From the IMG/VR virus record IMGVR_UViG_3300027985_001053: a stretch of 64,000 bases of DNA, one strand, 5' to 3'. A model generated the notes under the pieces. That model saw nothing but the letters and a program-made list of their open reading frames with translations. It ran no database searches and was not told the origin of the DNA. This stretch comes from a virus (lineage: Duplodnaviria > Heunggongvirae > Uroviricota > Caudoviricetes). The translations under genes were made by a program, and so were the position numbers. This document shows positions 1-64,000 of this stretch, in pieces; within the stretch, counting starts at the first letter, position 1, and every line of letters starts with the position of its first letter.

Positions 1-1
1 G

Positions 2-538
2 GCAGGTAATAGAAATAATCTTAATATGTCTTTATATGCGACTCCTGCTGAAAGTTTATGCATGAAAGCTCGAGATAAAGCTTTAAGAGATTTCGGTAAA
101 ATTGAAGGAGTGACTACTAGGGAGTATTTTACTAATTCACATCATGTACCGGTGTACTACCCTATAACAGCTTTCGATAAAATAGCTTTAGAAGCTCCTT
201 TTAGTAAATTAGCTACAGCAGGAACCATTCTGTATAACGAGTTATCAGGAGATGCTATAGATAATATTCCTGCGGTTAAAGCTTTGGTAAGAAAAGCTAT
301 GGATAGTGAAGTACAGTACTACGCTGTAAATATTCCTAGAGATACTTGTAATGAATGTGGTCATAAAGGGTATGATCTTACAGCTTGTCCAAAATGTGGT
401 TCAAGTGAAATTAAACAGCTTAGAAGAATTACAGGTTATACTACTTCTGAGGTTAAGTATATGAACGATGGTAAGCAAGCTGAGGTTAGAGATCGTGTAA
501 AGCACATGAACTTTAATGCTATAGAAAAACTGATATGA
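2..538 (+). CDS. nrdD: Anaerobic (class III) ribonucleotide reductase large subunit, C-terminal part (gene starts upstream of window)
   Basis: Frame open from position 2; SLYATPAESLC, YFTNSHHVPV, CNECG..CPKCG zinc site and glycyl-radical loop LRRITGY. Confidence 0.95.
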   Translation, partial: AGNRNNLNMSLYATPAESLCMKARDKALRDFGKIEGVTTREYFTNSHHVPVYYPITAFDKIALEAPFSKLATAGTILYNELSGDAIDNIPAVKALVRKAMDSEVQYYAVNIPRDTCNECGHKGYDLTACPKCGSSEIKQLRRITGYTTSEVKYMNDGKQAEVRDRVKHMNFNAIEKLI

Positions 539-990
539 GAATAATAGGCTATACTCAGGATTCTACAGCAGATGGTGAAGGTTTACGGGACGTGTTATTT
601 GTTTCCGGATGTGATCATCGTTGTAGTTCTTGTCATAATAAAGAGAGCTGGTCCCCTGAAAAGGGGATTTTCTTCTCTAAGGGTATGAAAGCTAAGTTTA
701 TAGCTTATGCTAAAAGGTTGAATCCTCCAGCGGTAACTTTGTCTGGAGGAGATCCTTTATACGAAAGTAATTACGAAGAGATTATAAAGCTTTGCGAAGA
801 ATTAAAAGTAGAGGGAATAAATATTTGGCTTTATACCGGATATACTTTAGAAGAAATAAAAAATCTTCGCCCAGGTATTCTAAAAGTAGTAGACGTTATT
901 GTTGATGGTAAGTTTGATAAGTCATTAAGTGCTGAAGCTCCTTTGTTTAGAGGATCTTCCAACCAAGAGATACATAGGAGCCCATTTTAA
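535..990 (+). CDS. nrdG: Class III RNR activating enzyme (radical SAM)
   Basis: CxxxCxxC (CDHRCSSC), TLSGGDP, WLYTGYT, VDGKF, FRGSSNQ; ATGA overlap with nrdD stop. Confidence 0.95.
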   Translation: MRIIGYTQDSTADGEGLRDVLFVSGCDHRCSSCHNKESWSPEKGIFFSKGMKAKFIAYAKRLNPPAVTLSGGDPLYESNYEEIIKLCEELKVEGINIWLYTGYTLEEIKNLRPGILKVVDVIVDGKFDKSLSAEAPLFRGSSNQEIHRSPF

Positions 991-3195
991 ATGAAAGAGT
1001 GGAATAGTTTTGTAATAGATCCTCAATGGAGTGATAATATAGATGTTAAATCTTTTATGAGATGCAATCTTACGCCTTATGATGGAGATGATTCTTTCTT
1101 AGAGCCTCCTACAGGAGCTACATTATCTCTATGGAGAACTCTCAAAGAGATAGGATTAGATACTAAGAGAACCGATACATCAAAAGTAGGAAGTATCATA
1201 TCTCATAAAGAAGGTTATATAGACCAAGCATTAGAGAAAATAGTAGGACTACAATCTGAAAAGCCTCTTGAGAGTACCATTATTGCTCAAGGAGGTATTC
1301 GGTTAGTAGAAAAAACCCTTAATTCTTTAGGGTCCGATTTACCTCCAGAGGTTCGTAAAGCTTTTACTGAATATCGTAAGACTCATAATGACGGGGTTTT
1401 CGATGCTTATACAGAAGATATTCTTAAAGCTAGGAAGTCTGGAATTATTACAGGGCTTCCGGATGCCTATGGAAGAGGACGTATTATAGGGGATTACCGA
1501 AGAGTACCTCTTTATGGGGTATCGATTCTTTTAAAGGATAAGTTATCTCAAAAAGAATCAATTAGTGATGTTCTAACCGAGGAAACTATTAGACTTCGAG
1601 AAGAGCTTTCTGAGCAAATAAAAGCATTAAAAGATTTAATAACGTTAGGAAATAATTATGGGTTTGATTTAACTAGACCAGCTAATTCTGCTAGAGAAGC
1701 TATTCAGTGGTTATATTTCGCTTATTTAGCTGCTGTAAAACAACAAAACGGTGCTGCTATGAGTCTAGGAAGAACATCATCGTTTATAGATATCTATATA
1801 GAACGAGATATTCGTTCCGGTATTCTTTCGGAAATTGAAGCCCAAGAACTTATTGACCAATTTATTATGAAGTTAAGAATTGTTAGATTTCTAAGAGCTC
1901 CCGAGTATGACGAGTTATTTAGTGGGGATCCTGTGTGGATTACAGAATCTCTAGGAGGTATGACCTCTGAGGGAGGGCATCAGGTAACTAAAACATCTTT
2001 TAGGTATTTACACACTCTGTATAATCTTGGAGCGTCTCCTGAGCCTAATTTGACCGTTTTATGGGATGATAATTTACCAAGACCTTGGAAGGAGTTTTGT
2101 GCTAAAGTATCTATAGATACTAGTGCTATTCAATACGAAGATGATTTCCAAATGAGAGCTAAATATGGTGATGACTTCTCTATAGCTTGTTGTGTCTCTG
2201 GAATGACTACAGGTAAATCTATGCAATTTTTTGGAGCTAGAGCTAATCTAGCAAAAGCTCTTTTATATGCTATTAATGGAGGTAAGGATGAATTGTCAGG
2301 AGTACAAGTTTCTACGGAGCTAGAACCTATCTCCTCCGGAGTTTTAGATTTTGAAGATGTTTGGAACAGATTAGATATTACTTTAGATTGGGTAGCTAAA
2401 ACATACATAGATGCTTTAAATATTATTCATTATATGCATGATAAGTACTCTTACGAGAGTTTACAAATGGCTCTTCATGACCTATCCGTATGCCGTAATA
2501 TGGCCTGTGGGATAGCTGGATTATCCGTTTTGGTAGATTCGTTGTCAGCTATTAAGTATGCACAGGTAACTCCTGTTTTTGATTCAAGAGGAATTGTGTC
2601 ATCCTATACTACTGTTGGAAGTTATCCTTCTTTTGGAAATAATAATGATAAAGTAGATCTTTTAGCTAATAAAGTTATAGAGCTTTTTTTAGAAAAATTA
2701 AAGAAGCAAACTACCTATAGGGCATCTACAGTTACATTATCTATTTTAACAATTACTTCTAATGTAGTATATGGAAAAAAGACAGGTGATACACCTTGTG
2801 GTAGGAAAAAAGGGGAACCTTTTGCACCAGGAGCAAATCCTATGCATGGAAGAGAGTTTTCTGGACCGTTACATGCAATGAAATCGTTGACAAAGTTAGA
2901 TTACAACTTAGCTGAAGATGGTATCTCGTATACTTTCAGCATAGCTCCTTCATCTCTAGGTAAAGATCTAGAGGAACAAACTACTCGATTAGTAAGTTTG
3001 CTAAATATATATTTTAGGGAAGGTGGACAACATATAAATATGAATGTTTTCGATAAAAATCTTTTGCTAGATGCTTTAGAAAATCCTAATAAGTATCCTT
3101 ATCTGACTCTAAGAGTTTCCGGATATGCGGTTAGATTTAATAGCTTAACGAAAGAACAAAAAGAAGATGTTATTAATAGGACGATTCATACTTGA
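991..3195 (+). CDS. pflB: Pyruvate formate-lyase (formate C-acetyltransferase), full length
   Basis: [22 protein letters not shown], catalytic IACCVS (C400/C401), [11 protein letters not shown], glycyl-radical LRVSGYAV (G711); starts immediately after nrdG stop. Confidence 0.96.
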
Positions 3196-3307
3196 GCCAA
3201 CTTATTCTTGAGAGAGTTATTTGAAGATTTAAATAAAACATATAGCATTATATGGTACTTACTATATATTATATGACAAGATCTTTTAACATTTATAGGA
3301 GGCATAA

Positions 3308-3817
3308 ATGAATTTATTAAACAAGGATGTTTTTATACTGAAAACATCCACCGTTGGGCATGTTGTTGGTATTTCACTTGATATTAGAGGAACAGAGGTA
3401 ACCTCGTATTTAATAACTTCGGAAGACAATATTGAAGGAACCTGGTACTTTCGTTCTGAGTTTGAGGTTCTTGGTCAGAAAGAAACTAAGATGTCGAAAT
3501 ATCTATCTTTAGAAGAATTTGTAACTAAAGGTTATCTTCAAGAAGCTAATCGACGATTTTTCCATCCGATAGGATTAGCTTTAGAGATAGCCATTACAGA
3601 TTGCAAAGATGGCTCTGAACTCTATACTTTCTCAGGTATAAGAGATTCTCGAGAAGATGAGGAGGGTTTTATATTTGACCTAGAGCACTCTAAGAATGGT
3701 AGGTTGCTAAGGTTTAAGAATAATGCAAAATTCATTGATTCGGAGATTGCTAAACGTTCTTGTAAAAGATTAAATCTCTTTAATAGTATTGTAGAGCCAC
3801 TTAAAGGTCCTACCTGA
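3308..3817 (+). CDS. Hypothetical phage protein
   Basis: 169-aa ORF with AGGAGG RBS. Confidence 0.7.
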   Translation: MNLLNKDVFILKTSTVGHVVGISLDIRGTEVTSYLITSEDNIEGTWYFRSEFEVLGQKETKMSKYLSLEEFVTKGYLQEANRRFFHPIGLALEIAITDCKDGSELYTFSGIRDSREDEEGFIFDLEHSKNGRLLRFKNNAKFIDSEIAKRSCKRLNLFNSIVEPLKGPT

Positions 3818-4087
3818 TAGTCTATATTTTATTAGACTAATTCCTAAAAAGTTTTAGTTATAAACGGTAGTGAGGTTTAAAGGGAACATGAATAAGCTCG
3901 ACCGAAGAACCGGGGCTTTATATGACTAGCTATTTATTAGAGTTATATAAGGCTAAAAACCTTTGACCGTACCAAGCGGTATAAAAGTTATGGCGTGGAG
4001 TCTGTGGTAGGCATTTACTTCGTTAACATAAACATACCATCGAGAGTTCTAATAGATAGAAACTAATGCAGTTCGTGAATCTGCGGT

Positions 4088-4197
4088 GGGCAATTGGCAC
4101 TGGTGTCCTAATGTAAGAATAGTGGCTTGCAATGTATGTTGCAATCTTTATTATAATGCCTTACTTTATATCCCTGGTTCGATTCCAGGGTTGTCCA
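4088..4197 (+). ncRNA. tRNA-like element (canonical T-arm and acceptor stem, non-canonical middle)
   Basis: CCTGG-TTCGATT-CCAGG T-arm (4173-4189), then GTTGTCC-A that pairs with GGGCAAT (4088-4094) including G3:U70; no convincing D or anticodon arm; 110 nt. Confidence 0.4.
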
Positions 4198-4223
4198 TTA
4201 CTTTATAGGTTAATTTTCGGGGA

Positions 4224-4520
4224 TCATCTCGGATCCTCACCAAACCCTTTAAAAGGTTTTAGATTCTCCAGGTAGAACGGGTGGTTTAATAGATGGTCTA
4301 TAACGTCTGTTCGGAACCACTCCCCTCTTAAGTGATATCTCTTACATATTCCGTGCAAGTGTTGTTCAAAATTACTTTCAACATTTTCCAAGGTATATAA
4401 AATTCGTAAACTTGAAACATTAGAAGTTTGAAGTGTAGCTAATCTACTCTTTAAATCAGAGGTTCTTCCTATTTTTATACTATGAGATTTTCGATCAAGA
4501 ATGAAATATATTGTCACCAT
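4224..4520 (-). CDS. GIY-YIG-like (T5orf172/MUG113-type) nuclease domain protein
   Basis: IYFI..IKIGRT..L..RL..LQT..EQHLH..GEWF motif set. Confidence 0.75.
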   Translation of the reverse strand: MVTIYFILDRKSHSIKIGRTSDLKSRLATLQTSNVSSLRILYTLENVESNFEQHLHGICKRYHLRGEWFRTDVIDHLLNHPFYLENLKPFKGFGEDPR

Positions 4521-4591
4521 ATACTACAATAGTAAGCACTAGGATTTAGTTTAAAAATTCTCTACTATTATTTAGAGCAGGAGGTAATATA

Positions 4592-4945
4592 ATGTCAAAA
4601 TATTTAATTGACGTAGGAGTTGATGATCTTTCGTTAACTCTATTTATAGGGGAAGAAGGAAAAATACTATTCTTAGATAAAATAGAGGTTCTAAAAGCTT
4701 CAGGTCACGATATCAACGTAGAGGAGGGAGCGTTAGAGTATGCTCAAGGTTTATTTATTCCAGGAGCTCTCTGGGTAAAAGACTGGAATAGGAAAATTCT
4801 TCTACATGAGATGCAGCACTTTTTTGATGATCTTTTTGAAGAATTATCTATTACTCAGGAGGATGAAGCTAAAGCTATTTTCATGAGTAATATTTTGGAT
4901 AAAGTTTTATCTCTTAGAGATAAGTTTTTGGAGGAAAGTAAATGA
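4592..4945 (+). CDS. Hypothetical protein with HExxH-like motif
   Basis: LLHEMQH; GGAGG RBS. Confidence 0.6.
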   Translation: MSKYLIDVGVDDLSLTLFIGEEGKILFLDKIEVLKASGHDINVEEGALEYAQGLFIPGALWVKDWNRKILLHEMQHFFDDLFEELSITQEDEAKAIFMSNILDKVLSLRDKFLEESK

Positions 4946-5400
4946 CTTCTGTAGAGTTAACAAAAGAACATATTCTAAATGTTAAGAATAAACTAGCTAT
5001 AGTTATAGGGATTCTCGAATCTCGAGGTATTTCTCACGATAATTCTAAATTAGAAGACCCAGAGGTATCTATTTTTGATATTTATACTGATAAATTGAAG
5101 TTGTGTACCTATGGATCGGAAGAGTACTATCGTTATCTTAAAAGCATGAAACCTGCGTTAGACCATCATTATGCTAAAAATGCACATCATCCTGAGCATT
5201 ATTTAGATGGTATTAGCGGAATGACTTTGATAGATATTGTAGAAATGTTTTGTGATTGGGTGGCTGCTACAGAAAGGCATTCAGATGGCAATATTTATAA
5301 ATCTATAGATCTTAATAAAGATCGATTCAATATCCCAGAAGAGCTATGTAGTATTTTTAAAAATACTGCCAGGGAAGTTTTTGGAAAGGAGCTTATTTAG
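4942..5400 (+). CDS. DUF5662-like HD-related phage protein
   Basis: HDNSK, HHYAKNAHHPEH, EMFCDW motifs. Confidence 0.7.
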   Translation: MTSVELTKEHILNVKNKLAIVIGILESRGISHDNSKLEDPEVSIFDIYTDKLKLCTYGSEEYYRYLKSMKPALDHHYAKNAHHPEHYLDGISGMTLIDIVEMFCDWVAATERHSDGNIYKSIDLNKDRFNIPEELCSIFKNTAREVFGKELI

Positions 5401-5536
5401 TGACTGATTTAATTAAATTACATTCGATACTAATAAATTTAGGTGAGGTTCCTAGAGTACGAGGGAATTACATGTTTTTAGATAGACTTGTTTTTGAGTT
5501 TTCGTCCGAAGGGGACCTTATTAAGGTGGTTGATAT

Positions 5537-6067
5537 ATGATAATATTTTATGATTTTGATGGCGTTCTAGCTGATACACATGAGAATCTTTTGAGACTTT
5601 ATAATAAAGATTTTGATGACACTGTTTCCAAGAGTGATATTACTGAGTGGAATTTAGCATCTTTTGTTAAACCGGAAGCTAAAACCAAGATTTTTGATTA
5701 TTTGTTTAGTGAAGGTTTTTATGATAATGTAAAACCTAATAAGGATTTTATTGAAGCAGCTAAACGAAATATAGAGTTAGGTCATACTGTTGGAGTTGCT
5801 ACAGCATGTAATAATAATGTTACAATGATTTCAGGGAAGTTAGCATGGCTTGAAAAGCACTGTCCTTTTATAGACTTAAAAAATCTAATTATCGTTGATA
5901 ATAAAGGCCTTTTAAAAGGAGACCTTCTGGTAGACGATAAGCTTCAGAACTTAGAAGATTTTGTGGCAGCAAATCCTTTAGGAAAAGGATTGCTTGTTAG
6001 AATGGCTCATAATCAAAATGACGTGCTACTTACTCCCCGGATAAAGCACACTACTAGGACATATTGA
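5537..6067 (+). CDS. 5'(3')-deoxyribonucleotidase (HAD, NT5C-like)
   Basis: DFDGVLAD motif I, K..WL..H.PF, LLVDD motif IV. Confidence 0.85.
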   Translation: MIIFYDFDGVLADTHENLLRLYNKDFDDTVSKSDITEWNLASFVKPEAKTKIFDYLFSEGFYDNVKPNKDFIEAAKRNIELGHTVGVATACNNNVTMISGKLAWLEKHCPFIDLKNLIIVDNKGLLKGDLLVDDKLQNLEDFVAANPLGKGLLVRMAHNQNDVLLTPRIKHTTRTY

Positions 6068-6192
6068 CACTAAAAAGATAGCTATAGTTTGTTAATGCGT
6101 CATTATGTTACACTTTTAATGAGTTAAAGTGTTATTATGACTCACTCGTCATTAAAAGGTTCGACCTAAATGTGTTTTTAGTCAAGGATATG

Positions 6193-6209
6193 TTGGCACG
6201 GACTTTGCT
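6193..6209 (+). promoter_or_regulatory. Sigma54 (-24/-12) promoter upstream of hsp20
   Basis: TTGGCACGGACTTTGCT matches TGGCAC-N5-TTGC(A/T); GG at 6195-96 and GC at 6207-08; AGGAG RBS at 6221-25. Confidence 0.75.
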
Positions 6210-6233
6210 TTATAGCTAATAGGAGATTATTTT

Positions 6234-6626
6234 ATGAAAACTTATGATTTATTAACAGATTTATTTAACACAATGGATAGTATGCTAGAGACTCCTAGCA
6301 ATTTTAGTAAACAAACCCCTTCTTATGATGTAGTCGAAAAAGACGCTGAATTTCAGCTTAATATTTTAGCTCCAGGGGTATCTAAAGAGTCTATCGTTCT
6401 AAAAACTGAAGGTAGACTCCTTAATATAGTTGCCACCTCGGCTTATAGCGTTGATGAAAAAGATGGTTCTGTAACTAAAGGAATAACTGATTTATCGTTT
6501 GAAGTTACTTTTAAACTTCCAAGTTCAATAGATACTACTAATATTTCGGCTACTATCTTTGACGGTATTTTATCCATAAAGTTAGCTAAATCTAAAGATT
6601 TTACAAACTTTATTAAGGTTAACTAG
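6234..6626 (+). CDS. Small heat-shock protein (Hsp20/alpha-crystallin)
   Basis: APGVSKESI, F.LP..ID...I.A...DGILSIKL alpha-crystallin signature. Confidence 0.88.
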   Translation: MKTYDLLTDLFNTMDSMLETPSNFSKQTPSYDVVEKDAEFQLNILAPGVSKESIVLKTEGRLLNIVATSAYSVDEKDGSVTKGITDLSFEVTFKLPSSIDTTNISATIFDGILSIKLAKSKDFTNFIKVN

Positions 6627-6668
6627 AAATAAGTATTCTTTCATGATACTATGGTCTGAGGAGATTAT

Positions 6669-7079
6669 ATGAAAGAATACTTATTACAGCTAAAAGAAAC
6701 CGAGGATAAGTTAGCTAATATTGTTAAAGAAATACAGGAGAAAAAAGTTTCTTACGAGTCTTTGATAAAAGATTTAGTCGAAACAAAAAGTGTTTTAGAG
6801 TCAAAAGTTACGTCTTTAAAACAAGCGATTAACCCTTTAGCTTTAGCTGAGTTTATAGGAACGGGTTCTAAAAAATTGGAAGGTGGGGTAGGTATACGGT
6901 CGTCTAAAAAAATTAAGTATGACCCAGCTAAAGCTTTAGATTTCGCCAAAGAAAAAGATATGTTTCTGACTCTTGATGTAAAAGCTTTTGAGAGTGCTGC
7001 TCCTAAGTTAGGGCTTACGTGGGTAACGGTTGATACAGTACATAGTGTTACGTTCCCAAAAGTAATATTACTAGACTAA
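6669..7079 (+). CDS. Coiled-coil phage protein, Gam/Gp157-like
   Basis: N-terminal coiled coil, then GVGIR..KKI.YD...A..FA segment typical of Gam-like proteins. Confidence 0.4.
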   Translation: MKEYLLQLKETEDKLANIVKEIQEKKVSYESLIKDLVETKSVLESKVTSLKQAINPLALAEFIGTGSKKLEGGVGIRSSKKIKYDPAKALDFAKEKDMFLTLDVKAFESAAPKLGLTWVTVDTVHSVTFPKVILLD

Positions 7080-7112
7080 ACTCCTAAAAGTAACTATTCA
7101 TTTTAGGAGTTT
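7072..7112 (+). promoter_or_regulatory. Sigma70-like promoter inside a perfect 12-bp anti-SD hairpin
   Basis: TAGACT-17-TATTCA; AAACTCCTAAAA (7078-89) pairs with TTTTAGGAGTTT (7101-12), which contains the RBS. Confidence 0.7.
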
Positions 7113-7114
7113 TT

Positions 7115-7621
7115 ATGAGTGAACCATGTTTAATGCTTAGTCTAGATATTGATAGAGATATGTTTATAGAGTTTATAAGCTCTTTGGACGAGGCTCTTAT
7201 TGATCCTACGGAGGGTATTGAATGGTTTAACCATGTTACCGTGTTATATGGTATTAAAGATCCTGGGAACTCTACATTACAACTTGCGAAATTAATAAAC
7301 TCTATGCACTCCTTCCCGATAAAATTAGGGAAGGTTTCTTTTTTTAGAACAAATCCTGACTTTGATGTTTTAAAAGTTGAGGTAGAGTCTAAAGAACTAC
7401 TTGTATTTAATTCATTAGTAAGGTCTTTGGTTCCTTATGAAAATTCTTATCCAGAATATATTCCGCATTTTACAATAGCTTATGTTAAGAAAGGAGCTTT
7501 TGATTATCTTGAAGGTTCTGATTATTTTCAAGGATTAAGTTTCTTTCCTAGGGAAGCTACTTTATCCTTCTCCGATAGGTCTTGTCTAGATATTCCTTTC
7601 TATAACAGTAAAAAATTATAG
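7115..7621 (+). CDS. 2H phosphoesterase (2'-5' RNA ligase/Acb1-like)
   Basis: Two HxT motifs: HVTVLY (H40) and YIPHFTIAY (H118). Confidence 0.8.
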   Translation: MSEPCLMLSLDIDRDMFIEFISSLDEALIDPTEGIEWFNHVTVLYGIKDPGNSTLQLAKLINSMHSFPIKLGKVSFFRTNPDFDVLKVEVESKELLVFNSLVRSLVPYENSYPEYIPHFTIAYVKKGAFDYLEGSDYFQGLSFFPREATLSFSDRSCLDIPFYNSKKL

Positions 7622-7628
7622 AAACCTG

Positions 7629-7667
7629 TTTACAAAAATATTCTTAAAGGTTAAGATACTTTAAGGA
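7629..7667 (+). promoter_or_regulatory. Sigma70-like promoter inside anti-SD hairpin
   Basis: TTTACA-17-TAAGAT; TTCTTAAAG (7641-49) pairs with CTTTAAGGA (7659-67). Confidence 0.6.
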
Positions 7668-7677
7668 GTAAACAAAA

Positions 7678-8793
7678 TTGAATCTCATAAAAAAATTTAA
7701 ATCCGCAGACCATTGGTTAGATTTATATCTAATGTTTATCAGTATAGGTCTAAACGCCTATTCATTTTTTGGAATAATGACTTTTGAATCAGTATTACCA
7801 AAAATCTTTATAGCTTCCTTTGGAGCATCTTTAGTTCTTTTACAAGTTAATGTTCTTCGTAAATGGAAGGTAACGAAAAAGGGTTCTCTGCTCATAACTT
7901 ATAGTATATGTACCTTTTTTTCATTATTAAGTACATGTTATCTAATTACGTCCCTTACTTTAGGTAAAACGGTCGAACGAAACTCTACGTTAGATGTTAT
8001 ATCTAGACAGATCGATGATTTATTAGCAGATAAGGAACGTTTGATAGTATCAAATGATGCTATCACAACAACAAATAATTTGCTAACTTCCAGTATAAAC
8101 GACATTAAAGATGATAAATCTTTTTATGGTGATAATTTCTATACTTTGAAAAAACAAGCTACTGCTCAAATTGCTGATAAAGAGCAAAATATCCTTCTAA
8201 ACATAGAAGCTCAAAAAGAAAATAATCTTGAGATTCAGAATATTGCTGCTAAGATTTCTAAGCTACGATCTGACAAAGCCCTATTGGTTTCCTCCGGAGA
8301 ATCTGATGGCTTTGAAAAATTAGCGAATGCCTTAAATATTCCTTATGAAATTCTTCTAGTAGTTTCTTTTTTCTTATTAGCCTCTGTCCTAGAGTTAGGT
8401 ATTTTTATTCTAACTCCTGCTTTAGGGGAGTTTTCAGAGAAGGAAGAACATCGTTTGGTGGAAGACCTTTTAAATAAACTTGAAGTCACAGAACTAGAGT
8501 TAAAAGCTTTAGAGAAAACTTCTACTACAGTACAGCGTCCTACGATTGATAAATATATAGATGCTTTGTTTTCTACAGGAACTAAAAAGTTAGCTAAGAA
8601 AGAAGATGTTGCTAGAATCACAGGTTATAATGCTAACGTGTGTGATGATTTTCATATAAAACTAACCAATAAGTTTGGCAGTAAGAAAGTTCCTTTTATT
8701 CAAACGGAACGAGGACGAGGAACATTCTCAGTTTATACACGAGAAGAAATTAAAAATGAAATTAGTATAAAACCACAAAAGGTGAGAGCATAG
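7678..8793 (+). CDS. Membrane protein (3 N-terminal TMs, coiled coil, further TM)
   Basis: Hydrophobic segments and heptad-rich middle; TTG start with AAGGAG RBS. Confidence 0.65.
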   Translation: MNLIKKFKSADHWLDLYLMFISIGLNAYSFFGIMTFESVLPKIFIASFGASLVLLQVNVLRKWKVTKKGSLLITYSICTFFSLLSTCYLITSLTLGKTVERNSTLDVISRQIDDLLADKERLIVSNDAITTTNNLLTSSINDIKDDKSFYGDNFYTLKKQATAQIADKEQNILLNIEAQKENNLEIQNIAAKISKLRSDKALLVSSGESDGFEKLANALNIPYEILLVVSFFLLASVLELGIFILTPALGEFSEKEEHRLVEDLLNKLEVTELELKALEKTSTTVQRPTIDKYIDALFSTGTKKLAKKEDVARITGYNANVCDDFHIKLTNKFGSKKVPFIQTERGRGTFSVYTREEIKNEISIKPQKVRA

Positions 8794-8802
8794 GAATTTA
8801 TT

Positions 8803-9093
8803 ATGGAAGATAGTTTAGTAAGTAACTCTTATAAAATGTTTAATTTAAATGATGTTGTAAAAATAGAAAAATCTTTAGACTCCTTAGGGTCTGATTCTTC
8901 ATTTTGTATTATTCTCTCGACAGAAGGACGAGGATTGATAGAAATGTCTGAAGAAGAGGTTGATTTTGCAGATAAGTATGTTCTTAGGGCCGTTACAGAT
9001 AAAGAGAAAAAAAGTTCAGCGTATAAAACTTTCTTAACGGTGACAGGGATGACTCCTTATGAACCGGAATATGGAGTTGCTACGTTATTTTAA
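8803..9093 (+). CDS. Hypothetical protein
   Basis: 96-aa ORF in operon context. Confidence 0.55.
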   Translation: MEDSLVSNSYKMFNLNDVVKIEKSLDSLGSDSSFCIILSTEGRGLIEMSEEEVDFADKYVLRAVTDKEKKSSAYKTFLTVTGMTPYEPEYGVATLF

Positions 9094-9120
9094 ATATGCT
9101 ATATTTAGTTAGGAGCTGGA

Positions 9121-11379
9121 ATGAAAATAAAAGAAATATACTTTAAAGGGTTTAGAGTATTTAAGGATGAGGTTTTGCTTACTTTCGATTCAGAGTATAT
9201 TCTGTTTCTCGGTGGAAACGGGAATGGTAAGAGTTCGGTTGTAAAGTATATAGATTTAAATCTTTTAAACCATATATCGGAATCAGATCTTTCAAGAGAC
9301 CATTTAATCCATAGGTCTTCTGATAGGTGTGATTCTTATTTAATTTTTGAACATAGAGGTGGATTATTCAAATCTTCGCTTTCTTTAATAAGAGAAGGTA
9401 AGTCTGCCCAGACTTCACGAGAATTGGTAAATCTTTCAACAAATGAATCTTTAGGAACTGAAACTTCTCAAGTAGTCGATATTTTGGCTAAAATGTTTGA
9501 TCCAGTAATATCTCGTCATGCTATTGCTCTTAGGCAAAACAGTAAAGAGATTATTACAAGTAAACCTGCGGATCGTTTTAATATTTTTAAGAAAGTGCTG
9601 GATGTTACTTTTGTAGAAGCGATACAGATCGTAGAGAGAGAAATTAAGAAGTTAAATGAAGAAATATCTTCTATAAGAGGAAAGCTTTTAGCTTATAAAG
9701 AGCGAGATTATTCGCCTTTACCTATACCGGAAACAAATTTATCTGAAAAAGCCTATAACTCTTTAGTTGAAGAAGTGACGCTTCTTCGGGAAAAGAAAAC
9801 GCTTCTTTCTGAAATAAAGAAGTCTTATGATTCTTTAAAAACTGATATTGATACTATTTCTGATAGAATAAGTTTAACTGATGCATCGATTTCCAGAAAA
9901 ACTCGTCTTTTAGATTTTGCGAAGTCTGAGATTCTATCAGAGAGTGCTATTATAGCTTTACCTACGATTGTAGAGATTTCTAATAACGTATTAAATCTGG
10001 AAAAAAGCTTACAAGCTCTTTCTAAAGATACTTATTTAGAAAGAGCTAAAAGCAAACTTGTTTTAGAGAGAAAAGCAATTGAAGATTTACTTCTGGCTAA
10101 TGAGAAGTCTTTGGAATTGTATCCCAGGAAAAGAGCTTTATCAGATAAGACTGATGAGTTTTCTGATAAAATACAGGACTTAAAAGATATTCTATCTAAG
10201 TACCTTTCAGAAATATGTCACTTAGATGAGAGAATAGCTTTTATGAAAAAAGGTGTATGCTCTGAATGTGGTTCGCACATAGATTCGTCCGATCTTCCGA
10301 AGCTTATGTTAGAAAAGGATTTGAAAATATCTGCTAAAATAGATACAGAGAATTTAATCAACATAGAAAAAGATGCTTTGCTAAAGCATAAAGAGGATCT
10401 TGCTAACGAGAGAGCCTATCTTCTTTCTCGTGAAACGCTTCTTAATAAGAATACTTCTTTAAAAGAGTCTTTAGAATCTTTATCTAAGCAGGAAGCAACT
10501 CTACTAGAAGGAGCTTTAGCAGAATTTAATTCAGATAAAGTTCTTCTGGAGTCTAAGATTGAATCTGAAAAATTAGCTCTATCTACGGCTATATCTAATG
10601 CTCAGACCTTATCTGATAATAAGAAAAAAGAGGTAACTAATTTATTAGAAGATATAGCTTCTTTGGAACAGGATAAGACTGCTTATACAGAAGATTTAGA
10701 TAAGAAGAATAGATCTCTTTCTGAGATAAGCCTTCCGGATTTAAGTCAAATAGATATTGACCTTATTAGTAAGGATACCTCAATTACAAAGTATGAAGAA
10801 GAACTGAAGAATAGAGATACTACTATAAGTAATAATGCTCTTTTAGAAGCTCAAGAAAAATCTGATAAAGAGAAAGTACAGACCTTAAATAAAGAGTTAG
10901 ATATTCTTGATGCTAAATTAGCTATGAGGGTTACTGCAAAAAAAGTACTAGAAAAAGATTTACCTTCTTATATAATTTCTGAAACAGTTCAGAATATTAC
11001 TTCATCAATAAACTCTTTTATAGAAGATGTCTATACAAAACCTTTAAATATTAGTTTAAGGCCTACGGCAACTTCTCTAAAAATGGAGGCTGATGGATTA
11101 CCAGTATCTTCTGTTTCTGGGGCAGAAGAGGTAATTACTTGCTTAGGATTTGTAGATGCTATTAGAGAGTTTACGGATTTAGACCAAGATACTATTATCC
11201 TAGATGAATCGGATGCTGCTCTCGATGATGAAAATGCTGTTTCTTTGTTTGAAGCAATTGATAACCTGGATTATGAACAAGTTATTATTGTTACGCATAG
11301 TTCTAGTATGAAAGAGTATTTTTTGAATAGAGGTGCTAAAGGGTATTTATTTAAAGATGGAAATGTGGAGGAAATATGA
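9121..11379 (+). CDS. sbcC: SbcC/Rad50-like SMC ATPase (gp46-like)
   Basis: Walker A GGNGNGKS, long coiled coil with CSEC zinc hook, signature VSGAEE, Walker B ILDESD. Confidence 0.9.
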   Translation: MKIKEIYFKGFRVFKDEVLLTFDSEYILFLGGNGNGKSSVVKYIDLNLLNHISESDLSRDHLIHRSSDRCDSYLIFEHRGGLFKSSLSLIREGKSAQTSRELVNLSTNESLGTETSQVVDILAKMFDPVISRHAIALRQNSKEIITSKPADRFNIFKKVLDVTFVEAIQIVEREIKKLNEEISSIRGKLLAYKERDYSPLPIPETNLSEKAYNSLVEEVTLLREKKTLLSEIKKSYDSLKTDIDTISDRISLTDASISRKTRLLDFAKSEILSESAIIALPTIVEISNNVLNLEKSLQALSKDTYLERAKSKLVLERKAIEDLLLANEKSLELYPRKRALSDKTDEFSDKIQDLKDILSKYLSEICHLDERIAFMKKGVCSECGSHIDSSDLPKLMLEKDLKISAKIDTENLINIEKDALLKHKEDLANERAYLLSRETLLNKNTSLKESLESLSKQEATLLEGALAEFNSDKVLLESKIESEKLALSTAISNAQTLSDNKKKEVTNLLEDIASLEQDKTAYTEDLDKKNRSLSEISLPDLSQIDIDLISKDTSITKYEEELKNRDTTISNNALLEAQEKSDKEKVQTLNKELDILDAKLAMRVTAKKVLEKDLPSYIISETVQNITSSINSFIEDVYTKPLNISLRPTATSLKMEADGLPVSSVSGAEEVITCLGFVDAIREFTDLDQDTIILDESDAALDDENAVSLFEAIDNLDYEQVIIVTHSSSMKEYFLNRGAKGYLFKDGNVEEI

Positions 11380-12341
11380 AATTAGTAAAAATTGGTGATA
11401 TTCACAGTATGTTAAAAGCTACTCATTTTAAATCTACTCAAGCATTTTTTGCTTATTTACTTACTAGTGATTTAAATAATAATCAAACGACCTTATTATT
11501 TTTAGGGGATATAGTTCATTATGCCAATTCTGAGCCGTCTGTAGTAGCTCTTTGGATAAAATTTTGTAATGATTTCTTAGGGGAAATTGTTATTTTAGGT
11601 GGTAATCATGATGACAGTGCTTTAAACAAGCAAAACTTTTTAGATATCTTCGAGGGGTGTCCTAATGTAACTGCTGTTCAAGAACCATGTGAGATGATGT
11701 TTGGGTCTTTGAAAACGTTAATGCTACCTTTTTACAGGCATACGAGATTAAAGCATCTTCCTCCTATGGAAGATTTGTATCCTTCTAAAACAGGGGAATA
11801 TGATTATATCTATTTACACATGGAGACTAAACCTACTTTTTCTAAAGGAATTACTCTTCATGAGGATCTAAAAGGTACTATTCGATCAGGTCATATTCAT
11901 ACAGGCTCTGAGAACGGGTGTTACTTACCTTCTGTGAACCCTACATCTACTACAGAAAAAGATGTTAAAACGTATATAGAAATTGTTGATTGTGAGACAA
12001 AAGATGTTGAAAAACGTTATATTCCTAGGTTTCTAAACTATGTAACTTTTAATTATCTAGATGATATTGTTATTCCTAACGATGGGTTATATTACTTAAT
12101 AGATATTTATCATGCTCCTGGAAGGAAAGATGCTGAAGAATACTATAAAGATGTTTTAGATCAAGAAAATGTTTTTTTGCATAAGGTTTATAAAAAAGAG
12201 TTTATCTTAGACCGTCAGGCTAATTTATTTACTAGTACAAAGGTTCAGCTTAAAACTCATAAAGAGTTCTTACTTGAATTAGCAAGTACTAAAAAGTTTA
12301 ATAATGATTTAACATCTTATCTAGAAAGTTTAATTGCATAA
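11376..12341 (+). CDS. sbcD: SbcD/Mre11-like metallophosphoesterase nuclease (gp47-like)
   Basis: GDIH, LGDI, GNHD, GHIH motifs; adjacent to SbcC. Confidence 0.88.
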   Translation: MKLVKIGDIHSMLKATHFKSTQAFFAYLLTSDLNNNQTTLLFLGDIVHYANSEPSVVALWIKFCNDFLGEIVILGGNHDDSALNKQNFLDIFEGCPNVTAVQEPCEMMFGSLKTLMLPFYRHTRLKHLPPMEDLYPSKTGEYDYIYLHMETKPTFSKGITLHEDLKGTIRSGHIHTGSENGCYLPSVNPTSTTEKDVKTYIEIVDCETKDVEKRYIPRFLNYVTFNYLDDIVIPNDGLYYLIDIYHAPGRKDAEEYYKDVLDQENVFLHKVYKKEFILDRQANLFTSTKVQLKTHKEFLLELASTKKFNNDLTSYLESLIA

Positions 12342-12383
12342 ATAAAAAATCTCGTTTCAGTAACTATAAGATTAGGAGTTATA

Positions 12384-12629
12384 ATGAAACGAGATTACAC
12401 TTACTTTTGCCCTAAGTGCGACAAAATACAAATATTCAAATGGTCCTCAGAAGAGTTCGACCAGAACAAAGATTCTATATCTTGCTCAAAGTGTTCAACA
12501 GCAATGCTAATAGACTTATCTCCTCGCAAAATTAAAGATAACGTTACTATAGGAAATAGGACATGCCTTACTCCAGGATTAAATTATTCAAGAGCTTTTA
12601 ATGGTAGAGATGGTAGGTCTTATTTTTAG
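12384..12629 (+). CDS. Small zinc-ribbon protein (FmdB-like)
   Basis: Y.Y.CPKC ... CSKC. Confidence 0.6.
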   Translation: MKRDYTYFCPKCDKIQIFKWSSEEFDQNKDSISCSKCSTAMLIDLSPRKIKDNVTIGNRTCLTPGLNYSRAFNGRDGRSYF

Positions 12630-13333
12630 TGTACGACCAGTTTAACGATAAAATAACTTTAAGAGTTCTTTTAGGAATGACATATCACGATAAAGAATAC
12701 TCCACAAGGTTTTTTAATGCTGAGAGAGATTGTAAGGTCTTTGCTAAAGATTTAATTATTAAAGAAGTTTCATCATATTCTAGGTATAACGTTCCTATAA
12801 AAACTTATGAGGTTATATCAAAGTCTTACCCTAATTACCCTCCTTATACGAAGAAGCTTGGTGAAACGCAAAATAAGATTCAACATAGTTATCCAGTCAT
12901 GATGTCTTTCTTTTTACCTAAAGGTAGTCCTCAGAGAGTTTCTTTAAACTCTCCTGTTAAAATTAGAACAGGAAGAGGTGGTAAAGTACCTACTCGAACA
13001 AAAAGACTTGATAAGCTTATTAAGTCTAAAGATAATCCAAACGGCAAGTATATTAGTTGGAGCGATTATGTTGCTCAAGAATATGAGATTAACCTTGATT
13101 TTTATTATAGGAATTCATTATTACGTTCTACGAGAAAATGTCTGTTTGGTAAAAATTATGCTACGAAAGAGATTTCCAAGAATAAACCCAAAAAAAAGTC
13201 TAACAGAGATGAGGCTGTTAAAAAAAGACAACGACGAAAGCTATTTCTTACAAAGCATGAGATAGCTGTTATTACACATCTTTTAAATATTGGGTTTTTT
13301 GGTAAAGATAAAACTATTTATACACCTTATTAG
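12629..13333 (+). CDS. Hypothetical basic protein
   Basis: 234-aa ORF, GTG start overlapping upstream stop, Lys/Arg-rich C-terminus. Confidence 0.6.
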   Translation: MYDQFNDKITLRVLLGMTYHDKEYSTRFFNAERDCKVFAKDLIIKEVSSYSRYNVPIKTYEVISKSYPNYPPYTKKLGETQNKIQHSYPVMMSFFLPKGSPQRVSLNSPVKIRTGRGGKVPTRTKRLDKLIKSKDNPNGKYISWSDYVAQEYEINLDFYYRNSLLRSTRKCLFGKNYATKEISKNKPKKKSNRDEAVKKRQRRKLFLTKHEIAVITHLLNIGFFGKDKTIYTPY

Positions 13334-13343
13334 AGGAGATTAA

Positions 13344-13586
13344 ATGTCAGATTTTGATATAATAAAAGAGAGTAGAGTTCATTTAAATGACGAGATCTAC
13401 GGAATTATTAACAAGGATACTATAACTTTTGTTCATGAGGATACTACAACGTATCCTATCCCGTTAACACTTAAATATGAGGTATTGGTCCCAGGTAAAT
13501 TATATGACTACGAAATTACTCAAGAAGACTTAGATTGGTTGAATAATCTTGTAAAAGAACTAGACGTTAATTCCATTTTAATATAG
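13344..13586 (+). CDS. Hypothetical protein
   Basis: GAGGAG RBS. Confidence 0.55.
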   Translation: MSDFDIIKESRVHLNDEIYGIINKDTITFVHEDTTTYPIPLTLKYEVLVPGKLYDYEITQEDLDWLNNLVKELDVNSILI

Positions 13587-13607
13587 CATAATCTCAAAGG
13601 AGATTAT
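13561..13607 (+). promoter_or_regulatory. Sigma70-like promoter with anti-SD hairpin before dnaX-like gene
   Basis: TAGACG-17-TAGCAT; ATAATCTC (13588-95) pairs with GAGATTAT (13600-07); predicted +1 falls in the loop. Confidence 0.6.
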
Positions 13608-14771
13608 ATGAATTTATTAAAAGACTTTTCACCTAAGACTTTCGATGATTTGGTGGGACAGCCCACCGCAGTTAAACTTTTTAAAAAATGGTCTAAAGAT
13701 TTAGAAGAATTACCTAAAACTTTAGCATTGCTTGGAAAAAGTGGAGTAGGTAAAACGTCCTCTATTAAAATATTGGCAGCACTACTTACTTGTAATTCTT
13801 TGGTAGAGAAAGAGGGGTATAGGGAACCCTGTGGGGAATGTCCTGCATGTAAAAATGCTTTTGAAAGACAATGGAATCCGATTAGAAACGTTCATTTCTA
13901 CTCCGGTAAAGCTGAAAATGCTGACCTGATAGAAGAGATTAGAAGCTACTTACCTTATGCTCCGCAAGGAACTCCTTATAGGGTTGTAATTTTAGATGAG
14001 ATTCAAGATGCTACACCAATTTTTAAAAATGCTCTATTAGCTTTATTAGAAGAAGAACATCCTACAACAAAGTTTATTATTTCGTCTATGGATGAGGATG
14101 CTCTTTTATTGACAGGTAAAAATATAAAAAACCCGAAAGCTTTAATGAATAGATGTAGGATTTTAAAGTTTATTCGAGTTAAAGATGTGGATATTACAAA
14201 TCATCTCTATAAGATTTTAGATAAGATTGATCCTAATGAGACTTTCCCCGAGACTCTATGTACTGAAGTTATGCCTCGGATAATTCATAGTGCTGAAGGT
14301 TCTATTAGAGAAGCCATAGAATCGTTGGAAACCTGTATAGATGCAGAAGCTTTTACAGATAATCTAGCGGACCAAGTATTACTAAATGTCTCTGAGAGAG
14401 CTGTTGATGATGTTTTAAAATCACTTTTAAATAAATCTCCTGATGTTTTTTCAAAACTTTCCGAGTTAGATAATTTAGGAGAGCTTTTTAGATTAGCAAA
14501 TGCTAAGATAATAAACGGTTTAGTTAAGTATGTAGAAGGTACCTTAGATGCCGGAGATTTTTATTCTGAAAAATGTAAAGAAGTGTTCAACCATCCTAAC
14601 TATAATACTCTAAGAAGTGCATTTTCAAAAGTTCATTTAGCTATGGGGTCCTATTGGCGAGATGATATTTTTAAGACAATCCTCTGCGATTATATTTTAG
14701 ATCCTACAAATACTCCTGTAGTTGAGAAAGTTTCTCTAGAAGAAAAACCTATAGTTTCAAGGCGTAGATAA
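13608..14771 (+). CDS. dnaX: Clamp-loader ATPase, DNA polymerase III gamma/tau-like
   Basis: P.TFDDLVGQ, GKSGVGKTS, PCGECPAC zinc module, ILDEIQ. Confidence 0.85.
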   Translation: MNLLKDFSPKTFDDLVGQPTAVKLFKKWSKDLEELPKTLALLGKSGVGKTSSIKILAALLTCNSLVEKEGYREPCGECPACKNAFERQWNPIRNVHFYSGKAENADLIEEIRSYLPYAPQGTPYRVVILDEIQDATPIFKNALLALLEEEHPTTKFIISSMDEDALLLTGKNIKNPKALMNRCRILKFIRVKDVDITNHLYKILDKIDPNETFPETLCTEVMPRIIHSAEGSIREAIESLETCIDAEAFTDNLADQVLLNVSERAVDDVLKSLLNKSPDVFSKLSELDNLGELFRLANAKIINGLVKYVEGTLDAGDFYSEKCKEVFNHPNYNTLRSAFSKVHLAMGSYWRDDIFKTILCDYILDPTNTPVVEKVSLEEKPIVSRRR

Positions 14772-15775
14772 TGCTAGAGCTTATAGAGGTTGCAGATTTC
14801 TTACATTTGACAGGAACTCCTGCTGTTTCTAAAGGGGATGACTTTTTAATAGAATGTCCTTGGCATACAGGAAAAACTAAGCTAAGAATTGATAAAAACA
14901 CAGGGATTTGTAACTGCTTCTCTTGTAAAGCTCATGGCAATCTCTGGACGCTTAGTATTAAATTAACTGGTAAAAATCTATATGACCTTCTTGGGATTTC
15001 TCCTGAAAAACGAAAATCTTTATCTTTTGTTGGTACATTAAACAATGTTACTAGGAAAGAGAAAGAGGAGGTTAGAATAGATGATATTATTATCAAAGGT
15101 CAATCCCTTGATATTTTTTCTTCTAGTACTCCTGAGTATGTTAAAACATCTGCCAAAAATCTTTATTTATCAAAAGAGTATTGTGATTACTACGGTGTTA
15201 GATATTCTCTAAATATGGAGGTTAGGGGTGTTAACGTTGCTCCAGAAAAAGCAACCATGTATAGTAATAGATTTTTATGGAGCATTTACTATGGTGATAA
15301 GTTAATAAATATTGATGGACGAACTATTATAGGGGAGGACCCTAAAGTAATTTACTGTAAAGGTGGTAAGCTTGATACTCTTTTCGACATAAATCGTTTG
15401 GATCCTACTAAACCTCTTATTGTTTGCGAGGGGATTAAAGATACTATAAAATTATGGCATTTAGGATATCGAAATATAACTGCTATACTAGGAGCCTCTA
15501 TTACAGAGGGCCAGTTAAGACAGCTTAGGATGTTTAAAGAGATCATATATTTAACAGATAACGATAGAGCTGGTTTAGAAGCTGCTGATTATCTTTACGA
15601 AAACTTGAATATCGAGATGAAGTTAGGATTACCTCCGGAAGGTAAAGATCCTTTCAAATGTTCTTTTGAAGAGAATAAATCTTTGGTAGAAAATGCCATA
15701 GATTATACAGATTATGACTTAAGCGTAATAAAGGACCATTGTAAGAATAAAGCTAATACTCTATGGTTTAAATAG
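14771..15775 (+). CDS. dnaG: DNA primase (CHC2 zinc finger + TOPRIM)
   Basis: CPWH...CFSC, VCEGIKD, TDNDRAG. Confidence 0.88.
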   Translation: MLELIEVADFLHLTGTPAVSKGDDFLIECPWHTGKTKLRIDKNTGICNCFSCKAHGNLWTLSIKLTGKNLYDLLGISPEKRKSLSFVGTLNNVTRKEKEEVRIDDIIIKGQSLDIFSSSTPEYVKTSAKNLYLSKEYCDYYGVRYSLNMEVRGVNVAPEKATMYSNRFLWSIYYGDKLINIDGRTIIGEDPKVIYCKGGKLDTLFDINRLDPTKPLIVCEGIKDTIKLWHLGYRNITAILGASITEGQLRQLRMFKEIIYLTDNDRAGLEAADYLYENLNIEMKLGLPPEGKDPFKCSFEENKSLVENAIDYTDYDLSVIKDHCKNKANTLWFK

Positions 15776-15792
15776 ATTTTAACTATTATGAT

Positions 15793-16200
15793 ATGATATT
15801 ATCTAACGCTACCTATACGGATATCCCTCTAGATGGGAGCTTTACAGCTCAAGGGGATATCGCTTTATTATATAACGGTGATGCCATTTCCAATTCTTTG
15901 CAAGCTTTCCTTACAGGGGCTTATCCTGATCTTTTCGATTTATCTAAAAAAGGTATTCTTAGAAAGTTTGTAAATAAGCCTCTTAATGCTAACACAGCAC
16001 AAGATATACAGGTATCTGTAAAATCTGCAATTGAGGGAGGGTTTACACCTAAATTAGTGGTTCAAACTCTTATAGCTACTCCTGATTATGTGGAGAATGA
16101 GTGGATTATTTCTATAATTGCTTACACTACTGATACATACACACCGGTTACACTAAATCAAAGAATAGTAGCAATCTCAAAAGGAGCTTTTAATGGCTAA
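15793..16200 (+). CDS. Baseplate wedge protein, gp25/GPW-like
   Basis: DI......AI.NSL..FL pattern, size and position before baseplate J. Confidence 0.65.
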   Translation: MILSNATYTDIPLDGSFTAQGDIALLYNGDAISNSLQAFLTGAYPDLFDLSKKGILRKFVNKPLNANTAQDIQVSVKSAIEGGFTPKLVVQTLIATPDYVENEWIISIIAYTTDTYTPVTLNQRIVAISKGAFNG

Positions 16201-17968
16201 TCAAATAGATTTTTCAAAAGAAGCCTCGTTAGCAAGGCTTTTAAATAATCTTCAAGAAGAACCTTTGTTTAAAAAGGTATCAGATAGCTCTGTTGCTGCA
16301 TCTTTTCTAAAGGCGATAGCTAAGGAAAATGAACTTAATGTACAGGGAATAGTAATTGCTGGACAAGAGGCATCTTGGTCTTCTGCATCAAATGTAACCT
16401 CTCTTTTAGCAAAAGCAGAGGTATTATCTTACGTTCCTCATAGAAAAGTAGGTTCTATAGGGAGGCTACTTTTATCTACAGGAGAAAACTTCGATCAAGC
16501 AAATATCTATCCATATCCCATAGATATCCCGTTTGGAACTTTGTTTTCATCCTCAAACTTAAAGTTTACGAATACAGAAAGTTATGTTATTCCAGCTAAT
16601 CATGAGGCTACTAACAGTCCTTTTGAGATTCCTATTGTTCAGGGATATCCTCAAGTAGTCAACTATGTATCTCCGGTAACAGAAGATTATGCGACTATAA
16701 GCATTAAAGGAAACTCTATAGAAGACCGGAATATTTTTGTTACTGTAAATGGGGTTCCATGGACTAAGGTTAATTCTTTAAGAGATTCTATAGCAGAAGC
16801 GGATACGATTTTTACAGTAAGTACTTTACCTAATGAGCTAGGGATTGATATCAATTTTGGTAATGAAGTATATGGTAAACGATTGAATTTAAATGATGAA
16901 GTTCGCATTACTTATCTTATAACGGAAGGTGTTCAAGGAAATATCTTATCATCAGATATAATTACAAATGTAGATGACATTATTTATGATTCACAAGGAA
17001 ATGAAGTTTCCCTGATTTGTACCAACTCTGGGGCTATCACAGGTGGAAAAGATTATGAAGATAAAGAATCTATTAGAAGAAATGCCCCATCTTTTCAACA
17101 AACAAAAAACTCTTTAACAAGTAAACCTGACTATGAGAATTTCCTAAACTCCGAAGAGTTCCCTTATTTAGATAAAGTTGTTGTATGGGGAGCTTCTGAG
17201 ATCAATGAAGATAATAATAACGCTCCTGGAACGTATATTTCTATAGAGGCAAACAATATTTATATTGCTGGAATTTCGTTCACAGGTCAGCAAGCTACGG
17301 AATATGAAACAATATTAAGGACTCTATTGGAACCAAAAAAAGGACCAACAGTTCTTATTAAAATTGTTGAAATAAACGTAATTTATGTAGTATTCCATGT
17401 AGAGGCATTTATTAGAGATGGGTCGTATACTTTAAAAACCGTAAAAGACAACATAACTGCAATATTACAAGACACCTATTCTTTAAAAAAGATGGATTTT
17501 AGAGAGGATATAAATAACTCACAGTTCGTAGCTGCGATAAACTCGGCAAACGGCTTACATCATCATATAACTACTCTTACTTATTTTATAGAAAATACTC
17601 TTAAAGGTCTCACAACTCCAATAGCAATCTATATGGAAAGTTTAACTCCTTTATCTGTTAATCTCTATTTTAAGCATTCCTCCGACTTATCATATAGCTT
17701 AGTTGCTGTAACTTCTACAAGCACACAGTATGTAGAAAATATAGTTGGGGTTGATGACTATACTGGATTAATTTCGGGTAGCATCGATCTTAGATTTGGG
17801 GTAGGTTCTTTTTCAATTTTAGAGGGGAGTTTACCATATTCTTTAGAAGAGTATTCATATAGACTAGACTTTGGTACAGAATCGACAGATGCCTTACTAA
17901 TGAAACGTAATCAAATACTTACTTTTGGCGAAGCTATTATAGACGCTAAATACGATGAGGTGTACTAA
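16193..17968 (+). CDS. Baseplate wedge protein (J/T4 gp6-like)
   Basis: FG....GK.L..N..V.ITYL.T.G..GN and GG.D.E..ESIR..AP..F ...DYE motifs. Confidence 0.85.
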   Translation: MANQIDFSKEASLARLLNNLQEEPLFKKVSDSSVAASFLKAIAKENELNVQGIVIAGQEASWSSASNVTSLLAKAEVLSYVPHRKVGSIGRLLLSTGENFDQANIYPYPIDIPFGTLFSSSNLKFTNTESYVIPANHEATNSPFEIPIVQGYPQVVNYVSPVTEDYATISIKGNSIEDRNIFVTVNGVPWTKVNSLRDSIAEADTIFTVSTLPNELGIDINFGNEVYGKRLNLNDEVRITYLITEGVQGNILSSDIITNVDDIIYDSQGNEVSLICTNSGAITGGKDYEDKESIRRNAPSFQQTKNSLTSKPDYENFLNSEEFPYLDKVVVWGASEINEDNNNAPGTYISIEANNIYIAGISFTGQQATEYETILRTLLEPKKGPTVLIKIVEINVIYVVFHVEAFIRDGSYTLKTVKDNITAILQDTYSLKKMDFREDINNSQFVAAINSANGLHHHITTLTYFIENTLKGLTTPIAIYMESLTPLSVNLYFKHSSDLSYSLVAVTSTSTQYVENIVGVDDYTGLISGSIDLRFGVGSFSILEGSLPYSLEEYSYRLDFGTESTDALLMKRNQILTFGEAIIDAKYDEVY

Positions 17969-20094
17969 TGAGTAGTATAGATTCTTGGCTTGATCCTGAA
18001 ATGCTAACTGATTTTTGGAAGCAATTAGCTTTAGCAATATCGAAGGAAGATAATCTAATAAAGAATTATATCGCTCAGATTTTAAATGCAGTGGATGTTG
18101 AGGCCATGACGGAGAACCAGCTTCGAGAAGAAAATACATTCTTCAATGTTCCTTATTCTAAGAGTATTGTAGACGATAAGAATATTTATGATAGAAATGA
18201 ATTTGTTTTTAACGATATTGATTTTTATGGGTCGTCATCCATACCTTTCTTGGATATTCAAGGGTCTCAAAAAGTATGGTCGATTTCTTCTACTTTAGCA
18301 TCCCCAGCAGAAATAAGATTAGGAACTTTTAACATAACGCAAGCTCCTCAGATTTTAACTTTTGGATTTTGGGTGTATACTGAATCATCTATAGATATCT
18401 CTTATGGTATTCGTATAGCTTCCTCTCTGGGGGTTACAGAACTTTCCTCTACAAGTACTACGAATGCTGGTTGGACAAAGTTAGTATATGTGTCCCCACA
18501 AATTTACGAGTTTACTTACAACATTACGCCTTTTATTAGGAGTGGTTTTACTTTAAATATATCTAAACCTTTTTTATACAGAGATTCTGACTCTACTGAC
18601 TACATAAAATCTTTGGTTTGGGAGAGAGAAGAGACGAAAAATATCAGATTTAAAATGTATGCTCGAAATACGATAGAGTATTACTTATCAATTTTTAAAT
18701 CTATTTTTGAACTAGGTACTTATGGGAGATATACTCTATCGATATTAGATGGGAGAAGTTACTTAGTAAAAGACTATAAATCTCTACATGATTCAATACG
18801 AACTTCAGAAGACTTAGTAAATCAGGTCTGGTTGCATGAATCTACTTTTGATTTTTCTTCAACAGTAACCTCAGGTAATATAAATAAATTGGATTCGGGA
18901 CTGTTCCTAGATAATAATTTACTAATAGATGTTCTACAGAGTATTACTACTACAAAGCATCTTGTTCTTGAATACGGGCTACAAACGTGTAAAGACACGG
19001 AAGAAGGAGCTTTTTTACTACCTACAGGTTATCTTAAGTACTTATCAACACAGGCTGAATTTTCAAAAGATGTTACAGATCAAATGCATTTTGGTTGTCA
19101 GTTTAATCAAGCTTTCGATATAAATATAAATGCTTATTCTTTTAATAATCCTTTAAGAGTTAATAGATTTCAAAAAATATTTTCAGAGAACGATATAGCT
19201 ACTTTAGAAATTGGTTATCTTCCAGTCGAAGTAAGCCTTGAATCTTTTAATGATAACTTTAGCGGATTAAGTGAGTACACTTCTCCGGCATCACCTTTTT
19301 TAATTGATACACCTTTAGCAACAATCCCTTTGAGTGGACCACAAATACAAAATAATGGCGAAGGATGGATAAATGTTCTTTATGAGTATGTTGGTGGCTA
19401 TCGAAATAAAATAACTCCAGAGATTGTAGGGACACCTACTACTTATACCTATGATCTTGTGGATTCATTTGGTTTCGATGTTAAAACTAATTCAATAAAA
19501 GCTACTTTTCAGGTAGGAGGCGTTATTCATACAGTTTATGAGAATGTTTTAGATGATAATATAGGGACACTAGAGAGGATAAATACCTCAGAAGTTGAAC
19601 TTAATTTGAAGAATACTAGAACTAACCACTATTCTGAGGTTATAGATTTAAGCACATCTTCCTTTAACTATAGCTATCCTTCTGAGCTGTCTTCAACATA
19701 TCAACCACTTAGTACTAAGGTTATATATTACGTCGAGGGATCAAGATATGAAGCTTATGAACAAGCTGACCATACTTTATTAGGTCCATACTTAACAGGT
19801 AACTCTCAAGTTCTTTATTCTGAAGGAGTACCTGATTCGCTTTTATTAGACGTAGGAGCTCTGAGTATAACTATATACTCAACAGTTGAAGTATTTTTTT
19901 CATACACTTCTTCTGAGGGTATTGATAATAATTCTCATATAGTTTTTGAGTATTTCGATTCATATCCAAAAGATATTACACAAATTAGCTTAAACGATAT
20001 TGATAGAAATGTCTTAGTATCATGTAATTTTAACCCAATCCAACTAAAATCTTGGGCATATCATTTATCAATTGGACTAGCTTTAAAGGAATAA
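17968..20094 (+). CDS. Baseplate/tail structural protein
   Basis: 708-aa beta-rich ORF between baseplate J and tail fibre. Confidence 0.6.
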   Translation: MSSIDSWLDPEMLTDFWKQLALAISKEDNLIKNYIAQILNAVDVEAMTENQLREENTFFNVPYSKSIVDDKNIYDRNEFVFNDIDFYGSSSIPFLDIQGSQKVWSISSTLASPAEIRLGTFNITQAPQILTFGFWVYTESSIDISYGIRIASSLGVTELSSTSTTNAGWTKLVYVSPQIYEFTYNITPFIRSGFTLNISKPFLYRDSDSTDYIKSLVWEREETKNIRFKMYARNTIEYYLSIFKSIFELGTYGRYTLSILDGRSYLVKDYKSLHDSIRTSEDLVNQVWLHESTFDFSSTVTSGNINKLDSGLFLDNNLLIDVLQSITTTKHLVLEYGLQTCKDTEEGAFLLPTGYLKYLSTQAEFSKDVTDQMHFGCQFNQAFDININAYSFNNPLRVNRFQKIFSENDIATLEIGYLPVEVSLESFNDNFSGLSEYTSPASPFLIDTPLATIPLSGPQIQNNGEGWINVLYEYVGGYRNKITPEIVGTPTTYTYDLVDSFGFDVKTNSIKATFQVGGVIHTVYENVLDDNIGTLERINTSEVELNLKNTRTNHYSEVIDLSTSSFNYSYPSELSSTYQPLSTKVIYYVEGSRYEAYEQADHTLLGPYLTGNSQVLYSEGVPDSLLLDVGALSITIYSTVEVFFSYTSSEGIDNNSHIVFEYFDSYPKDITQISLNDIDRNVLVSCNFNPIQLKSWAYHLSIGLALKE

Positions 20095-20097
20095 TTA

Positions 20098-23000
20098 ATG
20101 GCAGGAATAGGTAATCAACTAGTATCATATAGCTACAAAATGGAAGCTACTTCAAAGTTATTTAATAGTTTAAACCATGGGGTATTAGATAAAGGAGTTT
20201 ATTCCGGAGCAGAGTTTTTAAAAGCTGTATCTGCAACTACAACAGAGTTTAGAATTACCCCAGGAACTTTTATTTTTATTACCGAAAATGAAGGTGTTGC
20301 AGCAAAAATAACTACTCAAGAAGTTATTACAATAGATAAAGCTACTTATGGCTTTGATGACCTACATAATACTGTAGTAGCTAGGTTTAAGTGGTTGAAT
20401 GCTGAAGGGACTTATATGGAGATACGATGTGTAGATCCATTAATAAATGAAGGTTCTTTGTCTAATAGACATGCCGAAGATATTATTTTAGGAACTCTTT
20501 CTACAAGTTTAGGGCTTTTAAACAGTACGCTTAGTATCAATTCTTTGTTTAATACAGAGAACAGAGATATTCCTTCCATTAGAAAAGACTTTATAGAACC
20601 AAACTTTAGAGTTTATGCTACCGTACCGTATACAAACTCAGTAAACATAAGCTCAGGACATATTCAAGCAAAATCTCAAGAAATTATTTATGGAGGTGTT
20701 ACAGCTTTTCCAAATAATGATAAAATTGTAACATCTCACCAGGGATTAACAGAACTAACATCAGTATCTCAAGTAGGATTCACCTTACCAAGTGCGTCTC
20801 TTAAAAGAAAAGATCTTATATATCTTGTAGTAGAGAACGATGATTTACGAGTAGAAGTTCTTCAAGGGACTGCTGTTACGTTAGCTAGTACCGCAATTGC
20901 TCCAGAATATTTAGGTAGAAATGTTATCGCAGAGGTTACTGTACGAGGTGACAGGTCCTACATTGCCCCTGAAGATATTAAAACAGTATCTACAATTACT
21001 AAAGACCTTTCTAAAGCACTTTTTATTGATTTAAAATCTCGTTCGTTAGACACTTGTTCGTCAAATGGAGATTACATATTTACATCAGTGCTTAATAATC
21101 CTGTAGGGACTCCTGCTTCTTATGGGCTTCCTTCTGATTTAACGCTTGTAGATAGTCAAAATATTGCAGGAGTGTTAACAACAAAAGGAAATAGTTCTCA
21201 AGATATTTATCAAACTCTTATTCTTCAAGAAAATGACCAGATTTTACGGCCTAGGATATATAATAGACAAAGTGATGGAGGTGTTTTTACTTCATGGGTT
21301 GAGTCTAATGTGAAGAAAAATATTGTTGGATTAACAGATTCAGACTCTCCTATTTTTGCAGGGTTGACTTTAACAGGGATAGCTACATTTTCCGGAAGTT
21401 CTATAGACTTTACAAAGCCTTTAGGGATTACTGACAACAGTATTTCGGTTTACAGGAATACTGCCTCTGGAACATACGGCTTAAACTTTATTAGATCTAG
21501 TATTACACGAGGTTATGTTTCTTTTGATTTTTCTTCATCTCAATTGAAATTTCAAGCGGACGGGTCATACTCTTTTAGAAACGCTGCTGATACAGCTAAC
21601 TTAGTTACACTAACAGACACTGCATATAATAGTTATGTTCCAAATGTAATTACTGTTTCCTCAGGAACCCCTTTAGCCATTAAAGCAACAGTTCCGACTA
21701 GTTCTTCATATATTTCTTTTATAAACAATCTATCAAATAAAGACGTGTTTTTTGGGCTTGGTAACTCAGAAAATTCAGGAGTATCAGTAAGAGACAGGAG
21801 TTATTGGTACGCTAATACATCACTAGGTTTATCTTTAATCGCTAATAACAATGATATAAGGTTTTACTTTAACATAGGAACAGAATCAGCCAGAATGTTT
21901 TCATCAGGTCGTTGGGGGTTCGGTGCAATTGTTGATGATGGAACTCATGCAGTACAGATTGCAGGAAGAGTTCGCTATGGAATCGGAGATAGCTATATAA
22001 GTTCACAACATATTTCAGATTATAACATGATAACGTTTTCTAGTTCTGGGGTAGCATCTTCTAATCAATACTTAATAGCTTATTCTGATTTACATAACGT
22101 AACTCCGTTAGCTTTGGCGTTAAAAAACCTAGTAGGAGATATAGGATTTTATACTGGAGCAAGCGTTACAGAAAGATTAAAAATTACTAAAAATGGTGAG
22201 GTTCTAATTGGCACAATTTCAAGTAATACCGCAGGTAGTAAATTACAAGTAGTAGGAGAAACAGAGTTAAGAGATGATGGTGCTTTTCCCCTAACTTTAT
22301 ATCGATCTAGTAAGGTTGCTAATGCTGGAGTAGTGTTGAATTTCGGATTAAATAATTCAAACGACATTAGAGTAATATACAGTCGGTTAGTTGGAAGTCT
22401 AGTCACAAATACCGCTGGTAGTGAAAAAGGTGAACTAAAGGTAGGGGTTACTTTTAATGGTTCAAACATCTATACAACTCAGTTTTTAGGAGATAGTACT
22501 GTTAGTTCTGTACCACTATCTATTAATGTATCAACTGCAGCAGCAGAACCTTTAAAAATAAAGAGTACAGTATCAGTATCGTCATCGTATCTTTTGTTTG
22601 AAAATGATTTGGGCGACAGGAAGCCTACATTTGGAGTAGGAAATTCAGCACATCCTTATGCTTCCATTTTAGGACGTGGTTTTTGGAGCAGTAACTCAGC
22701 TTTAGGATTATCTCTTCTAGGAAACAATACTGACATCCGATTTTACAAAGATTTATCAACTGAATCAGCTAGAATGTTTAGTTCAGGTCGATGGGGTTTT
22801 GGGACAACTGTTGATGATGGTGCAAATACGATTCAAATAGTAGGTGGATTGTCAATAAAAAAGTCAGTATCAGGAACTTTTTCAGCTTTAACATTAGCTA
22901 ATCTCTCAGGTGCAACAAATGATGAAGTTGTTCTTGATTTTTCAATTGCTTCTGCTGGGCTTGTAACATCTAGAATTATATCAAAAAAAATAGGAGGTGC

Positions 23001-25263
23001 AGGGGCTTCAAATTTAATATTTCAAAACTATTCTGGAACAGAGATGGTAACTTCATTAACTGTTGGTTATCAAACCATTATAACAAATAAACAAGTTATT
23101 TATAGAATAGATGATGTTGAAAACGCTCGTATATTTAGTTCAGGTCGATGGGGATTTGGTACAACTACAGATAATGGTTATACAGTTCAGGTAGCTGGGA
23201 CTTTATCAGTTAATAATAAATTAACAATAGGAGATAGCTTAATAACTGCATCAAAACCAGTTTTAATAAACTCTGGAGTGTCATCGGTTGAATCTATGAT
23301 AATAGATGGAATAGGCACTCTAACAGGATTGACAATAAAAGTAGCAACATCAACAAAGGGAAGAGTTTGGGCAAATAGTACTTCTGGTTTTTTTGCAGTA
23401 GGAGCAGGAAATGAAACAGACAGTATTCTTTTTAAAAATGGGAATGCACTTTTTGGAAGTAATGTTGATACTGGGGAAAAATGGCAGGTAACAGGAACAG
23501 GCAAAATATCGCACTCTCTTAGAATTGACAATCAAAAGCCATTGGTTAAACTTGGAACAATAGCAGACTTAAAGGCATACGTTCCAGTTGACAACGAAGT
23601 ATTAGTGAAAGTATCGGGTTATTACACTGCTAATTCTTGCCCAGACATCCCAATTTATAGTTATGATCCCTCAAGCACAGAGACACCAAACAATTACTCT
23701 ATAATACAGCCCACAGCCGTAACAGGAGCAGGGCGATTTAAATATAATGTAGAGGTATTAGATGCTAGTTGGAGTCCAGCGATAGGAGATGGAGTTACAG
23801 ATGACTCTACAATAATCAATGAACTAATCACAAAAACAAAAGGTTATTTAATAATTGATAAAGATTATTATGTACCGAACCTTGTGAACCTTAATGGTAT
23901 AAAATTCAAGGGTTCGGGAAGGCTTTTAAAAGATGCTAAAGGTAGTGGAAAAGATAGGGCAAACTCAGAATCCGATAACTATCAATATGTGTTTGGAAGA
24001 GAATATTTATCTCATTTTCATCAAAAATATATTGATGGATGGACAGCAAAACCGAAAGTTATTTTTTCAGGAGACAGTACTACATGGGGTGTGCCTAGTT
24101 CTTTGTATAATGTAAATGAGCTTTTTGAAAATGTAGCAAACGCAAAAGGTATGCAGACAGTATATGGAATTGATAGTATAAACGCTGGTCATTCTGGGGA
24201 AAGTACAGCAACATGGCTATCAACACATTTAGATGTAGATATGGCACAAAATCCAAATCTTTACGTTTTAAGATGGGGAATAAATGATGGTGCATTAAAT
24301 CCAGCAACATTTTTATCTAATCTTAGAGCAGGATTGTATAAAATTAGAGTAACTTTAGGAAAGCAAATTGATTCTTTATCAATAATTTTAATGGCTCCTA
24401 ACTCAACAAATGATACTCCAAATGGAAGAGATGCAACGTGGTATGAATCTCAACTGCAAGGGCTAAAAGAAATAGCAAGAGAGTTTAGTTGTGTTTTTAT
24501 TGACACCTATTCATATTTTAGAAATGTAGCATCAGCATCAAATATTTATATGGATGATCCTTATGGTAACGGTATAGCAATACACCCTTATCCAGTAATG
24601 TATCAGTGGATAACAAGCATAATTAGTGATGTAGTATTTCCTGATGTTGTATGTTCTAAGGCTTCTTTAACTAACTTTACATCGACATCAGGGGGAGAAG
24701 CTACAACTCCGATTGCAACAGTACCTTCAAGTTTTGGATACGGCTTAACAGCAAGAAGAACAGCACCGGGGGATGGATATCAATATGATGGGAATATCTT
24801 TACACTAAGAACAGGGGATGAAACATTATTTCAAATAAATTTTCCTTACGGTACCAATTCAAGAGATTTTAGTTTTAGGGTTGGAAGCAGTGCTACTGAT
24901 CAATGGTCGACATTTTCAAGAGTTGGAGGAGCTTTTTTTACGCTAACAAGCCCATACACTATACCAGCTAGACCATCAGCAGGACTTATTATTAAAGTAG
25001 AGGGATCATTAGCTTGTTTAAGTGGATATATAACAATCCCAGCAACAACAATACCTGTAGGTGGTATTATCGCAACAATACCAGCAGGAGTAAGAATAAC
25101 AACAACGGATTCAATTCTTATCTTGGGAACTACAAACGCATCAGGTATAGCACATGTTAGAATAGAAATTAATCCCGATGGAACAATAACATGCCCTGAT
25201 GGGGTTTCTAATCCAGGATCACCATACAGATTATATATAAATGCTATCTATGATATAGGTTAA
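20098..25263 (+). CDS. Long tail fibre/tailspike with SGNH hydrolase domain
   Basis: Gly/Ser/Thr-rich fibre with three RxFSSGRWGFG repeats, TIADLKA/GYY tailspike-head motif, GDGVTDD, SGNH blocks FSGDS, GHSG, GIND, D..GIAIHP. Confidence 0.85.
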   Translation: MAGIGNQLVSYSYKMEATSKLFNSLNHGVLDKGVYSGAEFLKAVSATTTEFRITPGTFIFITENEGVAAKITTQEVITIDKATYGFDDLHNTVVARFKWLNAEGTYMEIRCVDPLINEGSLSNRHAEDIILGTLSTSLGLLNSTLSINSLFNTENRDIPSIRKDFIEPNFRVYATVPYTNSVNISSGHIQAKSQEIIYGGVTAFPNNDKIVTSHQGLTELTSVSQVGFTLPSASLKRKDLIYLVVENDDLRVEVLQGTAVTLASTAIAPEYLGRNVIAEVTVRGDRSYIAPEDIKTVSTITKDLSKALFIDLKSRSLDTCSSNGDYIFTSVLNNPVGTPASYGLPSDLTLVDSQNIAGVLTTKGNSSQDIYQTLILQENDQILRPRIYNRQSDGGVFTSWVESNVKKNIVGLTDSDSPIFAGLTLTGIATFSGSSIDFTKPLGITDNSISVYRNTASGTYGLNFIRSSITRGYVSFDFSSSQLKFQADGSYSFRNAADTANLVTLTDTAYNSYVPNVITVSSGTPLAIKATVPTSSSYISFINNLSNKDVFFGLGNSENSGVSVRDRSYWYANTSLGLSLIANNNDIRFYFNIGTESARMFSSGRWGFGAIVDDGTHAVQIAGRVRYGIGDSYISSQHISDYNMITFSSSGVASSNQYLIAYSDLHNVTPLALALKNLVGDIGFYTGASVTERLKITKNGEVLIGTISSNTAGSKLQVVGETELRDDGAFPLTLYRSSKVANAGVVLNFGLNNSNDIRVIYSRLVGSLVTNTAGSEKGELKVGVTFNGSNIYTTQFLGDSTVSSVPLSINVSTAAAEPLKIKSTVSVSSSYLLFENDLGDRKPTFGVGNSAHPYASILGRGFWSSNSALGLSLLGNNTDIRFYKDLSTESARMFSSGRWGFGTTVDDGANTIQIVGGLSIKKSVSGTFSALTLANLSGATNDEVVLDFSIASAGLVTSRIISKKIGGAGASNLIFQNYSGTEMVTSLTVGYQTIITNKQVIYRIDDVENARIFSSGRWGFGTTTDNGYTVQVAGTLSVNNKLTIGDSLITASKPVLINSGVSSVESMIIDGIGTLTGLTIKVATSTKGRVWANSTSGFFAVGAGNETDSILFKNGNALFGSNVDTGEKWQVTGTGKISHSLRIDNQKPLVKLGTIADLKAYVPVDNEVLVKVSGYYTANSCPDIPIYSYDPSSTETPNNYSIIQPTAVTGAGRFKYNVEVLDASWSPAIGDGVTDDSTIINELITKTKGYLIIDKDYYVPNLVNLNGIKFKGSGRLLKDAKGSGKDRANSESDNYQYVFGREYLSHFHQKYIDGWTAKPKVIFSGDSTTWGVPSSLYNVNELFENVANAKGMQTVYGIDSINAGHSGESTATWLSTHLDVDMAQNPNLYVLRWGINDGALNPATFLSNLRAGLYKIRVTLGKQIDSLSIILMAPNSTNDTPNGRDATWYESQLQGLKEIAREFSCVFIDTYSYFRNVASASNIYMDDPYGNGIAIHPYPVMYQWITSIISDVVFPDVVCSKASLTNFTSTSGGEATTPIATVPSSFGYGLTARRTAPGDGYQYDGNIFTLRTGDETLFQINFPYGTNSRDFSFRVGSSATDQWSTFSRVGGAFFTLTSPYTIPARPSAGLIIKVEGSLACLSGYITIPATTIPVGGIIATIPAGVRITTTDSILILGTTNASGIAHVRIEINPDGTITCPDGVSNPGSPYRLYINAIYDIG

Positions 25264-25273
25264 GGAGAGCAAT

Positions 25274-25549
25274 ATGGCATTAACAACAACAACTGAAATT
25301 TTAGGAGAAGAAAAAGAGGTTTATGCAAAAACAGTATATTTTGCAACAAACTTTAACGGAGAATGCGAGGTAAAATTAGGAAACTTTTTATCTAAAGAAG
25401 CACGAGAAAAAAACATTGAGAATGGTGTAAGAAAGAGACCAAATATTGAGTATACGGATGAGGTAAAAGAAAAGCTAGACCTAATTAACGGATTAGTGTA
25501 TGATATTCTTAAATTACAGAAAGAGTTTGAAAACTCTTCAGATGCGTAG
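25274..25549 (+). CDS. Small protein after tail fibre (possible assembly chaperone)
   Basis: Position only; AAGGAG RBS. Confidence 0.5.
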   Translation: MALTTTTEILGEEKEVYAKTVYFATNFNGECEVKLGNFLSKEAREKNIENGVRKRPNIEYTDEVKEKLDLINGLVYDILKLQKEFENSSDA

Positions 25550-25557
25550 GAGATTAC

Positions 25558-25965
25558 ATGCGAACAAAATTGTATTTACAAGAATGTGTTATTCCGCTTA
25601 TTAATGGGTTTGGTTCTAAAGAGGAGTGTTCTATCAAGAATACATCTTTATCCTCTAAGATCTTTAAGTTTAAGAAATTTCACAAAGACCTTGTTGAAGA
25701 ACTTCAAGAACAAGGACAAGCTTTAGCAGAGAAATGGGTAGTTCCAAAAACTTTTGAGCTAGACGAAAAAGGTCTTTTTAAATCTGGTTCTAAGGGAGAT
25801 TATTTGATGTTCCTTAAAGAGAATAGTGAGCTTCTTTCAGAAGAAATCGCTGATTGCGATATTACTTTCTCGATGGCTGATTTTGAGGGGTCTGAGATTG
25901 CTCATTGGATTCTAAATCTACTAGATGATTTTAATTTATTGGTTGAACCTACTCCTTCTACTTAA
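25558..25965 (+). CDS. Hypothetical acidic protein
   Basis: AGGAG RBS. Confidence 0.6.
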   Translation: MRTKLYLQECVIPLINGFGSKEECSIKNTSLSSKIFKFKKFHKDLVEELQEQGQALAEKWVVPKTFELDEKGLFKSGSKGDYLMFLKENSELLSEEIADCDITFSMADFEGSEIAHWILNLLDDFNLLVEPTPST

Positions 25966-25984
25966 GGTAGTTAGTTAAACCTAG

Positions 25985-26024
25985 GTATCCCTTTATTGAC
26001 TATATATCATAAGGGGATACTTTT
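25985..26024 (+). promoter_or_regulatory. 12-bp hairpin with U-tract that also covers the RBS of the next gene
   Basis: GTATCCCTTTAT (25985-96) pairs with ATAAGGGGATAC (26009-20), followed by TTTT; GTG start at 26028. Confidence 0.55.
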
Positions 26025-26027
26025 AAC

Positions 26028-27161
26028 GTGAAAGAAAAATCTATAAAAATACTTGGATTCATAATAATAGCTTTGGCTTTAATTTTCGGATCATTAACCT
26101 GGTTTGTTCAAGGAGCTCTTGAAACAGATTATTCCAAAGATTTACAAGAAAATCAAACTAATTATACACAAACAATAGACCTTATCGATTCAAACGAATG
26201 GTTATTACTTAGCAATACTCTTTTAGCTTATATTGAGAAAGCTCAAAGCGAGGGAGTTTTTATGGTGGAAGAAGTCGCTTATCGATCTGAAACTGTTTTT
26301 AATGGTAATTCACCCCATTTAGCTAACGCTATAGATACTTATTCGCAACCTAACAATCCTTTCAGGATTATAATTTCAGAAGTTTTTAAAGATTCTTATT
26401 TCAATAATATTCGTGCTAATAATATGGATCCTTTTTTCTTGAAAGGGTATTTTGTCGAAGAAGATAATTCCGATGATTGTGCTTCTTTTGGTAGCTCTAG
26501 GTCCGTAGAAGATGAATTTAAAATGCACGCAAATCCATACCTAGCTCGATACTTATTTTACACGATTCTTTCAGCAGATTTAGAGAACGTAGGTAAGGCT
26601 CCTATAGAAAATGTTTTATTTATGCAGTTTGATACTCATTCAGAAGGCGTAGACCTTCAAACCCCTTATGCAAATGAGTATGGTATAGTAATCCCCGAAG
26701 ATCAAGTAAATAAAAAAGCTTTAGTTTTAGAGTCCTACGATTTAGAAGGTTTAAAAACATATTTCTTAGCAACGAAATCTTATGAAAAAACTTTTGAAGC
26801 TTTTGAGTTTGTGGTTCCTTCTTATATTTATAGTAACGAGGATATTTCAGGACGACTTTACATAGAAGGTGGAAAAAGAACTTCCGTAGATAAACTAATT
26901 ATTAATGTAGTTTTTAATTTTAAAAGTGTTATAAATAATAATTCTACTTTAAGAAAAGACCTTGATCTTTTTAAACAAGCAAGGCTTACTGCAAAAACTA
27001 AATACGATACAGTTCATGACCTATTACATAGGAGATATACTAGTAATGAGAGATTAACTTATTTCATAATAATTCTTCTTTCGATAGTTTGTTTCATGTC
27101 TTTATATTTTACTCAAAAACTAACAAAGGAGTTCTCTAGTGAAGGAGACACTAATCTTTAG
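26028..27161 (+). CDS. Two-TM membrane protein with ~300-aa extracytoplasmic domain
   Basis: N-terminal and C-terminal hydrophobic helices. Confidence 0.7.
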   Translation: MKEKSIKILGFIIIALALIFGSLTWFVQGALETDYSKDLQENQTNYTQTIDLIDSNEWLLLSNTLLAYIEKAQSEGVFMVEEVAYRSETVFNGNSPHLANAIDTYSQPNNPFRIIISEVFKDSYFNNIRANNMDPFFLKGYFVEEDNSDDCASFGSSRSVEDEFKMHANPYLARYLFYTILSADLENVGKAPIENVLFMQFDTHSEGVDLQTPYANEYGIVIPEDQVNKKALVLESYDLEGLKTYFLATKSYEKTFEAFEFVVPSYIYSNEDISGRLYIEGGKRTSVDKLIINVVFNFKSVINNNSTLRKDLDLFKQARLTAKTKYDTVHDLLHRRYTSNERLTYFIIILLSIVCFMSLYFTQKLTKEFSSEGDTNL

Positions 27162-27537
27162 CCCAGAAGAAATAAATGAGTTATTAAGATTTTTATCAGT
27201 ATATTTATCTCTATTTTTAGGGTCTTCTATAGGTACTTATACTAAATGTATGCTATTCCCATCTAAAAATAACTTTAAACAATGGGTTGGCTTAGCTATA
27301 CTTGCGAGTTTGATTTCTCTTAAAATTTATTTAATGCTTGATGAAACATCTTTGCCCCAAATATTTCTAGTATGTACTACTGTAGGTTTTGTAACACCTG
27401 CTTTTAAGTCTTGGTTTAAAGGTAAAAAGTTAGTAAAGATTTTCATAAATGCTTTTAAGAAAACAAATGATTTAACTTCTACATTGATTGATGAATTAGG
27501 GGAATCTTTAGACAAGGAGACATCAGATGACAGATAA
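27139..27537 (+). CDS. Small multi-TM membrane protein (holin-like)
   Basis: Three hydrophobic segments, basic then acidic tail. Confidence 0.55.
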   Translation: MKETLIFSPEEINELLRFLSVYLSLFLGSSIGTYTKCMLFPSKNNFKQWVGLAILASLISLKIYLMLDETSLPQIFLVCTTVGFVTPAFKSWFKGKKLVKIFINAFKKTNDLTSTLIDELGESLDKETSDDR

Positions 27538-27778
27538 TATTGCTTTAACAAAAGATACTTGGGTAGAGATATCGTCAGTTTCTGTCGATTTTCAAATACA
27601 GGGACAATTTCCAGCATTTATTACAGAGCAAGCTTCCTTACCTGCAATAGATACTATCGATAAGAAAACTGCATTGCCTGGTAAGATGTATACATATACT
27701 AAGTTAGATGGTAATTTTTATGCAAGGGCTGTAGGACAAAATACCTCAATATCTTTTGATCCTATAGTAGGAGCTTAG
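27527..27778 (+). CDS. Small beta-rich virion-like protein
   Basis: AAGGAG RBS, precedes large structural gene. Confidence 0.5.
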   Translation: MTDNIALTKDTWVEISSVSVDFQIQGQFPAFITEQASLPAIDTIDKKTALPGKMYTYTKLDGNFYARAVGQNTSISFDPIVGA

Positions 27779-27779
27779 T

Positions 27780-29972
27780 ATGGGTTTTAAAGAAGGAACT
27801 AATGGCTCTAGCGGAAGTAGTGCCTGGGGGAATATTACAGGGATACTATCTAATCAATTAGATTTAGATACAAGATTTAAACTAACAGAAGAACAATGGA
27901 GATATTATGAAATTTTTGAAAGCACATCAACAAACACAGGTACACTTACAATCCCTACAGAATCCCAAATTCTTCTCGGAAGATACCCTTCAGGAGTCTC
28001 AGCAATTTGTGTTACCCTTGATGGAAATGGAAGACCGCTTGACGAAATCGCTCGGGAAGCAGATCTTACGCCTGTTACGGTTTCGTTGGATATATCCGGT
28101 AATTTTGTTTTGTCAGGTACTCCAGTGCCTACTCCTGTTGGTATTGTATATGAAATAAGAATACAGCATCAATTCTCGAATAACGTTCCTGAATCAAGTA
28201 TTTTAAATTCTTGGAGCATATCTGACTCCGACCACATAACTTCAGTTGATAGTATTCTTCCTTATGGTGCTAATTTAACTCAAGTAGTTCAGACAATTCA
28301 AGAAAATAATCCGGGGATTCTTTTCGATTCATTGTTAGCTCCTCCAGCATTTGAAGAGGGTAAGTTGTTTTATGATGGAATTGATAAATCCTTTAATTAC
28401 TATGCTGAGATTACAGGTGTCCGACCTACTCGTATAGGACGTACTTTAAGGAGTAGGATATATAATGATGAACCTGACACTTTAGTAAAAGGAACAGTTA
28501 TAAAGATTTCAGGAGTTGCGAATGGAGCTCCTAAAGTAAAAAGAGCTCAAGCCAATTCAATAAATGATGTTAAATCTACGATAGGAATGGTAATGGCTGA
28601 TATTTTACCTGGAGAGATTGGGTACTCAGCGGTGTTTGATGTTATTTTTGGTGTTGATACTTCATCAGCTCTTTTGAATGACTTAGTGTATCTTTCTCCA
28701 GATACACCAGGAGGGTTTACATTTGAAGAGCCTAAAAGTCCTTACTATTCACTGCCTTTTGGTTTTGTATCATTCGTTGATAATGTAAATGGTGTAATTA
28801 GCGTTAGATTTGGTGGTTATTCAGGAACGGATACTTCTACAAATATTGAAGGATTTTTGAATGGTACTATAACACAAACCCCCTCAATAACTGTTCTCGT
28901 AAGTGGAGGAATAATTTATGCTGATATAGCGAATGAACATTTCCCAACCAAAAATTTACCTTTGTTGTTTGATGGGAAGCGTTATGATTTAGATGTAACG
29001 AATGGTTCAGGAGTTAACGGAGCCTATAGAGTTATTATTCCTCCAGGAGCATCTTCTACACAGAAGCAAAGGTCTCTTATCTACGTATATTTAAATAACG
29101 GGGTTCCTGCGATTGGAGTTTCTTCTACAGAACCAGTAATACCTTTTATAGAAATTGCTTATATTACAGTTTTTGATGCAGCTAGAACTTTATCAGATGG
29201 TAGAGCTTTTGGTGTAAGAAGATATAATAATGCTATTGATTTTAAAGATGGAAGTACCGATGGATCTAATGGAGGTTTCGTAGAAACAATCAATACAATA
29301 AGGTTCAAATTAGGAAGCAACTGGCTCTCAGGGCAGACAGGAACGCCAGTTGTTAACGATACTACCATTAGATTGCAACTCTCTTCAGGTAAAGCAGCTC
29401 AATTTCGGAAATCAATAACGCCTATCTTCGATGGTCTAAGTTATATTATATATAACAATTCTAGTAATTTAGCAACATATCAAGTAGTTAATAATTTAAC
29501 ATCGATTGTAACTTCTGCAAGTGGTGAATCTCTATTAGGAAATAACGTATTCTACACATTACGATGTTTTTATATGCTAAACTCTAAAGGGACTCCTAAT
29601 AATGTAATTGTTACACGTCCTTTATCGTATTATACTACAGCTAATGAAGCCATCCAGGATGCTCAGAACTATTCTACAAGTATTGCAGATACTGATATAG
29701 AAGAAATCACCTATCCTCTATACGATCTTGTTATAGGTCGTACAGGAGGAGGTGGAACAACTATTTCCTTGATAAAGCTAGTTGATAGACGAACACGATT
29801 ACCTGGGGGTACAGGAGGTGGCGTAGGATCTTCTTCTGGAGGAATTTTAACAGCACCTAACTTATCAACTATAGAACGTGATGCCTTAACACCTTCAAAT
29901 GGAATGATAATATATAACACTACTACCTCAGTTTTTAATTTCTTTGAAAATGGTTTGTGGACTACCAAGTAA
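27780..29972 (+). CDS. Putative virion structural/fibre protein
   Basis: WG.I.G.LSNQ.DL fibre motif, G.VVKISG...P.V..A.A...IG.V..DI..G..G module, Gly-rich linker. Confidence 0.65.
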   Translation: MGFKEGTNGSSGSSAWGNITGILSNQLDLDTRFKLTEEQWRYYEIFESTSTNTGTLTIPTESQILLGRYPSGVSAICVTLDGNGRPLDEIAREADLTPVTVSLDISGNFVLSGTPVPTPVGIVYEIRIQHQFSNNVPESSILNSWSISDSDHITSVDSILPYGANLTQVVQTIQENNPGILFDSLLAPPAFEEGKLFYDGIDKSFNYYAEITGVRPTRIGRTLRSRIYNDEPDTLVKGTVIKISGVANGAPKVKRAQANSINDVKSTIGMVMADILPGEIGYSAVFDVIFGVDTSSALLNDLVYLSPDTPGGFTFEEPKSPYYSLPFGFVSFVDNVNGVISVRFGGYSGTDTSTNIEGFLNGTITQTPSITVLVSGGIIYADIANEHFPTKNLPLLFDGKRYDLDVTNGSGVNGAYRVIIPPGASSTQKQRSLIYVYLNNGVPAIGVSSTEPVIPFIEIAYITVFDAARTLSDGRAFGVRRYNNAIDFKDGSTDGSNGGFVETINTIRFKLGSNWLSGQTGTPVVNDTTIRLQLSSGKAAQFRKSITPIFDGLSYIIYNNSSNLATYQVVNNLTSIVTSASGESLLGNNVFYTLRCFYMLNSKGTPNNVIVTRPLSYYTTANEAIQDAQNYSTSIADTDIEEITYPLYDLVIGRTGGGGTTISLIKLVDRRTRLPGGTGGGVGSSSGGILTAPNLSTIERDALTPSNGMIIYNTTTSVFNFFENGLWTTK

Positions 29973-29991
29973 TGCTTTTTACTATTAAAGT

Positions 29992-30519
29992 ATGACTAGA
30001 GATAAAGAAGATTTTGATATATATGCAGTAGATGATGGAATTGTTTGTTTAGTTTTGACTTCATCTTCACCGTATGGAAATAGAATTTACATACAGCACG
30101 ATAATTTAAGTGGGGTTATTATGTATGCTCATTTAGATAAGATGTTTGTAAAACCAGGAAGTGAAGTTGTGGCAGGCCAATGTATTGGTAAGATGGGAAC
30201 TACGGGGTTTACTTTAAATACTGGTAAACCTACTCCTCATCTGCATATTAGCTATTTTTCAGCTACTGCTAAAGAGTGGACAGCTTCCTATGCTACGGAT
30301 CCTACTTTTATTATTCAGTTAGGTAAGTATTATCCATGCAATACTAAAGTTTCAAATCCTTTCAAATCTAAGTTTTTTAATCCGAAATCAAGTGTTGCAT
30401 ATCATGAGGGTATAGATTTCAGTGGAACCCAGTTTATTGATAATTGGAAAAATATTCAAATAGATCCTTTGTTTCAAGATTATATGTTAAAAGAAGATTA
30501 CCCGGAGAAGTTTGTATGA
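29992..30519 (+). CDS. M23 family peptidase (putative endolysin), circularly permuted
   Basis: AVDDGIV, YAHL (H47), G.TG....PHLH (H83/H85), with HEGID (H138/D142) C-terminal to them. Confidence 0.85.
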   Translation: MTRDKEDFDIYAVDDGIVCLVLTSSSPYGNRIYIQHDNLSGVIMYAHLDKMFVKPGSEVVAGQCIGKMGTTGFTLNTGKPTPHLHISYFSATAKEWTASYATDPTFIIQLGKYYPCNTKVSNPFKSKFFNPKSSVAYHEGIDFSGTQFIDNWKNIQIDPLFQDYMLKEDYPEKFV

Positions 30520-30743
30520 CAAAACTAATAAACAAATTAACAGAGTTTACTAATAGTATTCTTTCCCCTAATGGAGACCTTTCAGCAAAACGTTTTTGGG
30601 GTGGGGTCATAATAGCCAATTGTGTTGTTTTATCTTGGATAACTCCGGAGAATAAAGATCTAATATTAGGTATGTTGGCATACGGATCTCTTCTGTTAGG
30701 TGCAGGGATTATTGAAAAGTTCAAAGATAAGAAAAGTGTCTAG
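30516..30743 (+). CDS. Putative holin
   Basis: 75 aa from the ATG overlapping the endolysin stop, two TMs, S.KRF motif, basic C-terminus. Confidence 0.65.
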   Translation: MTKLINKLTEFTNSILSPNGDLSAKRFWGGVIIANCVVLSWITPENKDLILGMLAYGSLLLGAGIIEKFKDKKSV

Positions 30744-31101
30744 TGCGAAAGTTTATTTCATCCTTATTGGTATTATTGTTGCTCTTTCAGTCTGGATATT
30801 CTTTCTCTATAGAAGTCTTGACACCGTTAGAGATTCAGCAGCAGAACGAATTGACAGCATTGAACAACAAAATAATAGAACAAACGAAGCTTATAACGCT
30901 TTATCAAGAAGCATTGACCTCATTGAGAAAAATAATACTAAGCTTAGAGACTTACTCGACAAATCGGAGTCAACTGTCAGGTCTCTCGAGGAGTCTAACG
31001 CAAGAAGAGAAAAACTTGATAGCGTCACTTCAAGCATCACTGCAAGAGAACAGGGCGAGCTTAGACGAGCAGACGAGATACTTAAATCAGTTGGTTTCTG
31101 A
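30736..31101 (+). CDS. i-spanin-like protein (N-terminal TM + coiled coil)
   Basis: Likely GTG start at 30736 in the 30700 frame; TM then heptad-rich segment; directly after holin. Confidence 0.55.
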   Translation: MSSAKVYFILIGIIVALSVWIFFLYRSLDTVRDSAAERIDSIEQQNNRTNEAYNALSRSIDLIEKNNTKLRDLLDKSESTVRSLEESNARREKLDSVTSSITAREQGELRRADEILKSVGF

Positions 31102-31270
31102 CAAAGAATTGTTAGAACAGGAAATAGAGAATACTAAAGCATTAGTTTATAGTCTTAATAACGATATTACTCGTGTAGAGGAAGAATTATCCTTTTCAAA
31201 AATTTTTAATTGGGTTGTCGGTATCCTTAGTCTAGCTCTTGGAGCTTTTTTAGGGTATACTTTTCTCTAG
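30743..31270 (+). CDS. Signal peptide + coiled coil + C-terminal TM protein overlapping the previous ORF (spanin-like partner without lipobox)
   Basis: MRKFISSLLVLLLLFQSGYSFS signal with no Cys, coiled coil, C-terminal WVVGILSLALGAFLGYTFL. Confidence 0.6.
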   Translation: MRKFISSLLVLLLLFQSGYSFSIEVLTPLEIQQQNELTALNNKIIEQTKLITLYQEALTSLRKIILSLETYSTNRSQLSGLSRSLTQEEKNLIASLQASLQENRASLDEQTRYLNQLVSDKELLEQEIENTKALVYSLNNDITRVEEELSFSKIFNWVVGILSLALGAFLGYTFL

Positions 31271-31278
31271 AGGATTAT

Positions 31279-31542
31279 ATGGCAAGATTACAAATAATGG
31301 TTGAACTAAAGAATGGGGATAAGATTACTATGAAAAATGAATCTAATTATCTTACTCGTAAAAAAGCTTTACAAGCAATACCGGATTTAAGATTATTAGT
31401 ATATCGTTTATTTAAAATTACTAAATCAGGGGATACTTTTAAATCCACAGATCCTGATTACGATTCTTTAATATCATATCAAGATAGACAATTTTTTGCT
31501 GAAGATATTAAAGATATTAAGTTTAAAGCTTTAAGGTTTTAG
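31279..31542 (+). CDS. Hypothetical protein
   Basis: GAGGA RBS. Confidence 0.55.
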   Translation: MARLQIMVELKNGDKITMKNESNYLTRKKALQAIPDLRLLVYRLFKITKSGDTFKSTDPDYDSLISYQDRQFFAEDIKDIKFKALRF

Positions 31543-31551
31543 TTTTTAATA

Positions 31552-31593
31552 TTGACTAAGTATTCTCCTTATTCTATTATACAAAATAAGGAG
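31552..31593 (+). promoter_or_regulatory. Sigma70 promoter inside anti-SD hairpin before ligase
   Basis: TTGACT-17-TATTAT; CTCCTTATT (31565-73) pairs with AATAAGGAG (31585-93). Confidence 0.75.
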
Positions 31594-31598
31594 TTAAG

Positions 31599-33428
31599 AT
31601 GACTGAAAAAGAATACATCGAGAAATTAAGTAAAGCTGCTATAGCTTACTACAATACAGATTCACCTATATTAAGTGACCAAGAGTTTGATAAATTAGAG
31701 GAGGAGTTTTCTAAAGCTTTCCCTGAGTCAAAGTACTTATCGCTTATAGGAGCCCCTGTATCTACAAGAAAAATAAAACATAAAAACAAGATGCTATCGT
31801 TATTTAAAGCTAAGACATTTAACGATATGATGAAATGGTATAAGAAAACAAGTGTGTTGTCTAAGTCTAATTATGTAGTATCCTATAAACTAGATGGATT
31901 AAGTGCAAAGCTTACTTATGAAAATGGGGTATTAACTACTCTAAATACACGAGGTAATGGGATATTTGGTCAAGACAGATCATATCTTATACCTTATCTT
32001 GATATTCCTAAAACAATTGAAACTGCTACAGACTATGAAGAAATTACAGGGGAACTTATACTTCCTAAGTCCAATGGAAAGTATACTGAGAAACTTCGTA
32101 ACAGAGCGTCAGGAATCCTCGGGAGCGAAAAGGATTTGACAGATGTACCTTTACTACAGTTTATAGCATTCGACTGTCCTACGAGCGATTTTGGAGAAAT
32201 GGTTGAGGTTTTTGATTACCTTTCTTCTCAAGGGTTTTCTACAGCATTTTATGGGGTAGCTGATAATATGGTTGTTGTTAATACTCTTTACGAAGCGTAT
32301 AGCTCTTCCGGTAGGCAAGATTATGCGTATGAGACGGATGGGCTTGTTATTATGATAAACAACCGAATTGATCACGATACCTTGAATAATACTTGGGTTG
32401 TAGATAAGTATCCCCATACTGCTATTGCTTGGAAACCTGAAGCTGAATCAGAGGAAACAACCTTACTAGATTTGGAATACAATCTTTCCCCTTATGGTAG
32501 GTTAATCCCTAAAGCTATTTTTGAAAAGATTAGTATTAACGGTATTGACATTGAGAAAGCTACTTTAGATAATGCACAAAATGTTTTAGACCAGAACCTT
32601 TTAATTGGGGATACTATAAAAGTTTCAAGGGCTAATGATGTGATTCCTCATGTAGATGAGAACTTGTCTCTTGATTCTACTAGACCAATATATTTACCTA
32701 CAGAATGTCCCTCATGTGGAGAAGTCTTAATTTTCGATGGGTCTCATTTAGTTTGTAAGAATACAAATTCTTGTCCTGGACAACATCTAGGTAAGATTGT
32801 TAACTTTGTAAAACATCTAAACCCTGATGGTATGGGAGATAAAACCGTTATTGCACTATTTGAAGCAGGTATAATTTCATCAATATATGACTTACTGATT
32901 TTAGAAAGATCAGATTTAGTTGGGGCGGATGGGTTCAAAGAAGCAAAAATTGCTGCAACGATAGGAGCAATAGAATCTATGAGAAATATTACTTTCCCAG
33001 AGTTTCTAGATGCTTTGTCAATTCCTTTAGTAGGATTAACAGCTTTGGATAATTTAGGGATTAAAACATATGACGATTTTAAAGCTTTCAATGATAAGCA
33101 GTATGTAATAGGTCAAAACTTAATTACATGGCGAGAAAATAACGTAGACTTGGTGGAAAGTCTTATTCCTTTAATAACGTTTAAAGCACCTTTGACAAAG
33201 CAAAGTAAAGGATCTGTTGTTATGACAGGAACAGGGCCTAAACCACGAAAAGATTTAGAAGCTTTAGCTTTTGAGAAAGGGTATGTGTTAGATAGTGCTG
33301 TTAAAAAAACTACAACGTATCTTATAACTGATGATATTTACAGCGATTCATCGAAATGTGCGAAAGCTAGAAAATATGGAGTTAAGCTTATTACTTATGA
33401 GGAATTCCTATGCACAGAGTTTATTTAG
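31599..33428 (+). CDS. ligA: NAD-dependent DNA ligase
   Basis: KLDG adenylation motif, DGLV, OB-fold V.RA.DVIP, C4 zinc finger, HhH, BRCT. Confidence 0.93.
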   Translation: MTEKEYIEKLSKAAIAYYNTDSPILSDQEFDKLEEEFSKAFPESKYLSLIGAPVSTRKIKHKNKMLSLFKAKTFNDMMKWYKKTSVLSKSNYVVSYKLDGLSAKLTYENGVLTTLNTRGNGIFGQDRSYLIPYLDIPKTIETATDYEEITGELILPKSNGKYTEKLRNRASGILGSEKDLTDVPLLQFIAFDCPTSDFGEMVEVFDYLSSQGFSTAFYGVADNMVVVNTLYEAYSSSGRQDYAYETDGLVIMINNRIDHDTLNNTWVVDKYPHTAIAWKPEAESEETTLLDLEYNLSPYGRLIPKAIFEKISINGIDIEKATLDNAQNVLDQNLLIGDTIKVSRANDVIPHVDENLSLDSTRPIYLPTECPSCGEVLIFDGSHLVCKNTNSCPGQHLGKIVNFVKHLNPDGMGDKTVIALFEAGIISSIYDLLILERSDLVGADGFKEAKIAATIGAIESMRNITFPEFLDALSIPLVGLTALDNLGIKTYDDFKAFNDKQYVIGQNLITWRENNVDLVESLIPLITFKAPLTKQSKGSVVMTGTGPKPRKDLEALAFEKGYVLDSAVKKTTTYLITDDIYSDSSKCAKARKYGVKLITYEEFLCTEFI

Positions 33429-33584
33429 GTTTAGAAATGTTAGACTCTGAATTTGGTCGAGATACTATAGATCGAGATTTAAGAAGACGTCTTCTTAGTG
33501 AAGGTTACAGTATTGAAACAAGTACAGATTACTATTTCAGAGTCGTAAGATTTTATGCAGTTAAACCTCTAGATTAGAAAGCTC

Positions 33585-33615
33585 CCTCCGTGCTATAGTC
33601 TTTATATCACGGAGG
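33585..33615 (+). promoter_or_regulatory. Extended -10 promoter inside anti-SD hairpin
   Basis: TGcTATAGT (33591-99); CCTCCGTG (33585-92) pairs with CACGGAGG (33608-15). Confidence 0.65.
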
Positions 33616-33622
33616 ATTATAC

Positions 33623-34228
33623 ATGAAAGCAATTTTAGTAGTTGGGTTAAAAGGTTCTGGAAAAGATACTTTTGCCCAACCATTTTTAGAAAATGGATAT
33701 AAGCTAGGGAAGTTTGCAAACTTACTTAAAGAAGCAACTAGCTTATTAGCAGGATATCCTAAAGGTTTCTGGGAAACTGATGCGAAAAACTATCCGGATC
33801 GAAATGGGTTATCGCCCAGGGAGTTTATTACTACCATTTCAGAATCTTTAAAAAAGAAGTATGGTAGGGGTATAATAACGAAGCTTACACTCCCTTCTAT
33901 AATATCATCAGCAGGTGATTCTCCCCTCATATTTACAGATGCTAGATTTCCAGTAGATGAAGTAATACCTGTTATAGAACATTTTGGGAGAGAAAATGTA
34001 TTTATATTCAAAATTCATCGTTCAGAAGTTGCAAGAAAAGGTCTAATTCATAATCTTAAAAGATTTTTAGCTAAGAAAGGTTTCTCTTTTAAAGATTCCG
34101 CCTATAGTCCTACGGAAGTATTTATCGATGATATTAAACCGGATGTTGTAATATTTAATGATTTTACACTTGACCATTTGCACGATGTTGCAGAGTCTTA
34201 TATATACCATTTTAAAGAAGATAAATGA
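33623..34228 (+). CDS. Deoxynucleoside monophosphate kinase
   Basis: GLKGSGKDT P-loop, FA..LK, SPRE, IFTDARF. Confidence 0.8.
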   Translation: MKAILVVGLKGSGKDTFAQPFLENGYKLGKFANLLKEATSLLAGYPKGFWETDAKNYPDRNGLSPREFITTISESLKKKYGRGIITKLTLPSIISSAGDSPLIFTDARFPVDEVIPVIEHFGRENVFIFKIHRSEVARKGLIHNLKRFLAKKGFSFKDSAYSPTEVFIDDIKPDVVIFNDFTLDHLHDVAESYIYHFKEDK

Positions 34229-34434
34229 CTAAATTAAGTTGTATCCCAAGAGGAAACTCTCCTGAGGTTATGGATATTTTATCTTCTGAGGAATCTATTG
34301 AACAAAAAGCAAAGATGATACTAGATTTTAATCATCAACAAGATTGGATAATAAGTAGTCATCATCCTGCTTATAGGTTATCTAAGCAAGTATCATATAG
34401 TGATTTACTTAAGTTACTGAAGGATATGTCATGA
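34225..34434 (+). CDS. Hypothetical protein
   Basis: Overlapping start/stop coupling. Confidence 0.5.
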   Translation: MTKLSCIPRGNSPEVMDILSSEESIEQKAKMILDFNHQQDWIISSHHPAYRLSKQVSYSDLLKLLKDMS

Positions 34435-34967
34435 TTAATGTTTTAGATATTTATTTTTTATTCGCAGGAATCATTCTTTTAAGCAATTCCATTTCTCATC
34501 GAAAAGGTAGGGTTATTATAGAATCTTTTTTATGGCCTGTTTATATATTTGGCCTAGTTGCTTTGATAGGGTTGATGGTTGATGTATTTTTTATTTTATT
34601 ATTAGTTAATAAAAAATACAAAAGATACTCGATCATTTCGGTAGATTTTGATAATACTTTATTTAGTAATTGCTATAAGAACTTGAATACAACTCCTACG
34701 ATTTTGAACTTAATTATTTTAGATTTGATGAAGTTTTTAAAAAAACGGGGGCATCAGATTGTATTAAATACTCTCCGAACAGGCGATAAATTGACAGAGG
34801 CTGTTACTTGGTCTAATCAGAGAGGTCTTTATTTTACAGAAGTAAATAATAATGTAGCGTATGCTCGTAATCTTTGGGAGATAGACTCTAGGAAAATTGC
34901 TGCAGATGTTTATATAGACGATCGAGGTACTGGTTTGTTAAATTTATTATTGAGGATGGGTTTTTGA
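34431..34967 (+). CDS. TM-anchored HAD-family hydrolase
   Basis: Two N-terminal TMs, then VDFDNTL, LNT.R, K..ADVYIDDR. Confidence 0.7.
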   Translation: MINVLDIYFLFAGIILLSNSISHRKGRVIIESFLWPVYIFGLVALIGLMVDVFFILLLVNKKYKRYSIISVDFDNTLFSNCYKNLNTTPTILNLIILDLMKFLKKRGHQIVLNTLRTGDKLTEAVTWSNQRGLYFTEVNNNVAYARNLWEIDSRKIAADVYIDDRGTGLLNLLLRMGF

Positions 34968-35533
34968 ATACAATACGACGCCTTAAGAAAAGCTCGGTAG
35001 CTGAAAAAATGGATTTCTACCAAACACATTATACTATGGTTTTAGCATTAAAGCACTTCATGTTAAACATCCTAGGAATCTCCGAGCATAGTAGCTGTTT
35101 GGACCCATGTGCAGGAAAAGGAGCTATCTGGAAAAACTTAATAGATACTTTCTATAATATATCCTACTTCGATAGATTTCTAATGAGACGATGTAGGAGC
35201 TTTTATCTTCATAGTAAAGCGTATGACTGTATTATTATGAACCCTCCCTATAAAAAGCAAAAATATAAGTTTATCAAAAAAGCTAGAAAGCAAGCTACTT
35301 GGGTTTTCGCACTACTGCCTTACAACGTTGCTAACTACAATGATTTCCATAGAGAGTACATGGATATCCCTGAGTTTGTAGGGAAGCTTGTTATGACCCC
35401 GAAAATGTTTTTAACAGAAGATGGTTCTTTTTTACCAGGAGGTACTAATAGTTATGTTTGGTTTATTTGGAAACAAGGTCATTCTACTATTGGTAGTCAA
35501 GAATGGTACGATGATTTAAGGAAATACTTATGA
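34964..35533 (+). CDS. Small amino (N6A/N4C) DNA methyltransferase
   Basis: DPCAGKG SAM-binding motif and NPPY catalytic motif. Confidence 0.8.
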   Translation: MNTIRRLKKSSVAEKMDFYQTHYTMVLALKHFMLNILGISEHSSCLDPCAGKGAIWKNLIDTFYNISYFDRFLMRRCRSFYLHSKAYDCIIMNPPYKKQKYKFIKKARKQATWVFALLPYNVANYNDFHREYMDIPEFVGKLVMTPKMFLTEDGSFLPGGTNSYVWFIWKQGHSTIGSQEWYDDLRKYL

Positions 35534-35651
35534 AATATTTTAAGTTTAATCGTAGGATCATAAATCCTTTTTGTAAAGTAATATTTTACCCTCTGTTAAA
35601 ATTAAGAGACTTTATATATTCTCTAGTAGAATACTTTTTAGGAGAAGATTA

Positions 35652-36047
35652 ATGAAACCAGTTATAGTCGTGCTTAGAAAAGCTACTCTAGCAAAAGCTA
35701 GAAGTTTTGGATTTGAGGATAGAGCTTCTTTAGATAAAACTTTTCTTATTATAGACTTTGATAGAAAGATTTTAGAATCTACTGATTCTAAGAAAGATTG
35801 GTCATCAGGAGATTATACTCAAATGAATGATGATGCTTTTTTTGCAATACCTATTTTAGCAAATGAAGGAGATTATGTTGTTGAGGTCAATGGTAAGGAT
35901 TTAACTTTCTTTACAGTAAAAGATGTAGGGGAGACACACTACACATCAACTACTGGCTTAGACTATAATAAAGACCATTGTATGAGAATAGACCCTTCAT
36001 CAGCGGATATTTTACTATCTAGTTGGAAGACTTTAGGAATAATGTGA
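35652..36047 (+). CDS. Hypothetical protein
   Basis: AGGAG RBS. Confidence 0.6.
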   Translation: MKPVIVVLRKATLAKARSFGFEDRASLDKTFLIIDFDRKILESTDSKKDWSSGDYTQMNDDAFFAIPILANEGDYVVEVNGKDLTFFTVKDVGETHYTSTTGLDYNKDHCMRIDPSSADILLSSWKTLGIM

Positions 36048-36048
36048 T

Positions 36049-36495
36049 ATGATGCAGAGATTATGTAAATTTGATGATTTTAAAATAGTTTTAGACTTTT
36101 GGAAGGACTTGAGGGAGACCTCTTGTTGTTTAGGAGCTGATATTAGTAAATCCTCTACGGAAGAAGAGGTCCTTATGTATCTATCGGATGTACATACCTG
36201 CACATATATTATAGAGGAAGCCAATAACCCTATAGGGGTATACTCTTATTATCAAACAGAGGAAGAAAGTACTCTAGCTTTTATCTTTATTAAAGAAGCT
36301 TATAGGAATAGAGGGATCGGCACTGGTATTCTAAAAGCATGGAATACTATGAACCATGTTACTGGTAAGGCCAGTTGTGTTTTATCGGTACTTTCGTCTA
36401 ATCTAAAGGCTATAAATCTCTACCACAGGCTTTATATTCCTATTCTTGCTATAGTCGATAACAACTATAAAGAAGTAGCCTCTGATTTTGACTAA
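36049..36495 (+). CDS. GNAT acetyltransferase
   Basis: YRNRGIGT motif A, N..AI.LY. Confidence 0.75.
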   Translation: MMQRLCKFDDFKIVLDFWKDLRETSCCLGADISKSSTEEEVLMYLSDVHTCTYIIEEANNPIGVYSYYQTEEESTLAFIFIKEAYRNRGIGTGILKAWNTMNHVTGKASCVLSVLSSNLKAINLYHRLYIPILAIVDNNYKEVASDFD

Positions 36496-36509
36496 ATTTA
36501 TCTTTTTTA

Positions 36510-36554
36510 TTGACTAACTTTCTGGTAGTTGATAGACTCTCTTTAAATAGGAGA
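36510..36554 (+). promoter_or_regulatory. Sigma70 promoter with weak anti-SD hairpin
   Basis: TTGACT-17-TAGACT; TCTCTT pairs with AGGAGA; the ORF-track TTG start is the -35 box. Confidence 0.55.
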
Positions 36555-36560
36555 TTTAAG

Positions 36561-36893
36561 ATGACTTATACACAAATACGTAATCAGGCAAGAGGTACTC
36601 ATGTACTCATGAAAACTCTCTCACCTGTAGATTTAGATTCGTTTGAGCAAGGACTACTAGAACACTTCGAGATAGAAACTCGTGTTTCTAACAATTTTAA
36701 AGTTTTGTACACTGCTGATAGCTCTTCAGATGAACTTATTTTTGAAGTTCCGGAGAAAACAACTCATGCGATAGCTACTTGTTTAGGTTTATATGTATTA
36801 TTTTTTAATTTTAATGATATTCTCCCTAATGCTGAAGAACTAAATAACGCAAAAATCTATGCTGACATTTTTTTAAAGGAGATTTCATTATGA
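36561..36893 (+). CDS. Hypothetical protein
   Basis: ATG at 36561 with AGGAG RBS. Confidence 0.55.
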   Translation: MTYTQIRNQARGTHVLMKTLSPVDLDSFEQGLLEHFEIETRVSNNFKVLYTADSSSDELIFEVPEKTTHAIATCLGLYVLFFNFNDILPNAEELNNAKIYADIFLKEISL

Positions 36894-37120
36894 CCGAAAA
36901 AGTATTGTATGCAGATATTGATGGGTTTAATCAAGATGGGGCTATTCTCCTTATTGGAGGTATGGAGGTAATTTTAACTAAAACTTCTGAAAAAACTTTG
37001 GATCTTAAAATAACTTCGCAAGAAGGTGGTCAACAGGTAGTGATAGTCCCTTCTGACGATAAAAAAGGTTTAAAAGTATCTTTAAATAAATCTCGTCCAA
37101 AGTTTGAGGTGATAAAATGA
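36890..37120 (+). CDS. Hypothetical protein
   Basis: AAGGAG RBS, ATGA coupling. Confidence 0.55.
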   Translation: MTEKVLYADIDGFNQDGAILLIGGMEVILTKTSEKTLDLKITSQEGGQQVVIVPSDDKKGLKVSLNKSRPKFEVIK

Positions 37121-37563
37121 AGTTAGTTATGCTCATTATTAATGATTTTAGCACTAAAATTTTACCTGCTTTATTAAAAATACTTTTAACCACGATTTTA
37201 CTTATTTCTTTAAGTAGTCCCTCTATTTGGGTACTTGATGAAGTTTATTCGGGAATACCTGTTCTAAATATCTTTAATTTTGATGGAGAGGTTTCTTTTA
37301 TAGATAGGCTCCTTGAGAGTACTCCTGAGCAGGAAAGGACGTATACTAAGTTAGCACTTAAGTGGTTTGAAGTTTCTTTAAGTTCTCCAATTGCTTATAT
37401 AGCCTGTGCTTTTTTAGGATTACTGGCTATAGTTTTCGTGCTATCTCCAGGGCTAATTGTTTTAGCAGTTATTCTCTTATTGTTTTTTACTGTCATATCT
37501 TTTATAGGTTATATAGAAAGTTTAAAGTATAGGTTACAGAATCATAATGACGTTTCAAGGTGA
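37117..37563 (+). CDS. Membrane protein
   Basis: Multiple hydrophobic segments. Confidence 0.55.
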   Translation: MKLVMLIINDFSTKILPALLKILLTTILLISLSSPSIWVLDEVYSGIPVLNIFNFDGEVSFIDRLLESTPEQERTYTKLALKWFEVSLSSPIAYIACAFLGLLAIVFVLSPGLIVLAVILLLFFTVISFIGYIESLKYRLQNHNDVSR

Positions 37564-37647
37564 TACTGTTTATAGTCTGGTAATATTTGTTCAAAATTAG
37601 ACTATTGACGAGTATAGTAGATCTTTATATACAAAGGAGATTTTAAT

Positions 37648-38098
37648 AGGGATGTTGGTAGTAACAATTCTTATCCTTCAGGAGCGTTAAGTAACTTTTC
37701 AGGGCATAGGTTTGTGTTAGATGGCGTAGAGTGTTATTCTATGGAAGGTTTCTTACAAGGGTTGAAGTTTAAAAATCCAGAAATGCAGGTAGAGGTTAGT
37801 AGGGTTTGCTGCTAAGAGGAAAGGTTCAAAAAAGGGCTGGAAGTCTTCTCAGATTTTATATTGGAAAGGTTCCCCTATGGGAAGATCTTCAAAAATTTAC
37901 CAAGATCTTTTAGATAGAGCTTATGAAGCTATGTATATAGACTCAGAGTCTTTTAGAAACGCACTAAAAGCTAGTGGGTCCTCGACTTTAACTCATTCTA
38001 TTGGTAAGAGAAAACCTAATGAAACAGTTCTTACTATTAATGCGTTCTGCTCTCGGCTTATGAAACTAAGAGATAGTAACGGTAAACTTTGTAAATAA
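37648..38098 (+). pseudogene. Frameshifted NADAR-family (T4 gp30.3-like) gene
   Basis: Frame 1 DVGS..YPSGALSNF...DGVEC.SMEGFLQGLKF stops at 37815; frame 2 VGFAAK...LYWKG...LLDRAY...LTHSIG...FCSRL continues to 38098; AGG sits where ATG is expected after AAGGAG. Confidence 0.75.
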
Positions 38099-38174
38099 TA
38101 AATTTTAAATTAACGAGGTACTTATTGATACATTAGAGTTTGACTCGAAGTTTTTTAAAATTTCTAAATTATTG

Positions 38175-38223
38175 TTGACATAATTTTATTTTAAGTTTAT
38201 CCTTAATTTATTAAGGAGATAAA
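38175..38223 (+). promoter_or_regulatory. Sigma70 promoter with anti-SD hairpin
   Basis: TTGACA-17-TATCCT; TTTATCCTTAA (38196-206) pairs with TTAAGGAGATAAA (38211-23, 2-nt bulge). Confidence 0.7.
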
Positions 38224-38226
38224 TAG

Positions 38227-38643
38227 ATGAAAAAGTTATTATTAAGTTTAATATTATTACAAGGATTTTTAGGATTTTCTGAGGAAGGTTTGAAGAGTGA
38301 TTGGTTCCCATTGTTACAAATGGGAGTTATCTCCAGGGAAACCTCTACGCCATATCTCTTGGAAATTGATGAGTATATTCTTGAGAATTTTGCAACGATC
38401 TCTTTTGCTAGAGATTTAGATGGTTACGTTTATAGACAAGTTTTCATTACGGAGTTAGATGGGGATTATCCTGTATCTTTTTCGGATGACTCGAATTATG
38501 TTTTCTATAACTTCTCTGGGGATAAGCCAGGGCTTACTGATATGGTTAATATTCAGATTGTTGTAAATCCTTTAAAAGTAAAGTATTGCAGTCATACGCT
38601 TCCATATAATGGTCCTGATGTAGCATACCCCATATTACGTTAG
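38227..38643 (+). CDS. Secreted/periplasmic hypothetical protein
   Basis: MKKLLLSLILLQGFLGFS signal peptide. Confidence 0.65.
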   Translation: MKKLLLSLILLQGFLGFSEEGLKSDWFPLLQMGVISRETSTPYLLEIDEYILENFATISFARDLDGYVYRQVFITELDGDYPVSFSDDSNYVFYNFSGDKPGLTDMVNIQIVVNPLKVKYCSHTLPYNGPDVAYPILR

Positions 38644-38665
38644 TATCATAATTTACTATATTACG

Positions 38666-38688
38666 AGAGGCTATTAAGCCTCTTTTTT
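38666..38688 (+). terminator. Intrinsic terminator
   Basis: AGAGGC-TATTAA-GCCTCT followed by TTTTT. Confidence 0.7.
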
Positions 38689-38728
38689 ATTTAAAATTAC
38701 TGTCCTAAAAATCAGAAGGAATCGAAAT

Positions 38729-39244
38729 ATGATTAAAATAATTGTTGCAGCAGATAGAACAACTTATGGAATAGGCTTTGATGGAAAAATGGCTTGGGAT
38801 GCGAGTCTTTATCCTAATATGTCTTATGACTTGAGATATTTTAAAGAACAAACTGTTGGGGCCGGCAATAATGCAGTTCTTATGGGAAAGAATACCATGA
38901 ATAGTCTATTAGATATTAATATGTATCCTTTGAGAAATAGACTCAATTATTTTATCAGTAGGTCTGAACAGAAGCCTTTTAACAGTCTTGAAAATGCGGT
39001 TAATCTTATCACTAGGAATGTTGAGGATCTTTGGATAATCGGAGGTTCTCAAATATATCATCAAGCAATAGAACAAAGACTGGTAGACCAAGTAATTATA
39101 TCATGGGTAGATCTCCCTTTCTTATCATACGATACTTATTTTCCATCAGTATCTTTTTTACAAGAACATGGGTATCTTGAAACCGTATGTAATAAACAAG
39201 AATATGGAGGAAAGATTATTTTAAGTATTTTTAGTCGAATTTAG
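38729..39244 (+). CDS. folA: Dihydrofolate reductase
   Basis: IVAA....IG..G.MAW, D..YFK..T, VLMG.NT, PL.NR.N, IIGG..IY, D.YFP. Confidence 0.9.
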   Translation: MIKIIVAADRTTYGIGFDGKMAWDASLYPNMSYDLRYFKEQTVGAGNNAVLMGKNTMNSLLDINMYPLRNRLNYFISRSEQKPFNSLENAVNLITRNVEDLWIIGGSQIYHQAIEQRLVDQVIISWVDLPFLSYDTYFPSVSFLQEHGYLETVCNKQEYGGKIILSIFSRI

Positions 39245-39288
39245 TTGACATATTTCTTTTTAATCATTAGTATGACTTAAAAGGAGAT
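39245..39288 (+). promoter_or_regulatory. Sigma70 promoter inside long anti-SD hairpin
   Basis: TTGACA-17-TAGTAT; 39252-67 pairs with 39272-88 (one bulge), covering AAGGAG. Confidence 0.7.
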
Positions 39289-39293
39289 CATAT

Positions 39294-41306
39294 ATGATGT
39301 TTAAAGATTTTAAAAGTAAGCTACAGACTCATTTTAAAGAAATGAGTAAAGACGAAGTTTTGTTTACAGTGGATGTAGAGAAGGATGTATTATGGAATAC
39401 TTATCTAGAGAGTTTTCCGGAAGGTACTAACGTAATATATAAGGAAAGAAGAGAATACGACTGTAATTGTTGTAAGTCCTTTATACGGTCTATCGGTGGT
39501 GTTGTATCTGTTAGCGATAATAAGTTAGTCTCCATTTGGAATATTCCTAATTTAGAGTATCCTTTTAATATTGTTGCTGACAAGTTAAATGATCTAGTTT
39601 CTTCATCTAAGATTAAGAATGTATTCCTAGCTGAAAACACTTTTATTGGAGTGGATTCCAATAAATCTTTAGAAGACGGCAGTACGGTAATATTCGAGCA
39701 TTTTTATGTTACTTTACCAAAAAAGTTTGTAGGGGATAATAGATTCTCCATAGAATCTTTATTGGCTCCTCACAAAGCTAACAAAGATGTTTTTGAAAGA
39801 TCGATGGCAGAGTTATCTTTGGAATCCGGAGAAATTGTTTTAGAGCTAATAGAACAAAACTCTCTGTATAAAGGTGAGGAGTTTAAAAATGCTATAGAAC
39901 TTTTTATTTCCTGGAAGAAGAAACACCGAGATTTGGAAAGTAATCACGATAATTGGTATTGGCAGAATTCGTTTAATAATAAAGTTTCAAAGATAAGGAA
40001 CACGGCTATAGGTACATTGCTTATTTCCCTTTCTGAGGGAGTAGATGTAGATACTGCTGTTAGAAAATATGAGAAATTAGTTGCTCCAGAAAATTATAAA
40101 AGACCTACGGAGGTTTTTACAAAAAGTATGGTTGAGGCTGCTGAGAAAAAGATCCTTGAATTAGGTTTAGAGAAATCTTTGGGAAGACGACATGCTGTTT
40201 TAAGTGATATCTCAGTAAATAATGTTCTATTTGTTAACAGAGATGCTGGTAATAAAATGAAGGATTCCTTATTAAGTGATTTAAAGAAAACCGTTCCTGT
40301 TAGTCCTAAGACTTTTGCTAAAGTAGAAGAAGTAGGTGCTGAAGATTTTATTAGTCATATTCTTCCAAATGCGTCTAATTTAGAGGTTTTTCTAGAAGGT
40401 AGACATGAGACTAATTTAATGACTTTAGTTGCACCTAAAGAAGAATGTACACCTCTTTTCAAATGGAATAATAATTTTTCATGGTCGTATAATGGTAATA
40501 TTGCCGATTCTTCTTTAAAGCAAAATGTAAAAAATGCCGGAGGTAGTGTAGATGGTGTTTTTAGGTTTTCTATTCAGTGGAATGAAAAACGAGACAATCC
40601 AAATGATTTTGATGCACATTGTGTAGAACCTTCCGGTAATATAATTTATTTCGGTTCTCCAAAGTCATCCACATCAGGGACTTTGGATATAGATATAAGG
40701 TACCCATGTTCTGAAGTAGCTGTTGAAAATATTATTTATACGGATGCCTGTAAAATGAAAGAGGGTAATTATGTACTTAAAGTCCATAACTTTGCTCACA
40801 GAGGAGGGACCTCTGGGTTTAGAGCTGAAATAGAGTTTAATGGAGAACTATATAGTTTCGATTACTCTAAAGATATCAAGCAAAAAAGTTATGTCGAAGT
40901 TGCTGTTGTTAATTATTCTAAAAAAGATGGTTTCAGATTAGTATCGTCTCTAGATTCTAAGCTTTCTTCTAAAGAGATGTGGGGAGTTAGAACAGGAGAG
41001 TTTGTGAAAGTTTCAACATTCATGCTTAGTCCAAATTATTGGAATGGTGAGGGTGTAGGAAATAAACATTATTTCTTTTTCTTGGAAGGAGCAAAACCAG
41101 AAGGTTCGATGAGAGGATTCTATAACGAGTTCTTACGAGAAGACCTGTCCCCTCATAGAAAAGTATTTGAAGCATTGGGAAATAGATTTAAAGTATCTGC
41201 TGCTGATGAGCAGTTAACAGGTGTAGGATTTTCATCTACTAAAAGAAATAGTCTTTTAGTTAAAGTAGATGGTAAAGTTTCAAGAGTTGTAAAGGTTATA
41301 TTTTAA
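39294..41306 (+). CDS. Large conserved-looking phage protein with YfaP/DUF2135-like C-terminal module
   Basis: YDCNCC, HFY, and D.DAHC.EP.G..I...LDID...AVENI motifs. Confidence 0.6.
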   Translation: MMFKDFKSKLQTHFKEMSKDEVLFTVDVEKDVLWNTYLESFPEGTNVIYKERREYDCNCCKSFIRSIGGVVSVSDNKLVSIWNIPNLEYPFNIVADKLNDLVSSSKIKNVFLAENTFIGVDSNKSLEDGSTVIFEHFYVTLPKKFVGDNRFSIESLLAPHKANKDVFERSMAELSLESGEIVLELIEQNSLYKGEEFKNAIELFISWKKKHRDLESNHDNWYWQNSFNNKVSKIRNTAIGTLLISLSEGVDVDTAVRKYEKLVAPENYKRPTEVFTKSMVEAAEKKILELGLEKSLGRRHAVLSDISVNNVLFVNRDAGNKMKDSLLSDLKKTVPVSPKTFAKVEEVGAEDFISHILPNASNLEVFLEGRHETNLMTLVAPKEECTPLFKWNNNFSWSYNGNIADSSLKQNVKNAGGSVDGVFRFSIQWNEKRDNPNDFDAHCVEPSGNIIYFGSPKSSTSGTLDIDIRYPCSEVAVENIIYTDACKMKEGNYVLKVHNFAHRGGTSGFRAEIEFNGELYSFDYSKDIKQKSYVEVAVVNYSKKDGFRLVSSLDSKLSSKEMWGVRTGEFVKVSTFMLSPNYWNGEGVGNKHYFFFLEGAKPEGSMRGFYNEFLREDLSPHRKVFEALGNRFKVSAADEQLTGVGFSSTKRNSLLVKVDGKVSRVVKVIF

Positions 41307-41317
41307 GGAGAAATAAT

Positions 41318-41689
41318 ATGTATAAAACTGCAAGTAAAATAAAGTTAAGAGTTCAAACTTCTAAAGGATTGCTTTCTGTTGAAGATTTGTGGGATCTTAA
41401 CTTAAAAGAATTGAATGATATTGCAAAAGCTTTAAATAAAGAGCTAAAGAGTTTGGATGAAGAAGACTTTCTAGATGATAAGCCTTCAGAAGATCCTAAA
41501 AAAAGATTAATCTTCGATATTATTGTGGATATTATAAAAACTCGTAAAGAAGAGATTTCTCAAAATAGGGAAGCGAGAGCTAAATCGTCGCTTAGACAAA
41601 AGTATTTAGATGCTTTAGAAAAAAAGGAAGATGAGGATTTAGAAAAGCTTTCTAAAGAAGAAATTCTAGAAAAATTAAATAGCTTGTAG
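41318..41689 (+). CDS. Small helical partner protein of the preceding gene
   Basis: A...KLR..T.KG.LSVEDLWDL motif, which I recall following this type of gene in large phages. Confidence 0.55.
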   Translation: MYKTASKIKLRVQTSKGLLSVEDLWDLNLKELNDIAKALNKELKSLDEEDFLDDKPSEDPKKRLIFDIIVDIIKTRKEEISQNREARAKSSLRQKYLDALEKKEDEDLEKLSKEEILEKLNSL

Positions 41690-41694
41690 TACAT

Positions 41695-41720
41695 AAGACT
41701 CCTATAAAGGAGTCTTTTTT
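41695..41720 (+). terminator. Intrinsic terminator
   Basis: AAGACTCC-TATAAA-GGAGTCTT followed by T run. Confidence 0.75.
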
Positions 41721-41732
41721 GTTATATAACAG

Positions 41733-41779
41733 TTGACATTTAATTGTTTTATGTTTAGTCTTTTTCAAAGAGGAGATTA
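41733..41779 (+). promoter_or_regulatory. Sigma70 promoter with anti-SD hairpin
   Basis: TTGACA-17-TAGTCT; 41756-65 pairs with 41770-79 (several G:U pairs). Confidence 0.55.
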
Positions 41780-41833
41780 CTGTGGAAAATTTAAAAGAGA
41801 CGACTATGTTTTCGTGGAAACTTTGGAGGTCCT

Positions 41834-43126
41834 ATGATTAGAGCTTTAGAAATTGTTACAATTCTACAGAATAACGGGTTTTATGCGTTATTTGTAGGAG
41901 GTTGTGTTAGGGATTCCCTTTTAGGATTGGAACCAAAAGATTACGATATCGTAACATCAGCTAGTCCAGAGCAAGTTGAAAGTTTATTCATTAATACTAT
42001 TTCTGTAGGCAAGGCTTTCGGAGTAATTGTAGTAGATTGTCATTATGAAGTAGCTACTTTTAGATTAGATAATTATACGAAAACGAATGACCTTACAGTT
42101 AAACTTTTAAATAACAAAGATTATTCTTTAGAATATTTGGTTCAGTTAGATTCTTCTAAAAGAGATTTAACCTGCAATGCTATTTATTTTGATCCTGTCT
42201 CCGCAGAATATTATAACCCTCAAGGAGGTATTGAAGACTTGTCAAATAGAAAACTACGATTTGTGGGAGATCTTGAAGAAAGGTGTATTGAAGACCCTAT
42301 AAGGATTTTAAGGTTTTTTAGATTTGCTATTCAGTATAATTTATACCAATCTTCTGAAGAACTAAAGTTAGTTTCTGGATTAGGTCATCTGTTATTAAAC
42401 GTTTCTAAGGAACGTATCTTTAAAGAGCTAACAAAAATATTGTATAGTATTAATCCTTCATCACGAGGTATTAGTTTAGAGTTACCTCATATTTTAAATA
42501 TTATTTTACCAGAGTTATCTGTAATGAAGAGTACTTCTCAAAATCCTAAGCATCATCCAGAAGGAAATGTATGGAACCATACAGTTTTAGCTTTAGAGTT
42601 TCTAAACGTAAGAACTCCTGAAACTCTTTGGGCAGCTTTACTTCACGATGTTGGAAAGATTTATACAACAAGAGGTTATGGTGATAACATAACTTCTTAT
42701 GACCACGAAACGGCAGGGTCTGTCGAAGCTGAACGGATCTTAAAAATGTTTAAATGCTCTAATAAGCTAATTAAGGAAGTTTCGTATTTAGTACAAAATC
42801 ATATGAGAATTAAGGCTTGTAGAGAAATGAAAGTTGCAAAGGTTGCTAGATTAGTACTTAATGAATATTTTAATAATCTTAAAGAAGTTTCTTTAGCTGA
42901 TTCTTTAGCAGGCAAAGGTGATATAACGTGGTGGTCTTGGCTAACCTCTTTTGAGGAGAGAACTCCCTATAAAAATACAGTAACTCCTTTAGTTACTGGG
43001 CATGATTTAATACTTGCTGGAAAACAACCAAATGAAAGTTTTAAAGGTTTACTAAAAAAAGCATTCGATATTCAGTTAGAATATCCTACTAAATCAAAAG
43101 AAGTTATCTTGAAGGAGTTATTATGA
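41834..43126 (+). CDS. cca: tRNA nucleotidyltransferase (class II, CCA-type) with HD domain
   Basis: VGGCVRD..LG...KDYD, RDLT.NA, EDPIRILR, HPEG.V..HT, LLHDVGK. Confidence 0.88.
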   Translation: MIRALEIVTILQNNGFYALFVGGCVRDSLLGLEPKDYDIVTSASPEQVESLFINTISVGKAFGVIVVDCHYEVATFRLDNYTKTNDLTVKLLNNKDYSLEYLVQLDSSKRDLTCNAIYFDPVSAEYYNPQGGIEDLSNRKLRFVGDLEERCIEDPIRILRFFRFAIQYNLYQSSEELKLVSGLGHLLLNVSKERIFKELTKILYSINPSSRGISLELPHILNIILPELSVMKSTSQNPKHHPEGNVWNHTVLALEFLNVRTPETLWAALLHDVGKIYTTRGYGDNITSYDHETAGSVEAERILKMFKCSNKLIKEVSYLVQNHMRIKACREMKVAKVARLVLNEYFNNLKEVSLADSLAGKGDITWWSWLTSFEERTPYKNTVTPLVTGHDLILAGKQPNESFKGLLKKAFDIQLEYPTKSKEVILKELL

Positions 43127-44424
43127 CAGCTACATTAGAAAAATTAAATAAAATTATGGAAGATAATAACGGGGAGTTATATTTAAGAGATACTCCAATT
43201 ACATCGCTACCTGAAGGGTTAACTGTTCCAGGTAACTTAGAGTTATGCGGTACTAAAATCACATCGTTACCAGAAGGTTTAAAAGTTGGGGGTAGTTTAG
43301 ATTTAAGCTATACTTTAATAGAATCGTTACCAGAAGGGTTAACCGTTGGAGGTAGCTTATATTTAGAAGGTACTAGAATTAAATCATTATCTGAAGGGTT
43401 AAAGGTTGGAGATAACTTAGATTTAAGAAATACTAAAATCACATCTTTACCAAAAGAATTAACTGTTGGGGATAGCTTAGATTTAAGAAATACTGAAATT
43501 ACAGTATTACCAGAAGGATTGTCTGTTGGAGGTAGCTTATGTTTAAGTAATACTCCAATTAAATCGTTACCAGAAGACTTAACGTTTGGAAGAGGCTTAT
43601 ATCTAAATCATACTCAGATTGAATCGTTACCAGAGGGGTTAAAAGTAAGTGGATATCTAGATTTAAGACATACTCCAATTACATCGTTACCTAAAGGGTT
43701 AAAGGTTGGAGGATATTTAGATTTAAGTAATACTCTAATTAAATTGTTACCAGAGGGATTAAAGGTTGGAGGTAGCTTAGATTTAAGACATACTCCAATT
43801 ACAGAATTACCAAGAAGGTTAACGGTTGGAAGAGACTTATATTTAAGAGATACTCAAATTAAATCGTTACCAAAAGGGTTAACTGTGGGAGATAATTTAT
43901 ATTTATACGGTACTAAGATAACATCGTTACCAAAAAGATTAAAGGTTGGTGATCGTGTCTATAGTTATTTACCTGAAAATAAAGTAAACTACACAAAACT
44001 TCAACAGGGTGATTATGTTAAAGATGAATATCTATATGCCGATGACATATTAACTCATATTAAAGCTAAAAAGTCTTTTGATAAATACACATATTTTATT
44101 GGAGAGTTTAAAGGTCGAAATGTTCTTTACGATGGAACTTATTATGCTCATTGTAAAAATATTAAGCAAGGAATTGAGGATCTTAACTTCAAACATGCTG
44201 AAGATAGAGGATCCGATCAATACAGAAATTTAAAGTTATCAAGTACTTTAACTTTTGAAGAATCTAAAACAATGTACAGGGTTTTAACAGGTGCTTGTAG
44301 GCAAGGTACTGAAAGCTTTATTAGTAACTTAAAAACAATAAAGGAACACTATACCATTCAGGAATTACTAGATTTGACTGTTGGTCAATATGGACATGAA
44401 ACTTTTAAGAAGTTTTTTAGTTAA
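43123..44424 (+). CDS. LRR-family paralog 1 (13 x 20-aa repeats + conserved C-terminal domain)
   Basis: Repeat LxLxxTxIxxLPxxLxVGGx on a 60-bp period. Confidence 0.9.
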   Translation: MTATLEKLNKIMEDNNGELYLRDTPITSLPEGLTVPGNLELCGTKITSLPEGLKVGGSLDLSYTLIESLPEGLTVGGSLYLEGTRIKSLSEGLKVGDNLDLRNTKITSLPKELTVGDSLDLRNTEITVLPEGLSVGGSLCLSNTPIKSLPEDLTFGRGLYLNHTQIESLPEGLKVSGYLDLRHTPITSLPKGLKVGGYLDLSNTLIKLLPEGLKVGGSLDLRHTPITELPRRLTVGRDLYLRDTQIKSLPKGLTVGDNLYLYGTKITSLPKRLKVGDRVYSYLPENKVNYTKLQQGDYVKDEYLYADDILTHIKAKKSFDKYTYFIGEFKGRNVLYDGTYYAHCKNIKQGIEDLNFKHAEDRGSDQYRNLKLSSTLTFEESKTMYRVLTGACRQGTESFISNLKTIKEHYTIQELLDLTVGQYGHETFKKFFS

Positions 44425-44449
44425 AAAGTGTAAGATAAGAGGAGATACT

Positions 44450-45631
44450 ATGGAATATACTTTAGAAAAATTAAATAAAATTATGGAAGATAATGATGGG
44501 GACTTAGATTTAAGCGTTACTCCAATTACATCATTACCTGAAGGGTTAACTATTGGAGGTAGCTTATATTTAAGTAAGACTCCAATTACATCATTACCTA
44601 AAGGGTTAAAGGTTGGAGGTTGGTTAGATTTAAGATATACTCCGATTAAATCATTGCCAAGAGATTTAACATTTGGAGGTAGCTTATGTTTAAGTTTTAC
44701 TCAAATTAAATCGCTGCCAAGAGGTTTAAAGGTTTTGGGTAACTTAGATTTAAGCTTTACTCAAATTACCTCGTTACCAGAAGAATTGTCTGTTGGCGGT
44801 AGTTTATATTTAAATAATACTCAAATTACATCGTTACCGAAAGGGTTAACTTTTGGAGGTTGGTTAGATTTAAGAAATACTAAAATTACATCGTTACCAG
44901 AAGGCTTGAAAGTGGGAAGAGACTTATATTTAAGTGATACTCCAATTTCATCATTACCAGGAGATTTAAAGGTCGGGGGATATTTAGATTTAAGCAATAC
45001 TCCAATTAAATCGTTACCAGAGGGGTTAACGGTTGAAAGAGACTTATATTTAGGAAATACTCCAATTAAATCGTTGCCTGAAGGGTTAACTGTTGGAGGT
45101 AGCTTATATTTAAAAGGTACTAAAATTAAATCTTTACCAAAAGGATTAAAAGTTGGAGGTACCATATTTAGCGATTTACCTAAAAATAAAGTCAAATACA
45201 CAAAACTTCAACAAGGTGATTATGTTGAAAATTCATATCTCTTTGCTGATGGAATTTTAACTCACATTAAAGCTAAAAAGTCTTTTGATAAATACACATA
45301 TTTTATTGAAGAGTTTAAAGGTCGAAATGTTCTTTACGATGGTATCTATTATGCTCACTGTAAAAATATTAAGCAAGGAATTGAGGATCTTACCTTTAAA
45401 CATGCTACAGATAGAGGGTCCGATCAATACAAAAATCTAAAATTATCCAGTACTTTATCTTTTGAAGAATCTAAAACAATGTATAGGGTTTTGACAGGTG
45501 CTTGTAAACAAGGAACTGAAAGTTTTGTTAATAATTTGAAAACAATAAAAGAACAGTATACCATTCAGGAATTACTAGATTTAACTGTTGGTCAATATGG
45601 TCATGAAATTTTTAAAAAGTTTTTTAATTAA
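44450..45631 (+). CDS. LRR-family paralog 2 (11 repeats)
   Basis: ATG 44450 after GAGGAG; same architecture. Confidence 0.9.
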   Translation: MEYTLEKLNKIMEDNDGDLDLSVTPITSLPEGLTIGGSLYLSKTPITSLPKGLKVGGWLDLRYTPIKSLPRDLTFGGSLCLSFTQIKSLPRGLKVLGNLDLSFTQITSLPEELSVGGSLYLNNTQITSLPKGLTFGGWLDLRNTKITSLPEGLKVGRDLYLSDTPISSLPGDLKVGGYLDLSNTPIKSLPEGLTVERDLYLGNTPIKSLPEGLTVGGSLYLKGTKIKSLPKGLKVGGTIFSDLPKNKVKYTKLQQGDYVENSYLFADGILTHIKAKKSFDKYTYFIEEFKGRNVLYDGIYYAHCKNIKQGIEDLTFKHATDRGSDQYKNLKLSSTLSFEESKTMYRVLTGACKQGTESFVNNLKTIKEQYTIQELLDLTVGQYGHEIFKKFFN

Positions 45632-45656
45632 AAAGCGTAAGATAAGAGGAGATACT

Positions 45657-46658
45657 ATGGAATATACTTTAGAAGAATTAAATAAAATGATGAAAGATAA
45701 GGATGGAAACTTAGATTTATACAATACTCAAATTAAATCGTTACCAGGAGATTTAAAGGTTGGAGGTAGCTTAGATTTAAGCAATACTCAAATTAAATCG
45801 TTACCAGGAGATTTAAAGGTTGGGGGTAACTTAGACTTAGAAGGTACTCAAATTACATCATTACCAGAAGGGTTAACTGTTGGAGGTTGGTTAGATTTAA
45901 GACATACTCAAATTACATCGTTACCAGGGGATTTAAAGGTTAGAGGTAACTTATATTTAAGCAATACTCCAATTAAATCGTTACCAAGAGATTTAAAAGT
46001 TGGTGGTAGCTTGGATTTAAGTAATACTCCAATTACATCATTACCTGAAGGGTTAAAGATTGGAGGTATCTTATATTTAAGCAATACTCCAATTAAATCG
46101 TTACCAAAAAGGTTAACGGTTGGAAGTTGGTTATATTTCAGAGATACTAAAATTAAATCGTTGCCAAGAGATTTAAAAGTTGGTGGAAACGTATCTAGTG
46201 ATTTACCTAAAAATAAAGTAAAATATATACAAATTCAACAAGGTGAGTATAGTGAAGCTGACTATCTGTATGCAGATGGAATCTTAACTCATATTAAAGC
46301 TAAAAAATATTTTGATAAATATACATATTTTATTGGAGAATTTAAAGATAAAAACGTACTTTATGATGGAACTTATTATGCTCATTGTGAAAACATTAAG
46401 CAAGGAATCGAGGATCTTAACTTTAAACATGCTAAAGATAGAGGTTCCGATCAATACAGAAATTTAAAGTTATCAAGTACTTTATCTTTTGAAGAATCAA
46501 AAACAATGTACAGGGTTTTAACCGGAGCATGTAGGCAAGGTACTGAAAGTTTTATTAATAACTTGAAAATAATAAAGGAACAGTATACAATACAGGAATT
46601 AATAGATTTAACTGTTAATCAATATGGTCATGAAGTTTTTAAGAAGTTTTTTAGATAA
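45657..46658 (+). CDS. LRR-family paralog 3 (8 repeats)
   Basis: ATG 45657 after an intergenic spacer almost identical to the one before paralog 2. Confidence 0.9.
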   Translation: MEYTLEELNKMMKDKDGNLDLYNTQIKSLPGDLKVGGSLDLSNTQIKSLPGDLKVGGNLDLEGTQITSLPEGLTVGGWLDLRHTQITSLPGDLKVRGNLYLSNTPIKSLPRDLKVGGSLDLSNTPITSLPEGLKIGGILYLSNTPIKSLPKRLTVGSWLYFRDTKIKSLPRDLKVGGNVSSDLPKNKVKYIQIQQGEYSEADYLYADGILTHIKAKKYFDKYTYFIGEFKDKNVLYDGTYYAHCENIKQGIEDLNFKHAKDRGSDQYRNLKLSSTLSFEESKTMYRVLTGACRQGTESFINNLKIIKEQYTIQELIDLTVNQYGHEVFKKFFR

Positions 46659-47015
46659 ATTATTACTATTTTTTAAGGTGTGAAACTTTGTAGTATGTAG
46701 TATGCCTCAGTTTATGTAATTATTTGAGGTATACAGGATATAGCATATAACCGTGAAGAACTTCATTTATATTTTTCAAGGCAAAGAACTCCAGACATAA
46801 AGGAGATACAAGTTATTTATCTCTATAACTTATTGAAAGGCCTTTGGCTTCTTACAGAAGAGAGATGGGCTGTACTTATTAAAAATCAACGCTATCTACA
46901 TATCTTGACTAAAGTTTATTATGATATAATCCTTGCACATTTATGACTCCCTATGATATACTACCTAAAGTCAGTATGGTTCTTATCTAGAATTGTACTA
47001 CTTTGGAGGATTATT

Positions 47016-47765
47016 ATGATAAAATTGCCGGGGTTATACGAAGAGACTTTTCTTTATTGTATTAGTAATCGAGGGGTTATTATAGAGGAAGGTTCTTTTA
47101 CAACTAAAGAGACGAAAGTTAGTCTACCCTGGAGGATACGTGCAAAGCAACCCCCTAATGTTAGTTGTACTATCTACAGGGAATCAACTAAAGAAGAAGA
47201 ATCCACTTTTTTACCATACAATTATAAACTTCATGCTCCGAAGTTCAATATTCCCAGAGGGAATTATCGCTTGGATATTTCATGGGATTATGTAGAGGAT
47301 AACTTATTAAGTTTTACGAAACGAGTAGGGCAGACTATAGATGAAGTACTGAATCCCGAGTTTCAACGAGGACACGTTTGGACAGAGCCTCAACAAATAG
47401 CTTATATTGAGTATATCTTTAAAGGTGGAACCTCTGGAAAAGATGTATATTTTAATTGCTCAGGATGGAATGACGGGTTGGCTGCACCGGTATATTGTGT
47501 AGATGGTTTACAAAGGATAACTGCTGTTCGACGGTTCATGAATAATGAAATTCCTGCCTTTGGTGTTTATTTAAAAGACTCTTCCGGAATTGATAGCTTA
47601 GATCAGGCTTTCTCATGGCATGTTTTAGACTTTAAAGAAATGTCCGAAGTTTTACAATGGTATGTAGATATGAACTCAAAAGGAACTTCGCATACTCAAG
47701 AAGAATTAGACAAGGTTCTCAATCTTAAAAAGAAAATGGAGCAAATCGATGAAAGGACGACATAA
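47016..47765 (+). CDS. DUF262 (GmrSD N-terminal/ParB-like) domain protein
   Basis: P.FQRG.VW...QQ..YIE, VDG.QR.TA..RF, N..GT; ATG 47016 after GGAGG. Confidence 0.75.
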   Translation: MIKLPGLYEETFLYCISNRGVIIEEGSFTTKETKVSLPWRIRAKQPPNVSCTIYRESTKEEESTFLPYNYKLHAPKFNIPRGNYRLDISWDYVEDNLLSFTKRVGQTIDEVLNPEFQRGHVWTEPQQIAYIEYIFKGGTSGKDVYFNCSGWNDGLAAPVYCVDGLQRITAVRRFMNNEIPAFGVYLKDSSGIDSLDQAFSWHVLDFKEMSEVLQWYVDMNSKGTSHTQEELDKVLNLKKKMEQIDERTT

Positions 47766-47977
47766 TTTTTTAAAAAGACTCGATGAAGTATACGCTAAAG
47801 ATTTTACATTTAGTATTAAAGAGTTTATAGATTATAATAACACTAAAGTTACTTGTACATGTTCTAAAGGGCATATTACTTTGAAACGTTCTAAGGACCT
47901 TTTATATATCTAATCTACGAAATCATCTTAGAGGTGTGACCAAACAATGCAGTGGCTGGAAGCTTGAAAAAATATAA
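47749..47977 (+). pseudogene. Frameshifted remnant of homing-endonuclease-type DNA-binding modules
   Basis: FLKRLDEVY...TKVTCTCSKGH stops at 47913; another frame continues SNLRNHLRG..KQCSGWK (NUMOD1-like). Confidence 0.4.
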
Positions 47978-47995
47978 TAAAACAAAGGAGATATT

Positions 47996-48487
47996 TTGAC
48001 GATAGATGATATTAAGAAAAATGAAGCCATAAAAATTAAGAATCTTCATATTAAGAATACAGAGAATCTAAAGAACTTAGAATTAAAAATAAACTCTTTG
48101 AGCAATGCGTTATCAATGGATTGTGATTACTTAAAGCTACGATTAGATAGAGCTAAGGAAGACTTAGTGTTAAAAGATTTTAATAAATGGGGGAATGCTT
48201 ACAGTTTTGTAAAGATTTTCTCACCACAGTTATGCTCTGTAGATGTTTTAATCGAGATGGAAAAGGTGTATTTAAAAGAAAGTACTCTTTTTAAGAATAA
48301 AAAAGACTTCGATAAATGGTTTCTAGATATACTAGACTATAAGCACGATGGTGCCTTAAGGTTGAAGTTTATTGAGGGGGATCATTATTTAGTGCATACT
48401 GTCCATATCCCAGAATTAGTTAAAGGAATTTTTGGAGTTTTGTATCACTTTCAAATAAGGCTTTTACGTTTATTTAGGAGGGATTAG
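47996..48487 (+). CDS. Hypothetical protein
   Basis: TTG start with AAGGAG RBS. Confidence 0.55.
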   Translation: MTIDDIKKNEAIKIKNLHIKNTENLKNLELKINSLSNALSMDCDYLKLRLDRAKEDLVLKDFNKWGNAYSFVKIFSPQLCSVDVLIEMEKVYLKESTLFKNKKDFDKWFLDILDYKHDGALRLKFIEGDHYLVHTVHIPELVKGIFGVLYHFQIRLLRLFRRD

Positions 48488-48670
48488 ATGGTTGAAAAAG
48501 ATTTGTTACAAGAAGAACTAAAGAAAAAGGAAGACCTTTATAGAAGCTTGTTATTGAAAGCATGTTTTAATAAAAAGTCTTACTATAACTCCGATACTTC
48601 TTCTACAGAAATATCTCTTATTAGAGAGGAAATAGAAATATTAAAAGATCAGCTTAAGGAGTATTCATGA
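48488..48670 (+). CDS. Small coiled-coil protein
   Basis: AGGAGG RBS. Confidence 0.5.
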   Translation: MVEKDLLQEELKKKEDLYRSLLLKACFNKKSYYNSDTSSTEISLIREEIEILKDQLKEYS

Positions 48671-49206
48671 TTTTAGCGATTACAGGATTTACTGCAAGTG
48701 GCAAAGATACTTTAGCAACGGAGCTTGCAAAGTACTTTCGTTTAGTGAAACCAACGACGTCACGTCCTCGAAGAGATGGGGAGATAGATACTTATCATTT
48801 TATCTCTTCGGACCAGTTTAAAAGCGATGTTGAGCAAGAGAAGTTCCTAGAGTATAGAGCTTACGATGTTAATTATAGAGGTGTTAAAGATACGTGGTAT
48901 TATGGTACCTCCTATAAAGAACTTAGCGATGATATTAATATTGTGATTACTGATATCGATGGTTTAAAATCTTTTAAGAACTCTGATTATATTGTAAAGT
49001 CGTTGTTCCTGGATGTGGATATTAGCCTTAGATTAGAGAGATGTAAATCTCGAGGAGACTTTGATGTGGTCGAGTTCTCGAGAAGATTAAAGGATGATTT
49101 GGTTAAATATCCTTCAGAGGTAGTATCCTCAGAAGTTGACGTTATTCTTGTAAATCCAACAATTGAAGAAGCTGTTGAAGCTGCAATGGATCTTGTGTGC
49201 GAGTAA
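48667..49206 (+). CDS. gmk: Guanylate kinase-like protein
   Basis: G..ASGKDT, TTSRPRR.GE...YHF, W.YGT, RGD. Confidence 0.8.
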   Translation: MILAITGFTASGKDTLATELAKYFRLVKPTTSRPRRDGEIDTYHFISSDQFKSDVEQEKFLEYRAYDVNYRGVKDTWYYGTSYKELSDDINIVITDIDGLKSFKNSDYIVKSLFLDVDISLRLERCKSRGDFDVVEFSRRLKDDLVKYPSEVVSSEVDVILVNPTIEEAVEAAMDLVCE

Positions 49207-49598
49207 TTGTTGCTGGAGGTAGGGATAAGCATCTTAGCTCAAACAATAAAACTATGCTTTTAGAGTTTGTTACCAAAGGAATCATTACAGAGTTAGTTTG
49301 TGGCATGGCATCAGGCATAGATCTAGAAGCCTATAGTCTTTTAAAGGACTATGTGAGTATAAAAGAGTTCCCAGCAAATTGGTATGATTTAGATACAAGA
49401 CCCTGTAAAATAAAAGTCAATTCTCGAGGTAAGCGGTATAATGCGTTAGCAGGTTTTAATAGAAACAAGCTTATGGCTGAATATGCTGATGGGGTTATAT
49501 TGTTTGATGGGGGTAATGGAACCTCTAATATGTATCAACTATCATTAGAGTACGATTTAAATATTCTATATAATATCTCAGATGGAGGACAGTATTGA
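49197..49598 (+). CDS. SLOG-family (DUF2493/YspA-like) protein
   Basis: RVIVAGGRD, CGMA.G.D, FPANW, AG..RN..MAEYAD, G.GT..M. Confidence 0.75.
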   Translation: MRVIVAGGRDKHLSSNNKTMLLEFVTKGIITELVCGMASGIDLEAYSLLKDYVSIKEFPANWYDLDTRPCKIKVNSRGKRYNALAGFNRNKLMAEYADGVILFDGGNGTSNMYQLSLEYDLNILYNISDGGQY

Positions 49599-50257
49599 TT
49601 GTAATAGGTGATGTTCACGGTAGTTTTAAAACGTTAAAGGCTCTAATAGATAAGTTACCACATAAAAATATAGCTTTAACCGGAGATCTTGTAGACAGAG
49701 GTTCGATGTCTGCTGAGGTTGTTTTCTTTGTAAGAAAAAATGGATTTAAGTGTGTTAAAGGTAATCATGAAGATATGATGGTTAAAGGTTTTTCTGGTAG
49801 ATATCCTGACAAATTACTTTGGGAGCAGAACGGAGGGTTAGCTACTAAAAATAGCTATAAGACTGTTCCTAAAAGGTTATTGAACGATGACTTGCTCTGG
49901 ATGAGTGAACTACCTCTCTACATAGAGTATAGGTCTTCTGAAGGTCAAGATTTTATCATATCACATTCTAATATCAACTTCGTATGGGATATGCAACGTT
50001 CTCATCCGAACATTTTTGAAAATAATGCTTTATGGTCAAGAGAGTTTCATCGACCTGGAACCGAGGATCGAGCTTTTAATAAAATAAATATTATAGGACA
50101 TACTCCTGTAGAGACTGTTGCTAAAATGGGGTCCTTAGTCTTAATAGATACGGGTTGTGTTTATGGTAAAAGTACAGGATATGGTGTCTTATCAGCGTAT
50201 GATTTAGAAACAGGTATTGTTTATAGTCAGCATAACATAGATACTCCACAAAATTAG
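49595..50257 (+). CDS. PPP-family Ser/Thr phosphatase (lambda-PP/PrpA-like)
   Basis: GDVHG, GDLVDRG, GNHE, GHTP, IDTG. Confidence 0.88.
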   Translation: MIVIGDVHGSFKTLKALIDKLPHKNIALTGDLVDRGSMSAEVVFFVRKNGFKCVKGNHEDMMVKGFSGRYPDKLLWEQNGGLATKNSYKTVPKRLLNDDLLWMSELPLYIEYRSSEGQDFIISHSNINFVWDMQRSHPNIFENNALWSREFHRPGTEDRAFNKINIIGHTPVETVAKMGSLVLIDTGCVYGKSTGYGVLSAYDLETGIVYSQHNIDTPQN

Positions 50258-50267
50258 TAGTCTTTAG

Positions 50268-50315
50268 TTGACATACATCCTACTAAATGTTACAATAAGT
50301 ATATTTAGTAGGAGG
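50268..50315 (+). promoter_or_regulatory. Sigma70 promoter inside 13-bp anti-SD hairpin
   Basis: TTGACA-17-TACAAT (TG-extended); 50278-90 pairs with 50301-13, covering AGGA of AGGAGG. Confidence 0.75.
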
Positions 50316-50319
50316 TTAT

Positions 50320-50676
50320 ATGACAAAAGTTCAATCAGCGGAAGAATCTGAAAAATATCTATTAAATGTTACCGGGCTGTCTAGTATACAGCTCGATTAT
50401 GTCGTTATGGAATATCTCTTCCATAAAGGTCGAATCGATCATCAATATATTAACAAAATTATGACTAATTTCGTAGCTGGTCTTAATTCTCTAAGGGACG
50501 AAGAGTGTCAGGGAAGAGCTGATGCAGAAACTACGGCAATAGCAGCATTGCACATGATTGATAAAAACAGAATTTGTTTGAAAAAGAATGCTCCATGGGT
50601 AAGCGTTATTAAAAGATACTTATCAAACTTTAAAAGCGTTAATTTACGAGGAATTAATGAAAAATTTTTAAAATGA
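50320..50676 (+). CDS. Hypothetical protein
   Basis: AGGAGG RBS. Confidence 0.6.
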   Translation: MTKVQSAEESEKYLLNVTGLSSIQLDYVVMEYLFHKGRIDHQYINKIMTNFVAGLNSLRDEECQGRADAETTAIAALHMIDKNRICLKKNAPWVSVIKRYLSNFKSVNLRGINEKFLK

Positions 50677-50725
50677 TTTTTGAAGTTAGTATTAAGCCAT
50701 AGTATTCAAAAGAGGAGAAGATAAT

Positions 50726-52027
50726 ATGAAGTTTACTTTAGAAGAATTAAATAGAATGATGAAAGATAAGGATGGAAATTTAGATTTAAGACATACTCAA
50801 ATTACATCATTACCAAAAGGGTTAACGGTTGGAGGATATTTAGATTTAAGAAATACTCCAATTAAATCATTACCTGAAGGGTTAACCGTTGGAAGAAACT
50901 TAGATTTAGAAGATACTAAAATTAAATCGTTACCAGAAGGGTTAAAAGTAAGGGGATATTTAGATTTAAGCAATACTCCAATTACATCATTACCAGAGGG
51001 GTTAACCGTTGGAGGTAACTTAGATTTAAGAAATACTAAAATTAAATCGTTACCTGAAGGGTTAACCGTTGGAGATAGCTTAGATTTAAGTAATACTCCA
51101 ATTACAACATTACCAGAAAGGTTAACGATTGGAGGATATCTAACTTTAGAAAATACTCAAATTAAATCGTTACCGAAAGGCTTAAAAGTTGGAGGAGGTT
51201 TATATTTAAGCAATACTCCAATTACATCGTTACCAGAAGGGTTAACAGTTAAAGGATATCTAGATTTAAGCTATACTTCAATTATATCATTACCTAATGG
51301 GTTAAAGGTTGAAGGTTGGTTAGATTTAAGAAATACTAAAATTAAATCGTTACCAGAAGGGTTAACGGTTGGAGGTAGTTTATATCTAAGAAATACTCAA
51401 ATTAAATCATTGCCTAAAGGATTAACTGTTGGAAGAGACTTATTTTTAAGATATACTCAAATTACATCATTACCAGAAGGATTAACCGTTGGAAGAGACT
51501 TATATTTAAAAGGTACTAAAATTAAATCGTTGCCAAGAGATTTAAAAGTTGGTGGAAAAATCTATAGTGATTTACCAGAAAGTGAATTAAACTATACAAA
51601 ACTTCAACAAGGTGATTATGTTGAAGCTGCATACCTATATGCCGATGAAATATTCACTCACATTAAATCTAAAAAATCTTTTGATAAATACACATATTAT
51701 ATTGGTAAAATTAAAGATAAAAATGTACTTTATGATGGTACATATTATGCACATTGTGAAAACATCAAACAAGGAATTGAGGACATTAACTTCAAACATG
51801 CTAAAGATAGAGGATCAGAGCAATACAGAAATCTAAAGTTATCAAGTACTTTATCTTTTGAAGAATCTAAAACAATGTTCAGGGTTTTAACCGGTGCTTG
51901 TAGGCAAGGTACTGAAAGTTTTATTGAAAATTTGAAAGAAGTACAAGATCAGTATACTATTCAGGAATTACTAGATTTGTCTGTTAATCAGTATGGTCAT
52001 GAAACTTTTAAGAAGTTTTTTAGGTAA
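50726..52027 (+). CDS. LRR-family paralog 4 (13 repeats)
   Basis: Same architecture; GAGGAG RBS. Confidence 0.9.
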   Translation: MKFTLEELNRMMKDKDGNLDLRHTQITSLPKGLTVGGYLDLRNTPIKSLPEGLTVGRNLDLEDTKIKSLPEGLKVRGYLDLSNTPITSLPEGLTVGGNLDLRNTKIKSLPEGLTVGDSLDLSNTPITTLPERLTIGGYLTLENTQIKSLPKGLKVGGGLYLSNTPITSLPEGLTVKGYLDLSYTSIISLPNGLKVEGWLDLRNTKIKSLPEGLTVGGSLYLRNTQIKSLPKGLTVGRDLFLRYTQITSLPEGLTVGRDLYLKGTKIKSLPRDLKVGGKIYSDLPESELNYTKLQQGDYVEAAYLYADEIFTHIKSKKSFDKYTYYIGKIKDKNVLYDGTYYAHCENIKQGIEDINFKHAKDRGSEQYRNLKLSSTLSFEESKTMFRVLTGACRQGTESFIENLKEVQDQYTIQELLDLSVNQYGHETFKKFFR

Positions 52028-52180
52028 AAAGAGTGTTTTAGCATTCCTATTATGTGTACTGTACTAGTAATGATTATGTAAACATTTTCGGTAAAATTAG
52101 GCATTAAAGGTCTTACTAGTAGTATTTTTTTAAGAATGCTTATACACTACGTTAGCAGGTTTATGATGAAAGGAGTTTAA

Positions 52181-52678
52181 ATGAAAAAACTAATAATTTT
52201 ATGGTTTATTGGAAGTAATATTTTTGCAAATACAATTACTTCTAGTATAGAAACTACTACGACAACCCTTGTTGTAACAACTACAGAAAAAGGAGTAATT
52301 ATCTTTGAAGAAGAAATCTATCTCTTCTCCTTAGATAAGTCTAGAGCAGCTCGTTTAAAAAATATTATAGAAGGTTATAAAGAGCTTAATTCATTAGCGG
52401 ATAAAGCTAATTATATATCGTATATGCCTAAAGGTATGAGGTCCTATGATAATAAATACTTACAGTTTTCTTATAGACATTCAGCAAAAGATGACGCCTC
52501 ATTTTTGATACTAACTGTAGATTTAGGGAGCTATAAAGCTTACAAAGCCCCTTTCACAATAGTTGCGACACTAGAACAGTGGGAGGCTATTATGTTAACT
52601 TTAGATCAAGGCTTTTCTTATATGGATGAAATCTCTAGCGAAGTCTTAAAGTTAAGAGCTATAGAGAACGAGATTTAA
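52181..52678 (+). CDS. Secreted/periplasmic hypothetical protein
   Basis: MKKLIILWFIGSNIFA signal peptide. Confidence 0.6.
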   Translation: MKKLIILWFIGSNIFANTITSSIETTTTTLVVTTTEKGVIIFEEEIYLFSLDKSRAARLKNIIEGYKELNSLADKANYISYMPKGMRSYDNKYLQFSYRHSAKDDASFLILTVDLGSYKAYKAPFTIVATLEQWEAIMLTLDQGFSYMDEISSEVLKLRAIENEI

Positions 52679-52692
52679 GCAAAGGAGCTTTT

Positions 52693-53169
52693 ATGAATAT
52701 AGACGATATTATTCGTAACGAAGAAGTTTTAGATCAGCAGAGATTAGATAAAAAATGTGAATTACACAAGGTTCTTGAAGAAGAGCTTCCTAAATGTGCT
52801 GCTAAAGTAAATAGAAGATTTTTCACAGAATTGAGTAGGCTTACTCGTGGAGACTTTAATAGGGCAGGATGTGTAACATTTACATTACCAATTTACCTTG
52901 ATTTACCTGATAATCTACATTCCATGCTTTTGCGAGAAACTTTTATGATAAAGAAGTATCCTTATAACGTTAGAATAAAGGATTATCAAGAACTTAGTAC
53001 CTTAGTTGTTAAAGCGTTAAAACTTAACTTACAAGATAATTTAACATTAGAGCTCCTCGAGGAATCTCGATGTATTCACCTAACTATAAAAGGTTATGTT
53101 CCTGAATTAGATAAACGATTATGCGGAAGATTAAAACAATTGCTACGCAGAAATAGGAGAGTTAAATGA
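52693..53169 (+). CDS. Hypothetical protein
   Basis: AAGGAG RBS. Confidence 0.55.
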   Translation: MNIDDIIRNEEVLDQQRLDKKCELHKVLEEELPKCAAKVNRRFFTELSRLTRGDFNRAGCVTFTLPIYLDLPDNLHSMLLRETFMIKKYPYNVRIKDYQELSTLVVKALKLNLQDNLTLELLEESRCIHLTIKGYVPELDKRLCGRLKQLLRRNRRVK

Positions 53170-53708
53170 ATTATTTAGAAATAGAACGTAAATGGCTTAT
53201 TACGTTGGAAGCTTACAACAAATTAACAGAAAAACCTGTGAAAGTTAACTTTTTACATCAGTTTTATGTCAATCCTATGAATACAGGTAATACTGTAATT
53301 AGGTATCGATCTGATATTACCTATAGCTATGACAACGATTATAAGCTTACTAATGTAAGTGTTCCGAAATATTATCAGACCATAAAAACAGGATCTGGTT
53401 TGCTTCGAGAAGAGTTTGAAGTAGAGATTTCTGAGAGTTTTTGGAAAGAAGCTTTAAACTTCATACCTAGCCCGAGACAAGAAGTTATAAAAACTCGAAT
53501 TGTTACGGAAGAGGGTTATGAGGTGGACAAGTACTTTAATAGATTAGAAGGCTTGCATACAGTAGAGAAAGAATTCGCTTCTATAGAAGATGCGTCTAAG
53601 TTTACAGCTCCAAGTTTATTTGGAGAAGAGGTTACAGATAAAATGTACTACGGCAATGCTCATTTAGCAACATTGTCTGATGGAACATTTAAGAAGGGTA
53701 TTTCATGA
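53166..53708 (+). CDS. CYTH (triphosphate tunnel metalloenzyme) domain protein
   Basis: EIERKWL, TIK.G.G..R.E.E, K.R, EVD, EKEF, FG.EVT...Y.N. Confidence 0.85.
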   Translation: MNYLEIERKWLITLEAYNKLTEKPVKVNFLHQFYVNPMNTGNTVIRYRSDITYSYDNDYKLTNVSVPKYYQTIKTGSGLLREEFEVEISESFWKEALNFIPSPRQEVIKTRIVTEEGYEVDKYFNRLEGLHTVEKEFASIEDASKFTAPSLFGEEVTDKMYYGNAHLATLSDGTFKKGIS

Positions 53709-54160
53709 GTTATATTTTAGCAATGATTATCGGGCATTTTGTAGGAGATTATCTTTTCCAAACAAGCAAAATGGCGGCAAACAAAAATAAGAGAAAGCTA
53801 TTAGGATGGGGCTGGGCTATTTTTCATGGTTTGGTTTACAGTTTTATGGTGGTGTTAGTTATGGTATACTTTTATCCTGAGCTTTTAGCAGATTTTAGGA
53901 TTATTTTATTTTGGGGATTTACCTGGATAACTCATGCACTAATAGATCATTATTCTTTTGCCAAGCATTGGAGTATATTTATGGCCTCTGATACTTTACC
54001 AAACTTTAACGATGACCTTATTTCTAAGTATGAGTATCCTAGAACTACAGCAGAAATTTTTAAGATTTCTTTTACCTCTGTAGTATATATTGTGGTTGAT
54101 AATACTTGGCATATTGTTTTACAATCAGTTTTTCTAATTGAAACTTTTGGGAGATTTTAA
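53705..54160 (+). CDS. DUF3307-like membrane protein
   Basis: HF.GDY.FQT, HG..Y, H..ID, DN.WH in TM segments. Confidence 0.75.
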   Translation: MSYILAMIIGHFVGDYLFQTSKMAANKNKRKLLGWGWAIFHGLVYSFMVVLVMVYFYPELLADFRIILFWGFTWITHALIDHYSFAKHWSIFMASDTLPNFNDDLISKYEYPRTTAEIFKISFTSVVYIVVDNTWHIVLQSVFLIETFGRF

Positions 54161-54202
54161 AAAGACTATTGACTTAGGCATTAATACTTGCTAATGTTAG
54201 TT

Positions 54203-54592
54203 ATGACAAAAGCCGTTTTAAAAGATCGTATAACTAAAGCACTGAAAATAAAATCAGTAAAGTACTCAGAGGAAGTTTTTTATGATTGTTTAGCGTATTT
54301 AAACTCGGAGATGATAAGCCCTCAACCTTTAGGCTTTTTTGATTTAAAAACGCCTTTAGGATTTGGGGCCCATTCTGAAAAAACTCTTGAAGATTTGTTG
54401 GAAGAAAATCCTTATTATGTAAATTGGTTAATAAAAAATCACGTAATTGACATCTCTAATCAAGACTACAATATTATTAAAAAGAGGTTAAAGACTGTTA
54501 AGAACAGGAATATACGGCATTATACTAAAAGAGAGCCTATAGAGAAAAGAGAAAACATAAGTCTCGAGATTCAGGGCTATATTACTTTCTAG
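54203..54592 (+). CDS. Protein with exodeoxyribonuclease-X-like/DUF3820 small domain
   Basis: FG.H...TLEDLLEENP.YVNWL; probable leaderless ATG at 54203. Confidence 0.55.
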   Translation: MTKAVLKDRITKALKIKSVKYSEEVFYDCLAYLNSEMISPQPLGFFDLKTPLGFGAHSEKTLEDLLEENPYYVNWLIKNHVIDISNQDYNIIKKRLKTVKNRNIRHYTKREPIEKRENISLEIQGYITF

Positions 54593-54622
54593 AAAAATCC
54601 TTAGAATAAGCGTATACTGTTA

Positions 54623-54838
54623 TTGTTGCGAAAGCTGATGAATGGAGGAAGATACGAAGAGATTTTATATAAAGATAGGTATATTGCTAACTTGCCTATC
54701 TATTATTATGCTGAGGAAATATATTTGGGTCCAACCGAATTTACGAGTGGTATTAGTGTATTTAAAACTTACCGGTATAATCTGGGGGATTACAATAAGT
54801 ATTTTCTTTGTCGTGGCTTTTACTATAGGTTTTCTTAA
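54623..54838 (+). CDS. Hypothetical protein (start uncertain)
   Basis: ORF only; competing ORFs in other frames. Confidence 0.3.
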   Translation: MLRKLMNGGRYEEILYKDRYIANLPIYYYAEEIYLGPTEFTSGISVFKTYRYNLGDYNKYFLCRGFYYRFS

Positions 54839-54889
54839 GAGGAAATCGCTTAAAACCACTTACCTAGAGATTAAAGAGGTAATCTATAC

Positions 54890-55105
54890 ATGCTTGATTT
54901 AAAGGAATGCTGCCAGCCAGTAACATCAAAAATTTTTAAAGTAAATGGCCGGTATTATGTTGTTGAAAAAGAAGTAAATGGGTGCCTTGGTTGTTGTTTT
55001 ATTAATAATCAAGAGCCGTGCCTTGTTTACGATACTACGAGTAAACTCTTTGCTCAGATTGGAAAATGTGCTACTACTAAGTTTATATTTAAGGAGATAG
55101 AATGA
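54890..55105 (+). CDS. Small Cys-containing hypothetical protein
   Basis: GCLGCCF...C motif; GAGG RBS. Confidence 0.5.
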   Translation: MLDLKECCQPVTSKIFKVNGRYYVVEKEVNGCLGCCFINNQEPCLVYDTTSKLFAQIGKCATTKFIFKEIE

Positions 55106-55410
55106 AATTATTTACAAAACTACATGCGTCTAAAACGCCTAAGCAACCACCTCTTTTCATAGAGTCTTCTGACATCTTGAAGATTATATCAGAGTCTCTT
55201 GAAATACCTATTGATACTATCCGAAGTTTTTCACGTTTTAAGGAAGACTTAGGAGCAGATGATTTGGATTTATATGAGATTATTTACAAAATAGAGTCTT
55301 CTCACAATTTAATATTTAGAAGGTATTGTAATTTGACAGCTATTAGTAAGTTTGTTTTAGTTCAGGATATTTACGATGACCTGTATCAGCTAGGGGTAAA
55401 AGTTATATGA
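55102..55410 (+). CDS. Acyl-carrier-protein-like protein lacking the phosphopantetheine Ser
   Basis: IISE.L.I.......F.EDLGADDLD..EI...IE matches ACP, but GADSLD reads GADDLD (D54). Confidence 0.7.
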   Translation: MKLFTKLHASKTPKQPPLFIESSDILKIISESLEIPIDTIRSFSRFKEDLGADDLDLYEIIYKIESSHNLIFRRYCNLTAISKFVLVQDIYDDLYQLGVKVI

Positions 55411-55598
55411 AAAAAATATTAAGTGTATTATTGCCCATCACCTCTCTCGTGTTTATTGCTCTTTTCATGATAGGGTCTTACGATATCCTGGTGCAAATAA
55501 TGGATTTACAGCTTCAGGCTATTAAAGATAATTGGCATTATATCGTTGGGTTTTTTATTACGTTAGTAATAAATCTTAGTTTTTTCTTAAAGAGGTAG
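55407..55598 (+). CDS. Small two-TM protein
   Basis: Two hydrophobic helices. Confidence 0.5.
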   Translation: MKKILSVLLPITSLVFIALFMIGSYDILVQIMDLQLQAIKDNWHYIVGFFITLVINLSFFLKR

Positions 55599-55600
55599 TC

Positions 55601-55957
55601 ATGATTTCGCTAAATACTTTAAAAATAAACGAAGGATCTTCGTGTAAGAATTGTAATGGATCTATTTGGGTGTCAGAAGGGTTTAATCGTTTTGTATGCC
55701 CACGATGTAATGGTTCTGGTGTAGAGCCAACGGTATCTCCTGAACAGTATAAAGAAGCCTCTAATACTCTATTAGCTTTTCTTATTTTAACTAATAAAGA
55801 CATCTTTATATATATTCCTCTGGAAGATTTCCATCTCTATGTTCCAAGTCTATTATTTTATAAAGATAAGTATTACTATAATGGTATCAGAGTTAAATCA
55901 TCTAAGATAGCTAAGAAACCATGTCTAGTAAAGAACGGGTTCCGACAATATCTGTAA
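55601..55957 (+). CDS. DnaJ-type CxxCxG zinc-finger protein
   Basis: CKNCNGS...CPRCNGSG. Confidence 0.6.
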   Translation: MISLNTLKINEGSSCKNCNGSIWVSEGFNRFVCPRCNGSGVEPTVSPEQYKEASNTLLAFLILTNKDIFIYIPLEDFHLYVPSLLFYKDKYYYNGIRVKSSKIAKKPCLVKNGFRQYL

Positions 55958-55998
55958 GATTTATAACTCTCATCATCTTTTTAAATTAAGGAATTAAC

Positions 55999-57105
55999 AT
56001 GCACAGTATAAATGTCTTAAGTCTCTTTGATGGAATAAGCGGAGGAAGGCTGGCTTTTCAAAAAGCTAATATTCCTGTAAATAAATATTATAGCAGTGAG
56101 GTTGAAAAAGCTCCTATTTCGATAGCTGATAAAAATTGGCCCATGGACACGAAATACCGTCTAGGAGATGTTAGAAATATTGACATTTCTAAATTAGATA
56201 AGATTGATATTCTTATTGGTGGAAGTCCTTGTCAATCTTTCTCGCTGGCTGGTAAACGAAATGGGATGTCTACAAAAGAAAAAATAGAAGTATTGACTTT
56301 AGAACATTACCTTACACTAAAGTCACAAAACTTTGTTTTTGAAGGACAGTCTTACCTTTTTTGGGAATATATGAGGATTCTCAAAGAACTTCAAGCCATA
56401 AATCCTAATGTATTGTTTTTTTTAGAAAATGTAAATATGACTAAAAAGTGGGAAAGTGTTTTAACTTCGGCAATTGGCGTAAATCCAATCAGCATTAATT
56501 CGTCTTTAGTATCTGCTCAGAATAGAAAACGTCTTTATTGGACAAATATTCCTGGAGTTACTCAACCCGAAGATAAAGGAATTCTTCTGAAGGATATTGT
56601 TCTCCCAAATACTATTCCTGTTGCATTACACAATCTCTATGGAGGTTTTAAAGAAACATCCATAAGAGTATTTGAGGGTAAATCTCCTACTATAAGAACT
56701 GCTTCAGGTGGTGGTCATATACCTTCATTTGTTACAGAAGCGTTATTACATTCTGAAAAAGCAATAGCGTATATGAATAGAACAGTTAAAGGTGGTAGAA
56801 ATCCCTGGGACTTTAAGCATCATTCTGATATTAGAAATCCAAAATCAGCAGCAGTTGTAGCTAATTTCTTTAAAGGAGTTCCTTACAATGTTTTTAAAGA
56901 TTGGCATGTTATTAGAAAGTTTCATCCTATAGAGTGCGAACGGTTGCAAACTTTACCGGATAATTACACCGAAGGGGTTTCTCCAACACAACGATACTCG
57001 GCAATTGGTAATGGATGGACTATCGATGTTATTGCTCATATCTTTAAAGGTATTTTCTCTTCAAGAGAAACTATACCTACTGACAATTTTGTTTTTGGTT
57101 ACTAA
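55999..57105 (+). CDS. DNA (cytosine-5) methyltransferase
   Basis: SLFDG, GGSPCQ, ENV, Q.R.RLYW, ERLQT, GNGW. Confidence 0.92.
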   Translation: MHSINVLSLFDGISGGRLAFQKANIPVNKYYSSEVEKAPISIADKNWPMDTKYRLGDVRNIDISKLDKIDILIGGSPCQSFSLAGKRNGMSTKEKIEVLTLEHYLTLKSQNFVFEGQSYLFWEYMRILKELQAINPNVLFFLENVNMTKKWESVLTSAIGVNPISINSSLVSAQNRKRLYWTNIPGVTQPEDKGILLKDIVLPNTIPVALHNLYGGFKETSIRVFEGKSPTIRTASGGGHIPSFVTEALLHSEKAIAYMNRTVKGGRNPWDFKHHSDIRNPKSAAVVANFFKGVPYNVFKDWHVIRKFHPIECERLQTLPDNYTEGVSPTQRYSAIGNGWTIDVIAHIFKGIFSSRETIPTDNFVFGY

Positions 57106-57128
57106 GCTATATTTATTGTTTTATACAA

Positions 57129-57174
57129 TAGACAAAACATTTTAAATACTATAAGCTCTTTTTATAAGGAGCTT
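57129..57174 (+). promoter_or_regulatory. Sigma70-like promoter with anti-SD hairpin
   Basis: TAGACA-17-TAAGCT; AAGCTC (57153-58) pairs with GAGCTT (57169-74). Confidence 0.6.
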
Positions 57175-57422
57175 TGATTTTGAAAGAAGTATATATAGTG
57201 TCATGTATTATTACGTTACTAGGAATTTTATTGGTTATTTCTGGAGCAGGTTTACCTCGAAAAGAGAACTCTCTCAACGAAGATAGGGTCTCTTTTTATT
57301 TTTATACCTTTATGGGATTATCTCATAGATTAAAACTGTACTATTATTCCCTTGTCCCAGAGTTAAGTAAGATAGTTCAAGAGTATGAATCATCTCCAGC
57401 GATTACAAAGGATATTTTATGA
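57174..57422 (+). CDS. Small membrane protein
   Basis: N-terminal TM. Confidence 0.5.
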   Translation: MILKEVYIVSCIITLLGILLVISGAGLPRKENSLNEDRVSFYFYTFMGLSHRLKLYYYSLVPELSKIVQEYESSPAITKDIL

Positions 57423-57760
57423 TAGGACTTATATATCTATGTGTTGTAGCTCTTTTAGCTTGGGTCTTAACATACTTTACGAGAGCTAAGACCTTAAGCT
57501 CACCTAAACAAATAGAGGCTTTTATCATGAATGAAAAAACATGGTCTAATATTAAAGCTTTTGACCCAAAATTCGCAAATGACGGATCTTATAGAGGATG
57601 TAAGGTGGTTATATCAGATCTTATATTGGATAATGAGGTTTTTGTTAAGTATCGAGCAGCTTCTCAGTATATTGAGTTATCTATTGGCCTCTATATTCCA
57701 GAACCTTTTAAAGAATCTCCTGCGATCAAGACCATTAATTTAGACCAGGCTTTCGATTGA
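57419..57760 (+). CDS. Membrane-anchored hypothetical protein
   Basis: N-terminal TM; C-terminal stretch resembles that of the previous ORF (QEYESSPAITK vs EPFKESPAIK). Confidence 0.5.
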   Translation: MIGLIYLCVVALLAWVLTYFTRAKTLSSPKQIEAFIMNEKTWSNIKAFDPKFANDGSYRGCKVVISDLILDNEVFVKYRAASQYIELSIGLYIPEPFKESPAIKTINLDQAFD

Positions 57761-58191
57761 ATTTAACAATAAAAACTTTACAGGATGAAAAAGACCTTAA
57801 AAATCTTTTAGAGTTTATTAGTAAGCAGGAACAATATTATCCAAACTTTAAAGATTGGGTTTTTGGTAAACTCCAGAATAGGTTAGAGAATACATCCTAT
57901 AAAAGTTTGATAGCTGTTGAGAATAAGGCTATTCTTGGTTGTTTGGTTTATTCAGATGTTGAAGATATAACCTATATAAAGAATTTCAGAATAGATACCT
58001 TTTATCAGAATAGGTCTTTAGGAACTTTTCTCCTTAATCAGATAGTAGGGAAAAACTCCATTATTACAGATATTACAACTACCAATTTTAAAGCTGTTGA
58101 GTTTTTTATTAAACAAGGTTTTAAAATAGCTTCTATGGAAGAGCTTTATTTGAAAGGGCAGCAGGAATACATTATAAAGAAAAGTCTTTAA
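57757..58191 (+). CDS. GNAT acetyltransferase
   Basis: IKNF.I...YQNRSLGT.LL, N..AV.FF...GF. Confidence 0.75.
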   Translation: MNLTIKTLQDEKDLKNLLEFISKQEQYYPNFKDWVFGKLQNRLENTSYKSLIAVENKAILGCLVYSDVEDITYIKNFRIDTFYQNRSLGTFLLNQIVGKNSIITDITTTNFKAVEFFIKQGFKIASMEELYLKGQQEYIIKKSL

Positions 58192-58211
58192 ACGTCATGT
58201 TAAGTGCTGAG

Positions 58212-58240
58212 AGCATATTTTTCTAGGAAGTATGCTTTTT
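58212..58240 (+). terminator. Probable intrinsic terminator
   Basis: AGCATATTTT pairs with GAAGTATGCT, followed by TTTT. Confidence 0.55.
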
Positions 58241-58415
58241 AAAGTCTTTGTTGAAAAGGCCTCAGTAAGAATAACACCTCGGGATAAACCCTTCTTTAGT
58301 AAATAAGAAAATTCTAGCCTTCCTATAGAAAGGGTTATTCCTAAAACGCAATATTTTCTAGTAAATGATTGACATAATTATTATATACGTCTACTATGTT
58401 GAAAGGAGTTTATTA

Positions 58416-58681
58416 GTGGATTTAAAATTAACTGATTTGAAAAATGATTTAGGCTTATTAGAGACAACTAAATCTTGTTTAGAGCAAGAAATAGCTCTTT
58501 AAAAAGAAGCTATTTCTATGCATCTATGCCCTTACAAGGTTGGTGACTTTATCAATAGGTTTAGATTAAAAAATGATCGAGAGTTTTATAAACAGCCTGT
58601 TAGGGCCTGGATGCGGATACGTATGATTCAATAGAATTTGATTTAAATAACACAGTTATATCAGGAGGAAATGATAATTGA
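58416..58681 (+). pseudogene. Disrupted small phage ORF
   Basis: TTGACA-17-TACTAT promoter, AAGGAG RBS and GTG start; in-frame TAA at 58500, after which the frame continues with CPYKVGD. Confidence 0.45.
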
Positions 58682-58986
58682 AAGATTTTAACATAGGTGA
58701 TGTTGCCTATAGGATGATACGTCCTACAGAAACAGTTACAGGAGAATGTGCTTTACCTGTAACCATAGAAAGTGTTGTTAAAGAAGAATCAAATCAGGGA
58801 ACTGTTATCATAAAATATTATGTAACCTACGGAACTTTTGACGAAGGAGATTATTTAGAGCCTAAATATCTTTTTGCGTCAAAACAAGAAGCTCTTGATG
58901 GTATGAAAAAGATATTGTGTGAAGATTTGATTAAACTTAATGATAAAATCTTGAAGATAAATAATGCTTTGGAGGAAATAAGATGA
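58678..58986 (+). CDS. Hypothetical protein
   Basis: F.IGD.AY start motif, AGGAGG RBS. Confidence 0.55.
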   Translation: MKDFNIGDVAYRMIRPTETVTGECALPVTIESVVKEESNQGTVIIKYYVTYGTFDEGDYLEPKYLFASKQEALDGMKKILCEDLIKLNDKILKINNALEEIR

Positions 58987-60104
58987 AATGTTCTTTAGAA
59001 GAATTAAATAAACTGATGGATGGAAATTATGGAGACTTAGATTTAAGTCATACTCCAATTACCTCGGTACCTAAAGGGTTGAAAGTTGGAGGTAGTTTAG
59101 ATTTAAGCAATACTCAAATTACCTCTTTACCAGGAGATTTAAAGGTTGGAGGTAGCTTAGATTTAAGAAATACTCCAATTAAATCGTTACCAGAAGGCTT
59201 GAAAGTGGGAAGAGACTTATATTTAAGGGATACTCCAATTTCATCATTACCAGGAGATTTAAAGGTGGGAGGTTGGTTAGATTTAAGAAATACTAAAATT
59301 AAATCGTTACCAGAAAGGTTAACTGTTGGAGGACATTTAAATTTAGAAAATACTCCAATTAAATCATTACCTGAAGGATTAACTGTTGGCGGTTGGTTAG
59401 ATTTAAGAAATACTCCAATTTCATCATTACCAGGAGATTTAAAGGTCGGCGGATATTTAGATTTAAGCCGTAATCCAATTACATCGTTACCTGAAGGGTT
59501 AACCGTTGGAGGTAGCTTATGTTTAGGAAGTACTTCAATTACATCGTTACCTGAAGGGTTAACGGTTGGAGGCAACTTATATTTAGAAAATACTAAAATT
59601 AAATCGTTACCAAAAGATTTAAAAGTTGGAGGTACCATATTTAGCGATTTACCTGAAAGCGAACTAAACTACACAAAACTTCAACAAGGTGATTATGTTG
59701 AAAACTCATACCTCTTTGCTGATAGAAGCTTAACTCACATTAAATTTAAAAAGTCTTTTGATAAGTACACATATTTTATTGGAGAGTTTGAAGGTCAAAA
59801 CGTACTTTACGATGGTACATATTATGCACATTGTAAAAACATTAAACAAGGAATCGAGGATCTTAACTTTAAACATGCTAAAGATAGAGGATCTGATCAC
59901 TATAAAAATCTAAAATTATCAAGTATCTTAACTTTTGAGGAATCTAAAACAATGTACAGGGTTTTAACCGGAGCATGTAGGCAAGAAACTGAAAGTTTTG
60001 TTAATAACTTAAAAACAATAAAAGAGCAGTATACCGTTCAGGAATTAGTAGATTTAACTGTTAATCAATATGGGCATGAAACTTTTAAGAAGTTTTTTAA
60101 TTGA
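58983..60104 (+). CDS. LRR-family paralog 5 (10 repeats)
   Basis: Same architecture; GGAGG RBS. Confidence 0.9.
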   Translation: MKCSLEELNKLMDGNYGDLDLSHTPITSVPKGLKVGGSLDLSNTQITSLPGDLKVGGSLDLRNTPIKSLPEGLKVGRDLYLRDTPISSLPGDLKVGGWLDLRNTKIKSLPERLTVGGHLNLENTPIKSLPEGLTVGGWLDLRNTPISSLPGDLKVGGYLDLSRNPITSLPEGLTVGGSLCLGSTSITSLPEGLTVGGNLYLENTKIKSLPKDLKVGGTIFSDLPESELNYTKLQQGDYVENSYLFADRSLTHIKFKKSFDKYTYFIGEFEGQNVLYDGTYYAHCKNIKQGIEDLNFKHAKDRGSDHYKNLKLSSILTFEESKTMYRVLTGACRQETESFVNNLKTIKEQYTVQELVDLTVNQYGHETFKKFFN

Positions 60105-60138
60105 AGCCCTCATTAAGGGTGATCTTAGGGAGGAAGAT

Positions 60139-60321
60139 ATGGGGAAATACAATAAGATATTGTATAAGAAAATATTACAGTCGGTACTAGATTCAAAAGG
60201 TACTGCTTGTTATGCGGATGAAGATGAATGTATAAAGTGTCCTTGCCAGGAATACTGTGGGACCGATGATGCTAAACATTTCGCTTTAGTCGAGAAATGG
60301 TTTAAGCAGTTTAGAACGTAA
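60139..60321 (+). CDS. Small Cys-rich protein
   Basis: ATG 60139 after GGGAGG; C....C..CPC...C. Confidence 0.55.
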   Translation: MGKYNKILYKKILQSVLDSKGTACYADEDECIKCPCQEYCGTDDAKHFALVEKWFKQFRT

Positions 60322-60352
60322 CAAACTAAATGACGACAAATAGGAGGTTTTC

Positions 60353-60694
60353 GTGAAAGAGTGTGAATATATAGCACATGCTTGTATTAAAAGAAAAGAT
60401 GGTGTTTTTGCTACAGGTAGGAGTCATTCTGAGATAATAAACTCCTCTCCTTATGGAACATGTAAAAATATTCCATCAGAAAATCAAGGATTTATGACTA
60501 GTAGAAATAGATTTGTAGGTAGGACGGTAGCTTTCGAGATAGCTTACGAAGCTAATCAAATAACTGAAGAGATGTATGAGAACAGTTGTCCTAGATATCT
60601 ACTAAGTGAATATATTTGGTCAGATATGAGAATACCTTATGATTTAGTAACAGGTTATTTGTATAATGGAGATAATAATGATAGATGTAATTAA
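60353..60694 (+). CDS. Conserved-looking phage protein
   Basis: G..H..II...QGF.TS..RFV.R..A..IA...Q...L.SE motif. Confidence 0.55.
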   Translation: MKECEYIAHACIKRKDGVFATGRSHSEIINSSPYGTCKNIPSENQGFMTSRNRFVGRTVAFEIAYEANQITEEMYENSCPRYLLSEYIWSDMRIPYDLVTGYLYNGDNNDRCN

Positions 60695-60941
60695 AGGTCA
60701 AAAGATTTGGGTAGAGCTTACAGCTAAAGAAGATATGTTAGGCAATGAACAGAAGCGTAATATTTGGGAACTTTACAGTGGTAAACTGGTTTTAGATAAA
60801 TTTGAGACTACTTCGATAATTTTTAACGAAGCTCATTTCAATGAAAAAGTTAAAAAAGATTTAACTGAAAAACTTCTTGAACTCAAATTATTAGATACTA
60901 ATTTATTATCCAATATAGTTTTAAACTCTGGAGGATTTTAA
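60678..60941 (+). CDS. Hypothetical protein
   Basis: ATG 60678 after GGAG. Confidence 0.45.
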   Translation: MIDVIKGQKIWVELTAKEDMLGNEQKRNIWELYSGKLVLDKFETTSIIFNEAHFNEKVKKDLTEKLLELKLLDTNLLSNIVLNSGGF

Positions 60942-61092
60942 GTAAATACCTATAATGAAAACAGCTACTTAAGAGAATGTTTTAATAGTTAGCTAGTAAA
61001 TAAGTTAAAAAGCACTTCTGTTCAAGTGGTATTCTCTTTATTTTCAAAGGTACTTTTATCCGGTATTTTAATCCCATAAAACTTTAATAGAC

Positions 61093-61119
61093 CAACTATC
61101 CGGACATCTCGGATAGTTG
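61093..61119. repeat. Perfect 10-bp inverted repeat (likely terminator between convergent units)
   Basis: CAACTATCCG-GACATCT-CGGATAGTTG. Confidence 0.65.
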
Positions 61120-61196
61120 ATCTTAATAATATTGATACGTTTAAGCATCTACTTTCTAATAATTAGAAATCTTTAGAAGGTCAAGAGCTTCGTAGG

Positions 61197-61346
61197 TTAC
61201 TTTGTATTAGACTGTTGAATATTGTTCATCCACCCAAAAGCCACTAGAATCCACATGAGCTTGATATCAAACCATTTCATACTCATATACAAACATCCAA
61301 GAAATAATCCTGATGTCAAAAATCCTGTAATAATTTTCTTTTTCAT
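61197..61346 (-). CDS. 49-aa membrane peptide
   Basis: MKKKIITGFLTSGLFLG...; AGGGAG RBS on minus strand. Confidence 0.4.
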   Translation of the reverse strand: MKKKIITGFLTSGLFLGCLYMSMKWFDIKLMWILVAFGWMNNIQQSNTK

Positions 61347-61383
61347 TGTTTACTCTCCCTAAAAGTATTAGTATTTTTCTTAG

Positions 61384-61683
61384 TTAGTCAATGCACTCTC
61401 TAAGTAATGAATAACATTCGTTTTTGTCTGTACTTAAAGCTCGTACTAAGGCATCCCAGTTATTACTTATATTTCTCCATTGACTACTAACTTTACGCAT
61501 GTGATTTACATTATATAAGTCTAAACTATTTATTGCAGCAATACATCTTTTTAAATCATCGCAATCATGTGGATGATTTATATTAGTATTATGATCTCGA
61601 TCAATATATTGATTTATAATAGCTCGTGAGCTTAACCCCACATCACCTTCCACTAAGTATTTAATTACTCTATAGGCATTCAT
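61384..61683 (-). CDS. Hypothetical phage protein
   Basis: GD.GLSS.AI...HPHD..DL.RC motif; GGAGG RBS on minus strand. Confidence 0.6.
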   Translation of the reverse strand: MNAYRVIKYLVEGDVGLSSRAIINQYIDRDHNTNINHPHDCDDLKRCIAAINSLDLYNVNHMRKVSSQWRNISNNWDALVRALSTDKNECYSLLRECID

Positions 61684-61860
61684 AGCTTATATCCTCCCAA
61701 TTCAATAATAAGACATAATATTTAATGTATCTCTCTAGAGAACTACTTGTCTATAGGAAGTGTACTATTTTGATAAGTTTTGTGCAAGAGGGAGCTTACC
61801 TAGTTGACACAAAATACTTTTTATTAAATACTGATATAAACGGTACTAAAAGGAAAATAT

Positions 61861-62133
61861 ATGATTTGTACACGATGTGAAGGGACTGGTTATTTAAATA
61901 CACATCAATTAAACGAGACTATGGAAAAAGCCCTAAATGTTTTAGGTCCTGAGCTATTTCTCGAGAAATATAAAGGTTTTGTGAAATCAAATAAAAATGA
62001 TGTCCAGGTTTGTGATTGTTGTGGGGATAGTGCTCTATGGTACGGTATTCCAGGAGAGCATTATAATATAGAAGACCCTAAAGGACGTAAAGGGGTTTAT
62101 GGATACAATGGAGGGTTTAGTGAATGCCACTAA
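61861..62133 (+). CDS. CxxCxG zinc-binding protein
   Basis: CTRCEGTG...CDCCG...ECH. Confidence 0.6.
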   Translation: MICTRCEGTGYLNTHQLNETMEKALNVLGPELFLEKYKGFVKSNKNDVQVCDCCGDSALWYGIPGEHYNIEDPKGRKGVYGYNGGFSECH

Positions 62134-62508
62134 TGCCTCGAGACGAATATTCAGGGAAAATCTATAAATCGCCTTACGATACTATAAGGAGTAATGATTT
62201 TTGTGGTTGGGGTGTTGTTAAAGAATGCTATGGTATAAAAGAAGGTTCTTAGAATCAAATAAAAAATTTAGAAAAAGAGTTTTAATTTATTTAAAAAAGG
62301 AATACTCTTTATTTCATTTTAACGAAAGTATTTAGGAGGTTAACATGACTGAAGGTCAGGAAGTTTCAAATATGAATAACAGAACATAGGGGCTTATTTA
62401 ACAACCGAGGCTAAAGAACAAGCGGTAAAACATATTTTCAATGCAATTTAATGTTGGACTATTGTTGAATAATTTTATACAATGGATGAAGAAGGGAGCT
62501 TGTTGCGA

Positions 62509-62769
62509 ATGAATACGCAAAAATATTACAGTTTATACTACTCTAGAGAAAAAAGTATTTTGAAACTAAAGTTATTAAAACCAAAAGACCTTATGTACGA
62601 TTATGCTCAAAGAGAATGTAGTGATAAAGATCCTATATACTACTATAGTGATTGTTATTACTTATCACATAGTAGAAAAGACCTTAAAACTCTGGCATTA
62701 GAGATTAAAGAGGATTGGATTAGTGAGTTAAAGTATTTTCTGAAAATACTTGAGAATATAAAGATTTAA
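62509..62769 (+). CDS. Hypothetical protein
   Basis: ATG 62509 after AGGGAG; the ORF-track ATG at 62482 lies in a -10 box. Confidence 0.5.
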   Translation: MNTQKYYSLYYSREKSILKLKLLKPKDLMYDYAQRECSDKDPIYYYSDCYYLSHSRKDLKTLALEIKEDWISELKYFLKILENIKI

Positions 62770-62799
62770 AATTTTATCAAGGATAAACGAAGGAATAAT

Positions 62800-62988
62800 A
62801 TGGGAGCAGATAATTATAGAGATTGCCCTAAGTGTGGTAAAAGTCATGCAAGAGAGGACTACGAAATATACAGTGAAAACAACGAAGTACTAATTTACTA
62901 CTCAATTAACTGTAAGATATGTGGATATAAATATAAGATAGAAGAGAACAGACCATTTCTAGGATTGGAGGAAAAATGTTTAAAATAA
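62800..62988 (+). CDS. Zinc-ribbon protein
   Basis: CPKCG...C..CG. Confidence 0.55.
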   Translation: MGADNYRDCPKCGKSHAREDYEIYSENNEVLIYYSINCKICGYKYKIEENRPFLGLEEKCLK

Positions 62989-63191
62989 AGCATGATTATT
63001 TTATAGGGGTTAGATTAGAACGACATAATAACGGAATTGTTGAAATGTTTAAATACGGTGGTTTTACTTTACGAACAAAAAGACTAAAAAGCAATAGTTT
63101 AAAGGACTTAGTTATTGAAGCAAAAAAAAGAATGTTGTGTAACGAGGGACTTTACAACGATGTGATAATAACTTGTATAAATAAACTTTAA
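62976..63191 (+). CDS. Hypothetical protein
   Basis: GGAGG RBS. Confidence 0.45.
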   Translation: MFKIKHDYFIGVRLERHNNGIVEMFKYGGFTLRTKRLKSNSLKDLVIEAKKRMLCNEGLYNDVIITCINKL

Positions 63192-63247
63192 AAAGTGTAG
63201 AGCAATAATATATTTTTTTTAATAAAGCCTATGAAGAGGGGGAGATA

Positions 63248-63442
63248 ATGAAGAAGGCAAAGAAGAAAGCTAAACCAAGAAAAACAAAAGGAAAAACTCC
63301 TAAACAGAATAAGTGGAATAATGGATGTTATTGTCAGTCAAAGCTCTGTGTACCTGGGAGAGGTATTTTAAAAACAGATTATAGTAGGATAGTAATAGAA
63401 AAACAGGTAGGTCAATCCTCAATACCAGGAGAGAGGGAATGA
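63248..63442 (+). CDS. Basic hypothetical protein
   Basis: GGGGAG RBS; Lys-rich N-terminus. Confidence 0.4.
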   Translation: MKKAKKKAKPRKTKGKTPKQNKWNNGCYCQSKLCVPGRGILKTDYSRIVIEKQVGQSSIPGERE

Positions 63443-63720
63443 AGAAGACTTTAATAAAGAAAATAATAGTGTTTATCCCGATAACGCCCTTTTTAGTGAT
63501 AGGCTGGCTATCTGGTCATATTTACGAGATAACTAGTAGTATGACTGAAGGATATTTAACACGTTTAAAAAGAAAAATTGGTAGATAGGGAATACAAGGG
63601 AGAAAGTATGAAGATAGAAGAGACTACAACTATACTTGAGAGTCTAAGAGAGAGGTTTTCTGCAAAAAGCAATATACATGATAATCTAAAAGCAGAGAAA
63701 TCCATAGAGGAGAATGAGAA

Positions 63721-63987
63721 ATGATGGTACTTAGTATTGCATTTGGATTAGTAGGAGGTTATCTATTTTTTGCTGCGGGTACACTGCTCTCTGAATATAA
63801 ATGTCGATCAACAATAGGACTTATTTCCCTGGGATTACTCTGTTTGTTTGGTATGTCGATTTACTCTATGTTGCATGAGAGGGACTACTACTTAAAAAAT
63901 TATCCGGAGATATTTGAAGAGGAATACAGGGAAGATAAGATTTCTAAGCTAGAAAAACAAATTGAGGTCTTGAGGGAAGGTAAATAA
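63721..63987 (+). CDS. Two-TM membrane protein
   Basis: Two hydrophobic helices and a charged tail. Confidence 0.5.
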   Translation: MMVLSIAFGLVGGYLFFAAGTLLSEYKCRSTIGLISLGLLCLFGMSIYSMLHERDYYLKNYPEIFEEEYREDKISKLEKQIEVLREGK

Positions 63988-64000
63988 TGCCTTGTAGTAT

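Follow-up and report, generated by a model that had tools for sequence, protein, structure and literature searches.

Why would a phage carry a complete pyruvate formate-lyase (PFL) directly behind the genes of its anaerobic ribonucleotide reductase (RNR)? We addressed this question in a stretch of DNA of 64,000 nucleotides (the window, hereafter) belonging to a large phage that has not been cultured and was recovered in the metagenome of a hydrothermal vent; its contig measures 129.7 kb. A class III RNR of the T4 type uses one formate per dNTP, and the burst of a large phage amounts to tens of millions of dNTPs. Our comparative analysis suggests that the PFL probably makes formate to be consumed by the phage NrdD, the three genes nrdD, nrdG and pflB acting as an auxiliary-metabolism module.

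Gene layout and the type of NrdD

The three genes are all present on the + strand between positions 2 and 3195, abutting one another. The 3' end of nrdD (last 178 codons, positions 2–538) was recognized from its translation and from matches to PF13597 (E 6e-50) as well as TIGR02487 and NF005497, these two over their last ~165 positions. Next comes nrdG (535–990), encoding a radical-SAM activase of 151 amino acids—its ATG (535–537) overlaps the nrdD TGA (536–538) in an ATGA junction. NrdG scored 151.2 bits against TIGR02491 (cut-off, 126.1) and contains the radical-SAM motif Cx3Cx2C at C26-C30-C33. From reading the sequence, the nrdG TAA (988–990) is followed directly by the pflB ATG at 991, with a Shine-Dalgarno sequence for pflB (AGGAG, 976–980, + strand) embedded in the 3' end of nrdG, 10 nt 5' of the start codon; pflB itself extends from 991 to 3195 and encodes 734 amino acids. 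An AT-rich spacer of 112 bp (3196–3307, no strand assigned) represents the first real gap after nrdD and is the probable end of the nrdD-nrdG-pflB operon. The predicted RNA fold of the spacer comprises weak AT hairpins (z = −2.5), and the gene located 3' of it begins with an ATG at 3308 and has an AGGAGG of its own. A scan of positions 1–6200 revealed no canonical + strand terminator right 3' of pflB, and promoter-like sites in this region occurred at chance level (21 found vs. 24.6 expected). A look-up of sequencing runs containing the stretch listed none of RNA. The preliminary description had portrayed a phage-borne, intact and tightly coupled operon, with three abutting genes and the PFL starting right after the nrdG stop, and the gene identities, the junctions and the phage context all agree with it.

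The NrdD fragment contains the sequence SLYATPAE (nt 29–52), a zinc ribbon of the form CxxC...CxxC (CNEC...CPKC, with C116, C119, C129 and C132) and the glycyl motif RRITGY, in which the radical Gly is fragment residue 145 (nt 434–436). It aligns to 8p23, 1h78 and 9d3x, its best solved relatives being the NrdD proteins of P. copri, T4 and 9d3x. The active-site residues were read in the closest full-length relative, NrdD from locus L003 (72% identical to the fragment over its C-terminus), as the corresponding sites of the window lie upstream of position 2. Our definition of the formate type called for a first-strand Cys and a finger-loop Cys, with Asn in place of the third Cys and without an active-site Glu. 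In the L003 enzyme, HNC, MGC and GRGN correspond to C171, C416 and N435 of P. copri NrdD, i.e., the Cys of the first strand, the finger loop M-G-C and the Asn at the 'third Cys' site; the P. copri enzyme, with this matching residue set, needs formate in assays (PMC11226230). These correspondences support the assignment of the NrdD lineage to a putative formate-using type. The same applies to all three lineages in which a PFL is linked to nrdDG: their NrdD proteins (L003, L004 and L024) are close to the T4-/P. copri-type and remote from T. maritima NrdD, and are, as judged by sequence, of the formate type. An earlier suggestion that the Tyr of SLYATPAE marks formate users found no support. The motif reads SLYSTPAE in T4, SVYSTPSE in 9d3x and SILATPAE in P. 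copri, and the Tyr is not diagnostic because the last of these enzymes requires formate.

The phage PFL, its ancestry and its linkage to nrdDG

The pflB product scored 1059 bits against TIGR01255 (cut-off, 994.2), with residues 4–733 covering profile positions 2–741. The catalytic residues reported previously were recovered, with C400/C401 located in IACCVS (codons at nt 2188–2193) and G711 in RVSGYAV (codon at nt 3121–3123). Every E. coli PflB residue checked is retained (R176, W333, C418, C419, F432, R435 and G734), and those of the pyruvate/CoA site (R176, W333, F432 and R435) are likewise conserved in L002, L003 and L004. By these residues, the window protein is predicted to be an intact pyruvate formate-lyase. 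Models of GrcA—defined here, together with Y06I, as a small stand-alone protein of ~80–130 amino acids having the radical domain only—match residues 661–733 and nothing else, the gene being a full PFL instead of a stand-alone GrcA. The pflB copies are under purifying selection, with low dN/dS values for the window gene against L002 and L003 (dN was 0.31 between the window and L002, and 0.14 between L002 and L003, where dS was saturated at ~2).

The proposed comparison with cellular PFLs was carried out through phylogenetic reconstruction. The PFLs from the window, L002 and L003, all encoded behind nrdG, form one clade (SH-aLRT of 100) nested within a 98–99% clade with PFLs labelled as Spirochaetales MAGs. 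The latter are cellular, with the order pflB-pflA-focA in L006, and they provide the window clade with a cellular sister group of its own; the window branch has a length of 0.65. Three other PFLs on long branches had raised the suspicion of a phage origin; P0005 and P0110 proved to be cellular, with PflA adjoining, and P0119 was surrounded by ordinary cellular genes, without an adjacent activase. In the NrdG tree, the PFL-linked proteins constitute a subclade (93/93) inside a phage NrdG clade of nine members, and the four other members looked up have nrdD-nrdG without pflB. PFL is dispensable in these four close nrdDG phages. The NrdG tree thus matches the PFL tree in topology, showing—at the level of sequence—a single ancient acquisition with pflB co-inherited with nrdG. 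For the linked phage PFLs at large, AU tests of a single origin gave p = 0.075 (L004 alone) and p = 0.046 (L004, L024 and L029 together), borderline values that favour separate origins but do not prove them.

The synteny search also advocated earlier identified nrdD-nrdG-pflB on two other contigs, and linkage in two further gene orders, i.e., nrdD-nrdG-grcA-pfl body (L004 and L005, split PFL contigs using code 4) and nrdD-pflB-nrdG (L024). At least 19 viral PFL loci were found in IMG/VR, and PHROGs includes a full-length PFL family (phrog_21327), contradicting the notion that phages carry GrcA only and never a whole PFL. GrcA-like genes occur in ~1,580 deposited phage records. Full-length PFLs in the deposited phage collection were discarded as precedents: the inspected record ON470599 contained a host flank, and most of the others were short unannotated fragments or contaminant-like bacterial records. 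The near-complete PFL jumbo phage genomes G001 and G002, as well as a 59%-complete contig (G003), each also encode NrdD and NrdG, with the PFL located >90 kb from nrdDG in jumbo phages. As a cellular control, we inspected 80 PFL loci; PflA was encoded within 3 kb in 66 of them, and NrdG or NrdD in none (0/80).

Known systems share some of these features. The window PFL has 57% identity to its E. coli counterpart, with the same family membership and catalytic apparatus (C418/C419, G734 in RVSGYAV, R176 and R435); unlike E. coli focA-pflB-pflA, the window locus has neither PflA nor FocA, and its pflB lies within a phage nrdD-nrdG operon, as in none of the cellular loci. Phage T4 likewise combines a formate-type class III RNR with an investment in PFL activity, the GrcA-like Y06I/vs.6, a spare part for which a passage of PMC13450708 cites Wagner et al. 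2001. However, T4-like and T5-like phages have the radical domain only (~120 amino acids), not adjoining nrdDG, whereas the window phage has the whole 734-amino-acid enzyme in the operon. IMG/VR contigs L024 and L004/L005 and the jumbo clade L014/L018/L022 resemble the window in combining a full or split PFL with an NrdD of the formate type and just one activase, of the NrdG type, but differ in PFL clade and gene order (51–55% identity to the window PFL). TetV-1, an algal virus, is another virus with PFL-pathway fermentation genes; in contrast to the window phage, it is a eukaryotic giant virus having its own PflA and lacking any connection to a class III RNR. It is also said to encode PFL, reportedly according to Schvarcz and Steward in 2018. 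TetV-1 is mentioned for its fermentation gene PflA in a passage of PMC12043954.

Formate supply and the activation of the PFL

Under the formate-supply scenario, an ancestor of the phage lineage would have acquired pflB from a cell, the gene being most like those of Spirochaetales, and inserted it immediately 3' of nrdD-nrdG. All three genes would be expressed together in the course of an anoxic infection. NrdG would put the glycyl radical on NrdD, which would then convert NTPs into dNTPs with one formate turned into CO2 per nucleotide, and the phage PFL would transform host pyruvate and CoA into acetyl-CoA and formate—keeping the reductant supplied during many rounds of replication of a ~130 kb genome. 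This idea is well supported by comparison because of the linkage, the trees, the formate-type NrdD and the cellular control. We infer that selection acts on the supply of formate; since PFL also yields acetyl-CoA and, through it, ATP, selection may instead act on a product other than formate. In the searched literature, neither a discussion of phages securing the RNR reductant itself nor a paper connecting phage PFL with the formate demand of NrdD was found, and phage PFL was not mentioned in a review on glycyl radical enzymes from June 2026. That formate may limit the replication of phages under anaerobic conditions is suggested by the whole PFL tied to nrdDG, the recurrence of the linkage in other lineages and orders and the wide distribution of free-standing GrcA among T4-like and T5-like phages.

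The locus had been proposed to form a self-contained anaerobic dNTP module that diverts host pyruvate to reductant. The formate-type NrdD lineage and the recurrent linkage absent from cellular loci speak for the module; self-containment is the part that found no support, as the window has no PflA-type activase. A tblastn search of the 64-kb window with E. coli PflA returned no protein of that type (~240–250 amino acids), the only hit being the 151-amino-acid NrdG. The module consequently probably depends on either the host PflA or a second activity of NrdG, and if PflA were missing from the host, the phage PFL could work only if activated by NrdG. By analogy with what the title of the T4 Y06I/GrcA paper conveys, the phage PFL would receive its glycyl radical from the host PflA rather than from NrdG.

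A possible, if rather unlikely, alternative for the activation step is that the phage NrdG acts on NrdD and PFL alike, equipping each with its glycyl radical and rendering the operon independent of the host PflA. This proposal covers activation only and is compatible with formate supply. Glycyl-radical enzymes normally adjoin their own activase, as the 66 cellular loci above illustrate, and the sole activase neighbouring this PFL is NrdG, with no PflA in the window. Moreover, a PFL and exactly one activase, which is NrdG-sized, are encoded by each of three genomes: G001 (100% complete), G002 (96%) and G008, which has terminal repeats. In L004, a separate gene for the glycyl-radical domain has its start in overlap with the stop of nrdG. 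Against a shared activase, the radical loop of the PFL keeps the exact cellular RVSGYAV context recognized by PflA, and the PFL has no counterpart of the NrdD zinc ribbon. The PFL-linked NrdG proteins also display no extra divergence, being 63% identical to their PFL-free relatives vs. 64% among themselves. Furthermore, activases of glycyl-radical enzymes are usually specific, and NrdG is not known to act on PFL. Modelling of NrdG together with the PFL radical domain gave a score of 0.00 and no verdict in a run without controls, which constitutes evidence neither way. It is doubtful that the 151-amino-acid NrdG would be a dual-specificity activase and nrdD-nrdG-pflB a truly self-contained pyruvate-to-dNTP module, working even in hosts without PFL and PflA. 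If it were true, NrdG would be without precedent as an activase shown to act on two different families of glycyl-radical enzymes, and no smaller PFL activase would be known. With one activase gene between two glycyl-radical enzymes, the locus would allow the specificity of activases to be tested cleanly.

Other roles and origins of the PFL

Formate supply has to be weighed against a role of the PFL in boosting fermentation. The enzyme could be kept because its acetyl-CoA is turned into ATP (by the phosphotransacetylase and the acetate kinase of the host) or because it balances redox, adjoining nrdDG merely by co-regulation of anaerobic, oxygen-sensitive glycyl-radical genes. PFL is indeed a central energy enzyme, its gene lies far from nrdDG in the jumbo phages G001–G003, and close nrdDG relatives do without it. 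The sole paper discussing phage PFL includes it in a list of auxiliary metabolic genes (AMGs) and treats it as belonging to carbon metabolism (PMC13644194). We nevertheless regard this role as unlikely, since PFL genes became direct neighbours of nrdDG in no fewer than two PFL clades and three gene orders (the one-clade AU test with p = 0.046), the cellular loci have no such linkage, and all sufficiently complete PFL phages examined also have a formate-type NrdD or an NrdD. Entries for 'PflA' or 'PFL' in viral AMG catalogues are to be read alongside RNR genes.

It is very improbable that the protein belongs to the PFL family but uses a 2-keto acid other than pyruvate, e.g., as a TdcE-like 2-ketobutyrate formate-lyase, or that it has a non-catalytic role. 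Sequence cannot confidently separate TdcE from PflB and the window branch is long, but the protein lies above the PflB equivalog cut-off and each checked residue of the pyruvate and CoA sites is conserved. TdcE also makes formate, and the logic of formate supply would therefore stand even under this reading.

Finally, it is exceedingly improbable that the PFL stems from bacterial host DNA or from an assembly chimera at the contig end. In favour of such an origin, the window begins inside nrdD, another Logan contig diverges within pflB at 1472, and most full-length PFL matches among deposited phages are host flanks or contaminants (e.g., ycaO-focA-pflB-pflA in ON470599). Against it, pflB abuts nrdG with zero gap, two independent contigs of other samples share the order of the three genes, PflA and FocA are not adjacent as they are in cellular loci, the PFL branch is long and phage-like, the PFL and NrdG trees agree, and both GC content and strand are uniform with the following 60 kb of phage genes. 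The listed Logan contigs leave positions 1473–3400 of the window uncovered, a gap that carries no weight; at the other side, Logan sequence reaches 1,693 bases beyond the window start. Positions 1–12000 had no megablast match among deposited phages. The earlier worry that the contig end might be host DNA is thus dispelled by the phage genes, the even GC and the congruent trees. The window clearly belongs to a large tailed phage, with genes for a T4-type baseplate wedge, a clamp loader, a primase, SbcCD, an NAD ligase, a dNMP kinase and a tail fibre, all long ORFs on the + strand and an even GC content of 31–36%.

The nrdD-nrdG-pflB block and the reductant of its NrdD

Three plus-strand genes occupy positions 2-3195 of the window. 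The first (2-538) is the 3' end of nrdD, its frame open at the window start; the 178 C-terminal residues match PF13597 (E 6e-50) and the final ~165 profile positions of both TIGR02487 and NF005497, and they contain SLYATPAE, a Cys4 zinc ribbon and the glycyl motif RRITGY. It is followed by nrdG (535-990; 151 aa, with a Cx3Cx2C motif and a TIGR02491 score of 151.2 bits, above the 126.1 cut-off) and by pflB (991-3195; 734 aa, TIGR01255 score 1059 bits, cut-off 994.2). The nrdD TGA and nrdG ATG overlap as ATGA at 535-538, the pflB ATG at 991 directly follows the nrdG TAA at 988-990, with AGGAG placed 10 nt upstream, and the first real gap in the block—112 AT-rich bases—occurs only after pflB. The preliminary description of an intact PFL directly behind the nrdG stop is borne out by the full-length TIGR01255 match and by this junction, and its numbering of C400, C401 and G711 was correct. 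In an alignment with E. coli PflB, R176, W333, C418, C419, F432, R435 and G734 are all conserved.

Because the diagnostic sites of this NrdD lie upstream of the window, we used as a proxy the NrdD of the metagenome locus L003, which is 72% identical to the fragment over the shared 177 residues. The best solved relatives of the proxy are P. copri NrdD (E 2e-111), 9d3x and T4 NrdD, with T. maritima NrdD being remote (E 3e-10). The P. copri enzyme required formate in assays, a need attributed by the authors to Cys171, Cys416 and an Asn435 replacing the third Cys (PMC11226230). The HNC, MGC and GRGN motifs of L003 align exactly at these three positions, and the NrdDs of the phage loci L004 and L024 display the same residue pattern while being closest to 9d3x and T4. 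The Tyr of SLYATPAE, previously taken as a marker of formate use, is not diagnostic: it is found in T4 and 9d3x, but the formate-requiring P. copri enzyme has Leu at that site.

Relatives and inheritance of the phage PFL

The two nearest PFLs among 5.8 billion proteins (62-63% identity) come from short metagenome contigs that repeat this gene order: L003 carries nrdD (at least 673 aa)-nrdG-pflB, and L002 carries nrdG-pflB preceded by the last 35 codons of another gene; in both, neighbouring genes overlap by 4 bases. No content outside these genes is shared between the window and either contig, and the block thus acts as a modular unit. In the PFL tree the three sequences form one clade (SH-aLRT 100), nested in a 98-99% group with PFLs source-labelled as Spirochaetales MAGs, which belong to ordinary cellular loci (e.g., L006, in the order pflB-pflA-focA); the best reference-genome match of the window PFL is likewise from a Spirochaetaceae MAG (61%). 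The copies are under purifying selection, the long branch of the window PFL (0.65) notwithstanding, with dN at 0.14 and dS saturated at ~2 between L002 and L003, and dN at 0.31 between the window and L002.

The NrdG tree places the window protein within a tight nine-member phage clade (support 99/95), within which the three NrdGs linked to PFL group as a subclade (93/93), congruent with the PFL tree. The simplest reading is that pflB was captured behind nrdG once, long ago, and has since been inherited along with it. At four other members looked up (L111-L114), pflB is absent, and nrdD-nrdG is followed by small ORFs or by HD-domain, dGTP-diphosphohydrolase or dUTPase genes. PFL is an accessory rather than a core gene in this phage lineage, and the site behind nrdG seems to be where its close relatives accumulate accessory genes of nucleotide metabolism. 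As a cellular control, we examined 80 cellular PFL loci with 3 kb flanks: a PflA-type activase was found in 66 (three of which also contain FocA), and NrdG or NrdD in none. Three further long-branch PFLs suspected of being viral proved cellular, two of them adjoining a PflA of 240-246 aa.

PFL in other phages, proposed function and activation

The earlier statement that phages carry only GrcA is contradicted by a full-length PFL family in PHROGs (phrog_21327, matching the window protein at E 6e-257) and by 19 PFL loci of several groups in IMG/VR. About 1,580 deposited phage records contain GrcA-like genes, but in the T5 and T4-like records examined these genes do not adjoin nrdDG. The L024 genome (109 kb, terminal repeats) has a single activase and the order nrdD-pflB-nrdG, with overlapping genes. 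The code-4 phages L004 and L005 harbor a split, permuted PFL (L004:3042-5820) behind nrdD-nrdG: in L004, and likewise in L005, TGA stands at conserved Trp positions of the PFL. A 77-aa glycyl-radical gene (RVSGYAV) has its start on the stop codon of nrdG; the PFL body downstream of it, 675 aa long, ends at the point (about E. coli residue 677) from which the radical domain would be expected to follow. Another split PFL, on the 110 kb viral contig L029 (4977-7270), keeps the natural order: the 680-aa body comes first and the 77-aa radical domain, on a gene of its own, second; this PFL clusters with that of L004. Forcing this L024/L004/L029 clade together with the window clade cost 62.7 log-likelihood units, and the p-AU of 0.046 favours, without proving, two origins of the nrdDG-PFL linkage. 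Jumbo-phage PFLs (including L014, L018 and L022) form a distinct clade with a long stem branch and lie far from nrdDG, by more than 90 kb in the records G001-G003 (L014, L018 and L019; 233, 220 and 135 kb). L012 and L026 are a cellular-type PFL pair, with PflA adjoining pflB in L026 only (the L012 contig is short).

The best-supported reading of the block is that the phage would co-express a reductase that consumes formate, the activase of that reductase and a lyase that produces formate. PFL formate would then feed NrdD, so that host pyruvate would pay for dNTP synthesis under anoxia. By a rough estimate, about 2.6e7 dNTPs go into 100 genomes of 130 kb, a demand that exceeds a millimolar formate pool in a 1 fL cell many times over.

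The formate-supply reading is weakest on how the phage PFL is activated, as neither PflA nor FocA is encoded in the 64 kb window. We prefer the reading that host PflA would install the glycyl radical, because the RVSGYAV loop and its surroundings match those of cellular PFLs without change, and pflA adjoins pflB in the cellular relative L006. Alternatively, NrdG may activate both enzymes, as suggested by the position of nrdG between the two glycyl-radical enzyme genes and by the single activase of complete PFL phages. The near-complete jumbo genomes (233 and 220 kb) and the 135 kb contig each encode PFL, one NrdD and exactly one NrdG-size activase. Such dual use would, however, run contrary to the usual specificity of activases, and PFL-linked NrdGs show no extra divergence relative to PFL-free ones.

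Viral PFL is already present in databases and in one AMG list (PMC13644194), and another paper cites a giant algal virus for a fermentation gene (PMC12043954). Our literature search found no paper describing nrdD-nrdG-pflB or connecting a phage PFL with NrdD's need for formate. The gene arrangement is real and well supported by comparison, with the mechanism standing as a proposal.

Phage context of the window

The remaining 60 kb are plainly those of a large tailed phage, with genes for a T4-type baseplate wedge, clamp loader, primase, SbcC/SbcD, NAD-dependent ligase, dNMP kinase, 5'-deoxynucleotidase, CCA-adding enzyme and DNA methyltransferase, long ORFs nearly all on the plus strand and an even GC content (31-36%). 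A protein index places pflB on a 129,693-base contig, and the stretch is present only in the runs of a hydrothermal-vent metagenome and its twin data set. One Logan contig spans window positions 1-1472 and extends 1,693 bases beyond the window start, a length identical to 129,693 minus 2 x 64,000; the source DNA thus continues 5' for ~1.7 kb, roughly enough to complete nrdD. A second contig from these runs (2,147 nt; depth 7.6 versus 15.9) has only the 30-mer at 1443-1472, ten codons inside pflB, in common with the window. Past this 30-mer, its sequence is not PFL in frame and has no counterpart in the window or in any fetched locus; candidate explanations are strain variation, recombination, a mobile insertion in pflB and an assembly-graph artefact.

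Several other genes deserve mention. A CCA-adding tRNA nucleotidyltransferase is encoded at 41834-43126, although ARAGORN detected no tRNA genes in the 64 kb window. The 1,721-aa tail-fibre-like protein at 20098-25263 contains a GDSL lipase/esterase domain (residues 1325-1503) that may deacetylate a surface polysaccharide, and a phage-encoded 270-aa protein at 46953-47765 has a GmrSD_N (DUF262-type) nuclease N-terminal domain. The 670-aa product of 39294-41306, a highly conserved phage protein, matches PHROG 1735 (function unknown) over its full length (E 2e-251) and has no Pfam domain. Finally, paralogous proteins encoded at 43123-46658, 50726-52027 and 58983-60104 all match the unknown-function PHROGs 6688 and 21719, and one of them features leucine-rich repeats.

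Follow-up and report, generated by a model that had tools for sequence, protein, structure and literature searches.

Five intact genes on the plus strand of the window, i.e. the whole 64,000-nucleotide stretch of DNA that was analysed, encode proteins of the leucine-rich repeat (LRR) superfamily, as assigned by profiles, core residues and the predicted solenoid. Each protein combines a variable LRR array with a constant C-terminal domain, a modular layout that was recognized in an earlier note on this DNA and that recurs family-wide. We put the probability at roughly one half that these proteins, encoded by a large uncultured phage, are made early, act as binders in the cytoplasm and share one functional domain. 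Judged from their sequence relatives, they belong to a large, undescribed and widespread phage protein family.

The repeats were counted with the five proteins aligned in register starting at residue 18. This gives 13, 11, 8, 13 and 10 repeats of exactly 20 residues, which add up to 55 without any indels, and TRF located five 60-bp arrays at 43177-43949, 44503-45161, 45710-46183, 50774-51535 and 59036-59634. The paralog and repeat numbers of the earlier note are thereby borne out. Paralog A (433 aa; 43123..44424) consists of an N-cap, 13 repeats (13 x 60 bp; 43174..43953) and 156 residues comprising a linker and the conserved C-terminal domain (43954..44421). Its ATG overlaps the stop codon of the gene for a CCA-adding enzyme (ATGA), and its Shine-Dalgarno site is GAAGGAG. 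Paralogs B (393 aa; 44450..45631) and C (333 aa; 45657..46658) have the same layout, with arrays of 11 x 60 bp (44501..45160) and 8 x 60 bp (45708..46187) and C-terminal domains at 45161..45628 and 46188..46655, respectively. Both reading frames open at a TTG further upstream (44381 and 45588), which was rejected as the start in favor of the ATG codons at 44450 and 45657; the former has the Shine-Dalgarno sequence AAGAGGAGA 6 nt upstream and begins the family N-cap MxxTLE. Paralog D (433 aa; 50726..52027), composed of the N-cap, 13 repeats (13 x 60 bp; 50777..51556) and the C-terminal domain (51557..52024; AF2 model with a pLDDT of 95), is the second gene after the promoter at 50268. Paralog E (373 aa; 58983..60104) contains the N-cap, 10 repeats (10 x 60 bp; 59034..59633) and the C-terminal domain (59634..60101), and is preceded by ORF 58678-58986, whose stop codon overlaps the paralog E ATG. 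The limits of all arrays are based on TRF and the repeat register, in paralog E also on the AF2 model, and all of these features lie on the plus strand. Shine-Dalgarno sites are strong in all five genes. At least two further copies (P0015 and P0018) are found on the same contig outside the window, which brings the contig to at least seven.

The helical N-cap MxxTLEELNKMM..G.L.L is common to all five paralogs, and their 156-residue C-terminal regions are 76-82% identical to each other. The motifs YAHC and LTGAC, which had been described as shared together with the N-cap, are present in all five. Neither a signal peptide nor a membrane segment was detected in any of them, the highest Kyte-Doolittle value of a 19-residue window being 0.94, in agreement with the earlier statement that signal peptides are missing.

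The repeats follow the consensus xLxLxxTxIxSLPxxLxVGG. A nearly invariant scaffold had been claimed, and the counts per position over the 55 repeats confirm it: L2 (55), L4 (54), T7 (54), I9 (55), S11 (51), L12 (54), P13 (54), L16 (55), V18 (49) and G19 (47). Of the Pfam profiles, LRR_4 recognizes all five proteins with 40-50 bits against a cut-off of 27, and LRR_1 with 27-37 bits against a cut-off of 20.6. The full-length AF2 model of paralog E (pLDDT 93) shows an LRR solenoid in which every repeat contributes a strand at its positions 2-3. With this model, Foldseek matched 47 LRR structures in the PDB at E ≤ 1e-3, and the LRR binders matched include FlrP, SHOC2, SlrP, IpaH, SspH and YopM. 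In LRR proteins the x positions of the β-strand make up the concave face.

Positions 1, 3, 5 and 6 are the most variable ones (entropy 1.65-2.66 bits over the 55 repeats), followed by positions 8, 10, 14, 15, 17 and 20 with 1.1-2.1 bits. However, the residues around the β-strand do not vary freely, as had been assumed, since each position draws on a small alphabet: S/N/Y/D/W at position 1, D/Y at position 3, R/S at position 5 and N/D/G/H/Y at position 6. Position 3 is Asp or Tyr in 48 of the 55 repeats, and Arg or Ser occupies position 5 in 40 of them. Compared with the background, Trp, Tyr, Asp and Asn are enriched 3.2-fold and Arg 2.5-fold on the concave face, while Lys (0.19-fold) and Phe (0.27-fold) are depleted. 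Of the residues previously listed as abundant there, Trp, Tyr, Asp and Arg are thus correct, whereas Phe is not, and His shows no significant enrichment. The same alphabet is found in 809 family repeats, 766 of which come from 115 homologues on other contigs, and Trp at position 1 occurs almost exclusively together with Asp at position 3 (114 versus 8 family repeats). In part, the preference for Asp or Tyr at position 3 and the Trp1-Asp3 pairing could reflect packing rules of the solenoid instead of ligand contacts. The concave positions are indeed the most variable and the fastest changing, but the term "hypervariable" goes too far, given a narrow alphabet that is kept throughout the family; variation also occurs outside the concave face.

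For nearest-neighbor repeat pairs, dN/dS is 1.25 at the concave positions (bootstrap interval 0.97-1.62), 0.87 at positions 8 and 10, 0.6 at the variable convex positions and 0.15 in the scaffold. The positions that change fastest are the x positions of the β-strand, which make up the concave face in LRR proteins. The C-terminal domains of the paralogs give 0.15-0.26 at a dS of 0.41-0.59. All copies are therefore under purifying selection and are old, maintained paralogs. Colinear close homologues from gut metagenomes differ at 50-53% of the concave sites and at 6-15% of the C-terminal domain, and in two such pairs the codon-level ω is 0.7-1.6 for the concave positions versus 0.2 for the C-terminal domain. 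In one close pair the synonymous divergence of the LRR part exceeds that of the C-terminal domain, which is a sign of recombination, and repeats of different paralogs show no positional orthology except for the last one. Diversifying selection, as suggested earlier, is not borne out, since the concave dN/dS is about 1 and its interval includes 1. Relaxed constraint combined with repeat shuffling could hence explain much of the variability. A neutral dN/dS had been named in the earlier note as speaking against its proposal; the observed value is of this kind, but the non-random alphabet argues against plain neutrality. The concave face undergoes rapid turnover inside a favored alphabet, and positive selection is unproven.

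The C-terminal domain has no match in Pfam, PHROG, NCBIfam, PADLOC or the PDB. A fold search with the domain alone gave no fold match and no recognizable catalytic or adaptor fold, so that the common effector or adaptor domain postulated earlier cannot be assigned an activity. When the domain was compared with PcfJ (PF14284) by hhalign, the probability was 0.18% and E 0.34 with a shallow template profile of three sequences, and PF14284 is listed at E ≤ 1 for none of 52 members. The domain motifs are D..YAH(C/G), FK, R, YRxITGAC, E, GQYG and FF; together with the N-cap MxxTLEE..G.L.L and 20-residue repeats of the VGG type (xLxLxxTxIxxLPxxLxVGG) they define the family, and all five proteins show the complete set. 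The Cys of YAHC, proposed to be conserved, is present in the five paralogs, but among 52 members it is Cys in 36 and Gly in 15, the latter being distant relatives.

In total, 959 full-length relatives were found. At 50% identity the C-terminal domain splits into no fewer than 811 clusters, nearly all of phage or prophage origin. Relatives are present, among others, in prophages of gut Clostridia, Bacteroidota, Elusimicrobia, Melainabacteria and a methanogen MAG. The ESM Atlas clusters of the domain belong to Uroviricota, the BFVD matches are uncharacterized phage proteins, and no match was obtained among 72,556 plasmids. By these searches the domain is phage-specific. It also occurs on its own or joined to BspA-type repeats, repeats of 8-12 residues and other 20-residue variants. 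Since family members with one, two or no repeats exist, function can reside in the C-terminal domain alone and the LRR part may be dispensable.

A near-consensus σ70-type promoter (TTGACA-17-TACAAT, extended -10; 50268..50296, plus strand) precedes ORF 50320-50676 and paralog D, and a σ70-like promoter (TTGACA-17-TACTAT; 58369..58397, plus strand) lies upstream of the unit of ORF 58678-58986 and paralog E. A further possible promoter, TTGACA-17-TAGTCT (41733..41761, plus strand), was found by eye directly behind a terminator (41695-41716); it has a weak -10 element and falls below the scan threshold. Presumably, transcription of the CCA-enzyme gene and of paralogs A, B and C would start from it. 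Neighboring genes encode dihydrofolate reductase, the CCA-adding enzyme, guanylate kinase, a NinI-like phosphatase, a DNA methyltransferase, an acetyltransferase and small ORFs. The window also contains scattered tail genes (baseplate, tail fiber) and replication genes, so that gene position by itself carries less weight here than it does in the temperate relatives. In all six phages or prophages examined the gene lies in the lysogeny-switch or replication module, in none of them in the structural module, adjoining genes for Cro/cI, ERF, exonuclease, helicase, SSB and methyltransferases. At 21 further genome loci the recurrent neighbors, again typical of this lysogeny-switch or replication module, are integrase (9), cI-type S24 repressor (5), SSB (5), Cro-type HTH (4), VRR-NUC (4), DNA methylases and ArdC. 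The intracellular role suggested earlier is favored by these neighbors, by the early and nucleotide-metabolism genes nearby, by promoters of host type and by the missing export signal.

In the reading that we prefer, the host RNA polymerase most likely transcribes the paralogs early, and their products most likely function in the cytoplasm of the host cell during infection. The concave LRR face would be a recognition surface for proteins, its Y/W/D/N/R/S alphabet being typical of binding sites, and the constant C-terminal domain would carry a common activity as an adaptor or enzyme. Different paralogs would bind different targets, so that at least seven copies differing in repeat number and in concave "word" may equip the phage with a set of binders whose targets are plausibly defense or housekeeping proteins of the host. 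A more far-reaching version, to which we give only tentative credit, regards the proteins as a repertoire of germ-line intracellular LRR "antibodies", in which each concave word, written in the restricted Y/W/D/N/R/S code, addresses a different host protein, e.g. a defense sensor or effector, and the shared C-terminal domain performs one common act: it inactivates or modifies the bound protein or hands it to a host machine. If so, phages would possess a modular counter-defense of a new class and, with it, a natural, compact binder scaffold.

Alternatively, function could lie wholly in the C-terminal domain, for instance as a regulator of the lysogenic switch, of replication or of transcription, possibly anti-repressor-like. 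The LRR part would then be a spacer, scaffold or solubility module whose surface and number of repeats drift nearly neutrally by recombination and by slippage during replication, with partial redundancy among the paralogs. The stand-alone domains and the versions with one or two repeats, both common, agree with this explanation, as do the several unrelated solenoid types to which the domain is joined, the concave ω of about 1, the frequent position of the gene directly after Cro/cI-type regulators, the lack of positional orthology of repeats and the elevated synonymous divergence of the LRR part in one close pair. Nevertheless, we regard it as rather unlikely, since the concave alphabet resembles that of binding sites, deviates from background and is kept across phyla, although pure drift at 32% GC would erode it (Lys is depleted five-fold). 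Furthermore, purifying selection maintains at least seven intact copies within a single genome, and concave positions change faster than variable convex ones.

The proteins might also be virion-associated adhesins whose C-terminal domain docks onto the capsid or tail, with the LRRs binding host-surface or environmental ligands as a multi-specific fiber or decoration set. The C-terminal domain of T4 Hoc and the DUF7941 module of Chimalliviridae are models for such docking. LRR, BspA and β-solenoid modules are typical of surface adhesins, virion proteins need no signal peptide, and baseplate and tail-fiber genes occur in the window. A precedent exists in phage Goslar, where the DUF7941 paralogs gp22, gp23, gp86, gp92 and gp161 combine a constant module with variable domains including LRR or β-helix folds and were proposed to be tail-associated host-recognition elements (PMC13742148). 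Our proteins are likewise a multi-copy phage family in which variable binding domains are combined with a single constant module. However, the DUF7941 module is N-terminal, is assigned to tail-associated fibers and is specific to Chimalliviridae (PMC13742148), whereas the constant module of the LRR proteins sits at the C-terminus, has no sequence relationship to DUF7941 and is encoded in early modules. None of the five proteins matches DUF7941 in Pfam at E ≤ 1, nor is there another virion-protein match. The placement outside structural modules in the six phages and prophages, the similar neighborhoods at the 21 further loci, and the co-orientation and overlap with the CCA-adding enzyme gene and small early-type ORFs behind σ70-like promoters make the adhesin explanation improbable.

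Very improbable is a role as lysogenic-conversion effectors against a eukaryotic host of the bacterium, as in IpaH, SspH, SlrP and YopM: the repeat length is that of the YopM/IpaH class, type III effector LRRs are weakly matched in sequence and fold, and the LRR protein of Edwardsiella prophage Edno5 was proposed as such an effector (PMC6372524), but the latter is alike in the LRR part only, known effector domains, NEL included, are absent, no secretion signal is detectable with the tools used, the source is a hydrothermal-vent metagenome, and the hosts of the relatives are no type III secretion setting.

The parallel to IpaH drawn in the earlier note nevertheless holds for the architecture. 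IpaH, SspH and SlrP may be compared by analogy, since a variable LRR domain for recognition precedes a constant functional domain at the C-terminus, and these proteins and YopM share 20-residue repeats with an LP motif (Foldseek E 1e-4 to 1e-6). It fails for the NEL E3 ligase, because SlrP and IpaH match the LRR part only and the C-terminal domain has no such Pfam, PDB-sequence or fold match. The short LRR class of YopM and IpaH has repeats of 20-22 residues with LxxLPxLP; the phage repeat is exactly 20 residues long and has LP at positions 12-13, but LPxxLxVGG takes the place of LPxLP. In contrast to IpaH and YopM, Thr replaces the ladder Asn (consensus position 9) in 54 of 55 repeats and in 91% of the 766 homologue repeats. 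In addition, IpaH and YopM are substrates of type III secretion, whereas the phage proteins are predicted to be early gene products.

In structure as well as in sequence, the LRR part is matched best by FlrP (PDB 8Z5U; Foldseek E 4.5e-9, 34% identity over 220 columns), a protein-binding, short-repeat β-solenoid that sits on the rod of the polar flagellar motor of Vibrio. FlrP is a periplasmic, single-copy structural motor part of 21.5 kDa with a Sec signal peptide (bioRxiv 10.64898/2025.12.04.692373). Membership in its family was rejected: FlrP is a stand-alone LRR protein of about 200 aa, whereas the phage proteins have no hydrophobic N-terminus or signal peptide and carry the 156-aa C-terminal region.

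A binding protein diversified by a diversity-generating retroelement (DGR) was rejected as well: no reverse transcriptase was found with Pfam or PHROGs among the many window ORFs scanned, large ones included, and the variation includes TGG codons and is spread over 55 repeats in five genes. In lamprey VLRs and engineered repebodies, too, the LRR scaffold is fixed, diversity is concentrated on the concave β-strand positions, and the paratope is rich in Y/W/D/N/R/S. VLR diversity is somatic and arises by cassette copying within one locus; in the phage proteins it is germ-line, distributed over a handful of paralogs and drawn from a narrower alphabet, with an ω of about 1.

Five proteins encoded on the + strand of the window, paralogs A (43123–44424), B (44450–45631), C (45657–46658), D (50726–52027) and E (58983–60104), share one design: an N-cap, a run of 20-residue leucine-rich repeats (LRRs) and a constant C-terminal domain (C-domain). 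Tandem Repeats Finder located five 60-bp arrays exactly where the earlier note had placed them. The translated ORFs, read in register from residue 18, contain the 13, 11, 8, 13 and 10 repeats counted there, i.e. 55 exact 20-residue repeats with zero indels. A 17-residue N-cap is common to all five proteins, and the constant C-terminal region, likewise as described, comprises 156 residues in every copy with 76–82% identity between copies. The best 19-residue window has a Kyte-Doolittle mean of 0.94; therefore none of the five proteins carries a membrane segment or, as had been stated, a signal peptide. Strong Shine-Dalgarno sites lie 6–9 nt 5' of the ATG in 5/5 genes. Since the conserved N-cap and the Shine-Dalgarno site are placed there, the true starts of B and C are ATG 44450 and ATG 45657, and neither the upstream TTG nor the upstream ATG of the automatic calls. 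The database calls for B (413 aa) and C (353 aa) begin within 44381–44449 and 45588–45656, at an ATG that still belongs to the 3' end of the paralog before.

We give a probability of about 0.5 to the following reading. The family proteins would be made early and act in the cytoplasm, where the concave face of the LRR would recognise partners and the constant C-domain would provide a common function, while multiplication of the paralogs would widen the range of targets. At the level of sequence, gene context, the non-neutral alphabet of the concave face and the existence of repeat-less members appear to separate this reading from its rivals.

An AlphaFold2 model of paralog E, based on an alignment of ten-repeat members, reached a pLDDT of 93 and a pTM of 0.83. 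In this model an N-cap helix (residues 5–13) is followed by a solenoid, to which each repeat contributes two short strands (positions 2–3 and 17–18), and then by the C-domain. In LRR geometry L2 and L4 point toward the core and x1, x3 and x5 toward the concave surface, with x6 and x8 on the ascending rim. Judging from the predicted strand positions, repeat positions 1, 3, 5 and 6 would form the concave face here. In the PDB, FlrP from the flagellar motor of Vibrio ranked first (E 4.5e-9, 34% identity); SHOC2, Leptospira LRR proteins, SlrP, IpaH, SspH and YopM came after it. FlrP is a periplasmic, Sec-exported, stand-alone LRR and hence has only the repeat class in common with the phage proteins.

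Across the 55 repeats the scaffold (L2, L4, T7, I9, S11, L12, P13, L16, V18, G19) is as nearly invariant as reported before. The highest entropies were found at positions 1 (2.66 bits), 6 (2.42), 5 (2.21), 8 (2.07), 14 (1.82) and 3 (1.65). The variable positions had been said to vary freely; however, they are restricted to small alphabets. Position 1 uses S, N, Y, D and W, position 3 is D or Y in 48/55 repeats, position 5 is R or S in 40/55, and at position 6 NAT codons, for N, D, H or Y, predominate, while G also occurs. Compared with the other proteins of the window, concave positions are enriched in W/Y/D/N (3.2-fold), R (2.5-fold) and S (2-fold) and depleted of K (0.19x) and F (0.27x), with no significant effect for H. 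Thus, of the residue richness claimed for this face, the W, Y, D and R signal is real and that of F and H is not. The same alphabet recurs in 766 repeats of 115 homologues from other contigs, with S 28, W 19, N 14, D 11, G 9 and Y 9% at position 1, D 54 and Y 25% at position 3, and S 41 and R 28% at position 5. Among 809 repeats there are 389 distinct four-letter concave words, and W1 is paired almost exclusively with D3 (114 vs 8). No positional orthology of repeats between paralogs was found, the exceptions being the final repeat and a small number of neighbouring pairs (B7–B8 with E3–E4). The repeats have a mean pairwise nucleotide identity of 75.5%, and the best pairs between paralogs reach 92–95%. 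Recent gene conversion between paralogs was considered; these best pairs are not clearly above the expectation from C-domain divergence for 60-nt windows, and we make no claim for it.

Substitution rates differ strongly along the proteins. A dN/dS of 0.15–0.26 at a dS of 0.41–0.59 points to purifying selection on the C-domains. For 43 nearest-neighbour repeat pairs, pN relative to the pS of all sites (95% bootstrap interval in parentheses) was 1.25 (0.97–1.62) at concave positions 1, 3, 5 and 6, 0.87 (0.58–1.23) at positions 8 and 10, 0.6 (0.41–0.80) at variable convex positions and 0.15 (0.10–0.22) in the scaffold. In close, colinear ten-repeat homologues from gut metagenomes, where near-identical contigs are numerous, the proteins differ at 50–53% of concave, 6–15% of C-domain and 4–11% of scaffold sites. 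The codon-level omega of concave sites was 1.27–1.56 in one valid pair and 0.69–0.83 in the other, and about 0.2 in the C-domain. A third pair of family proteins (P0012/P0033) was disregarded, including its scaffold value of 16% and its share of the pooled codon figures, because its first repeat has 21–22 residues and the site classes are therefore mis-registered. In one pair, the 87% identical gut-metagenome homologues P0016 and P0019 (loci L084 and L085), pS is 0.27–0.49 in the LRR vs 0.135 in the C-domain, a two- to threefold excess. This suggests that their LRR segment was exchanged between alleles through recombination; since pS is higher in the LRR of this pair, repeat shuffling contributes to concave turnover. 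The diversifying selection assumed in the earlier note is not established, as the concave dN/dS is close to 1 and its interval of 0.97–1.62 spans 1. Concave sites turn over at about the neutral rate, 5–8 times that of the remaining protein, with a strongly non-background alphabet. We infer a face in turnover under constraint, which would be compatible with changing binding specificities. The near-neutral rate would also suit a different explanation, in which the C-domain exerts the entire function by regulating the switch or replication, with the LRR as a scaffold that drifts. In our view this explanation is doubtful; the alphabet argues against plain drift, and members with no repeats at all speak for the explanation.

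Such members emerged from an exhaustive HMMER search, which returned 811 C-domain clusters at 50% identity (E ≤ 1e-3). The domain lies nearly always at the C-terminus, behind this 20-residue LRR, other 20-residue "VGG" variants, BspA-type LRRs, short beta-solenoid repeats of 8–12 residues, or nothing. Single members have a DUF7448 N-terminus or a weak YdaS-like HTH match below the cut-off. Modelled by itself (pLDDT 95), the C-domain has beta-sheet in its first half and helices in its second. It matched no family in Pfam, PHROG, NCBIfam or PADLOC, and a profile search of PDB sequences gave nothing at E ≤ 10. Foldseek found no fold in the PDB (best E 0.2), an exhaustive VIA-align comparison with 48,161 chains yielded partial sub-domains only (best Z 4.5), and a search of named ESM Atlas clusters had no usable match. 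Its neighbours in AFDB, BFVD and the Atlas are exclusively uncharacterised family members from phages and prophages, and it is absent from 72,556 plasmids. Conserved polar residues in 52 diverse members (D307, D337, H343, K357, R362, Y385, R386, T389, C392, E414 and Y423 in paralog D) suggest a defined, putative functional site. In the YAHC motif highlighted earlier, Cys is replaced by Gly in 15/52 members. A relationship to PcfJ, considered for a similar Y..T..C motif, was not supported by hhalign against three PcfJ domains (probability 0.18%). The predicted homodimer of the C-domain scored 0.02, which counts neither way.

Three phages, namely Tetrasphaera phage TJE1, Riemerella phage CRP6 and one from the lemur gut, carry their member within a group of ERF, exonuclease, helicase and replisome-organizer genes, and two prophages have it after the cI/Cro switch. 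Its neighbours on a 66-kb metagenomic contig are small ORFs without annotation and genes for a nucleoid-associated protein and for DNA methyltransferases. Isolated phages with the C-domain belong to three lineages only; cultured phages with a family member include TJE1 and the Riemerella phages vB_RanS_CRP5 and CRP6. Of the 72 loci that turned up in 185,579 species genomes, the majority are from gut Clostridia and the remainder from Bacteroidota, Proteobacteria, Elusimicrobia, Melainabacteria and a single methanogen MAG. Where the flanks were complete (21 loci), the genes that recur within 6 kb are integrase (9), LexA-like cI repressor (5), SSB (5), Cro-type HTH (4) and VRR-NUC (4), together with C5 and Dam methylases, a DnaD-like initiator and ArdC; all of these are lysogeny or early genes. 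The deposited annotation of TJE1 orf51 (record 39193–39867) spans the C-domain alone, and the LRR part of this member sits beneath the opposite-strand orf50, probably a mis-call.

Within the window, the ATG of paralog A shares bases with the stop codon of the gene for the CCA-adding enzyme, and B and C come next at 26-nt spacings. D is the second gene downstream of a near-consensus promoter, TTGACA-17-TACAAT (50268–50322 with its leader, + strand). The leader contains a perfect 10-bp inverted repeat, CCTACTAAAT/ATTTAGTAGG, whose 3' arm reaches into the Shine-Dalgarno site of ORF 50320. E overlaps a small ORF, and upstream of that ORF there is another TTGACA promoter. Neighbouring genes encode dihydrofolate reductase, guanylate kinase, a NinI-like phosphatase, a DNA methyltransferase, an acetyltransferase, a GmrSD_N-domain protein and small ORFs of unannotated function. 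The GmrSD_N (DUF262) gene (46953–47765, + strand, E 3.5e-9) is directly 3' of paralog C. Type IV restriction enzymes have GmrSD_N as their N-terminal module, and its gene is oddly out of place within a phage early block. In another explanation the paralogs would be virion-bound adhesins with a C-terminal docking domain, as in T4 Hoc or the Goslar DUF7941 family. We regard this as improbable, given that placement in a structural module was seen in 0/6 phage and prophage neighbourhoods examined. The T4-type late promoter TATAAATA had 18 matches vs 16.7 expected and preceded 0/5 paralog genes; this consensus may not be the late motif of the window phage, so that the scan is uninformative. Terminators were not above shuffles in a scan of the window.

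The proteins are true LRR proteins, whose repeat length and fold resemble the short bacterial LRR class. That class has an Asn ladder, whereas the five proteins have Thr there in 54/55 repeats. IpaH proteins have a NEL domain; the five proteins are without it and hence are not members of the IpaH family. The parallel drawn earlier with IpaH accordingly holds for the design, in which a constant C-terminal module is joined to a variable LRR, and fails for membership. That the proteins would be effectors aimed at a eukaryotic host is very improbable. A proposed "LRR ligase" of Edwardsiella prophage Edno5 was based on LRR similarity only (PMC6372524). Our literature search found no publication on the present family. 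The family would best be placed with the modular repeat binders that have a constant domain, a known kind, although its own constant domain appears undescribed.

If early-made cytoplasmic recognition proteins are the right reading, the family would be a very common unnamed phage module (at least 811 clusters at 50% identity), a recognition rod with a constant domain, located where temperate phages keep anti-restriction and host-takeover genes. The function of the C-domain, once known, would give an annotation to thousands of "hypothetical" genes of gut phages and prophages and could bring to light a novel means by which phages disarm or rewire hosts. Since four positions in each repeat can be designed and W/Y/D/N/R/S usage is natural to it, the 20-residue scaffold would be a ready-made small binder framework. 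If the C-domain were instead a regulator, the family would mark the early accessory region; if the proteins were virion-bound, it would mark host-range determinants.

The window phage is large, uncultured and AT-rich (about 32% GC), with every gene on the + strand. Its products include T4-like baseplate and tail-fibre proteins, a clamp loader, an SbcCD-like nuclease, an NAD-dependent ligase, dihydrofolate reductase and a CCA-adding enzyme. None of 50,697 phage records contained near-identical DNA, and the phage has no close cultured relative. A scan of IMG/VR for relatives gave no match and one of metagenomes a single distant locus. The stretch is present in two DNA runs, one of them labelled hydrothermal vent metagenome; no RNA runs are listed. 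Two more copies, P0015 (279 aa) and P0018 (253 aa), lie on the same 129,693-bp contig outside the window, so that the genome holds at least seven family members. A 670-aa phrog_1735 protein (39294–41306, + strand) is conserved in 541 phage records at about 47% identity, across widely differing hosts (Bacillus, Salmonella, Klebsiella, Vibrio, Caulobacter) and under labels that vary between YfaP and galactose-binding-like. In the cultured genome of Ruminococcus sp. LCP21S3_E8, contig00008 carries two family members (L046/L047) about 8 kb apart, with genes for an ArdC-like anti-restriction protein and a beta-clamp-like protein nearby; this pair could be a tractable experimental system.
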